Below, in pieces: positions 1-42,630 of a stretch of DNA of 42,630 nucleotides. Origin of the DNA: Bacteroidia bacterium (GTDB lineage: Bacteria; Bacteroidota; Bacteroidia; JANWVE01); contig JAVQXK010000001.1 in assembly GCA_033578305.1 (NCBI GenBank), forward strand, positions 1 through 42,630, written 5' to 3'. Each line of letters opens with the position of its first letter. Positions within the stretch are counted from its first letter, which is position 1. The notes under the pieces are model-generated. The model was given only the letters and a program-made list of their open reading frames with translations, ran no database searches and had not been told where the DNA came from. The translations under genes and the position numbers were made by a program.

Positions 1-111
1 TCTTACATCTAAGCGAGAACCAGGAGAAGACTCGCCAATACCCACATTTTGGGCATGTATTGTCAAACTTTTTGCTCCCACAAAGATTGACAACAAAAGG
101 AGTTTGTACAT
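1..111 (-). CDS. N-terminal fragment of a secreted protein (the gene continues beyond the left edge of the window)
   Basis: Reverse complement of 1-111 translates as MYKLLLLSIFVGAKSLTIHAQNVGIGESSPGSRLDVR with no stop. It has a signal-peptide-like N-terminus followed by an NVGIG..P..LDV motif. Only 37 residues are visible. Confidence 0.35.
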   Translation of the reverse strand, partial: MYKLLLLSIFVGAKSLTIHAQNVGIGESSPGSRLDVR

Positions 112-178
112 GTAACGTTTAAGCATATACTAATCTTGATTTAAGGTTGTTGTTTAGCTTAATAACAATAAATTTTTA

Positions 179-214
179 TTTATGTTTACAAGTTATTCTA
201 TTTTTATGTTTACA
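179..214. repeat. Perfect 12-bp direct repeat TTTATGTTTACA at 179-190 and 203-214
   Basis: Read directly from the sequence. Lies in the intergenic region between the left partial gene and the TPR/LuxR gene. Function unknown. Confidence 0.8.
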
Positions 215-303
215 GATAATATTAAAATTAGGTGAAGTCTAGGCTCACTGAAAAGATGTTTTGCAAAATAAATGTATTTTGAAAAAAAATTTTCCATCGG
301 AGC

Positions 304-379
304 TACTACAAACATACTACAATATGATTTTTGAGTCAGAAAATGGATACTACAAATATACTACAAAATAAGTATCTGA
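304..379 (+). promoter_or_regulatory. Candidate regulator-binding array of four TACTACAA octamers in two near-identical 22-bp units
   Basis: TACTACAAACATACTACAATAT at 304-325 and TACTACAAATATACTACAAAAT at 358-379. The octamers start at 304, 315, 358 and 369, so each pair has 11-bp phasing. The array lies 140-215 bp upstream of the TPR/LuxR gene start. Confidence 0.45.
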
Positions 380-518
380 TAATCAGTATACTAATGTTAA
401 GGGTATTTTAGATTTAGCCAATAATTCGTACCTTTGTATTTAGTAAGTATGGTGCATTTTTATTAAGACATGACTTCTATCTATACATTTAATCTTATGT
501 ATTGCTTTTTTTAAGAAG

Positions 519-2093
519 GTGAGTTATTTTATTTTTATAGTGAAACGCAACTTTTCTTTTGTTATCCCTTTTTGTATTTTCTTTGTGTGTAAGATTGAAA
601 CTTATTCGCAAAAAATAGATTCTCTGTATCTTGCCAAATATCAGGCTAAACCAGGTTCTTTAGAGTACTTGAATACGCTTGTGGCAATAGGCGAATATTA
701 TGCTAAAAGAAAGATATTAGACTCTTCTTTCTATTATTACTACACTGCTTTATCTATAGCGGATAGCCTTCAAAGTAAAAATATAAACATTAAGTACAAA
801 ATCCAAGTGGGTTTGGCTAATGGCTTTCGAAAACTCAAGAAATACGATAAAGCGCTTAGCCTTTACGAGGCAGCTTTAGCAAATTATCAGAAGAAACAAG
901 ATACTGCAAGTATTATTGTTATTTACAATAATATTGCGCTTGTTTACAAGGATCAAAAGAAATATCAAGAAGCAAAAACCTACTATGAAAAAGCTCTTGT
1001 CTTACATGAGAAATTAGTGAAAAATCAGTACTGGTATGAGCAAAGCATTATGTTGTATAATAACCTATCTAATTTGTGTGCTTTGACAGGAGATATGCAG
1101 AAATCACGAGAATTATTAGAAATAGCGATAACATTTTGTGAAAAAAGTAATAATCCGATTATAGAAGCAAGTAGCTATATCAATTTAGCGGAGCGTTATT
1201 TAGCTTTAGGATTACTTGATAAGGTTGCTCCTTTATTAGAAAAAGCTGTAGATGCTGGTAAAAAAGTGCAAGCCTTAGAGGTAATAAGTGAGGGCTACAG
1301 GCTGCTGTCTCTATATTACGAGAAAAAACAAGATTTGCAAAATGCATTGAACTATTACAAGAAGTATGACAGCCTAAGCCAGCATATCTTAAATGAAAGC
1401 AAACTAAAGCAAATCTTTGATCTAGAGAATGAATACCGAATAGCTCAAAAAGATAAAGAGATTTTACGTAAACAAAAGGAATTGGAAATTAGTAAGCATA
1501 ATCAAACACGAAATTACTTTTTGCTTTGGATAATGACAAGTTTGTTTTTAGTAACTCTTATAGGCATTCGTAATCTTTATCTCCGTAATAAACGCCAACA
1601 GGCGGAAAAAAAATTAGTAATCCACGAACTAGAACAAGCCTTAATATATCAAGAGGAGTTGAAAAGCCAAATTGAGTTCCAACAAAGAGAACTATTGAGT
1701 TCTAGTTTACAAAAAGCTCAACAACATGAAGCTATTGTCCAAATAAAAGAATATGTAAAAAAAACAAGCGATAGCATGCAAGAGAGTATACAAAAAATTC
1801 GGCACCTTGTAAATGCTGTAGAAGATATAGAAAAAGACTGGGCGGAGTTTAAATTGAGATTTGAAAAAATTCATACCAACTTTTTTAAGCACCTACAAGA
1901 GCGATTTCCTGAACTTACTCAGAATGATTTGCGTATGTGTGCTTTTATCAAACTTCAACTTGATAAAAAACAAATAGCTGCCTTGCTTAATGTTACGTTG
2001 AAAGCAGTGGAAATAAGTCGCTATCGGTTGAAAAAAAAACTAGACCTAAATCCAGAGGATGACTTAAATAAATTTATCCAAAATTTTGACTAA
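519..2093 (+). CDS. TPR-repeat, single-TM transcriptional regulator with a C-terminal LuxR/GerE-type HTH
   Basis: N-terminal half shows YY..A-type TPR-like repeats. A hydrophobic helix (FLLWIMTSLFLVTLIGI) is followed by a coiled coil. The C-terminus LTQNDLRMCAFIKLQLDKKQIAALLNVTLKAVEISRYRLKKKLDL fits a LuxR-family HTH. There is no ATG in the open frame from 474; the frame begins at GTG 519, so the true start is uncertain. Confidence 0.75.
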   Translation: MSYFIFIVKRNFSFVIPFCIFFVCKIETYSQKIDSLYLAKYQAKPGSLEYLNTLVAIGEYYAKRKILDSSFYYYYTALSIADSLQSKNINIKYKIQVGLANGFRKLKKYDKALSLYEAALANYQKKQDTASIIVIYNNIALVYKDQKKYQEAKTYYEKALVLHEKLVKNQYWYEQSIMLYNNLSNLCALTGDMQKSRELLEIAITFCEKSNNPIIEASSYINLAERYLALGLLDKVAPLLEKAVDAGKKVQALEVISEGYRLLSLYYEKKQDLQNALNYYKKYDSLSQHILNESKLKQIFDLENEYRIAQKDKEILRKQKELEISKHNQTRNYFLLWIMTSLFLVTLIGIRNLYLRNKRQQAEKKLVIHELEQALIYQEELKSQIEFQQRELLSSSLQKAQQHEAIVQIKEYVKKTSDSMQESIQKIRHLVNAVEDIEKDWAEFKLRFEKIHTNFFKHLQERFPELTQNDLRMCAFIKLQLDKKQIAALLNVTLKAVEISRYRLKKKLDLNPEDDLNKFIQNFD

Positions 2094-2415
2094 TAGCATT
2101 AACTTAGATAAAAATTTAACTTGTAACTTATTGATTTTCAAGAATAACTTTTGTAAGACAACTTTTGTTTACTTAATTCTTAATGGTGCTAAACCTCACA
2201 ATGCTATTTGCTTAAGTAGCTCTTGCTAGCCTAAACAGAAAAGTATCTAAGATATCTCAATTCGAACTTTGAATGAAAGAAAGTAGAAAGGTAGGTAAAG
2301 ATTTCCACTTTCAATAGAAAATACTATATTTGCAAGCGCATAGTAAAGGCTTCTTGCTATGTAAATAGAAAATAGTACAAAATTAAATTTCAAAATTTCA
2401 GTTTTCAATACCCAA

Positions 2416-2730
2416 ATGAAACTCTCAAAATTTTTTGCGGTAGTGATAACTTTGTTTATCTTATCCAGTTGTGCGTAAGTAAAAGCTCCTCTGTTTGCCT
2501 CTATTTATGTAGATGTGAAGTCTCCTGTAACTGCCACAGGATATCCCAACTCTTCAAAAGTAGGGGTTGCAAAGGCGACTTCTATTTTAGGTATATTTGC
2601 TACAGGAGATGCTAGCATAGAAGCGGCTGCAAAAAATGAAGGAATTACTAAAATTCATCACGTTGATGAGCGAGCAGTAAGAGTACTCTCGCTTTTTGCT
2701 TCTTACGAAGTATATGTATATGGTGAGTAG
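2416..2730 (+). pseudogene. TRL-like small lipoprotein gene interrupted by an in-frame TAA
   Basis: ATG 2416 encodes MKLSKFFAVVITLFILSSCA (signal peptide plus lipobox Cys) and then TAA at 2476-2478. The same frame continues as VKAPLFASIYVDVKSPVTATGYPNSSKVGVAKATSILGIFATGDASIEAAAKNEGITKIHHVDERAVRVLSLFASYEVYVYGE, which resembles the TRL-like lipoprotein family. Confidence 0.5.
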
Positions 2731-3271
2731 TATATTAAAAAAAGCATGGGTAAATTTATCGTTATCCATGCTTTTTATTTTTGTATTTTCATTTGATATT
2801 AGGGCGCAAAAAATTTCTAAATATTACATCTCTTCCCTGCAACAACGCGGTACGCTTTATTTTATCCATTCTCATTTAGCATTCAAAGCTAAAAGAAATA
2901 GAGCTACTTTCACCTATGATATCACTTACCTCAGCTCTAGTGACTCGGCATTAGTCAATTTTTCATATTACGAGCCAATCAATCAAAACATTAGTGCAAT
3001 TGATAGCGTTCAATTCATTTATTCAGATCATATTATTACAAGTAATGCTAAGAAGATCTTTATTGAGCCTAAAAAAAAATATTGGCAGTACCGCTATTCA
3101 CTAAATTTTTTGTTTAAGGATTTGAATAAGTTATACTTTCAGGACAATCCTCCTAGGGTAATACTCTACAGGCAAAAAAAGTCAGTTGAATTGAATGTAA
3201 GTAAACAAATATGGCAGCGGCAGGCCTCTATTATACAGAGAATTTTTGCTCTTATTGAGTCTAATCGGTAA
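2720..3271 (+). CDS. Hypothetical exported protein
   Basis: ORF 2696-3271. The likely start is M at 2720 (MVSSILKKAWVNLSLSMLFIFVFSFDIRAQ, signal-peptide-like). I recognise no conserved domain. Confidence 0.4.
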   Translation: MVSSILKKAWVNLSLSMLFIFVFSFDIRAQKISKYYISSLQQRGTLYFIHSHLAFKAKRNRATFTYDITYLSSSDSALVNFSYYEPINQNISAIDSVQFIYSDHIITSNAKKIFIEPKKKYWQYRYSLNFLFKDLNKLYFQDNPPRVILYRQKKSVELNVSKQIWQRQASIIQRIFALIESNR

Positions 3272-3352
3272 CTTGTCTAAGAAAAGATATAAAAGCACAA
3301 CTTTGAATTTGTTATTTTGAAATTGTGCTTTTGTATGATTTTATGCTTCGTC

Positions 3353-3724
3353 TTATTCCCACTTTAATACATCTCTTTTAATAATGTAATAAAAACCCAC
3401 TAAAAGCAGTGCCATAAAAGTAAACATTTCAAAAAAACCGAACCAGCCTAACTCCTTGAAATTTACTGCCCAAGGATACATAAAAATAATCTCTACATCA
3501 AACAAAACAAATAAAATAGCAATCAAAAAGTACTTGATGGAAATCGGTGTGCGCGCATCTCCTATTGACTCTACCCCACATTCCCAGGCTGCATTTTTTA
3601 CTTGACTTCTACGCTTAGGACCAATCAAATGCGTTACCACCATAGTAACAATTACAAATGCCACTGCCAAACCAAATTGAATAATGATAGGCAAGTAATC
3701 AGAAGGAAGATAGGTTTTTTCCAT
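3353..3724 (-). CDS. nuoA: NADH-quinone oxidoreductase subunit A
   Basis: 123 aa, three TM helices, with the NuoA/ND3 signature region PISIKYFLIAILFVLFDVEIIFMYPWAV. It stands alone, far from the other nuo genes. Confidence 0.85.
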   Translation of the reverse strand: MEKTYLPSDYLPIIIQFGLAVAFVIVTMVVTHLIGPKRRSQVKNAAWECGVESIGDARTPISIKYFLIAILFVLFDVEIIFMYPWAVNFKELGWFGFFEMFTFMALLLVGFYYIIKRDVLKWE

Positions 3725-3892
3725 AATAAGAACGTATTATTTTTTATTGTTTTTTATGGCTTGCAAGTTACGCATTTGCTTACACACAAGCAAAAAAGTT
3801 GTGCAAAGTTTTGTAGATTTATCATTGCTCTAAATAGTTTTTGTATTTTTGGCAATTCTTTTGCACGCGTTTCTAATTTTTTCGCTTTGTAT

Positions 3893-6316
3893 ATGCAAAC
3901 CTCAAACCATAGCCGTACTCACCAATCAATTGGCAAGTTGATTGATTTTAGATACAATAAAAGAAATACCGAATTGCACCTACAAGCTGAAAATGGTTTT
4001 GCAAAAGTGCTTGTTTATCATCCGCAAATAATTCGTATTACGCTTAATCGTACTACTGACCTTTGGGATTTTAGCTATGCCACTATTGTGCCACCTCTTG
4101 ATGATACACCCGCCCAAATTGCAGAAAGAAACGATAAACTTATCCTTACTACCTCAGATTTGAAAGTAGTCATTTACAAAAATCCACTTTTGTTTGCTTT
4201 TTACGATCCTAACGATTTACTTATCAATGCCGATGAGCCATTTAGCAACTCATGGCTTGGTGAGCAAATTTCTGCATATAAAACTTTACAACCTAACGAA
4301 AAATTCATCGGCTTGGGTGAGAAAACTGGTAATTTAGATAGAAAAGGTACAGGTTATACTAATTACAACACCGATTTTTTTGCTTATTATAGTGCAGCGG
4401 ACCCGCTTTATATTTCTACTCCTTTTTATATGGGCGTGCATAGCGGCATTAGTTATGGTATTTTTTTGGATAATTCCAGCAAAACGCATTTCAATTTTGG
4501 GGCTTCTAACGATAGGTTTGCTTCTTTTACCGTAGAAAGTGGAGACTTGAACTACTATTTTATTTACGGTAAAACCATTGCCAAAAATATTGAACTCTAC
4601 ACCTACCTTACAGGACGCATGGAACTCCCTCCGCTTTGGAGCTTGGGCTACCATCAATGCCGATATAGCTACTATCCTGACAAAGAAGTCTTGAATATTG
4701 CTCGCACTTTCAGAGAAAAGCAAATCCCTGCCGATGTCATTTATTTGGATATTCACTATATGCAAAATTACAAACTCTTTACTTGGAGTAAAGAGCATTT
4801 TGCCGAACCTCAAAAATTGATACAAGCCTTACAAGCATTAGGTTTCAAGGTAGTCGTAATTATTGACCCAGGCATTAAGGTAGAGCAGGAATATGAAACC
4901 TACCAAAAAGGTGTTCAAGCAGATGTATTTTTGAAATATCCTGACGGCACCTATTACACAGGGCAAGTGTGGCCTGGGTGGTGCCATTTCCCTGATTTTA
5001 CTAATCCGAGAGTACGCAAATGGTGGGGTGAACAATTCGCCGAATTAGTGCAGTTAGGCATTAAAGGCTTTTGGAATGATATGAACGAAATTGCTACGTG
5101 GGGCAACCGATTACCTGAATTGATTGAATTTGACTTAGAAGGACACAAAGCCTCCACGCGCCAAGCCCGTAATTTGTATGGCTTGCAAATGGCAAGGGCT
5201 ACTTTTGAAGGAATAAAAAAACTGCTGCCCCAAGAGCGAACCTTCCATCTCACAAGAGCAGGATTTTCAGGTGTTCAACGTTATGCTTGTGTTTGGACGG
5301 GTGATAACGTTGCCACTGATGAACATTTGCTTTTAGGAGTTCGTTTGGTGAATAGTATGGGCCTTGCAGGTTTGTGTTTTGCAGGATACGACGTAGGAGG
5401 CTTCGTAGGAGAAGCCTCTAACCAACTATTTGCCAAATGGATAAGCATAGGAGCTTTTTCTCCTTTTTTTAGAGGGCATAAAGAAGTCAATACCGCTTCA
5501 GCAGAGCCTTGGACAAAAGGCAGACAAACCGAAGAAATTGCCCGTAATTATATCAGCCTCCGCTACCGTTTAATACCTTACATCTATTCGCATTTTTACG
5601 AAAGTACACAGAATGGTTTGCCCATTCAGCGAAGTTTAGCCATTGACTATACACACGACGATTTGATTTATCACCCTAATTACCAAAACCAATATCTTTT
5701 TGGCAAAAGTCTGCTCATTTGTCCTAATGAAAGCTATCACCAATTTACCAAAGTGTATTTGCCTGAAGCCTCTGCTTGGTATTATTGGTATGACGGCAAA
5801 GTATTTGAAGGCAAACAAGAAATCGTGGTAGAGTCTCCTGTCCATCAATTACCTATTTTTGTAAGAGCAAGTGCCATTATTCCTATGCAATCGCTTACGC
5901 AACATTTGAGCGAAAAGCCTGAAAAAACCTTACACTTGCATATCTATTTTGGGCAAGAAACCAGCGAATTTTTATATTACGAAGATGATGGTACAAGCTA
6001 TGAATACAAACAAGGCAATTTCTACAAACGCCTTATTCGCTTTGAGCCACAAAAAAGAACCCTCTCTTTTGAACCAGCCGAAGGTAATTACACCTCGCAT
6101 TTTGAGAAACTGAAAATCTATTTTCACCACTTTCAGCAAATTAGCCAAGATGTAAAAATCAACGGAAAATTACAATCCGTACACCCTGAAGAGGTACAAT
6201 TTATCAAAGCCATTTCCAGTTTTGACCCTATGGGAAAAACCTATCCTGAAGTTAAAACACAAGCCAAAACCATAGAAATTTTGAATACTACTCAAAAAAT
6301 TGAAATAATTTGGTGA
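3893..6316 (+). CDS. Glycoside hydrolase family 31 alpha-glucosidase (cytoplasmic; no signal peptide)
   Basis: GH31 motifs GFWNDMNE (catalytic-nucleophile region), WTGDN and RGH are present. The ORF track opens at 3602 and overlaps nuoA; the first plausible start is ATG 3893 (MQTSNH). Confidence 0.85.
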   Translation: MQTSNHSRTHQSIGKLIDFRYNKRNTELHLQAENGFAKVLVYHPQIIRITLNRTTDLWDFSYATIVPPLDDTPAQIAERNDKLILTTSDLKVVIYKNPLLFAFYDPNDLLINADEPFSNSWLGEQISAYKTLQPNEKFIGLGEKTGNLDRKGTGYTNYNTDFFAYYSAADPLYISTPFYMGVHSGISYGIFLDNSSKTHFNFGASNDRFASFTVESGDLNYYFIYGKTIAKNIELYTYLTGRMELPPLWSLGYHQCRYSYYPDKEVLNIARTFREKQIPADVIYLDIHYMQNYKLFTWSKEHFAEPQKLIQALQALGFKVVVIIDPGIKVEQEYETYQKGVQADVFLKYPDGTYYTGQVWPGWCHFPDFTNPRVRKWWGEQFAELVQLGIKGFWNDMNEIATWGNRLPELIEFDLEGHKASTRQARNLYGLQMARATFEGIKKLLPQERTFHLTRAGFSGVQRYACVWTGDNVATDEHLLLGVRLVNSMGLAGLCFAGYDVGGFVGEASNQLFAKWISIGAFSPFFRGHKEVNTASAEPWTKGRQTEEIARNYISLRYRLIPYIYSHFYESTQNGLPIQRSLAIDYTHDDLIYHPNYQNQYLFGKSLLICPNESYHQFTKVYLPEASAWYYWYDGKVFEGKQEIVVESPVHQLPIFVRASAIIPMQSLTQHLSEKPEKTLHLHIYFGQETSEFLYYEDDGTSYEYKQGNFYKRLIRFEPQKRTLSFEPAEGNYTSHFEKLKIYFHHFQQISQDVKINGKLQSVHPEEVQFIKAISSFDPMGKTYPEVKTQAKTIEILNTTQKIEIIW

Positions 6317-6455
6317 CTCTCACACAAATAAGGCCTGAAATTTTAGGCTGATTAAGGTGAATTGCTTAATATCACAAATAACAATTTTATCCAGCCTTGT
6401 ACTAAAAAAACGAGAGAAAATTAAACTTATTTAGACTAATTCTAATCAGTTTTTG

Positions 6456-6467
6456 TAGATTTGCACC
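6456..6467 (+). promoter_or_regulatory. Putative -7 promoter box TAGATTTGCACC (Bacteroidota TAnnTTTG type) for the imelysin-like gene
   Basis: Matches TAnnTTTG with the recurring TTTGCAC extension, about 40 bp upstream of ATG 6508. Confidence 0.4.
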
Positions 6468-6507
6468 TAAAATATGCTTTCTGGTATTTTACTTATTCAT
6501 ACAAAAG

Positions 6508-7629
6508 TTGATTGAAACCATGGAAAAAATTTTTCTCTCGTTAAGTGCTACTACCCTGTTATTGTTTAGCGTCATTTCGTGTAAAACACACAAAGAAAAC
6601 AACCCTTCGGATAAATTTGATAGAACACAAATGTTAGAAAACTTTGCTCAAAACCTCATAAAACCTGCTTTTCAAGATTTGCAAAGCAAAGTAAATGCCT
6701 TAAAAGCCGCTACCGATAACTTTGTACAAACTCCTAGTGCCACTAATTTGTCTATCTTACAAAATACTTGGGAAAATGCTTATCTCTCTTGGCAATATGC
6801 TAATGCTTACAACTTTGGCCCTGCAGGTGAGGAAGGCATACGCAAAAGTTTGCTAGAAGAAATTGGCACCTTTCCTATAAGCCCTACCAAAATAGAAAAT
6901 GCCATTGCTAATAATAATGCTAATTTCAATGATTTTAACCGCGATGCACGCGGATTTTTAGCTATTGAATATTTAATTTTCAATTTTAATAATGATAACC
7001 AAGCTGTTTTGAATAGTTTTAATAATGCTAACCGTCGCAGTTTTTTGGTAAATGCCGTAAATAATCTCAAAACTCGTGTGGATGAGGTTGCTAACGCATG
7101 GAATGGTAGTTATGCTTTGGAATTTGTGAGTAATACAGGTACGGACATAGGCAGTAGTACTTCACAACTTTACAACGAATTTGTGAAAAGTTTTGAAAGT
7201 ATTAAAAACTTCAAAGTTGGCTTGCCTTTGGGCAAACGACCAGGGCAGACCCAACCCGAACCTGCTCGCGTAGAAGCTTATTATTCAGGCAAATCTCTCG
7301 CTATGATTGAAGCTCACTTGCAAGCTATTGAAAATATTTGGTATGGCAAAGCCAAGGAAGGGCAAGATGGTATTGGCTTTAAGGAATATTTACAAAACGT
7401 AGAAGGTGGGCAGGCTCTTATCTCCTCCACTGAAGCTCAATGGGCGATGGTGAAAAATAGTTTTAGAGCTATTCCTACGCAAATACGGCTTTCTGTACAA
7501 ATTCAACATTCCCCACAGGTAATTGATAATTTTCATACTGAATTGCAAAAACATACACGCTTTTTCAAGGCAGATATGAGTTCGCTATTAGGCATTACTA
7601 TTACTTTTAGCAGTGGCGATGGAGATTGA
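6508..7629 (+). CDS. Imelysin-like (peptidase M75 family) lipoprotein
   Basis: Signal peptide with lipobox (LLLFSVISC). Region W.NAYLSWQYANAYNFGPAGEEG and a later EYLIFNF segment resemble imelysin/IrpA-type proteins. Confidence 0.55.
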   Translation: MIETMEKIFLSLSATTLLLFSVISCKTHKENNPSDKFDRTQMLENFAQNLIKPAFQDLQSKVNALKAATDNFVQTPSATNLSILQNTWENAYLSWQYANAYNFGPAGEEGIRKSLLEEIGTFPISPTKIENAIANNNANFNDFNRDARGFLAIEYLIFNFNNDNQAVLNSFNNANRRSFLVNAVNNLKTRVDEVANAWNGSYALEFVSNTGTDIGSSTSQLYNEFVKSFESIKNFKVGLPLGKRPGQTQPEPARVEAYYSGKSLAMIEAHLQAIENIWYGKAKEGQDGIGFKEYLQNVEGGQALISSTEAQWAMVKNSFRAIPTQIRLSVQIQHSPQVIDNFHTELQKHTRFFKADMSSLLGITITFSSGDGD

Positions 7630-7816
7630 CTTTCCTAAAATGCTATTTTGTCATAAAAAAGTACAAAAATTGACAAAATGGCATTAAGATTTCTAATTCT
7701 GGGCTAGCGGTATATAAATTGTTAAAACAAAGGTGTATGGGTAATAAACCCAAAACTTACAACAAACAAAAACTTATTTCAAACTTATTGTTAAACCTCT
7801 AAACCTCTTAAAAGTT

Positions 7817-8242
7817 ATGTCAATCATTAGATTTAATCGTAGTTTTCCTTTTTCTAACTTTTTAGAAGACTTTTTTGGAAAAGATTTAATACATTTTCCA
7901 CAAGTAGAGCAGAACGTTCCTTCTGTAAACATTATAGAAAATGAAAATGGCTTCCGTGTAGAAGTAGCTGCTCCCGGCTTGAAAAAAGAGGACTTTAAGG
8001 TAAGCATTGATAACAATGTCCTCACTATTTCTGCAGAAGCCAAACAAGAAAAAGAAGAGAAAAATGAACGCTATACTCGCAGAGAGTTTAGCCATACTTC
8101 ATTCCAACGCTCTTTCACTTTGCCTCAAACTATCGAAATAGACCAAATTGATGCTAAATACGAAGATGGTATTTTGCACATCAATTTGCCTAAAAAAGAA
8201 GAGGCTAAACCTAAACCTACTCGCGTAATAAATATCAGCTAA
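7817..8242 (+). CDS. Hsp20/alpha-crystallin family small heat-shock protein
   Basis: 141 aa. Alpha-crystallin-domain hallmarks: VNIIENENGFRVEVAAPGLKKEDFKVSIDNNVLTISAE ... RSFTLPQTIEIDQIDAKYEDGILHINLPK. Confidence 0.9.
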   Translation: MSIIRFNRSFPFSNFLEDFFGKDLIHFPQVEQNVPSVNIIENENGFRVEVAAPGLKKEDFKVSIDNNVLTISAEAKQEKEEKNERYTRREFSHTSFQRSFTLPQTIEIDQIDAKYEDGILHINLPKKEEAKPKPTRVINIS

Positions 8243-8264
8243 TTAGGGTAAGAATGAAATATTC

Positions 8265-8297
8265 CCCACTTTTTCAAAGTGGGGATTTTTTTTTTTG
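8265..8297 (+). terminator. Rho-independent terminator after hsp20
   Basis: CCCCACTTT-TTC-AAAGTGGGG (9-bp stem, 3-nt loop) followed by an 11-nt T run. Confidence 0.8.
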
Positions 8298-8307
8298 CAG
8301 AGGCAGC

Positions 8308-10683
8308 TTATTGTTTTACTACTTTTAAGGTAGTGATTGGCTTGCCACCTCCTATAATTTGGATAAAATACACCCCTGTTTTTTGATTTTTGAAAATTTG
8401 ACTAAGATTTTGTGAAGCCTGCTCTTGTGTGCCTTCTGTGTGCTGAATAAGTTGCCCTTGGACATTTTGAATTTTGAAGGCATATTTTTGGTTAGGTTCT
8501 AATCCGTCCAAATGAATGACCTCTGCTATTGGGTTAGGGTAGAGGCTAATTTGAGTGTAATTTTGGGCTTTTTCTACAAATGCCACAGGGCTATATTCGT
8601 AGCTACCGTCAAAGTCAATTTGTTTCAAGCGGTAGTAACCTGCCAAAGGATTGTTTATGTTTAAGGTGTAATTTTTAGGTATATTTGTACTGCCTGCACC
8701 GTCAGCAAAGGCAATTTTGGTAAATTCTTTCAAATCGGGGCTAAATTCTATCTCAAAACCTTTGTTGTTGATTTCTTGGGCGGTTTGCCAAGTGAGGCGA
8801 ACTTCGGGGCTTGTCAGATAAGTTCGCTCTGCTTTGAAACTCAGCAAAGTAATGGGTAATTGGGCATTGCTGTCGTTGCCCAAACTCCAAGAGGAGAAGG
8901 TCGTTTGAGCAGAATTAGTGCAAATAGGAGAACCTAAGCTCGTACAACTTACAGAGGTTGCGATAAATTCCCAGCCTAACATACTTGACCAACGATAGAC
9001 ACGATTTAAGGTAAGGCTATTCGGATTTTCCTCTGCGGTAGGCATACGGAAGCCGATAGTGGTTGGGTTAGCTCCTACGCTTGGGCTACTTAATTGATAG
9101 ACTAAACGAATACCTACCCCATTATTTGCAGTATAATGATAACGACGTACTTGCAAATCGTTGTAACTACCCGCAGAGGTTTGCAAATACACACCTAACC
9201 CTGCAATTTGAGTAGTACCAGTATTGACTGTTCTGCCTGTAGCTTCAATGTAGCCGCCTTTCACGCCTGTGTCCGTAGTGGCAGTTAAATCTTTGATAAG
9301 ATGTTGTGAGGCAATATTTTCGGCGATGCTCCCTGTTGAGCCTAAGGATATGTTAAATCCATTTAGGTTCAAATCACCTTGGATAAGGGTAACTGTACCA
9401 CTTACAGTAATATTCTTATTCAAATTTACACGATTAGCGGCCCCTGTATTGATAATGAGGTTGTTCATAGTAGTTACTCCTGTGGGAAAACCTGCATCTT
9501 GGTTGGCACTTGGGTTATTAAATTCATAGTTTGCTCCTGCATTGTAGGTTTGTGTACCTGAAACGATAATACTTGCCGAAACACCACTTGTATTGGCAGT
9601 GCGAAGAGTTGCTCCTGAACCTAATGTGAAACTGCCTGAGCCTAAAACAACTCCTGTGGTGTTGGTGTTGAGAGTTCCATTCACTGTAATATCTGTACCT
9701 GTGCCATCGTTAGCAGTTAAAGTTACACCATTATTCACGGTTAGCGTACCTCCTGAATTTATAGTAAGTTGGTCAAGTGTAATGTTGTTGGTTACGGTTA
9801 TATTGTGTCCATTTTGTATTTGGATTGCATTAGAAGATATGGAAGGGAAAAAGTTTGCATTATACCAAGTAGAGCCATCAAGAGAGGCTTCCCAAGAGGC
9901 GGTAGCGTTCAAGTTACCTGAGGTTTTACTTCTAAACTGCACATCAAGTGGCTGAATTATTAAGTTATCAAAATTCATTGTACCGACTTCACCTGAAAAA
10001 AGAAATTTAATTTGATTGAGGGGAACTGTACTTGTTGTTACAGAGGCTTCATTAAGTTCTCTTGAAGTTCCAACCCAAACGTCCCATCTGTCGTCAGCAA
10101 CTGTTTCACTTGTACCATCTGGAGCTGAGTAAGTTAAAGTAGCCCCTGAGTTGTTAATTACCCATGTAATGGTTTGTGTACCTGAATATGCGTTGGGTGC
10201 ATTTGTACCTCCAGCTACGTCGCGTAATCTAAATTGATTAGCATTTACAAAGTTAAAAGCGAGGCGTGAATGCACATTTGCATTTGGGGGAGTGGCATTA
10301 TCATTTGTTTGGCTTTGACCCACATACATTGTGGCAGCGCTTGTAGCACTTGCAGTAGTGGTAACATTTAAGTCAAATTGAATATGCAAAGCTGATGGTG
10401 TAGGGCTAAAATTTACATTTCTTACAAAAGCACCTGAATTACCTGTTCTTACAAAATTAAGTGTCCCTGATGAAACGTCAATTGTCATTCCTATACCTGA
10501 TGATGCCAAAGCGGTAAACTGTGTATTATTGGGTGTAGCACTTGCGTACGTACCTGTTGTAACGGTAGAGTTGCTAAAAGAAGCTAGGTTCGTACTAAAA
10601 TCTTGAACTAATAACTGCCCCCAAGCCGTGTTCACGAGCAGAACTAAAACCAAAACCCAAAGACCTTGTAAAAAAGATTTCAT
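8308..10683 (-). CDS. Large secreted protein with beta-helix-like Thr/Asn/Gly-rich repeats and a C-terminal T9SS (Por) sorting domain
   Basis: N-terminal signal peptide. Long runs of TLTVNNGVTLTANDGTGTDITVNGTLN-type repeats. The C-terminus (ISLYPNPIAEVIHLDG...GVYFIQIIGGGKPITTLKVVKQ) is typical of a T9SS C-terminal domain. Confidence 0.75.
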   Translation of the reverse strand: MKSFLQGLWVLVLVLLVNTAWGQLLVQDFSTNLASFSNSTVTTGTYASATPNNTQFTALASSGIGMTIDVSSGTLNFVRTGNSGAFVRNVNFSPTPSALHIQFDLNVTTTASATSAATMYVGQSQTNDNATPPNANVHSRLAFNFVNANQFRLRDVAGGTNAPNAYSGTQTITWVINNSGATLTYSAPDGTSETVADDRWDVWVGTSRELNEASVTTSTVPLNQIKFLFSGEVGTMNFDNLIIQPLDVQFRSKTSGNLNATASWEASLDGSTWYNANFFPSISSNAIQIQNGHNITVTNNITLDQLTINSGGTLTVNNGVTLTANDGTGTDITVNGTLNTNTTGVVLGSGSFTLGSGATLRTANTSGVSASIIVSGTQTYNAGANYEFNNPSANQDAGFPTGVTTMNNLIINTGAANRVNLNKNITVSGTVTLIQGDLNLNGFNISLGSTGSIAENIASQHLIKDLTATTDTGVKGGYIEATGRTVNTGTTQIAGLGVYLQTSAGSYNDLQVRRYHYTANNGVGIRLVYQLSSPSVGANPTTIGFRMPTAEENPNSLTLNRVYRWSSMLGWEFIATSVSCTSLGSPICTNSAQTTFSSWSLGNDSNAQLPITLLSFKAERTYLTSPEVRLTWQTAQEINNKGFEIEFSPDLKEFTKIAFADGAGSTNIPKNYTLNINNPLAGYYRLKQIDFDGSYEYSPVAFVEKAQNYTQISLYPNPIAEVIHLDGLEPNQKYAFKIQNVQGQLIQHTEGTQEQASQNLSQIFKNQKTGVYFIQIIGGGKPITTLKVVKQ

Positions 10684-10941
10684 AAGCCTAACGAAAAAAA
10701 AGGTTGTATAAAAGTATTTTCTTGAAATATTAGCACAAAATTATGGCTTTATGAGGTGTTTTTCGTAAGCAAAAAGTATATTTAACAAAATGATAACTTA
10801 CGTAACATTGGCTTAATGCTTTGGGAATTAAAAAGTATGCTATTAACCGTCATTTTTTTGAGTTTTGTAGTTTAGAGAAGTAGTAAATATTCAAAAAGCG
10901 GTAAGTTTTTTGTTACTTTGTGCGGGTTTTGCATGAAAGGT

Positions 10942-10953
10942 TTATATTTGCAC
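10942..10953 (+). promoter_or_regulatory. Putative -7 promoter box TATATTTGCACG for nuoL
   Basis: Exact TAnnTTTG match, 41 bp upstream of ATG 10994. A TTTG lies 12 bp upstream of it. The same 15-mer GTTTATATTTGCACG recurs at 35892-35906. Confidence 0.5.
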
Positions 10954-10993
10954 GTGAAAAACAATATTTTACCTTTTTAGATAAAGCCTTACT

Positions 10994-12919
10994 ATGAATT
11001 ACAAACTACTAATTAGCCTTATTCCTGCCCTTCCGTTATTAGGTTTTATTCTCAATGGGTTGCTTTTTCGCAAAATTGCCAAGCCGTTGGTGGGCATCAT
11101 TGCGGTAGTTGCTTCGGCAAGTACTTTCATTATTTCGCTTGTGTTGTTCAATGCGTTTATAAGCGGTGGCAGCCAACCTATTACCCTAACTTTGTTTGAT
11201 TGGATTAGCGTAGGGAAATTCAAAATTTCGTTTTCATTTCTTATTGACCAACTTTCGCTCTTAATGCTTTTATTCGTTACGGGTGTAGGTTCACTTATTC
11301 ATATCTACTCTATCGGTTATATGGGCGAAGACGAGGGCTACGGCAAGTTTATGGCTTTTTTGAACTTGTTTATGTTCTCTATGCTTTTGCTCATTTTAGG
11401 CTCAAACTATGTCATAATGTTTATTGGTTGGGAAGGTGTAGGTTTGTGTTCTTATCTTTTAATCGGTTTTTGGAATAAAAATACGGCATACAACTATGCA
11501 GCACGCAAAGCCTTTGTTATGAACCGTATCGGCGATTTGGGCTTTTTGTTGGGCATATTTTTTATCATCCAGCAATTTAATACAGTAGAATACAGCGAAG
11601 TATTTAAGAAAGCGGCAGAGATATTCAAAATGAACGATAGCTTAATGATAGCTATTACGTTGCTGCTTTTTGTTGGGGCAGTGGGTAAATCGGCACAAAT
11701 TCCGCTTTATACTTGGTTACCCGATGCGATGGCGGGTCCTACGCCTGTTTCCGCTTTGATACACGCTGCCACGATGGTTACAGCAGGGATTTACATGGTA
11801 GTGCGTTCTAATGTACTTTATACTTTGGCACCGTTTACGTTGAGTGTAGTGGCAGTTGTTGGCTTGGCAACGGCACTGTTAGCCGCTACGATAGGTATTT
11901 TCCAAAACGATATAAAAAAGGTATTGGCATATTCTACTGTAAGCCAGTTGGGTTATATGTTTTTAGGTTTAGGGGTAATGGCTTATAGCGCGGCATTATT
12001 TCACGTTATTACCCATGCTTTTTTCAAGGCATTGCTTTTTTTGGGTGCAGGAAGTGTAATTCATGCTTTGCACCACGAGCAAGATATTAGAAATATGGGA
12101 GGCTTGGGCAAACATATCAAAATTACATATTTCACCTTTTTTGTTGGTACATTAGCTATTGCAGGTATTCCACCTTTTGCGGGCTTTTTTTCCAAAGATG
12201 AAATTTTGATGCACGTATTTGAAAAAAATACGTTTATGTGGGGGCTTGCCGTTGTGGGTTCTGCCTTAACTTCGTTTTATATGTTTCGCTTGCTTTTCCT
12301 TACTTTTTCGGGCAAATTTAGAGGTACACACGAGCAAGAGCACCATATCCATGAATCACCTTGGGTGATGACTTTGCCCTTAATTATTTTGGCAATTCTT
12401 TCAACAGTGGGTGGTTTTATTGGTATTCCTGCGGTATTTGCTGAAAATGCCAATTGGTTAGGCAATTTTATGAAGCCGTTTTTTGCCTTATCGCAAAAGG
12501 TTAATCCCGCGGCATTTGAGCCCTCGCATTTGAGTCATGCCCAAGAGTTTGGTTTAATGGGCGTTTCGGTAGGGGTTGCTCTTATTTCGTTGGTGTTGGC
12601 ATATATGTTCTTTGTGGCTCAAAAACAGGTGCCACCCGCAGACGAAAAAATGCAAGGCTTTCCCAAGTTGGTCTATCAAAAATATTATGTTGATGAAATT
12701 TATGATTTCTTAATTGTCAGACCCTGTGAATGGCTTTCAGTGAAATTTCACCAATTTGTAGAGGTGTATATAATAGATATGCTTGTTATGCAAGCGGGGA
12801 TTACAGTCAAAGAAATGAGTGATGTACTTCGCTATATTCAGACGGGAAAGGTAGGTTTATATATCTTGGCAATGGTATTAGGGATGGCAGTCATTCTTTT
12901 TGTGCAATTTTTTGGATAG
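10994..12919 (+). CDS. nuoL: NADH-quinone oxidoreductase subunit L
   Basis: 641 aa polytopic membrane protein with ND5/NuoL motifs (WEGVGLCSYLLIGFW, the amphipathic lateral-helix region, etc.). Confidence 0.9.
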   Translation: MNYKLLISLIPALPLLGFILNGLLFRKIAKPLVGIIAVVASASTFIISLVLFNAFISGGSQPITLTLFDWISVGKFKISFSFLIDQLSLLMLLFVTGVGSLIHIYSIGYMGEDEGYGKFMAFLNLFMFSMLLLILGSNYVIMFIGWEGVGLCSYLLIGFWNKNTAYNYAARKAFVMNRIGDLGFLLGIFFIIQQFNTVEYSEVFKKAAEIFKMNDSLMIAITLLLFVGAVGKSAQIPLYTWLPDAMAGPTPVSALIHAATMVTAGIYMVVRSNVLYTLAPFTLSVVAVVGLATALLAATIGIFQNDIKKVLAYSTVSQLGYMFLGLGVMAYSAALFHVITHAFFKALLFLGAGSVIHALHHEQDIRNMGGLGKHIKITYFTFFVGTLAIAGIPPFAGFFSKDEILMHVFEKNTFMWGLAVVGSALTSFYMFRLLFLTFSGKFRGTHEQEHHIHESPWVMTLPLIILAILSTVGGFIGIPAVFAENANWLGNFMKPFFALSQKVNPAAFEPSHLSHAQEFGLMGVSVGVALISLVLAYMFFVAQKQVPPADEKMQGFPKLVYQKYYVDEIYDFLIVRPCEWLSVKFHQFVEVYIIDMLVMQAGITVKEMSDVLRYIQTGKVGLYILAMVLGMAVILFVQFFG

Positions 12920-12946
12920 AAGTATGTAGTTTTCTGAAAATAAGCA

Positions 12947-13270
12947 ATGATTACCAAACGCAAAGTACCCAAAAATTTGGTTTATGAAATTGCCGAAGGA
13001 AAACCTATTTTTTACAAAGGCTATAAAGAAGCATTACAAAATAAAAAAAGCATAGAAAATGTAGTGGGTTCAAGTGCTTTGCAAAGTTTTATCATTGGAA
13101 AATTATCAGGATTTTTATGGCAAAAACTTAGCAAAGACTATCAAATTTTTACCAACGAAGTAGGTATTCAATTAGAGAAAAGTACACGTACTTGTAATAT
13201 AGCTATTTTTGAAAAAATACAATTACAAGGCTATGTTTTGCAGGAATTGATAGATTTGCAGAAAAACTAA
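12947..13270 (+). CDS. Short Uma2-family (DUF820-like) putative endonuclease ORF, probably truncated
   Basis: 107 aa. YEIAEGKPIF... and ...CNIAIFEKIQL resemble the N-terminal half of Uma2-family proteins (the YELIDGEL and PDvAvf regions). The C-terminal half is missing. It sits between nuoL and nuoM. Confidence 0.35.
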   Translation: MITKRKVPKNLVYEIAEGKPIFYKGYKEALQNKKSIENVVGSSALQSFIIGKLSGFLWQKLSKDYQIFTNEVGIQLEKSTRTCNIAIFEKIQLQGYVLQELIDLQKN

Positions 13271-13302
13271 AAAATATATGCAGAAACATAACTGAATAAA
13301 AT

Positions 13303-14745
13303 ATGCTCATTCTTATACTCATTCCGCTCCTTGCGGGAATAATTACCGCCTTTTTGAGAGGTGAAAATGCCAAAAAAATTGCTTTTGGTTTTGCCCTAAC
13401 CGAATTTGCCGTTTCGCTTTACTATGTTGCAAATTTTAATAGCACCCAAGGGCTACAATTTGTTACCAATGTACCTTGGATAAAAACCTTAGGCATCAAT
13501 TTTTACGTAGGTGTAGATGGTATAAGCATTTTGCTAGTACTACTCACTACCTTGTTAGTACCGTTCATTATCCTTTCTACTTGGGGCAAAGACTATAAAA
13601 ATCCTGCCACGTTTTCGGCACTAATTTTATTCATGGAAAGTGCTTTGGTAGGTGTGTTTACGGCACAAGATGCTTTTTTGTATTATCTTTTTTGGGAAGC
13701 AGCCCTGATTCCTGTCTATTTTTTAGCGGCAATTTGGGGCGGAGAAAATCGCATACAAGTTACATTTAAGTTTTTTATTTATACCGTATTCGGTAGCTTG
13801 TTTATGCTTATTTCCTTGATTTACTTGTATTTACAAACTCCACTTCCCCACACAGCTGATATTGCAGCTTATACCAAACTCAACCTCACACCTGAAGTGC
13901 AAAGCTATTTATTTTGGGGCTTGTTTATTGCCTTTGCTATCAAAATGCCGATATTTCCTTTTCATACTTGGCAACCTGACACTTACACTATCGCACCCAC
14001 ACCTGCTACTATGTTGCTCTCGGGCATTATGCTCAAAATGGGGATTTATAGCTTATTTCGTTGGCTTTTACCGATTGTCCCCAAAGGTGTAGAAATGTGG
14101 GCAACTCCTGTTATCATTTTAGCTATTATTGGCATTGTTTATGGGGCAATTATTGCCATTAGGCAACAAGACATGAAACGCTTACTAGCCTACTCGTCTT
14201 TTTCTCACGTAGGACTCATGGCAGCAGGTGTATTTTGCCTCAATGCCCAAGCCTTGCAAGGAGCGTTGGTGCAAATGTTGGCACACGGTATCAATGTAGT
14301 AGGCTTGTTTTATGTAGTAGAATTGATTTACCAACGTACAAATAGCCGACAAATCAACGAATTAGGTGGAATTACCCAAACTACGCCTATTCTTACGGTG
14401 TATTTTACCATTTTACTATTAGGAAGTGTGGCTTTACCTCTTACCAACGGCTTTGTGGGCGAATTTTTGCTACTTTCGGGCTTATTCCAAAAAAATGTTT
14501 GGTTAGCTGCAGTAGCAGGGCTAACAATTATTTTTGGTGCAGTGTATATGCTCAGAATGTTCCAAGGTGTGATGTTTGGTGAAAAAACCGAGCATACCCA
14601 AAATATCAAAGATTTGAGCCTCACCGAAAATTTAGTATTATTGCCCTTGGTAATTTTGGTTTTCTGGATAGGTATGTACCCAAGTACTTTTTTGAATCTA
14701 ACCGAACCCGCAGTACAAGCTATGCTCAAAGCGATTACAAAATAA
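13303..14745 (+). CDS. nuoM: NADH-quinone oxidoreductase subunit M
   Basis: 480 aa polytopic antiporter-like subunit with ND4/NuoM features (FFLAAIWGGENR, FPFHTWQPDTY). Confidence 0.9.
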   Translation: MLILILIPLLAGIITAFLRGENAKKIAFGFALTEFAVSLYYVANFNSTQGLQFVTNVPWIKTLGINFYVGVDGISILLVLLTTLLVPFIILSTWGKDYKNPATFSALILFMESALVGVFTAQDAFLYYLFWEAALIPVYFLAAIWGGENRIQVTFKFFIYTVFGSLFMLISLIYLYLQTPLPHTADIAAYTKLNLTPEVQSYLFWGLFIAFAIKMPIFPFHTWQPDTYTIAPTPATMLLSGIMLKMGIYSLFRWLLPIVPKGVEMWATPVIILAIIGIVYGAIIAIRQQDMKRLLAYSSFSHVGLMAAGVFCLNAQALQGALVQMLAHGINVVGLFYVVELIYQRTNSRQINELGGITQTTPILTVYFTILLLGSVALPLTNGFVGEFLLLSGLFQKNVWLAAVAGLTIIFGAVYMLRMFQGVMFGEKTEHTQNIKDLSLTENLVLLPLVILVFWIGMYPSTFLNLTEPAVQAMLKAITK

Positions 14746-14810
14746 TTTTTGAACTTATTTGAACTAAATAATTAGAACTATCTTGAAACTTTGAATAAAT
14801 TGGAATAAAT

Positions 14811-16208
14811 ATGCTACCTATCATACTGCTTTCTGTCTTTGGCATTATCAATTTGTTTTTGGGCTTTCTCAAAAATAGAAATATTTTGCTCATAGCCGCT
14901 TTTACTTTTACATTCATTACTTTGGTAGTCAATTTTTTAGATTGGAACAAGCCAATTATTGAATTTGATAAAGCCATTAACAACAACATGATGTCCACAG
15001 ACAACATTTCCATTTTGTTTAGTGGCATTTTGTTGCTGACTACTTTGCTGCTTTTACCCCTTTCACAAAAATATTTAAGTGAAAAAGAAGCACAACCTGC
15101 CGAATACTATGCCATTTTGCTTTTTTCGTTAGTTGGGGCAGTTATGATGGTAAGCTATGAAAATATGCTTATGCTTTTTGTAGGGGTAGAAATTTTGTCA
15201 ATTTCTATGTATGTACTCACGGGAAGCGACAAACGCAACCTTAAATCGAACGAGGCAGCATTGAAATACTTTTTAATGGGTGCTTTTGCCACAGGTTGGC
15301 TCTTATTTGGAATTGCATTTATCTATGGCTCTACGGGTGGGTTTAGCCTTACTGAAATACGAAACTTTGTGGGGGCAGGAGGAATTACAGACAACCTATT
15401 CAAATTAGGGATAGCCATGCTTTTGATAGGAATTTTGTTCAAAGTCTCAGCCGCCCCCTTTCATTTCTGGACACCTGACGTATATGAAGGCGCACCCTCG
15501 TTTTTTACGGCTTTTATGTCCACCATAGTCAAAACAGCAGGTTTTGCGGCATTGTACAAAGTTATCCTCGCTATTACTGCCACCTCTGCGGTGTATAGTT
15601 TTTGGTACTATGCCTTTTGGCTAATTACGGTATTAACTTTACTTATTGGGAATGTAACCGCTGCCTATCAAGACAATTTCAAGCGAATGATGGCTTATTC
15701 TAGTATCTCTCATGCGGGCTATTTGTTACTAGCCGTTCTTTCGTTGGTAGCACGTTCTCAGGAAAGTATTTTGTTTTATTCACTTTCCTATTCTTTGGCT
15801 ACGGTTTCAGCTTTTGGCGTATTGATTTTAGTAACCTATCCTAAAAAATCCGAAAGTTTTGATAGCTTTAATGGTTTAGCCCAAAAAAATCCGTTTTTAG
15901 CCTTTGTCATGACAGTAGCTATGCTTTCTTTGGCAGGAATTCCGCTTACGGCAGGATTTATTGGCAAGTTACAAATCTTTTCAGTAGCCTTTGAACGCGG
16001 TATGTACTCTATGCTTGTGTTTGCAGTGCTCATGTCTTCTGTTGGGATTTATTACTATTTTAAGGTAATTATTGCGATGTATCTTAAAGAAAGCAATAAT
16101 GAAAAAATTGAAGTAAGTACACCCTTTATTTTTACCTTACTAATTACTACCTTGCTGACTATCATCTTAGGTCTATCGCCAGATATATTTTTAGGACTAC
16201 TACGGTAA
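14811..16208 (+). CDS. nuoN: NADH-quinone oxidoreductase subunit N
   Basis: 465 aa. ND2/NuoN-like (FHFWTPDVYEGAP, MAYSSISHAGY). Confidence 0.9.
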   Translation: MLPIILLSVFGIINLFLGFLKNRNILLIAAFTFTFITLVVNFLDWNKPIIEFDKAINNNMMSTDNISILFSGILLLTTLLLLPLSQKYLSEKEAQPAEYYAILLFSLVGAVMMVSYENMLMLFVGVEILSISMYVLTGSDKRNLKSNEAALKYFLMGAFATGWLLFGIAFIYGSTGGFSLTEIRNFVGAGGITDNLFKLGIAMLLIGILFKVSAAPFHFWTPDVYEGAPSFFTAFMSTIVKTAGFAALYKVILAITATSAVYSFWYYAFWLITVLTLLIGNVTAAYQDNFKRMMAYSSISHAGYLLLAVLSLVARSQESILFYSLSYSLATVSAFGVLILVTYPKKSESFDSFNGLAQKNPFLAFVMTVAMLSLAGIPLTAGFIGKLQIFSVAFERGMYSMLVFAVLMSSVGIYYYFKVIIAMYLKESNNEKIEVSTPFIFTLLITTLLTIILGLSPDIFLGLLR

Positions 16209-16780
16209 GTTTCAGGTTGGTTTTATCTCAAGACGCTTATCTTAACTTTAATGTTACAAGTTATTTTGATTTTTCTATCTCACATTTTAAGCAAAATTTA
16301 TGTTTATCTTAAGATTTAACTATTGCTTGTAAAAGAAGTCTGCTTATAGTAAGGGCTTTTTTAGTAAATGTTGTGAAAAGTTGCTATAAAAGTAAGAACT
16401 ACCAAATTCTACTACTATCGGCTTTAATATTTATACTCAACTAACGGAGGTTTTGATTTTTTAGAAATCGGAACTGACTGAAAATCAAATTTTATATTTG
16501 GAAAATTTACAAAATCACTTTTTGTTTAATATAAAACATTTTTACTTGCAACAGAAACTTTTGAATATCTCAAATAGAGAACAATATCAACACTTGGAAT
16601 ATGGTATAAAGTTGTAGCCTTAGCCAATTCGTTTAACTTTTCCTAATGATGTATCAATTTTTTCAATGATGTTTTTGTAGCAAATATTTGCCATATTTCT
16701 GGATGTTTATAGTTTTCCTTTTGGTGGCGTTTCTAGTTGTATAAATTGTAGCCCATATATTTGAAAACACCAAAGATAAA

Positions 16781-17959
16781 TCAGGTGTTTGATTCTAACT
16801 GTTCTTTTAGCCTTTTTATTTGAGTTGGTTTTACTTTTAATATTCGGGCAATTTTTTGTGTAGTCATTTTCATATCTAACATCTTTCGGGCTGTACAAAT
16901 TTGTTGCTCTGAAAGTACTATATCATTCGTAGGTATTTTTTTCGTTTTTTTATTGGATTTTGTAGTATTTGTGTTTATTTCTTTTGTTGAGTAAATAGTA
17001 GATGGTGTAATACTTGTGTTTTTCGTAATACTTTCTTGTGTTTGGATATAACCCATGCACAATCCTTCGGCACGTACTTTATGCAAATATGTGTACTGAA
17101 TTTGATAAGCCCGAATATTTAAGATTTCTGCTAAAAGTACTATAATTACTGTAATCCATACATAATTGCTAGTGGTATCTACGTTTGCCAAAATAGCTTT
17201 TTGGTATTTATTTTGGCAGTCCTGCAGGTGTTGTTGATAGGTTTTATTGAGTTGGGCTTTCTCTTCTTGCAGGCGTAAAAGTTGTTTATTTTCCTGTTCT
17301 GTTAACCCCCATCGACGCAATTGAGTATTAGCTTGTAATGCTAATAATTGCGAAATGTGGTAATTAATTTCTTTTAGTTGGGGTTCATATCTACGAGTAA
17401 GGCTATCCTTTTGGATTTGCAATTGTGTACGATAAATTTCCGATTTATCGGAGGTAATGTAACTAACACATGCTCCACCTACTCCACTTAAAACAATAGA
17501 CAAAATGACTAAAATAAGCAAATACAGCTTGTTTTGCCGTTTATTTACATAACTGCTATCGTCTTGATACTTAAATAGTTCTGTTGCATAGTGGCTTTTT
17601 GCTATTTCTACCCCTATAAAAAGCATAATGAGCAAAACTGCACATAAGCCTCCAACTGAAAGCATAAACCAAGTGCTAATGGTCCAAGTCTTTTGTTGCC
17701 AAAAAGTTGTATCAATGCCTGCAAAAATCATAGCTAAGAGTGCGGCAGTTGCCAAGCTCAATACAAATGAAATAGGGTGATACGCTATGCTAAACCAACG
17801 TGCTGCTTGGTATAGCTTCCGTTTACGCAAAGCATAAGGTACGGGGGCTAATAACTGCGCCGCCTCTTGGTAAATGCGCAACTCATGATAAGTTTGCTGT
17901 ACTTGTTCAAAGCTATTTTTAGGACTATGAGATTGTAAAAATGACAGAAAAGGTATCAT
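16781..17959 (-). CDS. Multi-pass membrane protein with a central coiled coil and a C-terminal resolvase/sigma-70-region-4-like HTH
   Basis: Four predicted TM helices (about residues 66-90, 100-125, 145-170 and 265-285). A coiled-coil stretch QLQIQKDSL...QEEKAQLNKTYQQHLQDCQNKYQKA lies between TM3 and TM4. The C-terminus LSEQQICTARKMLDMKMTTQKIARILKVKPTQIKRLKEQL is HTH-like. Transcribed divergently from the MFS transporter. Confidence 0.55.
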   Translation of the reverse strand: MIPFLSFLQSHSPKNSFEQVQQTYHELRIYQEAAQLLAPVPYALRKRKLYQAARWFSIAYHPISFVLSLATAALLAMIFAGIDTTFWQQKTWTISTWFMLSVGGLCAVLLIMLFIGVEIAKSHYATELFKYQDDSSYVNKRQNKLYLLILVILSIVLSGVGGACVSYITSDKSEIYRTQLQIQKDSLTRRYEPQLKEINYHISQLLALQANTQLRRWGLTEQENKQLLRLQEEKAQLNKTYQQHLQDCQNKYQKAILANVDTTSNYVWITVIIVLLAEILNIRAYQIQYTYLHKVRAEGLCMGYIQTQESITKNTSITPSTIYSTKEINTNTTKSNKKTKKIPTNDIVLSEQQICTARKMLDMKMTTQKIARILKVKPTQIKRLKEQLESNT

Positions 17960-18279
17960 AATGAGAAATTGAAGGATTTAACAGTAAAAAGAAATTACCT
18001 TTACAACCGAGGCAAATTTACTCAAAAAAATCTTTATATACAATTTTTGATAATTTTTTTATTTTTTTTTAAGATAAAAACGATAAAAATAGAACTGAAT
18101 GAAAGAAAAAATCTTTTTGATGCTTAGAACAAAACGAATTATCCTACTTTTAGGAATTTTGCAAAGAAACCGTGGTAAAAATGCAAATAGACCTCGTTTT
18201 TTTTCTATTTTTTTGTTTTTTGCTAACTGTTTTGTACTTTGCACCACATTTGAAACACAACACAAAAAGCAAAATACTT

Positions 18280-20073
18280 ATGAAACAGCAGCCTACCACT
18301 GTAGTAAAAAAAGAAAAACCGGTACTCGGTTTTTGGCAGATTTGGAACATGAACTTCGGCTTTTTGGGCATACAATTTGGCTTTGCACTTCAAAACGCTA
18401 ATGTAAGCCGTATCTTTGAAACCTTAGGAGCAAATATCGATGAAATAGCTATTCTTTGGATTGCCGCGCCTACCACGGGGCTACTCATTCAACCTATTAT
18501 TGGTTATTATAGTGACCGCACTTGGAGTAATACTTTCGGCAGGCGCAAACCTTACTTCCTAATTGGAGCGATTTTAGCCTCTATTGCTTTGTTTGTTATG
18601 CCTCATTCCAGTGTTTTGTGGTTTGCCGCAGGTATGCTTTGGATTTTAGATGCTTCTATCAATATCTCTATGGAGCCGTTTAGAGCTTTGATAGGTGATA
18701 TGATGTCTGAAAAGCAACGCACTATTGGTTTTGCTATGCAAACTTTTTTTATTGGTGTAGGTGCAGTAGTTGCTTCTATGTTACCTTATATCATGACTAA
18801 TTTAATTGGCCTAGAAAGTACAGCTCCCAAGGGCAAAATTCCTGCTACTGTGGTTTGGTCATTTTATATCGGTGGTCTTGTTTTTTTCTTATCTGTTTTA
18901 TGGTCTGTCATTAAAACCAAAGAATATTCTCCCGAAGAGTTAGCCGCTTATAATGGAGAACAGCATGAACATACCAAAGGAAGTGTATTTCAAATCTTTA
19001 CGGATATTACTCGCGACATTTTCACCATGCCTAAAACGATGGCTCAATTAGCCTTCGTGCAATTTTTCACTTGGTTAGCGTTATTTGCTATGTGGATTTA
19101 TACCACCTCTGCCGTAACCAGCCATATTTACGACATGAGAATGTCTTATACTAATTTTGAGAAATTATATGTTCTAATAAATGAAACCTCTGCTAATATC
19201 AAGGATAAAAAAGCTGCTGCTGAATATGACCAAATAAAAGAAAGCCTATCTCAATTACAACTCAAATACCAAGGTGATTACGAACCTGCCATGCCCTTAA
19301 ATACTATCAATTTGCTTTTAGACAATAAAATTTTAAGCGAAAATCAATTAGTCAATCTTTTTGCTGATGTTATAGAAAAAGAAAAAGTATTTAATCTCAG
19401 AACCCAAAAAATTCGCAAGGAATTAGCCAAAGCCCAAAACCAACTTAAAGAAAATCCCTCAAAACAAATTGATTTAAGCTATGAAACTTTTAGCTATTTT
19501 ACTGCTGCTGATAGGCAACAAAAATTAGGACTTGATGCCAAGACCTTAGAAAAGGTGCTTATTGTCTCTGAGCTCAAAGCTATGCGTAAGCAATATAACG
19601 ATGGTGCAGACTGGGTAGGGGTAATGTTTGCTATCTATAACGGCTTCTCTGCTATTTTTGCGTTGCTTTTCCCACCTTTTGCACGTGCCACTAGCCGTAA
19701 GACGGCTCATAAAGTAGGGCTTACTGTAGGGGGGGTGGGGCTAATTTCTATCTACTTTATGCCTAACCCTGACGCTCTATTGCTTTCTATGGTTGCCGTA
19801 GGTTTTGCTTGGGCAAGTATTCTTACCATGCCGTATGCTATCCTTGCAGGTTCGCTTCCTGCTAATAAAATGGGAATTTATATGGGGATTTTTAACTTTT
19901 TTATTGTACTGCCTCAAATTGTAGCTTCGGGAATTTTAGGTTTTATTACTGAGTATTTCTTTGATAATCAAGCTGTTTACACGCTTGTTTTTGGGGGCAT
20001 ATGTATGATTGTTGCCGCTTTGTTAGTATTTTTAGTAGATGATGAGGAAAAAAAGGAAATAGCTAACAGCTAA
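18280..20073 (+). CDS. MFS transporter of the SLC45/sucrose-transporter-like (GPH-related) type, with a roughly 155-aa insertion between TM7 and TM8
   Basis: Start taken at MKQQPTT (ATG 18280); the ORF track opens upstream at 18172. The TM2-TM3 region YYSDRTWSNTFGRRKPYFLIG matches the sucrose-transporter R-x-G-R-R-x-P-F signature. A long hydrophilic, coiled-coil-like segment (MRMSYTNFEKLY...KQYNDGADW) interrupts the 12-TM core. TTTGCACC promoter-like box at 18238-18245. Confidence 0.75.
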   Translation: MKQQPTTVVKKEKPVLGFWQIWNMNFGFLGIQFGFALQNANVSRIFETLGANIDEIAILWIAAPTTGLLIQPIIGYYSDRTWSNTFGRRKPYFLIGAILASIALFVMPHSSVLWFAAGMLWILDASINISMEPFRALIGDMMSEKQRTIGFAMQTFFIGVGAVVASMLPYIMTNLIGLESTAPKGKIPATVVWSFYIGGLVFFLSVLWSVIKTKEYSPEELAAYNGEQHEHTKGSVFQIFTDITRDIFTMPKTMAQLAFVQFFTWLALFAMWIYTTSAVTSHIYDMRMSYTNFEKLYVLINETSANIKDKKAAAEYDQIKESLSQLQLKYQGDYEPAMPLNTINLLLDNKILSENQLVNLFADVIEKEKVFNLRTQKIRKELAKAQNQLKENPSKQIDLSYETFSYFTAADRQQKLGLDAKTLEKVLIVSELKAMRKQYNDGADWVGVMFAIYNGFSAIFALLFPPFARATSRKTAHKVGLTVGGVGLISIYFMPNPDALLLSMVAVGFAWASILTMPYAILAGSLPANKMGIYMGIFNFFIVLPQIVASGILGFITEYFFDNQAVYTLVFGGICMIVAALLVFLVDDEEKKEIANS

Positions 20074-20335
20074 ACTAATTTGCAGATACTACATTTGTTC
20101 AAATCATATTAAAAATAACTGATTGTTTTTTTGAGCCTTCCTTTTGCCTTTCTCACCCTTGGCTCAAAAGGCAAAAGAAGGCTTTACAGAGCTCCACTCA
20201 GTTTGGTGCTTTCGTAACGAGCCTTTGAAGGTTTATTTTCTAAATGCTCAATCATATTTAGAAATTTTCTCAATTCTAAAATTTTTGAGCATCTTTTATT
20301 TTTTGTTTTGTCTTTATTTTCACAACTCGGTAAGC

Positions 20336-21514
20336 TTAAAGACTCGCCATCATTTCAGGTTCTAACCATGATTTATAATACTTGCCATCATCAATCTTTA
20401 AGGCTTCTTGTGTAATTTTGAGTGGCCTAAAAGTATCAATCATTACGGCTAACTCATCTGTACGTGTTTTACCAATACTTCGTTCCATAGCTCCTGGGTG
20501 AGGACCGTGGGGAATGCCTCCGGGGTGCAAAGTAAATTGCCCTTGGGAGATATCATTTCGGCTCATAAAATCACCATCTACATAATATAACACTTCGTCG
20601 GAGTCTATATTGCTATGATTGTAAGGTGCAGGAATAGAAAGTGGGTGATAATCGTAAAGCCTTGGGCAGAAAGAGCATACTACAAAATTGTGTGCCTCAA
20701 AAGTTTGGTGAACGGGGGGAGGTTGGTGAATACGTCCTGTAATAGGTTCAAAATTATGAATAGAAAAGCCATAAGGGAAGTTGTATCCGTCCCAACCGAC
20801 TATATCAAAAGGGTGAGAGGCATAGATTAAGGTATGGAGTACCCCTTGTTTGCGAATTTTTATTACAAACTCTCCTATTTCATCGTGAGTTTCTAAATTT
20901 TGAGGTAGTTTATAATCCCGTTCACAAAAAGGGGCGTGTTCTAGCATTTGCCCAAAAGCGTTACGATATTTTTTGGGTGTATAAATAGGACTAAATGATT
21001 CTAAAAATAATAAGCGGTTGTCAGTAGTATTAAAGTGAATTTGGTAGATAACACCTCTTGGAATAATTAGATAGTCGCCATATTCAAAAGGGATAGTGCC
21101 TAACATGGTTCTCAATTCTCCTGAACCTTTATGAATGAATAGCAACTCGTCGGCATCGGCATTTTTGTAAAAGTAGTCTGTAACAGAATAGCGTGGGGCG
21201 GCTACACCTATGTATACATCATTGTTTACTAATAAGTAGGTACGGCTTTCCAAAAAATCATCTTTGGGTGGGATATCGAAGCCTTTCAGGCGCATAGGTT
21301 TTAGATTTTTTTCTATGGCAATTTTGGGTGCTGTATCTTGGGCCTCACCAAAGGCTCGTATCATAGTGGGGCGATGTATGTGGTAGAGCAAAGAAGACAT
21401 ACCTGAAAAGCCTTCAGTACCAAATAACTGCTCGTAATAAAATGTGCCATCAGGTTTTTTGAACTGAATGTGCCTTTTGGCAGGGATTTGTCCTAATTTA
21501 TGATAGATAGGCAT
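20336..21514 (-). CDS. hmgA: Homogentisate 1,2-dioxygenase
   Basis: 392 aa with the length and motifs of HGD (PIYHKLGQIP..., HNFEPITG..., ...HGPHPG). Confidence 0.85.
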   Translation of the reverse strand: MPIYHKLGQIPAKRHIQFKKPDGTFYYEQLFGTEGFSGMSSLLYHIHRPTMIRAFGEAQDTAPKIAIEKNLKPMRLKGFDIPPKDDFLESRTYLLVNNDVYIGVAAPRYSVTDYFYKNADADELLFIHKGSGELRTMLGTIPFEYGDYLIIPRGVIYQIHFNTTDNRLLFLESFSPIYTPKKYRNAFGQMLEHAPFCERDYKLPQNLETHDEIGEFVIKIRKQGVLHTLIYASHPFDIVGWDGYNFPYGFSIHNFEPITGRIHQPPPVHQTFEAHNFVVCSFCPRLYDYHPLSIPAPYNHSNIDSDEVLYYVDGDFMSRNDISQGQFTLHPGGIPHGPHPGAMERSIGKTRTDELAVMIDTFRPLKITQEALKIDDGKYYKSWLEPEMMASL

Positions 21515-21727
21515 ATAAAATCAATGGTTTGAGTGTTAATGAAGTATAAATATGCAAAAAGATGTTGTAAAAATACAAAAAATATTTTGCTTACAAAACA
21601 GGTTATTTAGCTTACCTTTTCATTTATTAGAATTATTTTTTAGTTTTTGTAAACTATTCAAAAAAATAACTAATTTTAAGCGCGTTAAAATCTATCTACT
21701 CACTACAAACTGCAATCTCCATTTCCT

Positions 21728-23728
21728 ATGAAAGATACGGCAACACAAAAAGTTATTCCTTATAGCTTATTCTCTGACTTTGACATTTATCTTTTTAGAG
21801 AAGGAAAGCACTATCGTTTATACGAAAAGTTAGGTTCACATCTGATAGAACTCAATGGAGTTAAAGGTTGTTATTTTGCCGTTTGGGCGCCGAATGCTAA
21901 TCGCGTAAGTGTAATTGGAGATTTTAACTATTGGAACGGAGAAGAGCATCAGCTTTATCCACGTTTAGATAGTTCAGGTATTTGGGAGGGGTTTATTCCT
22001 CACATTAAAAAAGGAATGATATATAAATACAAAATTTATTCTAACTATTGGGGGCAGGTCTTAGAAAAAGGAGATCCATTTGCCCTTGCTTGGGAAATAC
22101 CTCCGCGTACTGCCTCAGTAGTATGGGATTTAGAATATACATGGAACGATGGTGAGTGGATGCAAAATAGACACCAATATAATACCTTGAATTGCCCTTT
22201 TTCAGTATATGAAGTTCACATAGGTTCTTGGAAACGCAAATATGCCCAAGGAAGTAATGACTCGTTAAGTTACCGTGAATTAGCCGAGGAGTTAGTAAAT
22301 TATGTAGCAGAAATGGGCTATACGCACGTAGAATTTATGCCTGTAATGGAGCACCCGTTCTTTGGCTCATGGGGTTATCAATGTACAGGCTATTATGCAC
22401 CTTCCTCGCGCTATGGTACACCTCAAGACTTTATGTATTTGATAGATAAATTCCACGAAAAAAACATTGGTGTGTTATTAGATTGGGTTCCTTCACATTT
22501 CCCAAGTGATCCACACGGATTAGCTAACTTTGATGGTACAGCCCTCTACGAGCATGCAGACCCGCGCAAAGGTTATCACCCTGACTGGAATAGCTTTATT
22601 TTTAATTATGGTAGAAATGAAGTACGTGCTTTCTTGATTAGTAATGCTATTTTTTGGTTGGACAAGTACCATGCCGATGGCTTGCGTGTAGATGCCGTAG
22701 CCTCTATGCTTTATTTAGACTATTCGCGAAAAGCAGGTGAATGGATACCCAACATTTATGGCGGTAGAGAAAACTTAGAGGCAATTAGTTTCTTGCAAGC
22801 TATGAACGAACAAGTTTATACTGCTTTTCCAACAGCCATGACCATTGCTGAGGAATCCACAGCGTGGGGAGGTGTTTCGCGCCCTGTTTACATGAACGGA
22901 TTAGGCTTTGGCATGAAATGGATGATGGGCTGGATGCATGATACGTTGCTTTATTTCAGCAAAAATCCATTATACAGGCAATACCACCAAAATACTATTA
23001 CCTTCAGCCTTACTTATGCTTTTTCTGAAAACTTTATGCTTCCTCTTTCGCATGATGAGGTAGTACACGGTAAAGGCTCACTTTTAAGCCGTATGCCTGG
23101 AGATGAGTGGCAACGCTTCGCTAATTTACGTTTACTCTATGGTTATATGTTTACGCATCCAGGTACAAAACTTCTCTTCATGGGAGCAGAAATAGCTCAG
23201 CCTAATGAATGGAAACATGATTATAGTGTAGAATGGCATTTTCTGCAATACCTGCCTCATCAAGGCGTACAAAAACTTGTCAAAGACCTAAACATACTTT
23301 ACAAGAAAGAAAAATCACTCTACGAGAAAGCCTTCAGCCCCGATGGCTTTGAATGGATTGATTTCCAAGATGCACGTAATTCCGTTATTTCCTACATACG
23401 CAAAGCAGAAGATGCCAAAGATTATGTAATCGTGGTATGTAACTTCACCCCCGTGGTAAGACTTAACTATCGTATTGGTGTTCCTGAGAATACCACATAT
23501 GTAGAAATCTTTAACACCGACGACAAGAGCTACTGGGGAAGCGGCGTAAGAAATGAAGGTGAAATCAAATCCGAGAATATTATTTCACATGGAAGACATT
23601 TTTCAGTTTCACTTACCTTACCTCCTTTAGCAATGATGATGCTTAAAAAGAAAGCTGAACCACAAGCACAAACTGAACCTATTACCCAAAAGACAGAAAA
23701 TAATGAAGAGATAACACAAAATACATGA
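21728..23728 (+). CDS. glgB: 1,4-alpha-glucan branching enzyme
   Basis: 666 aa. GH13 branching-enzyme motifs: [58 protein letters not shown]. Confidence 0.9.
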
Positions 23729-24100
23729 TGCGAAAAAGACTAAATATACCGAAAGTTAGGAACTAAGAGCTTATCACCAAAACAAAACTTAAATGTACTT
23801 ATGAAAAAATAATGCTTTTTATAAGCAAATGTATGCACCATTGAAGTTAAAAGAGGTACCAGAGAAAGGTATAAGGCAGCATTTTTTAGAAATTGTAGGA
23901 TAGAGAAAGCAAAGAGGAACATATGCAGTACGAAAGGAGTTGGAGAGCAATCATTAACAAAGCAGAAGAAAGCTCGCAACAAGAGCAAGGAAGGACGGCA
24001 AAAAGGATTATAGCAAAAGACTTGATTTAAAAATCAGAATAAGTTTAGAAGTAACTGAAATTCTTAGATGAACTTAAAAGGTAAAATAACAAATATCTTT

Positions 24101-24424
24101 TTACCATTTCAGGTTGCTAAGCAAGCTCGTATCCACACTGCGTAAGTTGCGGTAAATCATTACGACTATAGCTAAACCTACAGCTACCTCAGCTGCAGCA
24201 ACTGCCATAATGAAAAACACAAAAACCTGTCCCGCTGGATCTGAACGATAAGCTGAAAAAGCTACAAATAGCATGTTTACAGCATTAAGCATTATCTCTA
24301 CGCACATAAAAATAATTAGTGCATTACGACGGATAAGTACACCTATTACACCAATTATGAATAATGCAACTGCAAAAAAGATGTAATAATGTAATGGAAC
24401 AAGCTTAATAACCTCGGGAACCAT
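24101..24424 (-). CDS. nuoK: NADH-quinone oxidoreductase subunit K
   Basis: 107 aa, three TM helices, with the NuoK/ND4L pattern ([28 protein letters not shown]). Confidence 0.85.
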
Positions 24425-24459
24425 AAAAATAATAGTTGTTTGAGTGATTAGAAAATAAG

Positions 24460-24972
24460 CTAAAAATTTCTCTCGCCTACTTCGCGTTTACCAAGCATAA
24501 CCGCCCCTACCATAGCAGCTAAGAACAAGATAGAAGCCAACTCAAAGGGCAATAAATAATCCCGATAAAGTACTTTTCCTAATTTTTCTACTAACCCGAT
24601 TTCTGCATCAAAGTTAATATAATCTACAGGCATAAGTTCGACTTTGCGTAAAATAGCTATAAAAAGCGTAAGCAAAATTCCACCTGAAATAACAGCGGCA
24701 AATTTAAGATAAGCGGCTTTGGTTTTCTCAGGATTTTCTTTTAGATTCAAAAACATTATTACAAATAGAAAGAGCACCATAATTGCTCCTGCATATACAA
24801 TGATATTTACAATAGCCACGAATTGAGCATTAAGCAGAATGTAATGCCCTGTAAGGCAAAAGAAAGTAAGAATTAGATACAAAACGCTATGCACAGGGTT
24901 TTTAGAAATAATCACCATAGCGGCACTAAGTAAGGCTAAAAAACTTAAAAAGTAAAACAAATAAACTGACAT
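24460..24972 (-). CDS. nuoJ: NADH-quinone oxidoreductase subunit J
   Basis: NuoJ/ND6-like ([38 protein letters not shown]...). Start taken at MSVY (24972) rather than the ORF-track start 25011. Lies 35 bp upstream of nuoK. Confidence 0.85.
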
Positions 24973-25052
24973 AAAGCCTTTATTCGGAAGTTTGAAGAAA
25001 TTTTTGCACAAAAGTAGTAAAAAAAATTACAATGCAAAAAACCGAGTAGCAT

Positions 25053-25078
25053 TTACAAAATAACGTACTATTTTGTAA
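25053..25078. promoter_or_regulatory. Perfect 10-bp inverted repeat with a 6-bp spacer (TTACAAAATA-ACGTAC-TATTTTGTAA), candidate operator
   Basis: Read directly from the sequence. Located in the divergent nuoJ/cheB intergenic region, 34 bp upstream of the cheB ATG. Confidence 0.5.
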
Positions 25079-25111
25079 TAGCTTTCTAAATTTAACCTAA
25101 CTTGCCTAGCA

Positions 25112-26164
25112 TTGATTGATTTTATGAAAAAAATAAAACTCCTTTTGGCTGACGATTCAGGTCTAATGCGGCTTATTGTCCAAGATATGCTTACCCAAGA
25201 ATCAGCCCTGGAAGTGATAGCTACTGCTGAAAATGGTTTGGAAGCTTTAGAGAAAACCCAAATCTTTGAGCCTGACGTAGTACTATTAGACCTTGTAATG
25301 AAAGATTATGACGGAATTTTTGCTACCAAAAAAATTATGCAACTATGCCCCACGCCAATTATTTTGCTTACTTCCTTAGAAAATGACCATGAAATGGTAT
25401 TTGATGCCCTCAATGCAGGAGCTTTTGATATAGTGAGCAAACCCAAAGGGGCATTTCATTCAAAGGTGAGAGAGATTAAAGAGGAATTATTACAAAAAAT
25501 TAAAATTGCCTTTGAAAACAAATCTAACCTAAAAACTATTAGCCCAGACACACTGCAAAACCAAAATCCGCATACGTTTAATACAAATCTTACCTACCAG
25601 ATTATAGTTATAGGGGCTTCTACAGGTGGTACGACTGCCATAGAACACATCCTGAAAAAGATGCCTCAAAATTTGCCTATTCCTATCGTAATTGTTCAGC
25701 ATATTCCTGCTGAATTTGGAAAATCCTTTGCTAAACGCTTAAACCAAGAAATGCCTTTTGAAGTAAAAATTGCTCAAGAAAATGAAAAATTACAAGCAGG
25801 TATAGTGTATATTGTACCTTCGGATTGTAATATGCAAATAAGCCAAAATGGGAAAAAAATCTACTTTTTTGAGAAAAATAATCAACTTTTTAAGGAATAC
25901 AACTTTCCTTCTATAGATAGTATGATGTTGAGCATAGCTAAAGTTTTTGGAAATAAAGCCATAGGCATCATTCTTACGGGTATGGGTAAAGATGGAGCTA
26001 TGGGCATGCAAGCTATTCACCGAGCAGGAGGGCTAACCATCGCCCAAAGCGAAAATACCTGTGTGGTATTTGGCATGCCAAAAGCTGCTATTGAACTGCA
26101 AGCCGTACAGTACATTCTTCCTCTTGATGAAATTAGCCAATTTGTAACCATGGCATTAGATTGA
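25112..26164 (+). CDS. cheB: Chemotaxis response regulator protein-glutamate methylesterase
   Basis: N-terminal receiver domain (LLADDSG...VVLLDLVM...SKPKG). C-terminal methylesterase with the GASTGG Ser, the QHIP His and the GMGKDG Asp. An alternative start lies at M 25124. Confidence 0.85.
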   Translation: MIDFMKKIKLLLADDSGLMRLIVQDMLTQESALEVIATAENGLEALEKTQIFEPDVVLLDLVMKDYDGIFATKKIMQLCPTPIILLTSLENDHEMVFDALNAGAFDIVSKPKGAFHSKVREIKEELLQKIKIAFENKSNLKTISPDTLQNQNPHTFNTNLTYQIIVIGASTGGTTAIEHILKKMPQNLPIPIVIVQHIPAEFGKSFAKRLNQEMPFEVKIAQENEKLQAGIVYIVPSDCNMQISQNGKKIYFFEKNNQLFKEYNFPSIDSMMLSIAKVFGNKAIGIILTGMGKDGAMGMQAIHRAGGLTIAQSENTCVVFGMPKAAIELQAVQYILPLDEISQFVTMALD

Positions 26165-26218
26165 AGCACAGAAGACAGAAATAAATCAAAATCTTGTTAA
26201 ATTTGTTTTTTTTTAGTT

Positions 26219-26755
26219 TCAAAATAACCAAATAAACAGCATTTCAATTGGAATAGAGGCAATGACAAAACGAGCTAACCATAGGTGCATTTTAGGATTT
26301 TCTTGGCAGTGCTGCTTTATGATGGCTAAAATTTGCTCATCAGTATGTGTACTTATTCGTGGTATATCTCCGTGAATTTTGAGGTTGAGTTCGTTAGCTA
26401 ATTCGGTAATTACACTAGCACTTAGAATATTGTCCAATTCCAACAAAAGAGACCGTGAAAGTTCATTTTGCTTTTCTTGTGAGTAGCTATTTCCTAAAAT
26501 GCGTTGGCAAATCAAATCAAATTCAGGTTGCCCAATAAGCCAAAAACTTATGCCTGTTTTTTCACCAACGATGTGGGTTTCAAAAATATAATAGGTATGG
26601 TAGCTTTGTTTTAGGCGTAAATCTTGGTATGTAATTTCCTCTAAATCAGTGAGCTCTACTTCGGCATGTAACATCATTGCTAACGACTTTCGGGCATTAG
26701 CAAAACCTTTTTTTATAGCATTTTCTATCTCTTGTAGTTCAGAAAATATGTGCAT
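26219..26755 (-). CDS. CheC/CheX-family-like protein (putative CheY-P phosphatase)
   Basis: 178 aa with two E/D-x-x-N motifs, each followed by a small-residue-rich stretch (EIENAIKKGFANARKSLAMML and ELDNILSASVITELANEL...P), as in CheC-type phosphatases. Its start is 8 bp downstream of the cheA stop. Confidence 0.45.
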   Translation of the reverse strand: MHIFSELQEIENAIKKGFANARKSLAMMLHAEVELTDLEEITYQDLRLKQSYHTYYIFETHIVGEKTGISFWLIGQPEFDLICQRILGNSYSQEKQNELSRSLLLELDNILSASVITELANELNLKIHGDIPRISTHTDEQILAIIKQHCQENPKMHLWLARFVIASIPIEMLFIWLF

Positions 26756-26763
26756 AAGGTTAT

Positions 26764-28527
26764 CTAAATGTTTTTTTTTACATCATTTTTTATTGTGTAT
26801 TGGGAACGATTGTTAAATAAAAAATTAAAAATTGTAGGAACATCTATTACTAAACAAACATTGCCATTCCCTAAGATAGTAGCTCCACTAATAAACATAG
26901 TTTCCCTTAAGGGGGCTTTTAATGGCTTTTCTATAATTTCCTTTTGGTGCAATAATTTATCTACCACTAAACCTACCTTACGAACACTGTCATAGATTAT
27001 AATAATTAAAACCTTCTCACTGGGTGAAAGGTTTTGCCGACTTTGAACAAAATTACGAGTGTGTAAATTTTCTTTTGCCAGCAAATCTTTAAGAAAAACT
27101 ACAGGAACGCTTTTTCCCAAATGAATAATCACTAAACCCGAGCCTGCGGCAAGTAATTGCTCTGCGGTTTTTGCCACAACGGCTTCAGTGTAATGAATAG
27201 GTAAGGCAAAAGTTTGTTGATTAAGTTCAAACAAAAGTGCAGGTTTTACTGCCATAGAAGCAGGTAAATGCAAGCGAACACTCGTACCTTCGTCAGGTTG
27301 AGTAACAATACTTACCTTTCCGCCTACACTTTCTACGGTGCGTTTCACTACATCCATTCCTATACCTCGCCCTGACACTTCGGTAATTTTTTCGGCACTA
27401 GAAAATCCTGATTCAAAAATAAAACTCATAACCTCCTCCTCACTCAATGCGTTGAGGGCTTGTGTGGGCAAAAGTTTTTTTTCTATAATTTTCGCTTTAA
27501 TTTTAGCAATGTCAATACCTTTGCCATCGTCTGTAACTTCAATTGTAACGGTATTTTTTTCAGAAGTAGCTTTGAGTAACACTACCCCCGTGGATTTTTT
27601 ACCTTTCCGCTTACGAATTTCAGGGCTTTCTATCCCATGGCTTACTGCATTTCGGACCAAATGCACCATGCTATCACTAATAATTTGCAAAATATTGCGG
27701 TCTATTTCTATCTCTGTACCTTCTAAAATCAAATCAACTTCTTTGCCTTCTAACTGAGCTATATCACGCACTATACGGTAAAATTTTTGAAATAAAACAT
27801 TCATTTGTACCAATCTTACTCCCATAACTGAATATTGTAAATCGGAAGTAATACGCTGCAAGCGTGAGAGTTTACCCTTCAAAATTTGATTTTCTTCATA
27901 TTCAGCAAGAGTAAGTATATAGTCCTTTTCAATACTTAACTCCTCTACCAAATTGAGCAAATTATCCAACTTTTTTACAGGCACAGTAATCATTTCTGCC
28001 TGCAAAGTAGGCATGGCTAACGACTTACTTTCATTGCTTGGCATTTCAACAGCTACCTCTTCTGCTTCTGGCAAATCTTCTTTTTCGATCTTTTCAAGGG
28101 CAATTTTTTCGGTTATAGGACTAATTTTTTCGCTTGTATTTTCGTTTTCTTGTTGTAATTCTCTTAAAATCACTTTCAAGCGGGTAGTTAGCCCTTTATA
28201 ATTTACGGTTGCTTGCGTTTGAATAGCATCAATCAATTCGCCAATTTTATCATTTGCTCTAAAAAGGTCATTAAAGATTTGTGTATTAAGTTTTTGCGTA
28301 TTTTTCTTTATCACACTAAAGATATCCTCTATCAGGTGTGCCATTTCTGCAATTGGTTCAAAGCCCATAGCTGCAGCGTTAGCCTTAAGGGTATGCATAA
28401 GCCGAAAAATCGCCTCAATAAGGCTCACATCCTGCGGTTTTTTTTCCAAAGAAGTAAATAATTGGTTTAGTTGCTCTCGCTGTTGATGAGCTTCTGCCAA
28501 AAAAATATTTTTTAGTTCTTCGTTCAT
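26764..28527 (-). CDS. cheA: Chemotaxis histidine kinase CheA (HPt, dimerisation, HATPase and C-terminal CheW-like domains; no P2 domain apparent)
   Basis: HPt region with the phospho-His context LMHTLKANAAAMG. HATPase_c motifs (HLVRNAVSHGIE, DDGKGID, GRGIGMDVV). The C-terminal segment has CheW-like character. Confidence 0.85.
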   Translation of the reverse strand: MNEELKNIFLAEAHQQREQLNQLFTSLEKKPQDVSLIEAIFRLMHTLKANAAAMGFEPIAEMAHLIEDIFSVIKKNTQKLNTQIFNDLFRANDKIGELIDAIQTQATVNYKGLTTRLKVILRELQQENENTSEKISPITEKIALEKIEKEDLPEAEEVAVEMPSNESKSLAMPTLQAEMITVPVKKLDNLLNLVEELSIEKDYILTLAEYEENQILKGKLSRLQRITSDLQYSVMGVRLVQMNVLFQKFYRIVRDIAQLEGKEVDLILEGTEIEIDRNILQIISDSMVHLVRNAVSHGIESPEIRKRKGKKSTGVVLLKATSEKNTVTIEVTDDGKGIDIAKIKAKIIEKKLLPTQALNALSEEEVMSFIFESGFSSAEKITEVSGRGIGMDVVKRTVESVGGKVSIVTQPDEGTSVRLHLPASMAVKPALLFELNQQTFALPIHYTEAVVAKTAEQLLAAGSGLVIIHLGKSVPVVFLKDLLAKENLHTRNFVQSRQNLSPSEKVLIIIIYDSVRKVGLVVDKLLHQKEIIEKPLKAPLRETMFISGATILGNGNVCLVIDVPTIFNFLFNNRSQYTIKNDVKKNI

Positions 28528-28908
28528 ATGCTACGCAATCAGTTAGATAGCAAAGCTACAAAGAAATGTAAAAAAAGGGGAAAAATTTACCACTTTTTTA
28601 GCTTATGCTAAAAGTAGCAACTAATGTTCAATTTCAAGGATACTTTTATCTTTTAGAAGTTTCTAAAACTCCTTTTTGCTTCGGCTTAAAGCGTTTAGGG
28701 AGGTTTACAAGAATTTGCTTACGGTTTTAACACTTTGTCAAATATTTCGGCTTACTCTTTTAGTCTCCATACTTTTTGTTCTTTTTTTGAATACCTTACT
28801 AAAAAAAACTATTTTTGCACTAGCAAAACAAAGACACCTTTTATGCAGTTTTTCTTGTAGACTAAATATTATTCTAAATATTCCCACTTCTTCACAAAAC
28901 ACAAAGAT

Positions 28909-29406
28909 ATGAAACTAACCAACCGAAGTAAACAGGTAAGTAACAAAAAAATGACCTTAGCTGAAAAAATTTACTTACCTGCTATTGTAAACGGATTAGG
29001 AATTACAATAAAGCATTTGTTTAAGAAAAAAGCCACTATTCAATATCCTGAACAGCAACGCCCTATGAGCCAAACCTTTCGAGGCTTGCATGTTCTCAAA
29101 CGTGATGAAGAGGGCAGAGAAAGATGTACTGCCTGTGGCTTGTGTGCTTTAGCCTGCCCTGCAGAAGCAATTACAATGGTTGCCGCAGAGCGTAAACCCG
29201 GCGAAGAGCACCTATACCGAGAGGAGAAGTATGCTGCTGTATATGAAATCAACATGTTACGTTGTATCTTCTGTGGCTTGTGCGAAGAAGCCTGCCCCAA
29301 AGAGGCTATATTTTTGCAAAACAACAAAATGGCACCTGCCTTCTACGAACGCGGTGATGTAATCTACGGAAAAGATAAATTACTAGAACCTATGCCCAAC
29401 AAGTAA
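28909..29406 (+). CDS. nuoI: NADH-quinone oxidoreductase subunit I (2x[4Fe-4S] ferredoxin)
   Basis: Two CxxCxxCxxxCP motifs (CTACGLCALACP, CIFCGLCEEACP) in a protein of NuoI size. A possible alternative start lies at M 28951. It stands alone on the + strand. Confidence 0.85.
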   Translation: MKLTNRSKQVSNKKMTLAEKIYLPAIVNGLGITIKHLFKKKATIQYPEQQRPMSQTFRGLHVLKRDEEGRERCTACGLCALACPAEAITMVAAERKPGEEHLYREEKYAAVYEINMLRCIFCGLCEEACPKEAIFLQNNKMAPAFYERGDVIYGKDKLLEPMPNK

Positions 29407-29644
29407 AAATTATATAAAGTGTAACAAGCTCTTATTCAAAGAGATCTTGCATGTATTTGAATAAAAAATAAACATACATCAGCCTACTTTTCAGTAAATA
29501 AAAACTACGATTTGATATTGAATTTGCACCTTAAATATGGGTGCATTTTTTTCTTGCTTTTCAAGCATAAATAAAAAATTGTGTATTTTAGCACCCCAAA
29601 AACTATCTTTTCTGATTGAAACCAACACTAAAGTACACATACTC

Positions 29645-31585
29645 ATGGCACAAAATCGTGTAATTATAGAAAACGTACAACCCGAAATTGACGGCGGAAA
29701 GTACCCTGCCAAACGCGTAGTAGGGCAAATTGTAAAAGTAACTGCAGATATTTTTGCTGATGGACACGACGTTATAGCCGCAGAAGTCGCCTATAAACAT
29801 GAAAAAGAAAAAGCCTGGAAACGCAACTCTTTTACTCATTTAGGAAATGACGCTTGGGTAAGCGAATTTAAGGTAGAAAAACAAGGCTACTATGAATTTA
29901 AAATTGAAGGTTGGATTGACCATGCCCTTACTTGGCAACATAATATAGAACGAAAAATTAACGATAAGCAATTTGTTAATATAGAACTTTTAGACGGTAT
30001 TCAATATTTAGAGTCTCTTATTGAAAAAGTAACCAAAGCCGAAGGTAAGTATTTACAACATTTGGTAGATTTGTTTAGAGATAGTGAAAAATACCATGAA
30101 GCCATCAAAGAAGCTCTCTCTCCTCAACTACGCGAAATCTTTGAAAAATATCCACAAAGAAAATTTACCACTACCTACGACAAAGTGCTTCGCGTATATG
30201 TAGACAGAAAAAAAGCCCTCTTCTCTGCCTGGTATGAATTCTTTCCACGTTCCACAGGCGAGCATGGAAGGCATGGCACTTTTAAGGATTGCCACAAAAT
30301 TATCCCACGCATTGCAGCTATGGGCTTCGATACCATTTATTTCCCACCTATTCACCCTATCGGTTCAGATTTCAAAAAAGGGAAAAATAATTCGCTTAAT
30401 GCTTCTCCTGAAGACGTAGGCTCTTGTTGGGCAATAGGAAATGTAGAAGGAGGGCACAAAGATATTCTACCTGCCTTGGGTACCTTGGAGGATTTCAAGG
30501 AATTAATCAAGTATTGTGAAAGCTACGGCATTGAAATAGCTATGGATTACGCTCTGCAATGCTCTCCTAATCACCCTTATGTAAAACAATATCCACAATG
30601 GTTCAAATGGCGACCCGACGGCACAGTGCAATATGCTGAAAACCCTCCTAAAAAATACCAAGATATTTTACCTATCAATTTTGAAACCGACGACTGGAAA
30701 AACCTCTGGAACGAACTTTTGAGTATCTTATTTTACTGGATTGAGGTCGGTATTAAGATTTTCAGAGTAGATAACCCACATACCAAATCGTTTAGATTTT
30801 GGGAATGGGCAATCTCAGAAGTAAAAAAGAAGTACCCCGATGTAATATTTCTCTCTGAAGCCTTCACGCGACCCAAAGTCATGCACATGTTAGCCAAATT
30901 AGGATTTACACAATCTTACACTTACTACACTTGGCGAAATACTAAATACGAACTTTCACAATACATGACCGAGCTTACCAAGGGTGAAGGAAAAGAATAT
31001 TTTAGACCCAACTTCTGGCCTAATACCCCTGACATCAACCCTTACATCTTGCAAAGCGGAAACGAAACCCTGTTCATGACGCGCTATTTCATGGCAGCTA
31101 CGCTCAGCTCTAACTATGGCATATACGGTCCTGTTTACGAGCTCGGTATCCACACACCTATACCAGGCAAAGAGGAATACCTTGACTCCGAGAAATACGA
31201 AATCAAACAATGGGATTGGGATAAGAAAACACGTATATCAGAATTGATAACCTTAGTAAACAAAATTCGCAAAGAAAATCCCGCTTTTCATGACACAAAT
31301 AATCTGGAACTCTGCCGTATTGATAATGACCAGATTCTAGCATATTTTAAGTATGACCACGAGTCCCAAAATTATATTCTTTGCGTAGTAAACCTGGATC
31401 CTTACAACACCCAATCGGGTTGGGTACAAGTGCCTCTATACCTCATGGGTATCAGCGAAGGGCACCAGCTATGCATGCACGATTTACTTACAGGCAATAA
31501 ATACATTTGGGAACGTGAATGGAACTACGTAGAACTCAACCCAAGGTATGTACCTTTTCATTTATTCAAAATTGAGCTAAGATAA
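29645..31585 (+). CDS. glgE: Alpha-1,4-glucan:maltose-1-phosphate maltosyltransferase (GH13_3)
   Basis: Motifs FRVDNPH, DTIYFPPIHPIG, MDYALQCSPNHPYV..YPQWF, and the N-terminal VQPEIDGGKYPAKRVVG domain typical of GlgE. Start taken at MAQNRV (29645) rather than the ORF-track start 29537. TTTGCACC box at 29523-29530. Confidence 0.75.
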   Translation: MAQNRVIIENVQPEIDGGKYPAKRVVGQIVKVTADIFADGHDVIAAEVAYKHEKEKAWKRNSFTHLGNDAWVSEFKVEKQGYYEFKIEGWIDHALTWQHNIERKINDKQFVNIELLDGIQYLESLIEKVTKAEGKYLQHLVDLFRDSEKYHEAIKEALSPQLREIFEKYPQRKFTTTYDKVLRVYVDRKKALFSAWYEFFPRSTGEHGRHGTFKDCHKIIPRIAAMGFDTIYFPPIHPIGSDFKKGKNNSLNASPEDVGSCWAIGNVEGGHKDILPALGTLEDFKELIKYCESYGIEIAMDYALQCSPNHPYVKQYPQWFKWRPDGTVQYAENPPKKYQDILPINFETDDWKNLWNELLSILFYWIEVGIKIFRVDNPHTKSFRFWEWAISEVKKKYPDVIFLSEAFTRPKVMHMLAKLGFTQSYTYYTWRNTKYELSQYMTELTKGEGKEYFRPNFWPNTPDINPYILQSGNETLFMTRYFMAATLSSNYGIYGPVYELGIHTPIPGKEEYLDSEKYEIKQWDWDKKTRISELITLVNKIRKENPAFHDTNNLELCRIDNDQILAYFKYDHESQNYILCVVNLDPYNTQSGWVQVPLYLMGISEGHQLCMHDLLTGNKYIWEREWNYVELNPRYVPFHLFKIELR

Positions 31586-31796
31586 TTTTACACAAACCTC
31601 CTCTATCCTCAAAATTTAGAGTTTGTGAACAGAGAAAACCCTCATTTACGAGCTGACATCTTTCAAAATCAACCCCTCATAAAGAGGCCTCTGTTCATAA
31701 ACTCTAATGTGTTCAAGCAAAGGGCAAGACAAAAATCCTACATCATTTTTTTTTCGCATATTTGTAGATACATTTGCCCTTATTTAAAAAAGCTAT

Positions 31797-33893
31797 ATGA
31801 AAATTCATTTTTTCTTACCTCGTTTGATTTATCTAATCTTATTGCTCTTCTGGATAGTCAATACTTTTGTTCTTGCACAAAAGTTAAAAGACGAACTACT
31901 TACACCACAAAATATTCAAGACGATTTGAAAGCCCTCAAATACATTATTCAACGGTATCACATTCAGCCAAGAAAATTTAACGATAGCTTATCCAAAGAC
32001 ATTTTTCACAAATTCCTAACTTACGTTACACACAACGAAGCTTTTTTTACAAAAAAAGAATACGAGCAATTAGCCCAATACCAAACCTATTTAGATAACG
32101 AACTACACGGCGAAGAAGTAAAATTTTTACCCATGTTTCTACCTCTATTTAAGAACAAAGTTGAGCAAACTATTCAACGCATTGAGAAAATCTCTCAAAA
32201 CCCTTTCCAATTTACTAAAAATCAAACCTTTGAACCCGAGACCGACCAAATACGTTACTACCTTGAAGACGAGATAGCTATCCAACAATTTTGGGAAAGC
32301 AAATTAAAATATGCTGCACTACTCAAAATAGCTCAAAAAGTAGGCAAGCAAAATCTTTCGCTTGATAAAATAATCCAACAATACGAATCTACAGCTCGCC
32401 AACAAATCAAGCAGACAGAAATCCGTAAGTTAAACAATTTGCTCAAACACCCCATTGGCTATGACAGGTATATGTTAGCACGTTATCTTCTATCCATCGT
32501 GCTTTGCCAAGATCCTCACTCTTACTATCTTACACAAAGCGAAATGGAAAATCTAATGCAGGAAGTTGCAGATAAAAAAGCCTCTTTCGGGCTAAAATTA
32601 GCTGAAAATGCACAAGGGGAAGTTTATATAGAGCAACTTGTCCCAGGTGGAAGTGCCTGGAAAACCAATGAATTACATAAAGGCGACATTTTAGTAGAAA
32701 TACAACTTGCAGGAAAAGAAAGAATAGAAGTACTACCATACAGCTTGCAAGAAATAAATGAATTACTAGAAACTGAAAATACAACTCTTTTTCTTACAGT
32801 ACAAAAAGCCAACAAAACCCTCAAAACGGTTAGCCTCTCTAAAAGTATCATTAAAAGAGATGAGGAGAACCTAGTAAAAAGTTTCATCATTGAAGGTGAA
32901 AGACGAGTCGGATATATCGCTCTTCCAGGTTTTTATACCAATTATGAAGTTGAGCAAAGTAAAGGTTGTGCAAATGATGTTGCTAAAGAAATTCTAAAAA
33001 TGAAGCAAGAAAATATTGAAGGGCTTATCCTTGATCTTCGCTTCAACGGTGGCGGCTCTCTCATAGAAGGTGTAGAACTAGCAGGTATTTTTATTGACGA
33101 GGGAGCTTTAACTATCATTACACAAAAAGATAGTAAACCTACAATTCTAAAAGATATGAATCGCGGCACAGTCTATGACGGCAAACTACTAGTTATGGTG
33201 AACCGTGCAAGTGCCTCTGCTTCAGAAATGTTAGCAGCTGTTCTGCAGGATTATAATCGTGCTTTAATCGTAGGTACAAATACTTTCGGTAAAGCCACAG
33301 GGCAACGACCTTTCCCTGTAGTAGCTCCTGACAAAGAGTTCAAGAAAATCAATTTACATTTTGCTTACCTCAGCCATGTCAAGCTTTATCGTATTACAGG
33401 CAAAACCACCCAACTCGTAGGCGTACAGCCTGATATTGAAATCCCTGACAATCTCTCTCCACAAAACTATTCAGAGGCAAGTTATGATTTTGCCCTTCCT
33501 GCAGATAGTATAGATAAAAAGGTAATTTTCAAGCCTTTACCTGCTTTGCCAAAAGCTAAACTTCTTGCTAAACATAAGCAAAGAATGAGTCGCCCTATTA
33601 GCCCTATTAACCAAACCTTACAAGAAGTAGCTCAAAATACTAATAAACAACCCAAAACCATCCCCCTAGATTTAGCCGCTTTTTTGAAATGGTACCAACA
33701 AAGCCATGAAGAAACAGCAAAACCACTACCCAACAATGCATTTTTAAGTTTACGAAATTTGAAAGCTAATGAAACGATATTAGCCATTGACGAGTTTGGA
33801 AGAGAAACTACACAAAAGCTAATCAACAAATTAAACCACGATGCTCACCTTGCCGAAAGTTATCAAATCTTATTAGATTGGATAAATGAATAA
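31797..33893 (+). CDS. S41-family C-terminal processing peptidase (tail-specific protease-like), exported
   Basis: Signal peptide. PDZ-like segment (VYIEQLVPGGSAWKTNELHKGDILVEI). S41 core: GYIALPGFY, DLRFNGGGSL, SASASEM with the catalytic Ser, and GKATGQ with the catalytic Lys. Confidence 0.8.
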   Translation: MKIHFFLPRLIYLILLLFWIVNTFVLAQKLKDELLTPQNIQDDLKALKYIIQRYHIQPRKFNDSLSKDIFHKFLTYVTHNEAFFTKKEYEQLAQYQTYLDNELHGEEVKFLPMFLPLFKNKVEQTIQRIEKISQNPFQFTKNQTFEPETDQIRYYLEDEIAIQQFWESKLKYAALLKIAQKVGKQNLSLDKIIQQYESTARQQIKQTEIRKLNNLLKHPIGYDRYMLARYLLSIVLCQDPHSYYLTQSEMENLMQEVADKKASFGLKLAENAQGEVYIEQLVPGGSAWKTNELHKGDILVEIQLAGKERIEVLPYSLQEINELLETENTTLFLTVQKANKTLKTVSLSKSIIKRDEENLVKSFIIEGERRVGYIALPGFYTNYEVEQSKGCANDVAKEILKMKQENIEGLILDLRFNGGGSLIEGVELAGIFIDEGALTIITQKDSKPTILKDMNRGTVYDGKLLVMVNRASASASEMLAAVLQDYNRALIVGTNTFGKATGQRPFPVVAPDKEFKKINLHFAYLSHVKLYRITGKTTQLVGVQPDIEIPDNLSPQNYSEASYDFALPADSIDKKVIFKPLPALPKAKLLAKHKQRMSRPISPINQTLQEVAQNTNKQPKTIPLDLAAFLKWYQQSHEETAKPLPNNAFLSLRNLKANETILAIDEFGRETTQKLINKLNHDAHLAESYQILLDWINE

Positions 33894-33901
33894 AAAGACA
33901 A

Positions 33902-33938
33902 AACCTATAAAGTTAGCCAAAACTTTATAGGTTTTTTT
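33902..33938. terminator. Bidirectional intrinsic terminator between the convergent S41 peptidase and T9SS cargo genes
   Basis: AACCTATAAAGT-TAGCCAAA-ACTTTATAGGTT (12-bp perfect stem) followed by TTTTT on the + strand and a T-rich tract on the - strand. Confidence 0.8.
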
Positions 33939-33965
33939 AGAATAAATCAAAACAAATGATTATCC

Positions 33966-35864
33966 TTAAAATACTACAAAGCGCTCTATCCAAACCTGTT
34001 CCTGACTTTGAACTTTAATTAAATACATACCTTTTGGCAAATTATTTAACAAAATTTCAAATCTATCACCCTCAAAATAAGCAGTTTCTACCAATACATT
34101 ACTCATGTTATAGATGCTTACTTCTTTTCGTAAATTTCGGCTCTGCCTATCGTGAACTATAATCTTGTCAGTGGTAGGATTAGGATATATCTCAAAATCA
34201 GCCGTTTGTAGATTTTCTACCTGCAATACTTCCCAAGAAGAGAAATCCACTGAACCATCAGTATTAACAATTTTTATCCTATAATATTGCGTACCTACCT
34301 GCAGATTTCTATCTGTGAAGCTATACTTTTGCGTAGGGGTAATATTGCCTTCGGCTATCACCTTACCAAAGTTTTCAATTGTTTCTAAATCATAGCTTTT
34401 TTGAACTTCAAAATGACTCACATTTTTGTCTGAACGAGCAGCCCACTGCAAAAGAGCAGTATGATTACTTTGCTGAACCTTAAAATAAGCTAATTCAATT
34501 GGCAAAGGATCTGAAGAAAGTACTAAATGACAATTAACTATGCTACAAGATCCTCCTGCAGTTCCTGTTGAACTACATGAACCATTACAATCCAATCCTG
34601 GATTACCAGGATTGCTTGTTATAATCATATTAGCAGGAACAGGGGTTGTCAATATAATAGCTCCTAAACCACCTCCTCCCCCGCCTCCATGAACAACACT
34701 ATGAACTACATTACCTCCATTTCCACCATTTACACGTACATATAAAGGATTAGCTGCACAAGGTAAATTATAATTATTCACACGTAAAACAACTACTCCA
34801 CCAGCTCCACCACCGCCACCTGCATCAAAACCTGTGGAATGTTCACCAGGGTTACCACTAGCGTCTATGCTATAGCTCGTGGTGCAAGTTGGAGGAATAG
34901 CTAATGTGTTAGCACTAATGAAAATAATACCTCCACCATTGCCACCATTCCCTCCCATACTATTATTTTGTTGACCACCACCACCACCGCCGCCCAAAAA
35001 TAAGCGTTTGGCAGGTGAACTATAATAAGTTTGTAAAGAGATGCCTCCTACCCCTCCATACAAGCCTGATGTACTAAAACCGCAGGCACCATTCCAACCA
35101 TTTCCACCTCTACCTCCTGAAGTGTAGTTTCCACCGCCGCCACCGCCACCATTATGGTCATTTCCACCACCGCCACCATTTACCAAAGCACCTTTGGCAT
35201 ACATATCAGAGGTATAAGCAGTTATACCCTCCCCTTTTTGCCCAAAACCAATATCACTGCTCCTAAATGTAGTTTGGTCAGCACAAGTATTGCGATTGTT
35301 ACTCCTTAAGCCACCCCTAAAACCACGCCCCACAGCAGAGATATTCCCATTCAAAGTAACTGTTCCTGTAGCAGAAAGCACCAATATACCTCCTCTTTCT
35401 AAATTTGTGCTCCAGTCGCGAGCTTGAATACCTGATGCTCCTACAGTCACGTTAGTATATTCAGGTACACTCACAATTTGTACTGAACCACTTACATTGT
35501 ATGTATTCTTTAAAGTCTCTACTTTTATTTGTGAAGAGGTACAAGCACTACAAGATACTACTTTTGTCCACTCAAAAAGTCCTGCACTTTGTATACCATT
35601 CACTACCAAAGTACCATACGTAGCATCGTTAGCTGTATTGATTACTGCTCCTTTCATTTGAATAATCATTATTGTTTTACCTACAGCAAAGTCGGCTGTA
35701 CTCGTACCACCAGTAGGATCTATTACATTGTCAAAAGTAAGTATTTTATTAGGTACATCAATAGCTGTTACCCTTGCATATGTGTTAATAATACCTGATA
35801 TAGTTTGAGAAAAACTCCTACTTAGTGAAATAAAAAGTACAACAAAAAATAGTATTTTTTTCAT
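33966..35864 (-). CDS. Glycine-rich secreted protein with a T9SS C-terminal sorting domain
   Basis: Signal peptide. A central region of about 170 aa is dominated by poly-Gly/Asn tracts (GGGGGNDHNGGGGGGGNYTSGGRGGNGWNG, LFLGGGGGGGQQNNSMGGNGGNGGG, VHGGGGGGGLG). The C-terminus (FEIYPNPTTDKIIVHD...MYLIKVQSQEQVWIERFVVF) resembles a T9SS C-terminal domain. Confidence 0.7.
   Translation of the reverse strand: MKKILFFVVLFISLSRSFSQTISGIINTYARVTAIDVPNKILTFDNVIDPTGGTSTADFAVGKTIMIIQMKGAVINTANDATYGTLVVNGIQSAGLFEWTKVVSCSACTSSQIKVETLKNTYNVSGSVQIVSVPEYTNVTVGASGIQARDWSTNLERGGILVLSATGTVTLNGNISAVGRGFRGGLRSNNRNTCADQTTFRSSDIGFGQKGEGITAYTSDMYAKGALVNGGGGGNDHNGGGGGGGNYTSGGRGGNGWNGACGFSTSGLYGGVGGISLQTYYSSPAKRLFLGGGGGGGQQNNSMGGNGGNGGGIIFISANTLAIPPTCTTSYSIDASGNPGEHSTGFDAGGGGGAGGVVVLRVNNYNLPCAANPLYVRVNGGNGGNVVHSVVHGGGGGGGLGAIILTTPVPANMIITSNPGNPGLDCNGSCSSTGTAGGSCSIVNCHLVLSSDPLPIELAYFKVQQSNHTALLQWAARSDKNVSHFEVQKSYDLETIENFGKVIAEGNITPTQKYSFTDRNLQVGTQYYRIKIVNTDGSVDFSSWEVLQVENLQTADFEIYPNPTTDKIIVHDRQSRNLRKEVSIYNMSNVLVETAYFEGDRFEILLNNLPKGMYLIKVQSQEQVWIERFVVF
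34665..35182 (-). repeat. Low-complexity GGN-codon tracts encoding the poly-Gly region of the T9SS cargo protein
   Basis: The + strand shows repeated CCACCGCCGCCACC-type runs. Homopolymeric codon repeats like these are prone to slippage. Confidence 0.7.
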
Positions 35865-35894
35865 TGCTAACTAGTTTTTTTTAGTAACGTGTGT

Positions 35895-35906
35895 TTATAT
35901 TTGCAC
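35895..35906 (+). promoter_or_regulatory. Promoter-like box TATATTTGCACG with no ORF downstream (identical to the nuoL -7 box)
   Basis: The 15-mer GTTTATATTTGCACG at 35892-35906 equals 10939-10953. No ORF follows on the + strand. It faces the bidirectional terminator at 36054-36087, about 160-180 nt downstream. Confidence 0.35.
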
Positions 35907-36053
35907 GGGTTAGTTTGATTGTATTTATATATGTTTATACGATAAAAGTACAAATGGTAAGCATAAATAATTTCTTAAAAACTTCTTTTTCTTCAAAAAT
36001 TGCTTAAAATGATTACTATTCCTAAATTTTTAACCTTAATTACTTAAACTATG

Positions 36054-36087
36054 AAAAAAAAACTCTTACCTTTCGGTAAGAGTTTTT
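36054..36087. terminator. Bidirectional intrinsic terminator downstream of nuoG
   Basis: An A9 run, then CTCTTACC-TTTC-GGTAAGAG, then TTTTT. On the - strand the hairpin is followed by T9, giving a strong terminator for the nuoH...nuoG transcript. Confidence 0.85.
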
Positions 36088-36113
36088 AGTATTTTACTAC
36101 TATTTTTAGATAG

Positions 36114-37163
36114 TCATTTCTCAAATTTACTTTTAGTTACCTTATTCACTATTGCTGATTTTTCTAATGGAAGTTTAGAAGGTCGATGCTCATCATCAAT
36201 TTTTTTATATTGTGCTTCGGCTTGTCTAAAACCAAAATCAGGAACTAGTTTGTGTACTTTATGATTCTGAGCAATTACTGAGGTACGTTTAATATTAGCA
36301 TTTCCTTCAATTATCCAGTCAGAAGTTTTTTTCTTCTCAAAGCGGCAGGTATTACAAATGAAATCTTTTACTTCCCCATATTCATCCTTGCGTGCAGTAA
36401 CACGAAGCACCTCTGAACCTTGGTACCAAAGTATAACCTCTCCTTTACATTTATCACAATTTCGGTGAGCATTTACAGGTTTCGTAAACCAAACTCTACT
36501 CTTAAATCGGAAGGTTTTATCAGTTAAAGCTCCTACGGGACAGACATCTATTACATTTCCTGAAAAGTCGTTATTAATCACATTTTCAATATAGGTACCA
36601 ATCTCAGCAGCATCACCTCGTTTAAGAACTCCATGAACACGCTTATCTGTGATTTGATCTGCTACATAAACACAACGATAGCATAAAATACAGCGCGTCA
36701 TGTGAAGCTGTATTTTATCCCCAATATCTATTTTTTCAAAAGTTCTACGCTCTTCTTCATATCTTGTCCCTGAAACGCCGTGTTGGTAGCTAAGATCTTG
36801 TAAATGGCATTCACCTGCCTGGTCGCAAATAGGACAATCCAACGGATGGTTAATAAGTAAAAATTCTACCACTCCTCTACGCGCCTCTAATACTTCTTCA
36901 TTGATAGAATTTTCTACTACCATACCATCCTGCACAGCAGTAATACACGAAGGTACAAGTTTAGGCATTGGACGCGGATCCTTTGCAGAACTCTGCGTTA
37001 CTTTTACCAAGCAAGTACGGCATTTTCCACCACTTCCCTGTAGTTTAGAGTAATAACACATAGCAGGTGGTACGATATTGCCACCAATCATGCGAGCAGC
37101 TTGTAAAATAGTAGTACCTTGTGGGACATCTATTTGTATATTATCAATAGTTACTTTCAGCAT
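36114..37163 (-). CDS. nuoG: NADH-quinone oxidoreductase subunit G (short form lacking the molybdopterin-like C-terminal domain)
   Basis: N-terminal 2Fe-2S motif (C..GKCRTC), the His-ligated cluster HPLDCPICDQAGEC, a 4Fe-4S motif CILCYRCVYV, and CPVGALT. 349 aa. Confidence 0.8.
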   Translation of the reverse strand: MLKVTIDNIQIDVPQGTTILQAARMIGGNIVPPAMCYYSKLQGSGGKCRTCLVKVTQSSAKDPRPMPKLVPSCITAVQDGMVVENSINEEVLEARRGVVEFLLINHPLDCPICDQAGECHLQDLSYQHGVSGTRYEEERRTFEKIDIGDKIQLHMTRCILCYRCVYVADQITDKRVHGVLKRGDAAEIGTYIENVINNDFSGNVIDVCPVGALTDKTFRFKSRVWFTKPVNAHRNCDKCKGEVILWYQGSEVLRVTARKDEYGEVKDFICNTCRFEKKKTSDWIIEGNANIKRTSVIAQNHKVHKLVPDFGFRQAEAQYKKIDDEHRPSKLPLEKSAIVNKVTKSKFEK

Positions 37164-37242
37164 AAGTATTAGGTTATTAGGGTTTGAATTATCTTCTTAT
37201 TTTTATTTCATATATTAGGTTTCTTTCAAAAAAAGGTTCAAA

Positions 37243-37461
37243 TCATATTAATTGCCTCGCTCCAAGAAGGCTGTTTTGTAATTTCTCCTCATTTTTTAGT
37301 ATATTTTTGCCATACTTGCGTTTTATATTTATATATAAGAATCCTTCCCAAATTTCATAGTCTCGCACAACTTCTTGCAATTTCTCAAAATCCTTTTTCT
37401 CCGCTGCCGAAGTTTTTACTTCTAAATTTTCGTGTGTAACGTTATTAAATAAAAAGAACAT
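37243..37461 (-). CDS. Hypothetical 72-aa protein in the slot where nuoF would be expected
   Basis: ORF MFFLFNNVTHENLEVKTSAAEKKDFEKLQ... with no recognisable similarity to NuoF. Coding status uncertain. Confidence 0.25.
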   Translation of the reverse strand: MFFLFNNVTHENLEVKTSAAEKKDFEKLQEVVRDYEIWEGFLYINIKRKYGKNILKNEEKLQNSLLGARQLI

Positions 37462-37628
37462 CAGGAGTAGGGCTTAACCTTTGTTTCATCTACCATCATT
37501 TCAGACAAGGGTTCAAAAGGAATTTTTCCTTGTCTATATAGCCAATCCGACCGTGCTATCAACTTGCGTATTACTCGTTGATGCTCTTTGGGAGCATTTA
37601 CTCCCGTTACCATTACGTCTAACATAAA

Positions 37629-38171
37629 CTAAATCCATTCAGTAGCTATCAATTCGTCAATTTTAGCAGGAGTAAGGTTTTCATAGTATTTGTAAGCTCC
37701 GTCCATACTTTTCAATTTTACTTGCAGGCAGGGGGCTCCCCCACACGCTGCTAAACATTCTACGGTTTTGAGAGTAAAGCGTTTATCAGGAGTAGTTTCG
37801 TTTACATGAATACCTAACTTCTGTTCCAAATACTCAAGAATTTCATCTGCCCCACAAATCATACATGGTCCTGTACGACAAACTTCTAATACATATTTGC
37901 CCACAGGTTCAAGGTGAAACATGGTGTAAAAGGTAGCCACTTCGTACACCTCAATTGGTTGGATATTTAGGAGCTCGGCTATGTAATCCATTACATTCAC
38001 ACTAATCCAACCGAATTGAGTTTGAGCGATGTGTAAGATAGGCAATATAGCCGATTTTTGCTTGCCCTCTGGGTAGCGTTTAATAATTTCTTGTACTTTA
38101 GCAAGATTCTCTTCTGTAAACTTTGCTCCCACGTGGTAGCTCCTGTCAGTATTAAAACGATAAGCAGACAT
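37629..38171 (-). CDS. nuoE: NADH-quinone oxidoreductase subunit E (24-kDa, 2Fe-2S)
   Basis: 180 aa with the four Cys arranged CRTGPCMICG...CLAACGGAPC typical of NuoE. Confidence 0.85.
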   Translation of the reverse strand: MSAYRFNTDRSYHVGAKFTEENLAKVQEIIKRYPEGKQKSAILPILHIAQTQFGWISVNVMDYIAELLNIQPIEVYEVATFYTMFHLEPVGKYVLEVCRTGPCMICGADEILEYLEQKLGIHVNETTPDKRFTLKTVECLAACGGAPCLQVKLKSMDGAYKYYENLTPAKIDELIATEWI

Positions 38172-38221
38172 TTTTTATTTTTAATCAGAATAATATTTTG
38201 AAATAATACTCTTTGTAACTC

Positions 38222-39484
38222 TTATGCATCAAGTTCTCCTGCAATTACGTTAAGGCTACTCATGGTTACTATTGCGTCAGAAAGTTGTTGCCCTACACAC
38301 ATTTCAGGATAGGCTTGATAATAGATAAAACAAGGTCTTCTAAAATGTAAGCGATATGGGGTACGTCCTCCATCCGAAATAAGGTAAAATCCTAACTCCC
38401 CGTTAGCACCTTCTACAGAATGATAAACCTCTCCTACTGGCGCATCAATTTCACCCATTATAATTTTGAAGTGATAGATCAATGCTTCCATTTTTGTATA
38501 AACATCTATTTTGGGCGGTAGATAGTAGCGAGAGTCATTAGCATAATAACTTCCTTCTGCCTTAGGCAATTTTTCTAAGGCTTGCTCAATGATGCGAAGG
38601 CTCTGCCACATCTCTTCATTACGTACCATAAAACGGTCGTAGCTATCACCATGTTGCCCAACAGGGATATCAAATTCAAAATCTTGATACCCTGAATAAG
38701 GGTTCATGACACGTACATCATAATCTACGCCTGTAGCTCGTAGGTTAGGACCTGTAAAACCGTAATTTATAGCCCTCTCTGCTGAAATAGCTCCCACCCC
38801 GATAGTTCTATCCATAAAAATACGATTTCGATTAAACAATTTTTCAAACTCCCGCATCACAGGAGGAAATTCTTTTACAAATTTCTTGATCTTAGCGAGA
38901 GCTGTTTCAGAAAAATCACGTTCCATGCCACCAATTCTACCCATGTTCGTGGTAAGTCTTGCCCCACATACCTCTTCATATATTTCGTAGATATGTTCGC
39001 GCTGCTGAAAAAGATATAAGAAACCCGTAAAAGCTCCTGTATCCACTCCTAAAATAGAATTACAAATTATATGGTCGGCGATGCGTGCTAGTTCCATCAT
39101 AATTACACGCATGTATTGTGCTTTTTGCGGAACTTGCACTCCTAAGAGCTTTTCTACTGTCATCCACCAACCCAGGTTATTGATAGGTGCAGAACAGTAA
39201 TTCAAACGGTCTGTAAGGGGAGTAATTTGGTAGAAAGGTCTGTGTTCTGCAATTTTTTCAAATGCTCTATGAATATAGCCAATTGTAGGTACTCCTGATA
39301 CTATTTTTTCCCCATCCATCTGTAAGACATTCTGGAAAACACCATGCGTAGCAGGATGTGTAGGACCTAAATTGACCGTAGTAAGTTCATTAAGATAAAC
39401 AGCATCTTCTACCACTAAATTTTTTGAACCTAGTTCCTTCAAAAGGGCTTCGTCTTTTTCTATAACCGCTAATTGATTTGCCAT
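38222..39484 (-). CDS. nuoD: NADH-quinone oxidoreductase subunit D (49-kDa)
   Basis: 420 aa. NuoD motifs LNLGPTHPATHGV, RIGGMERD and the C-terminal ...PCFIYYQA... region. Confidence 0.9.
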   Translation of the reverse strand: MANQLAVIEKDEALLKELGSKNLVVEDAVYLNELTTVNLGPTHPATHGVFQNVLQMDGEKIVSGVPTIGYIHRAFEKIAEHRPFYQITPLTDRLNYCSAPINNLGWWMTVEKLLGVQVPQKAQYMRVIMMELARIADHIICNSILGVDTGAFTGFLYLFQQREHIYEIYEEVCGARLTTNMGRIGGMERDFSETALAKIKKFVKEFPPVMREFEKLFNRNRIFMDRTIGVGAISAERAINYGFTGPNLRATGVDYDVRVMNPYSGYQDFEFDIPVGQHGDSYDRFMVRNEEMWQSLRIIEQALEKLPKAEGSYYANDSRYYLPPKIDVYTKMEALIYHFKIIMGEIDAPVGEVYHSVEGANGELGFYLISDGGRTPYRLHFRRPCFIYYQAYPEMCVGQQLSDAIVTMSSLNVIAGELDA

Positions 39485-39526
39485 ATTGTAGGTATTATAA
39501 AATAAATTTTTGAGCTTGCCTAAATA

Positions 39527-40033
39527 TTATCTACCAAAATATAAATCCTCTTTATCCCTGCGAGTAGCATCTTCTAAAGGATACTCTTTTCGCATGGGGT
39601 GATAATCCATATCATCTACATTCAAAATGCGTGTGAGGTTAGGATGTCCGTCAAAAATAATTCCATAAAAATCATAGGTTTCCCGCTCTTGCCAATTCGC
39701 TGAGGCATAAAGTTTAGTAAGGGTAGGTACTCTTGGATTTTCTATAGGTACAAAAGTTTTTACACGTAGATAGATATTATGTAGCCAACTATGCACATGA
39801 TATACTACACCGAGTTCCTTTCCTTTATTGTCAGGAAAATGTACGCCGCACAAGTCAGTTAGAAAACGAAACTGAAATTGCTTATGAAAAAATAAATATT
39901 CAAACAATTCAGGAATTTTTGCGGGCTCACACGTAAAGGTGAGCATACCATACGGCACTTCAATATCAGAAATGCTATTCCCAAATTGACTAATTAGGTC
40001 TTCTATAATAATTTGATGCGAAAGCTCTGCCAT
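39527..40033 (-). CDS. nuoC: NADH-quinone oxidoreductase subunit C (30-kDa)
   Basis: 168 aa. The ...WQERETYDFYGIIFDGHPNLTRIL... region is typical of NuoC. Confidence 0.85.
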   Translation of the reverse strand: MAELSHQIIIEDLISQFGNSISDIEVPYGMLTFTCEPAKIPELFEYLFFHKQFQFRFLTDLCGVHFPDNKGKELGVVYHVHSWLHNIYLRVKTFVPIENPRVPTLTKLYASANWQERETYDFYGIIFDGHPNLTRILNVDDMDYHPMRKEYPLEDATRRDKEDLYFGR

Positions 40034-40101
40034 GGATAATTTTTAGATTTGATTTTACTTTTACACCTAACTTAACAATATTCTTAAATCTTGGTTAGGT
40101 C

Positions 40102-40653
40102 CTAACTCACCTGAATATTATACGAAGCTAATAGCTTTTGATATTCCTCTGAGTTTCTGCGTCTAAGACTTTCATTTTTGGCTAATTCTTGGATTTTAAG
40201 CAATCCTTCAATAATTTGCTCAGGGCGAGGAGGACAACCTGGTACATAGACATCCACAGGTATTACACGGTCAATACCTTGCAAAACGCTGTATGTATCA
40301 AAAATCCCACCACTAGAGGCACATGCTCCTACGGCGATTACCCAACGAGGCTCTACCATTTGCTCATATACTTGACGCACCACAGGTGCCATCTTCTTGG
40401 CAATTGTTCCCATCACCATAAGTAAATCGGCTTGGCGTGGTGAGAAACTTGGCCTCTCTGCTCCAAAGCGGGCTATATCGTAGTGCGAACCCATCGTAGC
40501 CATAAATTCTATCCCACAGCACGAGGTAGCGAAGGGAAGAGGCCACAAGGAATTAGCGCGAGCTAACCCAATAACCTTATCAAAACTTGTGGCAAAAAAA
40601 CCTTGCCCTTGATAGCCCTCAGGAGCCTCTACCATTTTAGGAGTAACTGACAT
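40102..40653 (-). CDS. nuoB: NADH-quinone oxidoreductase subunit B (20-kDa, N2 cluster)
   Basis: Motifs [23 protein letters not shown] and PGCPPRP, which carry the Cys ligands of cluster N2. Confidence 0.9.
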
Positions 40654-40751
40654 ATATTTTTAAGTTTAGAAGTTTCACAATCAAAATACAGACTATACTT
40701 ATTAATGTAACTTGTGTATTATTCAAAATGTTTAACTTTCTAAGGCTAACG

Positions 40752-41783
40752 TTACCTTTGAAGGACTAACATAACGATTGCAGTAAGGAATATATTTAGG
40801 ATAGCTAGTGGTAAAAGCCCTTTCCAACCTAAGTTCATGAGTTGGTCATAACGGAAGCGGGGCAGAGTCCAGCGTACCCACATAAAGAAAAATACCCCAA
40901 ACAATCCTTTAACAAACAATACACCTACCCCAATCAATGTAGCAATATTTTGCCCTAAACTCTTTTCTATCCAGCTCATAAAAGGATAGGTATAACCTCC
41001 AAAGTACAAAGTAGCTATCACAATGCTAGAAATAAACATATTGATATACTCTGCAAACAGGTAAAAACCTAACTTCATGCTGCTGTATTCAGTGTGATAG
41101 CCACCAATTAATTCCGTCTCGCACTCAGGCAAATCAAAAGGAGTACGATTACATTCAGCAAAAGCACAAGTAAGGAAAATAATAAAGCCTAAGGGCTGAT
41201 AAAATACATTCCAAACAGTACGCTGTTGCTCTACAATTTCTCGCAAAGAGAGCGAGCCTGTCATTATGATTATGGCAACAATTGATAAGCCCATAGCTAA
41301 TTCGTAGCTAATATTTTGTGAAGCAGCACGAATTGCCCCCAAGAGGGAGAATTTATTATTTGAGGCCCAGCCCCCTATCATAATACCGTATACCCCCAAA
41401 GCCACAATAGCAAATACATATAAGATACCGATATTTGCCTCTACTGCCTGAATATTAAACTTGAAATCTCCAAACTGCAAGGTACCTCCAAAAGGGATAA
41501 CGGCACTAGTCATGCAAGCAGCTAACATTGCCATCGAAGGACCTGCAATAAACAGCCATTTGTTAGCTTGCATCGGAATAAACTCTTCCTTAAAAAACAT
41601 TTTAGCTGCATCGGCAATTGGTTGTAGTAAGCCCCAGGGGCCTGCTCGGTTCGGTCCTATGCGGTCTTGTAAGAAAGCAGCTACTTTACGTTCAGCGTAT
41701 GTAGAGTAGGTAGCTACCAAGAGAGTAATTCCAAATACAAGCAAGATAATTAAGCCTTTTACTAAAAAAAGTTCTAATGTCAT
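40752..41783 (-). CDS. nuoH: NADH-quinone oxidoreductase subunit H
   Basis: 343 aa polytopic protein. AERKVAAFLQDRIGPNRAGPWGLLQPIADAAK is the conserved ND1/NuoH N-terminal signature. It sits immediately upstream of nuoB, which is a non-canonical order. Confidence 0.9.
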   Translation of the reverse strand: MTLELFLVKGLIILLVFGITLLVATYSTYAERKVAAFLQDRIGPNRAGPWGLLQPIADAAKMFFKEEFIPMQANKWLFIAGPSMAMLAACMTSAVIPFGGTLQFGDFKFNIQAVEANIGILYVFAIVALGVYGIMIGGWASNNKFSLLGAIRAASQNISYELAMGLSIVAIIIMTGSLSLREIVEQQRTVWNVFYQPLGFIIFLTCAFAECNRTPFDLPECETELIGGYHTEYSSMKLGFYLFAEYINMFISSIVIATLYFGGYTYPFMSWIEKSLGQNIATLIGVGVLFVKGLFGVFFFMWVRWTLPRFRYDQLMNLGWKGLLPLAILNIFLTAIVMLVLQR

Positions 41784-41951
41784 ACTTAAAGCAATTGATT
41801 TTCAATTTTCTGCAAATTTTGTACTTTTTTTTGAAAAAGCAAATAAACTTTGTAGGATATATGCTTCTTTTAAATTTTAGTTTCTATTTTTAAGCCGTCA
41901 AATGAGCTATCGGCATAAACTATTGATTAAATTTAACTTAAGAAATAAATC

Positions 41952-42630
41952 ATGCTTTTTCGCTGGTGGAAGCAAGCCCTCAATAATGGTATTCACGAAG
42001 GCTTAGAACTTTTGACGAGCCGCCAAGTAAAGACAGTCAACGGCTTAAATACTATAGCTTCTTTGTTCCTTATAGGATATGTATTAATTAACCTTTTCAC
42101 AAAAAACTATCAAGCCCTCTTCTTAGACCTCGCCATTTTAGGCTTAGTCTGTTTTCCTATCTACTGGCTACACCGCCAAAGGAAGTATACTTACGGAAAA
42201 GTCTGGGCATTCTTTACGGTGAATATTTTACTTATGTTAGTTGCTACTGTTAATGAACTCAACCGTAGTATTTCTAATACTTCTGTTATTTTGATAGGGC
42301 TTTCAGTGCTTTCAGTATTACTTTTTGACGGCAGGGCAAAATATTTTGCCGCATTTTTTGCCTTCTTATGTTATGTCTTCTCACACTTGACTTTTCTATA
42401 CATAGCTAACAAAAACTTCAATATAGAGAATGTCTTGTATATGATAAATGCCATGGTGGCTATTGCAATCATTTTTACGATTACTAACCTCTATAAAGAA
42501 GATTTTATTGCCTCACAGCGGTTTATCTTAGAGCGAAACGAGGAAATTGAGCAAAGAAATGCAGATATGATTGAAAGCATCAGCTATGCTGAAAGAATAC
42601 AAAAGGCATTACTTCCCCAAGAACAAAACT
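41952..42630 (+). CDS. Membrane-anchored PP2C/SpoIIE-type serine phosphatase (N-terminal part; the gene runs off the right edge)
   Basis: Open frame from ATG 41952 to the window end (226 codons, no stop). About five TM helices, then a coiled coil, then ISYAERIQKALLPQ, which matches the conserved start of RsbU/SpoIIE-type PP2C domains. Confidence 0.5.
   Translation, partial: MLFRWWKQALNNGIHEGLELLTSRQVKTVNGLNTIASLFLIGYVLINLFTKNYQALFLDLAILGLVCFPIYWLHRQRKYTYGKVWAFFTVNILLMLVATVNELNRSISNTSVILIGLSVLSVLLFDGRAKYFAAFFAFLCYVFSHLTFLYIANKNFNIENVLYMINAMVAIAIIFTITNLYKEDFIASQRFILERNEEIEQRNADMIESISYAERIQKALLPQEQN

Follow-up and report, generated by a model that had tools for sequence, protein, structure and literature searches.

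The 42,630-nt stretch of DNA analysed here (the window) contains 13 intact nuo genes, which were identified by Pfam and NCBIfam profile matches and lie on both strands in five blocks within 38 kb. With a solitary nuoF on another contig of the same MAG, the full 14-subunit set comprises six loci. It is highly probable that these genes encode a normal, single, functional 14-subunit NDH-1 whose nuoA-N operon decayed via repeated and mostly local rearrangement. The block order is nuoA / nuoL-(Uma2 relic)-M-N / nuoJ-K / nuoI / nuoH-B-C-D-E-(Uma2 pseudogene)-G, with the following features.

3353–3724, minus strand: nuoA (PF00507, E 3e-36), solitary and divergent from a GH31 gene
10994–12919, plus strand: nuoL (PF00361, PF00662, PF01010), 68% identity to NuoL of the relative L084
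12947–13270, plus strand: orf107, putative truncated Uma2-family endonuclease relic in the nuoL/nuoM gap
13303–14745, plus strand: nuoM (PF00361), 71% identity to L084 NuoM
14811–16208, plus strand: nuoN (PF00361), matching the NuoN that closes canonical clusters
24101–24424, minus strand: nuoK (PF00420), second in the J-K pair, present on Logan contig L173
24460–24972, minus strand: nuoJ (PF00499), with the 170-aa start used by public gene calls
28909–29406, plus strand: nuoI (TIGR01971, 136 bits against a cutoff of 113), solitary between cheA and glgE
36114–37163, minus strand: nuoG (PF13510, PF10588, PF22117), short 349-aa form without the molybdopterin-like domain
37243–37625, minus strand: putative frameshifted Uma2-family pseudogene of the 136-aa type (orf54 and orf72), just upstream of the expected nuoF site
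37629–38171, minus strand: nuoE (PF01257, E 1e-54)
38222–39484, minus strand: nuoD (PF00346, E 9e-112)
39527–40033, minus strand: nuoC (PF00329)
40102–40653, minus strand: nuoB (PF01058), with the cysteine motifs binding Fe-S cluster N2 visible in the translation
40752–41783, minus strand: nuoH (NF004741, 347 bits against a cutoff of 305), heading its block directly upstream of nuoB

The nuoJ reading frame runs on to position 25011, and 24972 is its likely start.

Each gene name, coordinate, and strand assigned to the nuo genes in the preliminary description was confirmed by Pfam and NCBIfam, and the gene map reproduced the non-canonical order noticed there, with nuoH before nuoB and with nuoA and nuoI solitary. 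The six blocks counted there correspond to six loci only when nuoF is included; the window itself has five, as in that description's own list. Similarly, the 14 subunits referred to exist as a full set, with 13 genes in the window and nuoF elsewhere. The blocks lie on opposite strands and are separated by spacers of 0.4–7 kb of unrelated genes, about 25 kb in total, encoding GH31, imelysin, Hsp20, two T9SS-tail proteins, an MFS transporter, GlgB, CheB, a CheC-like protein, CheA-CheW, GlgE, and an S41 protease; the glycogen, chemosensory, transporter, and T9SS cargo genes described earlier were all present. With five blocks, both strands, and nuoF elsewhere, the genes do not form a contiguous one-strand A-to-N organization. 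On the gene map, the predicted units represent a dispersed complex I organization, i.e., at least three separate units with unrelated genes between them.

No nuoF was found within the window. A solitary nuoF (P0125), whose product carries PF01512 and PF10589, is located on contig JANWVW010000021.1 of the same MAG, GCA_025056095.1, and is present in the same sequencing run. Its product was among the nearest matches to L084 NuoF (84% identity, NuoF being too conserved for placement by identity alone), and the assignment of this contig to the same organism rests on binning, the shared sequencing run, and the rank of NuoF against L084.

The source is a MAG, nuoF is absent from its expected place, and the blocks contain two pseudogenized small ORFs, all of which would fit an artefact of assembly or binning, or else a complex I that is decaying and no longer functional. 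This explanation is extremely improbable. Three contigs from a separate Logan assembly (run SRR15826902) were 100% identical to the window: L002 (37635–42630), L173 (18909–37377), and L174 (2407–9330). They support the junctions at nuoA, nuoJK, and nuoI and those at the end of nuoG and the start of nuoH; the nuoL-M-N flanks lie outside their coverage. L174 reproduces both nuoA flanks, L173 carries both nuoI flanks, and the junction between nuoH and the SpoIIE gene upstream of it is present on L002. Misassembly, named at the outset as a possible cause, is disfavored by this identity across most junctions, and the scattered layout is independent of the assembler. The nuo genes are also scattered in relatives, including bacterium 336/3, an isolate genome with a 4.1-Mb contig.

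Decay of the enzyme is contradicted by the genes themselves. Family matches were full-length for all 13 nuo genes in the window, and all eleven core subunits (A, B, C, D, H, I, J, K, L, M, and N) were present by Pfam and NCBIfam. The N-module is complete, with NuoE and NuoG in the window and an intact NuoF in the same MAG on the other contig, linked to this organism via binning. The Fe-S ligand motifs are intact in the translations (CCxxE...C...CP in NuoB, two CxxCxxCxxxCP in NuoI, and the cysteines of NuoE and NuoG). Compared with the canonical-order relative L084, to whose counterparts the Nuo proteins of the window are 68–85% identical, nine genes, among them solitary nuoI and both members of the J-K pair, showed 84–95% identity at second codon positions and 37–47% at third positions, a pattern indicating that these nine are under strong purifying selection, which serves here as the proxy for an active enzyme. 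No nuo paralogues were found within the window. Judged from its sequence, this is an ordinary complex I enzyme with an unusually eroded operon, and the enzyme itself is nothing new.

The preliminary description had stated that bacterial nuo genes are almost always one contiguous operon, or two blocks in some Bacteroidota. This holds for the more distant Bacteroidota, where all 150 loci (70 genome and 80 metagenome loci with 55–74% identity) keep the ABCDEFGHIJ(KLMN) order, i.e., A-N or A-J. Canonical clusters in the comparison set included those of Crocinitomicaceae and many metagenome loci; the Nuo proteins of the window were 34–88% identical to cluster genes of other Bacteroidota, and NuoA was 59–76% identical to NuoA of canonical Cytophagales clusters. 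The short NuoG length was the same in all canonical relatives. In the closest relatives, 15 of 15 loci were fragmented or heavily interrupted in differing patterns, and thus the organism is no outlier in its own group. Among these 15 loci, nuoE was solitary in eight (8 of 8), and nuoH was solitary in five (Raineya sp., bacterium 336/3, GCA_026003275, and two metagenome contigs). L175 carried an isolated G-H pair only, and L084 retained the canonical order D-E-F-G-H-I-J-K-L-M with about 22 small genes inserted. Synteny was compared in the surroundings of nuoH, where it extended over 1.7–3.8 kb of about 20 kb even in loci with 94–96% identical NuoH. It had been suggested that the layout would be unremarkable if the same scatter were the family norm; fragmentation is indeed typical of the lineage, but the exact arrangement of the window is unique among the loci compared.

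The two extra ORFs noticed inside the blocks are both probable Uma2 relics, the Uma2 family being PF05685, a putative PD-(D/E)XK endonuclease. The earlier label of orf107 as Uma2-like was correct: it matches residues 17–114 of a 208-aa Uma2 protein of L084 with 41% identity over 98 aa (E 5e-25 against the nuoL-nuoM interval), and that protein has only a weak PF05685 match. The other, orf72, had been described as an extra ORF before nuoG; it is present, but it is probably a fragment of a frameshifted Uma2 gene, and a second small ORF in the nuoE/orf72 gap (orf54, 37461–37625) had been overlooked. Homology of orf54 and orf72 to a 136-aa L084 protein spans three frames and includes an internal stop. 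Their homologues are named 'Uma2 family endonuclease' by JGI and NCBI and carry no precomputed Pfam domain; orf107, orf54, and orf72 gave no direct Pfam or NCBIfam match. In the Campylobacter jejuni nuo operon, two unrelated small genes stand in place of nuoE and nuoF, and the two small ORFs at the nuoF position of the window (the nuoE/nuoG gap) superficially resemble this. Such a replacement was rejected, because the two ORFs are probably fragments of one Uma2-family pseudogene and an intact nuoF lies elsewhere in the MAG.

Could Uma2 endonuclease and toxin-antitoxin-like genes have invaded the gaps and broken the operon through cleavage or as recombination substrates? One relic lies exactly at the site of nuoF loss, and the inserts between the nuo genes of L084 include three Uma2-like genes along with DUF29, 23S_rRNA_IVP, HicB-like, and DUF4160/DUF2442 genes. 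However, at the nine comparable junctions, the window is broken at three of the five that hold an insert in L084 and at three of the four that do not, and the breakpoints hence do not follow the insertion sites. Moreover, a short Uma2 gene is present in the nuoE/nuoF gap of intact operons of Emticicia and Arcicella relatives, no repeats were found at the block boundaries, and the literature found documents neither mobility nor nuclease activity of Uma2. We therefore regard an invasion as the cause of the break-up as very unlikely. Uma2 proteins have been termed putative (PMC9403480).

The need for several promoters, pointed out earlier for the dispersed blocks, was supported. Candidate elements lie upstream of five of the blocks, and a terminator-like hairpin follows nuoG.

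3801–3807, minus strand: TTTGCAC, candidate -7 element about 80 nt upstream of nuoA, one mismatch to TAnnTTTG
10943–10953, plus strand: TATATTTGCAC, candidate Bacteroidota-type -7 box 51 nt upstream of nuoL
25006–25016, minus strand: TACTTTTGTGC, candidate -7-like box 44 nt upstream of the nuoJ ATG at 24972
28810–28820, plus strand: TATTTTTGCAC, candidate -7-like box 99 nt upstream of nuoI
36058–36087, minus strand: terminator-like hairpin, 13-bp stem followed by a T run, 27 nt past the nuoG stop
41813–41820, minus strand: AAAATTTG, candidate -7-like element with one mismatch, 30 nt upstream of nuoH

The boxes upstream of nuoA, nuoL, nuoJ, nuoI, and nuoH may function as promoters, and the hairpin after nuoG is the probable end of the nuoH-G unit. 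Each block probably has its own promoter of the standard Bacteroidota sigma-A type (-7 TAnnTTTG), and the balance of subunits would then depend on the strength of promoters and of translation and on the turnover of unassembled subunits, as elsewhere where complex I genes are dispersed. TTTGCAC had been proposed as a box shared by the nuo blocks, but it corresponds to the 3' end of TAnnTTTG, the generic -7 element of Bacteroidota, and is found before non-nuo genes as well: a full TAnnTTTG+3 box lies upstream of the imelysin gene and one T9SS cargo gene, and near-matches lie upstream of GlgE and CheB. The TTTGCAC count of 18, against 10.7 expected, is a marginal excess (3 of 100 shuffles reach 18).

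These generic promoter elements argue against an adaptive modular rewiring, in which the scatter was selected and the fragments are assembly or function modules under separate regulation (L-M-N as distal pump; J-K; B-C-D with H and the E/G input; F beside a flavin reductase), or F is shared with another enzyme. The surviving adjacencies B-C-D, J-K, and L-M-N do join subunits that are in contact in established complex I structures. In addition, nuoF follows a Flavin_Reduct gene on the same strand at a distance of 155 nt, and alpha-glucan genes adjoin nuoA, nuoJ-K, and nuoI and occur ~3 kb upstream of nuoH and ~3 kb from nuoF. Nevertheless, H sits with the Q and N modules, away from A, J, and K, and no module boundary is conserved, because these modules are cut differently in the relatives, which have E, H, or G-H standing by itself. 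Selected rewiring is accordingly a decidedly unlikely explanation.

Operon decay by repeated rearrangements and insertions, the origin proposed in the preliminary description, was supported and is considered the only reasonable one. At least six inversions would be needed to restore the canonical order of the six signed blocks, for which the maximum possible is seven. Long repeats, IS remnants, and tRNA genes were all absent from the block boundaries, and the GC content is even across the window; thus, the rearrangements are likely to be old. The host is an uncultured member of the Cytophagales, known solely as a MAG, with Raineya and Thermonema among its relatives. Its ancestral nuoA-N operon would have been dismantled by mostly local inversions, transpositions, and insertions, with 13 genes staying within 38 kb as five blocks and nuoF moving to a sixth locus. 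This break-up looks like a by-product of fast lineage-wide genome rearrangement and not of a nuo-specific mechanism, and in the close relatives the decay would be seen at different stages and in different patterns. A bolder proposal is that the Raineya/Thermonema-related Cytophagales form a time series of operon death with at least two independent break-ups and seeding by Uma2 and toxin-antitoxin-like genes, its stages being L084 (canonical with inserts), the window and L175 (partial blocks), and Raineya and bacterium 336/3 (apparently all solitary). We consider this rather unlikely, and the number of independent break-ups is uncertain because the NuoH tree is a single-gene neighbor-joining tree without support values. 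If true, the clade would be a test bed for operon persistence and for stoichiometry without operons.

The canonical nuoA-N (nqo1-14) operon of E. coli, Paracoccus, and Thermus encodes the same 14 subunits, with nuoC and nuoD separate as here, whereas the window organism has six loci on both strands, nuoH before nuoB, and solitary nuoA, nuoI, and nuoF. In the two-block arrangement of Spirosomataceae and other Cytophagales, nuoA-J are together and K-N are not adjacent; NuoG is as short as here (330–350 aa), and some of these organisms share the short Uma2 gene in the nuoE/nuoF gap, but they have one break only and are otherwise strictly canonical. In Rhodothermus marinus, an FCB relative, Melo et al. 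reportedly described in 2005 two nqo operons, with nqo8 and nqo9 as single genes outside them and with nhaD and pcd inside one of the two. Complex I is functional there despite solitary H (nqo8) and I (nqo9) genes and foreign genes in an operon; R. marinus has four loci with nqo1-7 together, while the window organism has six, with A and F solitary too and H before B. A complex I-type enzyme is also produced from many dispersed transcription units in the cyanobacterial and plastid ndh and Aquifex aeolicus nuo systems. The NDH-1 of cyanobacteria has no NuoE, F, or G and carries several D and F paralogues, in contrast to the standard 14-subunit set of the window organism, with each gene apparently in one copy. 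Split complex I gene sets have already been documented in other phyla, with 'many examples' of prokaryotes that lack a single operon (PMC3144371).

Dispersed nuo genes can be mis-scored as absent subunits in drafts and MAGs of this Cytophagales group. Thermonema rossianum was reported to lack NuoE and NuoG (PMC5982127), and this absence may be a mis-scoring of dispersed genes. A dissolving operon, with intermediates in sister genomes and with purifying selection on its genes, would indicate that a 14-subunit machine can do without co-transcription. In textbooks, complex I exemplifies the large enzyme whose genes form a single long operon of conserved order, and the group provides comparative data for modelling how operons are maintained, for constraints of assembly order, and for genome fluidity.

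The 13 complex I genes listed in the preliminary description, together with their coordinates, were confirmed by the ORF listing and by Pfam and NCBIfam scans, and the number of blocks was reduced from six to five in the window.

Complex I genes of the window
Block 1: 3353-3724 (-), nuoA
Block 2: 10994-12919 (+), nuoL; 12947-13270 (+), orf107; 13303-14745 (+), nuoM; 14811-16208 (+), nuoN
Block 3: 24460-24972 (-), nuoJ (ORF extends to 25011); 24101-24424 (-), nuoK
Block 4: 28909-29406 (+), nuoI
Block 5, upstream part: 40752-41783 (-), nuoH; 40102-40653 (-), nuoB; 39527-40033 (-), nuoC; 38222-39484 (-), nuoD
Block 5, downstream part: 37629-38171 (-), nuoE; 37461-37625 and 37243-37461 (-), small ORFs; 36114-37163 (-), short nuoG

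The genes interleaved between these blocks encode a GH31 glycosidase, imelysin, Hsp20, two proteins with T9SS sorting tails, an MFS transporter, an HgmA-like cupin, GlgB, CheB, a CheC-like protein, CheA-CheW, GlgE, and an S41 protease. The GC content was even throughout (0.31-0.40), and the window contained no Rfam matches, no tRNA genes, and no long repeats.

Misassembly is unlikely, because three Logan contigs of run SRR15826902, built with another assembler, matched the window at 100% identity over positions 2407-9330, 18909-37377, and 37635-42630. These contigs span most of the junctions: nuoA, nuoJ-K, and nuoI are covered on either side, and block 5 is covered where it ends after nuoG and where it begins before nuoH. 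The window proteins were also encoded on the NCBI MAG contig JANWVW010000002.1 ('Bacteroidia bacterium') and on Logan contigs of the same run.

NuoF was not found in the window by tblastn with the Runella protein, and its gene sits between nuoE and nuoG in every canonical relative. When the query was NuoF of L084, the closest relative locus with canonical gene order, the missing subunit (P0125) was found on contig JANWVW010000021.1 of MAG GCA_025056095.1 and on a Logan contig of the same run. The gene is solitary, with HTH, hypothetical, and flavin-reductase genes upstream, and faces a TonB receptor gene. As this is another contig of the same MAG, the full 14-gene set is present, at six loci. 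By coordinate arithmetic, window positions 1-1995 extend about 2 kb beyond the end of the 51,545-bp NCBI contig, and a 106,630-bp 'longest contig' was listed for both NuoH and NuoF in the homology tables; a longer assembly may thus be the origin of the window, and nuoF may lie on the same contig in it.

The gap between nuoE and nuoG holds a relic. L084 carries a single 136-aa gene in the nuoE-nuoF gap, whose homologues are named 'Uma2 family endonuclease' by JGI and NCBI. The small ORFs between nuoE and nuoG matched this gene across three reading frames with an internal stop, and thus represent one pseudogene, probably of the Uma2 family. A Campylobacter-style replacement of nuoF by two small ORFs was ruled out, as these ORFs are pieces of the pseudogene and nuoF is intact elsewhere. 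The ORF between nuoL and nuoM had been correctly labeled Uma2-like; orf107 corresponds to the N-terminal half of another Uma2-type protein, one of 208 aa. Uma2-type homologues of about 136 aa also occupy the nuoE-nuoF gap in Emticicia, Arcicella, and related genomes, where the operon is otherwise intact (10480-10641 in L012, L014, and L033; 1749-1907 in L079; and L097). Since the short gene occurs in intact operons, its insertion is older than, or independent of, the fragmentation.

The window Nuo proteins were 68-85% identical to their L084 counterparts over the full length, and for nine genes the second codon positions were 84-95% identical while the third were only 37-47% identical, indicating strong purifying selection; nuoI, although solitary, and nuoJ-K showed this signature too. 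The Fe-S ligand motifs were intact in NuoB, NuoI, and NuoE, and the short NuoG (349 aa) was the norm in all relatives examined. Judged from sequence, this would be a working complex I gene set and not a decaying one, and the predicted enzyme is a standard 14-subunit NDH-1 by all tests applied.

The arrangement in relatives was determined by a genome scan with NuoE, and the loci were mapped by tblastn. In 70 loci from Spirosomataceae, Crocinitomicaceae, other Cytophagales, and Flavobacteriales, the order was always A-B-C-D-E-F-G-H-I-J, in some followed by K-N. A metagenome scan with NuoH gave at least 80 loci, all canonical among the matches listed; at 63-74% identity, they serve as background only and are uninformative on close relatives. 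In the eight closest species (Raineya sp., Thermonemataceae, Bernardetiaceae, and Cytophagales MAGs; NuoE identity of 66-81%), no other orthologous nuo gene was present within about 10 kb on either side of nuoE, the extent of the visible flank in each relative. The closest NuoH homologues were examined singly.

Closest NuoH loci, with NuoH identity to the window
L084, JGI 3300037311: 84%; D-E-F-G-H-I-J-K-L-M ordered on one strand, about 22 small inserted genes
L175, JGI 3300020201: 80%; isolated G-H pair
L083, Raineya sp.: 80%; nuoH solitary
L085, bacterium 336/3 (4.1-Mb contig): 77%; nuoH solitary
L169, GCA_026003275: 80%; nuoH solitary
L170, JGI 3300045921: 81%; nuoH solitary
L171, Logan ERR15087790: 82%; nuoH solitary

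The L084 operon was unusually invaded (1848-4095, 4772-5182, 6747-8652, 11048-13362, 17312-19162, and 20776-21029), and its D-to-M order was nonetheless kept. The inserts, all on the same strand, comprised three Uma2-like genes, DUF29, 23S_rRNA_IVP, UPF0150/HicB-like, and DUF4160/DUF2442 genes, and hypotheticals.

In a neighbor-joining tree of NuoH (a single gene, without support values), the window grouped with L084 and L175, sister to the clade with solitary nuoH. If this tree is right, the break-up in the window would have followed the split from an ancestor of canonical order and would be independent of the Raineya-type dispersal. Where NuoH was 94-96% identical between loci, synteny around nuoH extended over no more than 1.7-3.8 kb; so little synteny at such identity points to genomes that rearrange rapidly in general, by a process not aimed at nuo.

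Divergent nuo-like genes were also observed. In L006, a Thermonemataceae MAG locus among the eight closest species, a gene at 9490-9954 encodes a 154-aa NuoA-like protein 35% identical to the window NuoA; it stands by itself, 1.5 kb downstream of solitary nuoE and ahead of DUF7935 and CAP-domain genes, and could be a remnant or part of a second complex I-like set. Four Spirosomataceae loci (L015, 2221-2724; L022, 2300-2770; L046, 2221-2724; L054, 16059-16887) carry extra distant nuoJ- and nuoK-like genes (25-37% identity), encoded close to the main cluster on its opposite strand; these genomes may therefore have a second cluster of complex I or Mrp type.

On the strand of the large block, the order in the window reads +H +BCDEG -I +JK -(LMN) +A, and the backbone from B to N remains collinear. 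This order could have arisen if I and L-M-N were inverted in place, H changed sides, from 3' of B-G to 5' of it, A was relocated to the far end, and F was excised precisely between the Uma2 pseudogene and nuoG. Inversions alone would have to number at least six, the computed maximum for six signed blocks being seven; fewer steps could suffice if genes were transposed, or duplicated and then lost. No long repeats, IS elements, or tRNA genes were found at the block boundaries, only short AT-rich promoter-like repeats, and this lack of repeats and mobile-element scars suggests that the rearrangements are old. That the Uma2 and toxin-antitoxin-like insertions caused the breaks is not supported, because the breakpoints between L084 and the window showed no association with the insertion sites (three of five junctions with inserts were broken, versus three of four without).

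The TTTGCAC sequence, proposed earlier as a promoter box shared by the nuo blocks, proved to be generic. It was only marginally enriched in the window (18 matches versus 10.7 expected, with 3 of 100 shuffles reaching 18), and upstream of genes it was always the tail of TAnnTTTG, which we take to be the Bacteroidota sigma-A -7 element and which was itself enriched (99 versus 68.7 expected). Full boxes preceded nuoL, nuoI, and nuoJ, and one-mismatch versions preceded nuoA and nuoH. A full TAnnTTTG+3 box was also located upstream of the imelysin gene and a T9SS cargo gene, other TAnnTTTG boxes preceded S41, cheA, and orf392, and near-matches preceded glgE and cheB. The box thus appears to be a housekeeping promoter signal, not the mark of a nuo regulon. 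Sigma-70 consensus promoters occurred at chance level in the window, as expected for Bacteroidota, so that scan was uninformative. A strong terminator-like hairpin follows nuoG. The likeliest picture would be six transcription units with ordinary promoters and a subunit balance set after transcription, an assumption also made for other organisms whose complex I genes are dispersed.

A perfect promoter-like box, TATATTTGCAC, lies at 35888-35907 (+) between a T9SS cargo gene and nuoG and overlaps a small hairpin. On its strand, it is overlapped only by a 38-codon ORF (35891-36007), with no Rfam match, and it may be an orphan promoter or the start of a small or antisense RNA.

Genes of alpha-glucan or glycogen metabolism were observed beside or near five of the six nuo loci.

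Alpha-glucan genes near nuo genes
Window, 3893-6316: GH31
Window, 21728-23728: GlgB
Window, 29537-31585: GlgE
L088 (a nuoH locus), 5125-7599: GH57, about 3 kb upstream of nuoH
L086 (a nuoF locus), 2944-7098: T9SS alpha-amylase, about 3 kb from nuoF

Canonical relatives had no such neighbors within the visible flanks. The proximity could reflect chance, or a former glycogen cluster shuffled with the nuo operon by local inversions. The chemosensory module at 25112-28527 (CheB, a CheC-like 178-aa protein, and a CheA-CheW fusion) belongs to a T9SS-bearing Cytophagales genome and has SpoIIE phosphatases, response regulators, and a PAS/HAMP MCP encoded nearby (L088, 1-3523 and 8426-9832); a Che-like pathway without a flagellar role is probable. 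A 392-aa ORF (16781-17959, (-)) closely follows nuoN but is encoded on the other strand. It matched no Pfam or NCBIfam family; membrane spans are predicted at several places, the central part is Q/K-rich and coiled-coil-like, and the C terminus resembles an HTH. Of the non-nuo genes of the window, only the HgmA-like cupin (20336-21514) was seen near a canonical cluster: in L021, a Cytophagaceae MAG locus, its 73%-identical homologue (9485-10645) follows nuoJ (7892-8392) at a distance of about 1 kb.

Dispersed complex I genes occur in Rhodothermus marinus, cyanobacteria, and Aquifex. The nuo genes of the window are not organized as a single operon and group with such known dispersed arrangements, which are found in many prokaryotes (PMC3144371). 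The Raineya genome paper reports only the presence or absence of subunits, and according to it Thermonema rossianum lacks both NuoE and NuoG (PMC5982127); dispersal could explain this. At the level of MAGs, the novelty is threefold. Dispersal is seen in a new lineage, the Cytophagales related to Raineya and Thermonema; the scatter is extensive, reaching six loci in this organism and, apparently, wholly solitary genes in its sister genomes; and intermediate stages of nuo operon break-up are present. Knowledge of complex I itself is unchanged, and the arrangement is useful for questions of operon evolution.

Follow-up and report, generated by a model that had tools for sequence, protein, structure and literature searches.

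Three chemosensory genes in a Bacteroidia MAG as a probable fragment of a scattered Cytophagales-type Che pathway

The cheA, cheC-like and cheB genes found together in the 42,630-nt stretch of DNA analysed here (the window) are probably one fragment of a single Cytophagales-type pathway that was scattered by genome rearrangement in a Bacteroidia MAG (GCA_025056095.1), and this pathway would most likely operate as a conventional CheA-CheY phosphorelay. The reading rests on what each gene encodes, on catalytic residues that are intact, on orthology to genes found in the operons of relatives and on an invariant cheA-cheC pair. The features of the module and its flanks are the following:

24460-25011 and 24101-24424, minus strand: nuoJ and nuoK, left flank, given as context (Pfam Oxidored_q3 and Oxidored_q2)
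25053-25078, no strand: inverted repeat of 10+6+10 nt in the divergent nuoJ/cheB intergenic region of 100-112 bp
25124-26164, plus strand: cheB (Pfam Response_reg and CheB_methylest; NCBIfam CheB)
26219-26755, minus strand: cheC-like gene, predicted product of 178 aa (NCBIfam Thermotogales CheC, family profile and AF2/Foldseek; below the Pfam CheC cut-off)
26764-28527, minus strand: cheA, product of 587 aa (Pfam Hpt, H-kinase_dim, HATPase_c and CheW(P5))
28909-29406, plus strand: nuoI, right flank, divergent from cheA, given as context (Pfam 4Fe-4S dicluster families)

Coordinates and domain matches agree with a preliminary description made from the sequence, in which a trio of cheA, CheC/CheX-like gene and cheB was placed between nuoJK and nuoI. 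The cheC-like gene starts 8 nt past the cheA stop on the same strand and cheB is convergent with this pair; for cheB the start at ATG 25124 is more likely than the alternative TTG 25112. The GC content of the che module equals that of its surroundings. The importance given earlier to the nuo neighbourhood was not borne out, as the nuo operon lies in at least 6 pieces across the window, with unrelated genes (glycogen, protease and T9SS cargo) in between, and no nuo gene was present within 10 kb of cheA in any of seven related cheA loci. The module was described as sitting exactly where nuoI and nuoJ usually abut; the two genes are on opposite strands here, and this is therefore no plain insertion into an unbroken nuoI-nuoJ boundary. 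The adjacency to nuo genes is incidental, and the odd position of the che genes reflects a general scrambling of gene order; this order was read from a single sequencing run, the source of both the MAG contig and the Logan contigs. An ancestor with the order cheB-cheA-cheC would arrive at the convergent layout if its cheA-cheC block were inverted once.

In CheA the Pfam domains Hpt (residues 4-102; 47.6 bits against a cut-off of 24.6), H-kinase_dim (178-235), HATPase_c (285-423) and CheW (430-568) were all detected above the cut-offs. The NCBIfam models CheA_Halo (386 bits) and E. coli-type CheA (294 bits) both matched in two segments that leave P2 out. His45, the phospho-acceptor, does not vary in the family and lies in the sequence HTLKANAAAMG, which aligns to HSIKGGAGTFG of E. 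coli CheA (6s1k) with HxxK kept, and the residues of the N, G1 and G2 boxes are invariant in an alignment of 28 sequences. Against 6s1k, P1 (8-110) and P3-P5 (173-566) were aligned and the P2 region was skipped; residues 173-566 correspond to E. coli CheA 257-640 and align also to T. maritima CheA 1b3q. No Pfam match to P2, the CheY/CheB-docking domain, was obtained, and the roughly 60 aa that link P1 and P3 show no conservation among the 28 homologues. These three lines concur with the earlier view that the protein has no recognisable P2: the domain is absent from this CheA. P2 is a common part of CheA, not an obligatory one. The 'fused CheW-like domain' of the preliminary description is present, and it is nothing special, being the standard P5 of every CheA.

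The 178-aa protein is predicted to be a CheC-family phosphatase with one active site. It scores 16.0 bits against Pfam CheC (PF04509), below the gathering cut-off of 22, and matches the NCBIfam Thermotogales CheC model at E 1.9e-6; orthologues from Thermoflexibacter (24.5 bits) and Flammeovirga (29.5 bits) pass the Pfam cut-off. A family profile of 41 sequences matched T. maritima CheC 1xkr (E 1.3e-11) and recovered CheC, FliY and an archaeal CheC-like protein, with no CheX at E<=1. Pfam CheC was found at E<=0.05 in 30 of the 41 members and Pfam CheX touched seven. The AF2 model (pLDDT 91.4, pTM 0.86) was compared with the PDB by Foldseek, where the top 38 matches were all CheC, FliY, CheX or FliM; the best were CheC 2f9z (E 1.4e-11, query-normalised TM 0.71) and CheC 1xkr (TM 0.74), compared with a query-normalised TM of 0.63-0.68 for CheX, which at about 150 aa is also shorter. 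The published CheC/CheX/FliY consensus D/S-x3-E-x2-N-x21-P (PMC12887009) is matched by a single E-x2-N active site in the C-terminal half, on the long helix, the complete motif occurring once as S102-LLL-E106-LD-N109-x22-P132, with E, N and P invariant in 41 homologues and aligned to the second site of T. maritima CheC. At the first site (E13/N16 in T. maritima CheC) the protein has N12 and K15, in register with 1xkr by eye, and these positions are unconserved in the family consensus. With its first active site degenerate, the protein is not a two-site CheC proper; S5-x3-E9-x2-N12 was rejected as a first active site, being out of register, ending in Leu instead of Pro and absent from homologues. 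Because the protein falls below the Pfam CheC threshold and the first site is missing, its activity could be weak or altered. A CheC/CheX-like call had been made earlier from the sequence, and the profile match, the CheC fold and the intact single motif uphold it; the suggested comparison with CheC, CheX and FliY models detected CheC similarity and left the protein short of the Pfam cut-off.

The identity of cheB was likewise confirmed by its REC and methylesterase domains and by the NCBIfam CheB model (352.5 bits, cut-off 293). Compared with Salmonella CheB 1a2o, the REC Asp and the catalytic Ser, His and Asp are kept, as are the motifs LD(L)vM, GASTGG, QH(I)P and GMGxDGA, and the protein is 53% identical to the CheB of a contiguous che operon (locus L012).

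No MCP, CheW, CheR, CheD or single-domain REC protein was detected inside the window by Pfam and tblastn. The search was extended to locus L013, which belongs to the same NCBI contig (window coordinate = 51784 - L013 coordinate), and the following features were located at and past the right end of the window:

41952-42630, plus strand: 5' end of a gene cut off by the window's edge; its product, of 468 aa, is a membrane-anchored PP2C protein with a SpoIIE domain (tblastn places residues 1-226 at 41952-42629)
about 46695-47063 (window-equivalent), plus strand: cheY, REC protein of 122 aa (Pfam, BLAST)
start at about 50300 (window-equivalent), plus strand: PAS-HAMP-MCP gene, product of 886 aa (Pfam PAS/HAMP_2/MCPsignal, BLAST)

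Past the right end the order is SpoIIE468, GH57, cheY, esterase, SpoIIE436 and REC133 (both on the minus strand) and PAS-HAMP-MCP. A stand-alone CheY and an MCP are thus encoded 4-9 kb beyond the window, about 18 kb and about 22 kb from cheA, respectively. The earlier statement that cheY, cheW, cheR and MCP genes are lacking holds inside the window; for cheY and MCP the apparent absence is due to where the window ends. CheW and CheR were not found by tblastn in the window and L013 together (about 52 kb), the part of the MAG that was searched; the pathway would be completed by CheW and CheR encoded elsewhere in the genome. CheY is 56-66% identical to the CheYs of Cytophagales che operons, its catalytic residues are conserved and its nearest structures are Pyrococcus and Thermotoga CheY; the N-terminal part of the MCP is 45% identical to the MCP of the L012 operon (both by BLAST). 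The two proteins are orthologues of the operon-encoded ones. No TM segment was predicted in the 494 N-terminal residues of the MAG receptor, nor in the MCPs compared with it, and from this readable part its stimulus is probably an intracellular, redox, light or oxygen-type one.

Homologues of CheA are numerous, with at least 3727 at E<=1e-10 among 8000 candidates scored. The 120 matches listed are all 44-100% identical, and nearly all of those with a named source are from Cytophagales, among them Thermoflexibacter, Flammeovirga, Sediminitomix, Limibacter, Chondrinema, Catalinimonas and Microscillaceae; Ohtaekwangia was obtained from a separate search. The rarity of Che-like systems assumed earlier for such lineages is thus not supported. 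In relatives (Ohtaekwangia, Flammeovirga, Sediminitomix and others) the order is parA-PAS-MCP-cheW-cheY-(cheB)-cheA-cheC-(cheR), with parA-MCP-cheW-cheD-cheY-cheB-cheA-cheC-cheR in Ohtaekwangia and contiguous operons also in L011, L012, Flammeovirga and Sediminitomix. In all 10 loci compared, the gene that directly follows cheA belongs to the CheC family. Split layouts occur as well: in Thermoflexibacter cheA-cheC stands alone, and in UBA2561 cheR-cheB is 6 kb from cheY-cheA-cheC.

According to the preferred reading, a cytoplasmic multi-PAS/HAMP methyl-accepting receptor, encoded about 22 kb away on the same contig, would detect the cue and govern the P2-less CheA, from which phosphate would pass to the stand-alone CheY encoded about 18 kb away and to the REC domain of CheB. 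CheY-P would be dephosphorylated by the CheC-like protein via its single E106/N109 site, and adaptation would proceed through demethylation of the receptor by CheB-P.

Such a pathway is similar to those of Thermotoga, Bacillus and archaea, in which CheC and CheD are used instead of CheZ, in having CheA, CheY, CheB and a CheC-fold phosphatase, and CheD and CheR are also encoded in the Ohtaekwangia operon. The profile and AF2 model of the CheC-like family match T. maritima CheC best, the MAG CheY is nearest to Pyrococcus and Thermotoga structures, and the MAG CheA scores higher on the haloarchaeal than on the E. coli-type model. The present system differs from this type in its P2-less CheA, in retaining only the second CheC site, in its soluble multi-PAS receptors and in its hosts, which are T9SS-bearing and apparently non-flagellated Cytophagales. 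The cytoplasmic chemosensory cluster of Rhodobacter sphaeroides has soluble receptors and the ParA-like PpfA, and to our knowledge no CheC. In the operons of the relatives, similarly, a ParA/MipZ-type ATPase gene comes first and the gene for a TM-less receptor second, so that a ParA-like protein may position an array in the cytoplasm; in contrast, tblastn detected no parA homologue in the MAG's approximately 52 kb. In Myxococcus xanthus the Dif pathway includes the CheC homologue DifG and, as far as we know, neither CheB nor CheR. It is likewise a Che-like pathway of a gliding, non-flagellated host with a CheC-type phosphatase beside CheA. Its output, EPS regulation with DifE as CheA, is non-flagellar (PMC4671073). 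However, the Dif receptor is transmembrane, and the likeness is one of analogous gene content alone.

The same genes could instead form a self-contained minimal module of CheA, CheC-like protein and CheB that has no MCP, CheW, CheR or CheY of its own and is perhaps tied to complex I, for instance in energy sensing. The window with no further che gene, the nuo genes on both flanks and the PAS-rich receptors of the family, which are compatible with redox or energy sensing, would fit; yet the orthologous CheY and MCP on the same contig and the related loci without nuo already largely refute it, the nuo genes are dispersed and on opposite strands at this site, and we know of no substrate of CheB except methylated receptors. 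We regard it as extremely improbable. It is slightly less improbable, and still very unlikely, that leftover genes of a pathway being lost were sampled and that the system no longer works. Decay would be in line with the scattering, with CheW and CheR not being seen, and with a CheC-like protein that is the shortest of its family, among the most divergent (22-31% identity) and called only hypothetical by NCBI. Against this, the five ORFs seen are all full length with no frameshifts, each has intact catalytic or phospho-acceptor residues, and the CheC-like protein is modelled as a complete, confident fold; a 74%-identical CheA in another sample points to maintenance of the gene in this lineage, and cultured relatives such as Thermoflexibacter carry scattered yet complete systems.

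A different division concerns the output. CheY-P or REC133 might act via PP2C and SiaC-like partner switching on, for example, biofilm, c-di-GMP or development rather than on motility, which we consider rather unlikely. In the MAG, the MCP gene has REC133-SpoIIE436 as its divergent neighbour and SpoIIE468 is two genes from cheY; both Thermoflexibacter genomes encode a 35%-identical PP2C homologue two genes upstream of cheA, the CheC-family gene of locus L005 is followed by SpoIIE-DUF6272-SiaC, and DUF6272-SiaC directly precedes cheR-cheB in UBA2561. However, Ohtaekwangia, L011, Flammeovirga and Sediminitomix have no PP2C, DUF6272 or SiaC gene at 10 kb or less from cheA, the CheY, which consists of a single domain and nothing else, is most like the motor-binding CheYs of Thermotoga and archaea, and gldH adjoins the Thermoflexibacter cluster. 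PP2C genes are abundant in Cytophagales, so that chance adjacency to che genes is plausible. For the phosphorelay preferred here a non-flagellar behaviour is favoured as output. The window encodes two T9SS C-terminal-domain proteins and no flagellar gene by Pfam, in agreement with the T9SS-bearing Bacteroidota context proposed before. As rough guesses, surface or gliding motility has somewhat less than an even chance, and a PP2C/partner-switch route and something else are each put lower. No paper or experiment tying a Cytophagales-type Che system to an output was found in the literature searched, and its earlier description as uncharacterised stands.

The inverted repeat upstream of cheB, described before as a perfect 26-bp palindrome, really consists of two perfect 10-nt arms, TTACAAAATA (25053-25062) and TATTTTGTAA (25069-25078), around the non-palindromic 6-nt spacer ACGTAC; with 87% complementarity the arms can be lengthened to 15 nt. 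The window holds nine overlapping matches of this kind at four loci against 0.86 per shuffle, which exceeds chance expectation, and the repeat is possibly an operator or a paired promoter element. A dif (XerC/D) site was rejected, as 7-9 of 22 positions match the Bacteroidetes dif consensus (...TATAATTTAYATTATGTWAAAT; reference sites from the supplement of PMC3025954), and a scan of the window for the consensus of this 28-bp site, with up to 3 mismatches allowed, gave nothing.

Taken alone the window matters little, since its che genes are standard and belong to a family that is widespread in Cytophagales and has in part been annotated there already; the finding is largely ordinary because it concerns a fragment of a common pathway of gliding Cytophagales whose receptor and CheY lie just past the window edge. 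For the MAG annotation the gain is that the 'ATP-binding protein' is CheA and that the hypothetical protein NZ519_00315 is, by prediction, a CheC-family phosphatase with one active site. Of wider relevance is the family itself: gliding, non-flagellated bacteria have a Che pathway whose PAS receptors are cytoplasmic and whose cheA and cheC form a fixed pair. We hold it to be unlikely that the pathway carries the missing cytoplasmic sensory input that steers T9SS-driven gliding or, alternatively, signals via PP2C/SiaC-type partner switching; in either case it would represent an uncharacterised Che output in Bacteroidota. As no known sensory transducer has been reported for the steering of Bacteroidota gliding (PMC12239597), cultured carriers such as Flammeovirga, Ohtaekwangia or Thermoflexibacter would be sensible places to look.

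The ORF listing and the Pfam and NCBIfam scans agreed on three chemosensory genes between nuoJK and nuoI, as the preliminary description had proposed, and placed them and their flanking genes as follows.

Chemosensory module and flanking genes
24101-25011, minus strand: nuoK/nuoJ, left flank of the module (Pfam)
25124-26164, plus strand: cheB, counted from the ATG (longest ORF from TTG 25112); REC and CheB_methylest domains (Pfam)
26219-26755, minus strand: CheC-like ORF, 178 aa, starting 8 nt past the cheA stop (ORF listing)
26764-28527, minus strand: cheA, 587 aa; Hpt, H-kinase_dim, HATPase_c and CheW domains (ORF listing and Pfam)
28909-29406, plus strand: nuoI, right flank of the module (Pfam)

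The cheB gene is convergent with the cheA/CheC-like pair. Its product exceeded the NCBIfam CheB cut-off (352.5 vs. 293 bits), and the REC Asp and the Ser/His/Asp catalytic residues are retained in the alignment. In CheA, His45 and the kinase-box residues were found to be conserved in the alignment with E. coli CheA and in the family alignment. A P2 domain is absent, as noted before: no Pfam P2 match was obtained for CheA, the alignment with E. coli CheA covered P1 (8-110) and P3-P5 (173-566) and skipped the P2 region, and the linker of about 60 aa was unconserved in an alignment of 28 family members. The "fused CheW-like domain" pointed out previously is present, but it is the ordinary P5 domain of any CheA.

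The assignment of the 178-aa ORF to the CheC family rests on its homologues, because these settled what the single sequence had left undecided, with scores that fell short of Pfam (CheC 16 bits vs. a threshold of 22; CheX E 0.22). The protein alone gave weak matches to the NCBIfam Thermotogales CheC model (E 1.9e-6) and to an archaeal CheC-like structure. A database search followed by a profile search yielded 48 relatives, several of which were named CheC by JGI or NCBI and some of which carry PF04509. A profile of the 41-sequence family matched T. maritima CheC (1xkr; E 1.3e-11), with residues 3-141 in register; Pfam CheC was matched at E<=0.05 by 30 of the 41 members, and the Thermoflexibacter and Flammeovirga orthologues passed the Pfam cut-off. 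The AlphaFold2 model of the protein (pLDDT 91.4) had exclusively CheC, FliY, CheX or FliM structures among its top 38 PDB matches, with CheC as the best (TM 0.71-0.74), and the CheC-like character proposed earlier thus holds. The published family consensus D/S-x3-E-x2-N-x21-P (PMC12887009) is present once, as S102-x3-E106-x2-N109-x22-P132 with a spacing of x22 instead of x21, and E, N and P of this motif are invariant across the family. Conservation does not extend to the first CheC site, where alignments read in register place N12 and K15. A motif seen by eye, S5-x3-E9-x2-N12, was rejected as this site, since it is shifted relative to the register of T. maritima CheC, has no Pro and is unconserved in homologues. 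With the motif present once and the first site unconserved, the protein is, by sequence and predicted structure, a CheC-fold protein with a single predicted active site, a feature shared with CheX.

Among 8000 candidates scored, 3727 CheA homologues were found at E<=1e-10. The best were about 50% identical, and nearly all those with a named source belonged to Cytophagales (Thermoflexibacter, Flammeovirga, Sediminitomix, Limibacter, Chondrinema, Catalinimonas and Microscillaceae). The gene orders of related loci, including the che loci L011 and L012, are given below.

Gene orders in related che loci
Ohtaekwangia koreensis: parA-PAS MCP-cheW-cheD-cheY-cheB-cheA-cheC-cheR
L011: parA-MCP-cheW-cheY-cheB-cheA-cheC
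L012: MCP-cheW-cheY-cheB-cheA-cheC-cheR
Flammeovirga and Sediminitomix: parA-giant PAS MCP-cheW-cheY-cheA-cheC
Two Cytophagales MAGs: cheY-cheA-cheC, with cheR-cheB 6 kb off in one
Thermoflexibacter, two genomes: cheA-cheC-GAF/PAS protein-gldH only

In all ten loci, cheA is followed by a CheC-family gene that carries a single E-x2-N-x21/22-P motif. It follows from this and from the gene orders that the che system is common in Cytophagales, that its genes are dispersed in some relatives too, and that cheA-cheC is the fixed core. Hydrophobic segments were absent from every receptor examined. In several Cytophagales che operons (L003 2773-5852; L011 3346-7914; L015 1598-8957; L016 3518-8922), the first gene encodes a ParA/MipZ-type ATPase and the next a multi-PAS receptor that has no transmembrane segment and reaches up to 2084 aa. 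This start recalls ParA-positioned cytoplasmic chemoreceptor arrays. In both Thermoflexibacter genomes gldH, encoding a gliding lipoprotein, lies directly after the gene for the GAF/PAS protein (L010 10253-10765; L017 14082-14471). The CheA homologue of L012 (8088-10331) has 747 aa and contains two stretches, 5-145 and from 165 onward, to which P1 of the CheA in the window (residues 4-141) aligns; P1 (Hpt) is therefore duplicated there.

A lookup of nuoH led to the same NCBI contig, JANWVW010000002.1 (MAG GCA_025056095.1, "Bacteroidia bacterium"), which runs 9 kb past the right end of the window. This locus is referred to as L013 (window coordinate = 51784 - L013 coordinate).

Genes in the right-hand extension
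Start at about 50.3 kb window-equivalent: PAS/HAMP_2/MCPsignal protein, 886 aa
Extension: REC133-SpoIIE436 gene pair (133-aa REC protein and 436-aa SpoIIE-domain, PP2C, protein)
Extension: esterase
About 46.7 kb window-equivalent: REC protein, 122 aa (CheY)
L013 5125-7599: GH57 enzyme
Window 41952-42630 (5′ end) and extension (rest): membrane-anchored SpoIIE protein

The 122-aa REC protein shares 56-66% identity with CheYs of Cytophagales che operons, and its closest structural relatives are Pyrococcus and Thermotoga CheYs. In its N-terminal part, the MCP shares 45% identity with the operon MCP of L012, and CheB of the window shares 53% with CheB of L012. Homologues of CheW, CheR, CheD and ParA were not found in the window and the right-hand extension. 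The parts and their orthology are thus identified, and the earlier view of a module devoid of CheY and MCP does not hold, since both lie on the same contig, 18 kb and 22 kb from cheA, respectively. The module is not orphaned, and its reading as isolated and unusual is not supported, related che systems being widespread in Cytophagales. Genes for PP2C (SpoIIE-domain), DUF6272 or SiaC proteins were located at L013 1779-3523 and 8426-9832, L005 10740-12664, L008 1856-2832 and L010 794-3115.

The position between nuoJK and nuoI had also been pointed out. Across the window, the nuo (complex I) operon is broken up into six or more blocks, which are distributed over the two strands; further parts of it are listed here.

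Other nuo genes in the window
3353-3724, minus strand: nuoA
10994-16208, plus strand: nuoLMN
36114-41783, minus strand: nuoG, E, D, C, B and H, with nuoH ahead of nuoB

NuoF was not seen in the window, and the leftward extension through nuoA was a 6.9-kb contig. Between the nuo pieces lie glycogen/alpha-glucan genes and genes for an MFS transporter, an S41 protease and two T9SS cargo proteins. GH31, the MFS transporter, GlgB and a GlgE-like maltosyltransferase make up the alpha-glucan/glycogen set in the window (3602-6316, 18172-20073, 21728-23728, 29537-31585), to which the GH57 enzyme past its right end can be added. Between nuoE and nuoG (37243-37625), there are two small ORFs (54 and 72 aa) without a Pfam match. 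At 519-2093 a 524-aa protein is encoded, for which N-terminal TPR repeats were the sole Pfam report; by eye, a hydrophobic stretch is present internally, and the C-terminal region resembles a LuxR-type HTH.

A functional tie of the module to complex I, as its position might suggest, was rejected, since nuo is fragmented all over the window and, in seven related loci, nuo and glg genes were absent from the 10 kb around cheA. A recently acquired horizontal island was not supported either, because the GC content of the module (0.34-0.37) is flat and the same as that of adjacent sequence, and no mobile-element genes adjoin the module. Given the scrambled nuo genes, the lack of nuo and glg near cheA in the related loci and the flat GC content, rearrangement is the best explanation for the adjacency, which would be its by-product. 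The convergence of cheB with cheC-cheA would be the outcome expected of one cheA-cheC inversion in an ancestral cheB-cheA-cheC order.

The "perfect 26-bp palindrome" reported for the cheB promoter region (25053-25078) does have two perfect 10-nt arms, but its 6-nt spacer is not palindromic. Such repeats gave nine overlapping matches at four loci in the window vs. 0.86 matches per shuffle. The other three, with arms of at least 10 nt, lie at gene 3′ ends (8263-8285, HSP20/T9SS cargo; 33903-33932, S41 protease/T9SS cargo; 36058-36087, nuoG) and are probably terminator hairpins. The repeat at 25053-25078 sits in the divergent nuoJ/cheB promoter region and may serve as an operator or represent two opposed promoter elements. 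On the plus strand, the GC skew goes from positive on the left to negative on the right at about 23500-26500, largely regardless of gene orientation, with the cumulative skew changing sign at about 23.5-26.5 kb and peaking at about 24 kb. This switch could correspond to a replication terminus, to the edge of an inversion or to a join made in assembly. Due to the skew switch and the 11-6-11-like layout, the repeat was tested as a dif site and rejected, as it agreed with published Bacteroidetes dif predictions at 7-9 of 22 positions; no match to the dif consensus was found anywhere in the window.

For the activities and the missing parts of the pathway, we infer that a standard phosphorelay is most likely. 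A cytoplasmic PAS receptor would control CheA via CheW, which is not among the genes found in the window and extension, and CheA would phosphorylate CheY and CheB. The CheC-like protein would dephosphorylate CheY-P at E106/N109, while CheB together with CheR, likewise not among the genes found, would adapt the receptor.

Two different outputs are suggested by two sets of clues. An output to motility is favoured by the gliding of the hosts, by the plain CheY with its single domain and by gldH, which adjoins the Thermoflexibacter cluster. Beside che genes in this MAG, in Thermoflexibacter, in the Cytophagales MAG UBA2561 and in the che locus L005, genes for PP2C, DUF6272 and SiaC are encountered repeatedly, which favours a partner-switching output and hints at a partner-switching module linked to Bacteroidota che pathways. 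The literature search found no description of Che input to T9SS gliding and nothing relevant on Che systems in gliding Bacteroidota.

The preliminary observation was largely correct, apart from the reading of an isolated, unusual module. Chemosensory systems of this kind are known and widespread, and the module adds a new, rearranged member to them. Its value for annotation is modest, and the question of output is a matter for the whole Cytophagales che family rather than for a single locus.

Follow-up and report, generated by a model that had tools for sequence, protein, structure and literature searches.

The nuo operon is among the most conserved gene clusters in bacteria. One of its products, NuoF (the 51-kDa subunit), consists of an FMN/NADH-binding domain (PF01512), an SLBB domain, and a C-terminal N3 4Fe-4S domain (PF10589). 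In the stretch of 42,630 nt from a Bacteroidia bacterium that we analysed (hereafter "the window", contig JAVQXK010000001.1), nuoE is followed by nuoG and the space between them is short. This raises the question of what has become of nuoF in this organism, and of what the sequence between the two genes represents: a replacement for NuoF, the remains of it, or something unrelated to complex I.

The junction between nuoE and nuoG

Counting its stop codon, the nuoE ORF has its final base at 37629, and the ATG of nuoG begins at 37163, which leaves an interval of 465 bp (37164–37628; Table 1). In relatives nuoF measures ~1.34 kb, and the initial annotation of this locus was right that the interval is too small for it. 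With a Pfam-verified NuoF of a relative as the tblastn query (E ≤ 10), no NuoF-like sequence was detected in the interval or in the whole 42.6-kb window, and the coordinates and Pfam searches agree that nuoF is absent between nuoE and nuoG, as had been claimed. A frameshifted NuoF remnant had been named as a possibility; six-frame translation, tblastn, and Pfam gave none in the interval or the whole window. The 72-aa ORF described there (orf72) does lack NuoF features, but it is not the single ORF of the interval, as a second one of 54 aa on the same strand (orf54) had been overlooked. Neither ORF has any Pfam match, NuoF domains included.

The flanking genes are present and intact, in agreement with the same annotation. 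Compared with subunits from solved complex I structures, NuoE aligns with NDUFV2/Nqo2 and has both the C-x4-C and the C-x3-C ligands, and NuoG aligns with NDUFS1, the 75-kDa subunit, with its N1b, N5, and N4 cluster motifs in place. Between 36900 and 37900, searches for Rfam families, sigma-70 promoters, terminators, and repeats gave nothing exceeding chance. The perfect inverted repeat beyond nuoG, judged by its sequence and position, is a likely terminator of the nuoH-B-C-D-E-ψ-G block, which would probably form one transcript ending at this hairpin.

Table 1. Features of the window, in order of position; relic segments are numbered from the start of the decayed gene.
Feature	Coordinates	Strand	Evidence or remark
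nuoA, isolated	3353..3724	minus	Pfam PF00507, 3e-36
nuoL	10994-12919	plus	Pfam
orf107, 107 aa, between nuoL and nuoM	12947-13270	plus	no family match
nuoM	13303-14745	plus	Pfam
nuoN	14811-16208	plus	Pfam
nuoK	24424-24101	minus	Pfam PF00420
nuoJ	25011-24460	minus	Pfam PF00499
nuoI, 2x[4Fe-4S] ferredoxin, isolated	28909..29406	plus	Pfam Fer4 families
Perfect 13-bp hairpin, 27 nt past nuoG stop	36058..36087	.	inverted repeat I3
nuoG, short Bacteroidota form, 349 aa	36114..37163	minus	Pfam Fer2_4, NADH-G_4Fe-4S_3, Fer4_Nqo3
Spacer, 51 nt, pseudogene end to nuoG ATG	37164..37214	minus	expected nuoF site falls inside
Pseudogene of ~137-aa short Uma2/DUF820 (3IJM-like) restriction-endonuclease-fold gene	37215..37625	minus	tblastn with family consensus, alignment
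Relic segment 5, YDLNLFLKET-stop	37247-37215	minus	gene end
orf72, middle of pseudogene	37243..37461	minus	alignment, consensus tblastn
Relic segment 4	37336-37250	minus	residues 100-128, E=5e-8, contains stop
In-frame stop (…YTKK-stop-GEIT…) in segment 4	37289..37291	minus	consensus tblastn
Relic segment 3	37452-37340	minus	residues 60-101, 3-codon deletion
Zone of frameshifts 1 and 2	37449..37490	minus	A-rich run (GAAACAAAGG) and T5 run (CTTTTTATTT), one shift each
Relic segment 2, SPTPDVL with invariant PD motif	37474-37454	minus	frame translated by neither ORF
orf54, N-terminal fragment, ended by first frameshift	37461..37625	minus	identical protein annotated in two NCBI MAGs
Relic segment 1	37625-37470	minus	residues 1-53, 68% identity
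nuoE, 180 aa, 24-kDa subunit, intact	37629..38171	minus	Pfam PF01257, 1e-54
nuoD	39484-38222	minus	Pfam
nuoC	40033-39527	minus	Pfam
nuoB	40653-40102	minus	Pfam
nuoH	41783-40752	minus	Pfam

A decayed Uma2-like gene in the interval

Judged from alignments with related proteins, orf54 and orf72 are pieces of one dead Uma2-like gene, and the interval appears to hold no working gene. In Emticicia (L011, L013, L032) and Arcicella (L078), a single intact gene of 137–138 aa lies between nuoE and nuoF, and both small ORFs match it, orf54 at residues 1–54 and orf72 at residues 72–123 of the 138-aa protein. Using the family consensus as a tblastn query, the relic can be traced from residue 1 to residue 137, colinear and in five frame segments (segment E values of 4e-24 to 5e-8, plus a short YDLNxF tail). 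orf72 follows the true frame for its first ~40 codons (pseudogene residues ~60–101) and is out-of-frame read-through thereafter, so that what had been described as an orphan is the middle part of a decayed nuclease-like gene. With its four frameshifts, a stop in frame, and the loss of 3 codons from the core strand, the window copy is a pseudogene and not a working member of its family. Frameshifts 3 and 4 lie near 37338 and 37248, and the relic has many changes at C-terminal residues that are otherwise invariant (W108, F124, C125). orf54 starts 3 nt past nuoE and overlaps orf72 by 1 nt; translational coupling of the two through this TGATG overlap was considered and rejected, the overlap being an accident of the frameshifts.

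The 72-aa ORF had also been thought to take the place of NuoF, but relatives have the order nuoE-uma2-nuoF-nuoG, with both genes together. A member of the family occupies the position between nuoE and nuoF in L011, L013, L032, L078, L084–87, L089 (as a relic), L093, and L094, and the same arrangement is found in Runella within a complete nuoA-B-C-D-E-x-F-G-H-I-J cluster. The window copy has nuoE upstream as in these relatives, and nuoG, not nuoF, downstream. In relatives 4–22 nt separate the uma2 stop from the nuoF ATG, and in the window the stop of the relic lies 51 nt ahead of the nuoG ATG. Because relatives carry an intact uma2-like gene between nuoE and nuoF, nuoF would have been cut cleanly from the ~50 nt between the relic and nuoG, with nothing else disturbed. 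A 10-nt match (AATAAAAATA) to the start of nuoF in L013 raised the idea that the 51-nt spacer preserves a trace of the lost nuoF start; this was rejected, as the match is AT-rich, of low complexity, and not significant.

The family to which the relic belongs comprises 78 clusters at 90% identity and carries the JGI label "Uma2 family endonuclease". Its matches to Pfam Uma2 (PF05685) are weak: an E value of 0.01 or better is reached by 16 of 46 members (best 9e-7), the closest intact orthologs have 19.4–20.2 bits against a gathering threshold of 27, most members fall below that threshold, and a few distant ones have a precomputed PF05685 match. An AlphaFold2 model of the intact ortholog P0159 (pLDDT 92.4) retrieved 3IJM as a Foldseek match (1.8e-14; TM 0.84, 46% identity), as well as 6OKH, 9Y1L, 1WDJ, and 3OT2, and according to this model the ortholog has a restriction-endonuclease-like alpha/beta fold. 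Three residues are invariant in the family (D56, E72, K85) and would be compatible with a putative active site; we know of no nuclease activity either for the short family or for typical Uma2/DUF820 members. No flavin, NAD, or Fe-S features were seen in the family. More distant homologs (46–50% identity) sit outside nuo operons, and position is therefore no criterion for the wider family.

The junction without nuoF is not an artefact of one assembly. Identical NuoG, orf54, and NuoE are found in the same gene order in two NCBI "Bacteroidia bacterium" MAGs (contigs of 51.5 kb and 106.6 kb), and on the 106.6-kb contig of the second MAG, which is annotated without orf72, their accessions are consecutive (MDW8300839 to MDW8300841). 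In addition, Logan contig L182 (run SRR15826902) begins within orf72 and continues across the spacer and nuoG (0 mismatches in 11.3 kb), which independently confirms the adjacency of relic and nuoG. The link between nuoE and orf54 comes from the two MAG assemblies, because the Logan contigs miss positions 37378–37634, a gap of 257 nt that contains orf54 and the first two frameshifts and is flanked by breaks of the Logan assembly at 37635 and 37377.

Other explanations of the interval must be weighed against a dead gene. The breaks in the Logan assembly of the same run bracket the 5′ two-thirds of the relic, and Uma2 relics can occupy several nuo spacers of one genome (L089), as would be expected if the true order were nuoE-uma2-nuoF-nuoG and nuoF had been dropped by a mis-join across a repeated uma2. 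We regard such an assembly or binning artefact as very unlikely: the non-canonical adjacency itself, with the relic 3′ end, the 51-nt spacer, and nuoG in succession and no nuoF, is independently present on Logan contig L182, the two MAGs agree in gene order and consecutive accessions, and the relic is colinear over its full length. Sequencing errors as the source of the frameshifts, with an undamaged gene for a 137-aa Uma2-like protein in the interval and nuoF absent all the same, would account for the two shifts in homopolymer-type runs. This has still less to recommend it, since such errors would have had to put four frameshifts and a stop into 410 nt and yet spare the 13 flanking nuo genes as well as all long ORFs, since the core-strand deletion and the changes at W108, F124, and C125 come on top of these, and since the same truncated orf54 occurs in both MAGs. 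That the two ORFs are functional proteins, either substitutes for NuoF or adaptors of the N-module after the fashion of Campylobacter and Helicobacter, is scarcely credible, even though they sit side by side in the right place, close behind nuoE and overlapping each other. They are fragments of one nuclease-fold gene, with the invariant PD motif in a third frame and the C-terminal third in two more that include a stop; intact orthologs coexist with nuoF while distant homologs are found away from nuo genes, the family lacks flavin, NAD, and Fe-S features, and orf72 is left uncalled in the second MAG.

A dispersed set of nuo genes and the whereabouts of nuoF

Thirteen of the 14 nuo genes lie in the window, where they form six blocks distributed over both strands from 3353 to 41783 (~38 kb), and nuoF is the sole absentee. 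The blocks are interleaved with glycan-metabolism, chemotaxis-like, and T9SS(-cargo) genes. nuoH, nuoB, nuoC, and nuoD run in the same direction as nuoE, with nuoH displaced to the front of the block, ahead of nuoB; the canonical order in relatives is B-C-D-E-F-G-H-I. The isolated nuoI is 65–78% identical to the gene after nuoH in relatives. The splitting of the operon into pieces implies that each piece acquired its own promoter. orf107 was considered as a second Uma2 relic, but neither BLAST nor Pfam supported this. No candidate for a replacement flavoprotein adjoins the nuo genes in the window.

Such dispersal is also found in related genomes. A NuoE search with one genome per species returned 80 loci, onto which the window proteins were mapped. 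Of the 72 more distant loci, 70 have nuoF immediately behind nuoE, and the remaining 2 are on contigs that end just past nuoE. The NuoE proteins closest to that of the window (66–81% identity) come from eight species (Raineya sp., Thermonemataceae, Bernardetiaceae, and unnamed Cytophagales), and in these nuoE is solitary: no further nuo gene lies within 10 kb of it. The window lineage is related to Raineya, Thermonema, and Bernardetia. The closest metagenomic NuoG (L088), 80% identical to that of the window, is solitary as well. For NuoF, the query was taken from the nearest complete cluster (L108/L089, Xanthocytophaga-like). In a neighbour-joining tree, P0257, the NuoF of contig L173, is a long-branched sister of the clade nearest the window, and its gene is the only nuo gene on that contig, between an outer-membrane-protein gene and a gene on the opposite strand; going by this NuoF tree, contig L173 would belong near the lineage of the window. 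From these solitary nuoE, nuoG, and nuoF genes in related sequences, it follows that solitary N-module genes occur among the closest relatives of the window. From the literature, an NADH dehydrogenase has been reported in Raineya orbicola with no missing subunit flagged, and NuoE and NuoG were reported as not found in Thermonema rossianum (PMC5982127).

Conservation of the two flanking genes bears on whether their products are still in use. Against relatives, dN is 0.14–0.19 for nuoE and 0.14–0.22 for nuoE and nuoG together, dS is saturated in both cases, and dN/dS is ~0.07 in the sole estimable pair, values that measure purifying selection across the whole divergence from relatives and not since the departure of nuoF. 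Together with the intact cluster ligands, this argues for NuoE and NuoG being functional and under purifying selection. To our knowledge, from what is established on the N-module, NuoE has no role without NuoF, and functional NuoE and NuoG would thus imply a NuoF somewhere in the genome. Given two intact and conserved proteins, the organism most likely still assembles its NADH-oxidising module and draws NuoF from a gene elsewhere.

The search for that gene covered ~53 kb of contig, namely the window and the remainder of the MAG contig to its right, and nuoF was not found there; leftward, the Logan contigs stop at the start of the window. To the right of the window the contig carries SpoIIE, GH57, response regulator, esterase, and MCP genes. 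With an Emticicia-type NuoF query, none of the best 120 matches, dominated by Spirosomataceae at identities of at least 86%, came from this organism. With the L108 NuoF query, none of the best 120 matches, with identities down to 81%, was traceable to either MAG. The genomic context of P0209, P0212, P0255, and P0257 placed all four in other samples, and the 20 NuoF clusters checked contained no MCS702… or MDW830… accessions. Amino-acid composition (FYMINK/GARP) was tried for picking out the NuoF of the MAG and was not discriminating. By regression on 102 loci, the NuoF of this organism is predicted to be ~84% identical to the query and was hence expected within the listed matches. Yet among the matches listed, no NuoF is named for any Raineya, Thermonema, or Bernardetia isolate, and because the NuoF of these cultured relatives is also missing, we give the non-detection little weight.

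Taken as a whole, it is likely that the interval holds a dead Uma2-like relic, and that nuoF was excised as the operon fragmented in this lineage and now lies elsewhere in the genome. Rearrangements in the lineage would have broken the nuo operon into pieces, the removal of nuoF being one of several such events. The relocation of nuoF, taken by itself, we hold to be probable, because the 13 nuo genes are scattered, relatives have solitary nuoE, nuoG, and nuoF, and NuoE and NuoG are intact under purifying selection. For this organism, we infer both the retention of nuoF elsewhere and the manner of its excision. The initial annotation had named a relocated nuoF or a different electron-input partner as the two possibilities; we favour the former, although the nuoF of this organism was not located, and the latter has no positive support.

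The alternative is a true loss, in which there is no nuoF at all and NuoE and NuoG are kept in a 13-subunit complex I. NADH oxidation at the canonical FMN site would be closed to such a complex, which would depend on a different donor or on an unrelated flavoprotein as partner, and no candidate for such a flavoprotein stands beside the nuo genes of the window. The other 13 nuo genes are all in the window and nuoF is not, it was found neither on the ~53 kb nor among the NuoF matches traceable to the two MAGs, and by the regression it should have been visible; however, the MAGs are incomplete, and the same listed matches also lack NuoF from cultured relatives in which the enzyme has been reported. 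The gene content of the N-module does vary in the clade, as the report on Thermonema rossianum illustrates (PMC5982127), but solitary nuoE, nuoG, and nuoF genes are normal there. Against a loss stand the two remaining subunits, as NuoE and NuoG keep every cluster ligand and have low dN, and a NuoE working without NuoF would be without known role. We consider true loss unlikely.

A possible route of excision, spacer genes, and comparison with known systems

A possible route for the excision of nuoF is offered by L089, from a sister lineage, in which relics of the short Uma2 gene lie in three consecutive spacers: an internally deleted copy between nuoE and nuoF, the tail IGYDLNDFVQ-stop just past nuoF in the spacer before nuoG, and a decayed copy comprising most of the gene between nuoG and nuoH. 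Direct Uma2 repeats flanking nuoF would, speculatively, permit a homologous recombination that deletes nuoF, and such an event might leave one colinear hybrid Uma2 copy beside nuoG, which is the architecture of the window. Uma2-like genes in nuo spacers may in this way supply the repeats or breaks by which single nuo genes are excised, and so drive the fragmentation of the operon.

Other small genes are found in these spacers as well. A full-length Uma2 gene lies between nuoD and nuoE in L176/L177, and a HicB antitoxin gene occupies the same spacer in L170. In L093, the spacer between nuoF and nuoG contains two small ORFs that, judged from the sequences, form a putative toxin-antitoxin module, and in L174 a zeta-toxin-like gene lies between nuoL and nuoM. 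The recurrence of small nuclease-like and toxin-antitoxin genes in the nuo spacers of Cytophagales suggests that hitchhikers exploit, and perhaps destabilise, highly expressed operons. A clade whose 14 nuo genes are all coming apart, 13 of which still lie within 38 kb of one another in the window, is a good natural case for the study of operon break-up. With the preferred reading, the ORF that seemed an orphan standing in for NuoF is part of a dead nuclease gene of selfish type, and the missing nuoF fits a break-up of the operon throughout the lineage. If instead nuoF were really gone from the lineage and selection still maintained NuoE and NuoG, which we doubt, the result would be a 13-subunit complex I fed by a different electron partner, its N-module being devoid of the FMN/NADH site. 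Such an enzyme, NuoE and NuoG present and NuoF absent, would be without known precedent.

With the canonical 14-gene nuoA-N operon of Cytophagales and Flavobacteriales, the window shares 13 orthologs (53–90% identical), including the same short form of NuoG; it differs in being without nuoF, in its division into six blocks on both strands, and in the move of nuoH ahead of nuoB. The relic has its closest structural counterpart in 3IJM from Spirosoma linguale, a structural-genomics entry of the restriction endonuclease-like fold superfamily, which belongs to the same small family of ~140-aa single-domain proteins and likewise comes from Cytophagales, whereas the window copy, with its 4 frameshifts and 1 stop, is a pseudogene. 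Typical Uma2/DUF820 proteins (PF05685), such as Thermus TT1808 (1WDJ) and Anabaena Ava_3926 (3OT2), have the same PD-(D/E)XK-type fold, but the short family is ~50 residues shorter.

In the epsilonproteobacterial complex I of Campylobacter and Helicobacter, nuoE and nuoF have given way to two unrelated genes, and electrons come from flavodoxin. The window resembles this system in having two small non-Nuo ORFs at the position of an N-module gene. In contrast, it keeps an intact nuoE, and its ORFs are a broken gene of a nuclease family that coexists with nuoF elsewhere and gives no sign of function. Within Bacteroidota, 11-subunit complex I-like enzymes without NuoE, NuoF, and NuoG are on record, for example in Bacteroides fragilis (PMC5982127), and they share with the window a complex I cluster without nuoF. 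The Bacteroides fragilis-type enzyme, however, is without all three N-module genes, whereas in the window NuoE and NuoG are intact and conserved.

Dispersal of the nuo genes in the window

The window holds 13 of the 14 nuo genes, between 3353 and 41783, distributed over both strands in six separate blocks with the layout A / L-x-M-N / K-J / I / G-psi-E-D-C-B-H, with x being a small ORF and psi the decayed Uma2-like nuclease pseudogene. Interspersed among these blocks are GH31, GlgB-like, GlgE-like, CheA/CheB-like, MFS, and T9SS-cargo genes. The fragmentation of this cluster is unusual, and a loose co-location is kept. The inverted repeat downstream of nuoG is likely the terminator of the nuoH-to-nuoG block. 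At the T9SS-tailed protein gene, local GC rises to 0.49 with a strong negative GC skew, against a window average of 36% GC.

In a separate read assembly (Logan, run SRR15826902), one contig ends at 37635 and the next begins at 37377, such that 37378-37634 (257 nt), which holds the N-terminal fragment of the pseudogene (orf54) and the first two frameshifts, falls outside both contigs. This break could stem from polymorphism between strains, from a repeat, or from low coverage.

Small genes and relics between nuo genes

Relics of the short Uma2 gene occupy three consecutive nuo spacers in the Xanthocytophaga-like sister lineage, and thus direct repeats of the 3' end of this gene bracket its nuoF. 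Small genes are also inserted in other Cytophagales nuo operons, among them an ORF pair that, judged by eye, looks like a toxin-antitoxin module. In L176, whose cluster carries the 197-aa Uma2, nuoF is the last gene of the cluster and is followed by mutL on the opposite strand. Neither Pfam nor BLAST gave a match for the 107-aa ORF of the window; visual inspection suggested a likeness to Uma2-type proteins in their N-terminal half, a reading that tests did not support.

Features in the window and in related nuo clusters
Feature	Locus	Position	Strand	Setting
Short Uma2 relic	L089	8384-8548		nuoE|nuoF spacer
Short Uma2 relic	L089	9913-9945		nuoF|nuoG spacer
Short Uma2 relic	L089	10865-11289		nuoG|nuoH spacer
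Uma2, 197 aa	L176	8471-9064		between nuoD and nuoE
HicB-like antitoxin	L170	2324-2536		between nuoD and nuoE
Small ORF pair, 76 aa + 115 aa	L093	9414-9991		between nuoF and nuoG
Zeta-toxin/AAA_33 gene	L174	17384-18148		between nuoL and nuoM
107-aa ORF	window	12947-13270	+	packed tightly between nuoL and nuoM
Inverted repeat, perfect 13-bp, 4-nt loop	window	36058-36087		27 nt downstream of nuoG stop
T9SS-tailed protein, 632 aa	window	33966-35864	-	long glycine runs (GGGGGG…)

Separation of nuoF from nuoG in other lineages

Four metagenome contigs from further lineages (L117, L122, L159, and L090) carry nuoG without nuoF upstream within 1.5-10 kb, and in the first three nuoG is followed by nuoH-I-J. 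It follows that nuoF and nuoG lie apart outside the window's clade as well. In the description of Raineya orbicola (PMC5982127), the genome of Thermonema rossianum is reported to lack NuoE and NuoG while the remaining NADH dehydrogenase is present. Because N-module genes are solitary and scattered here, the absence reported for Thermonema rossianum may reflect dispersal or draft assembly rather than loss.
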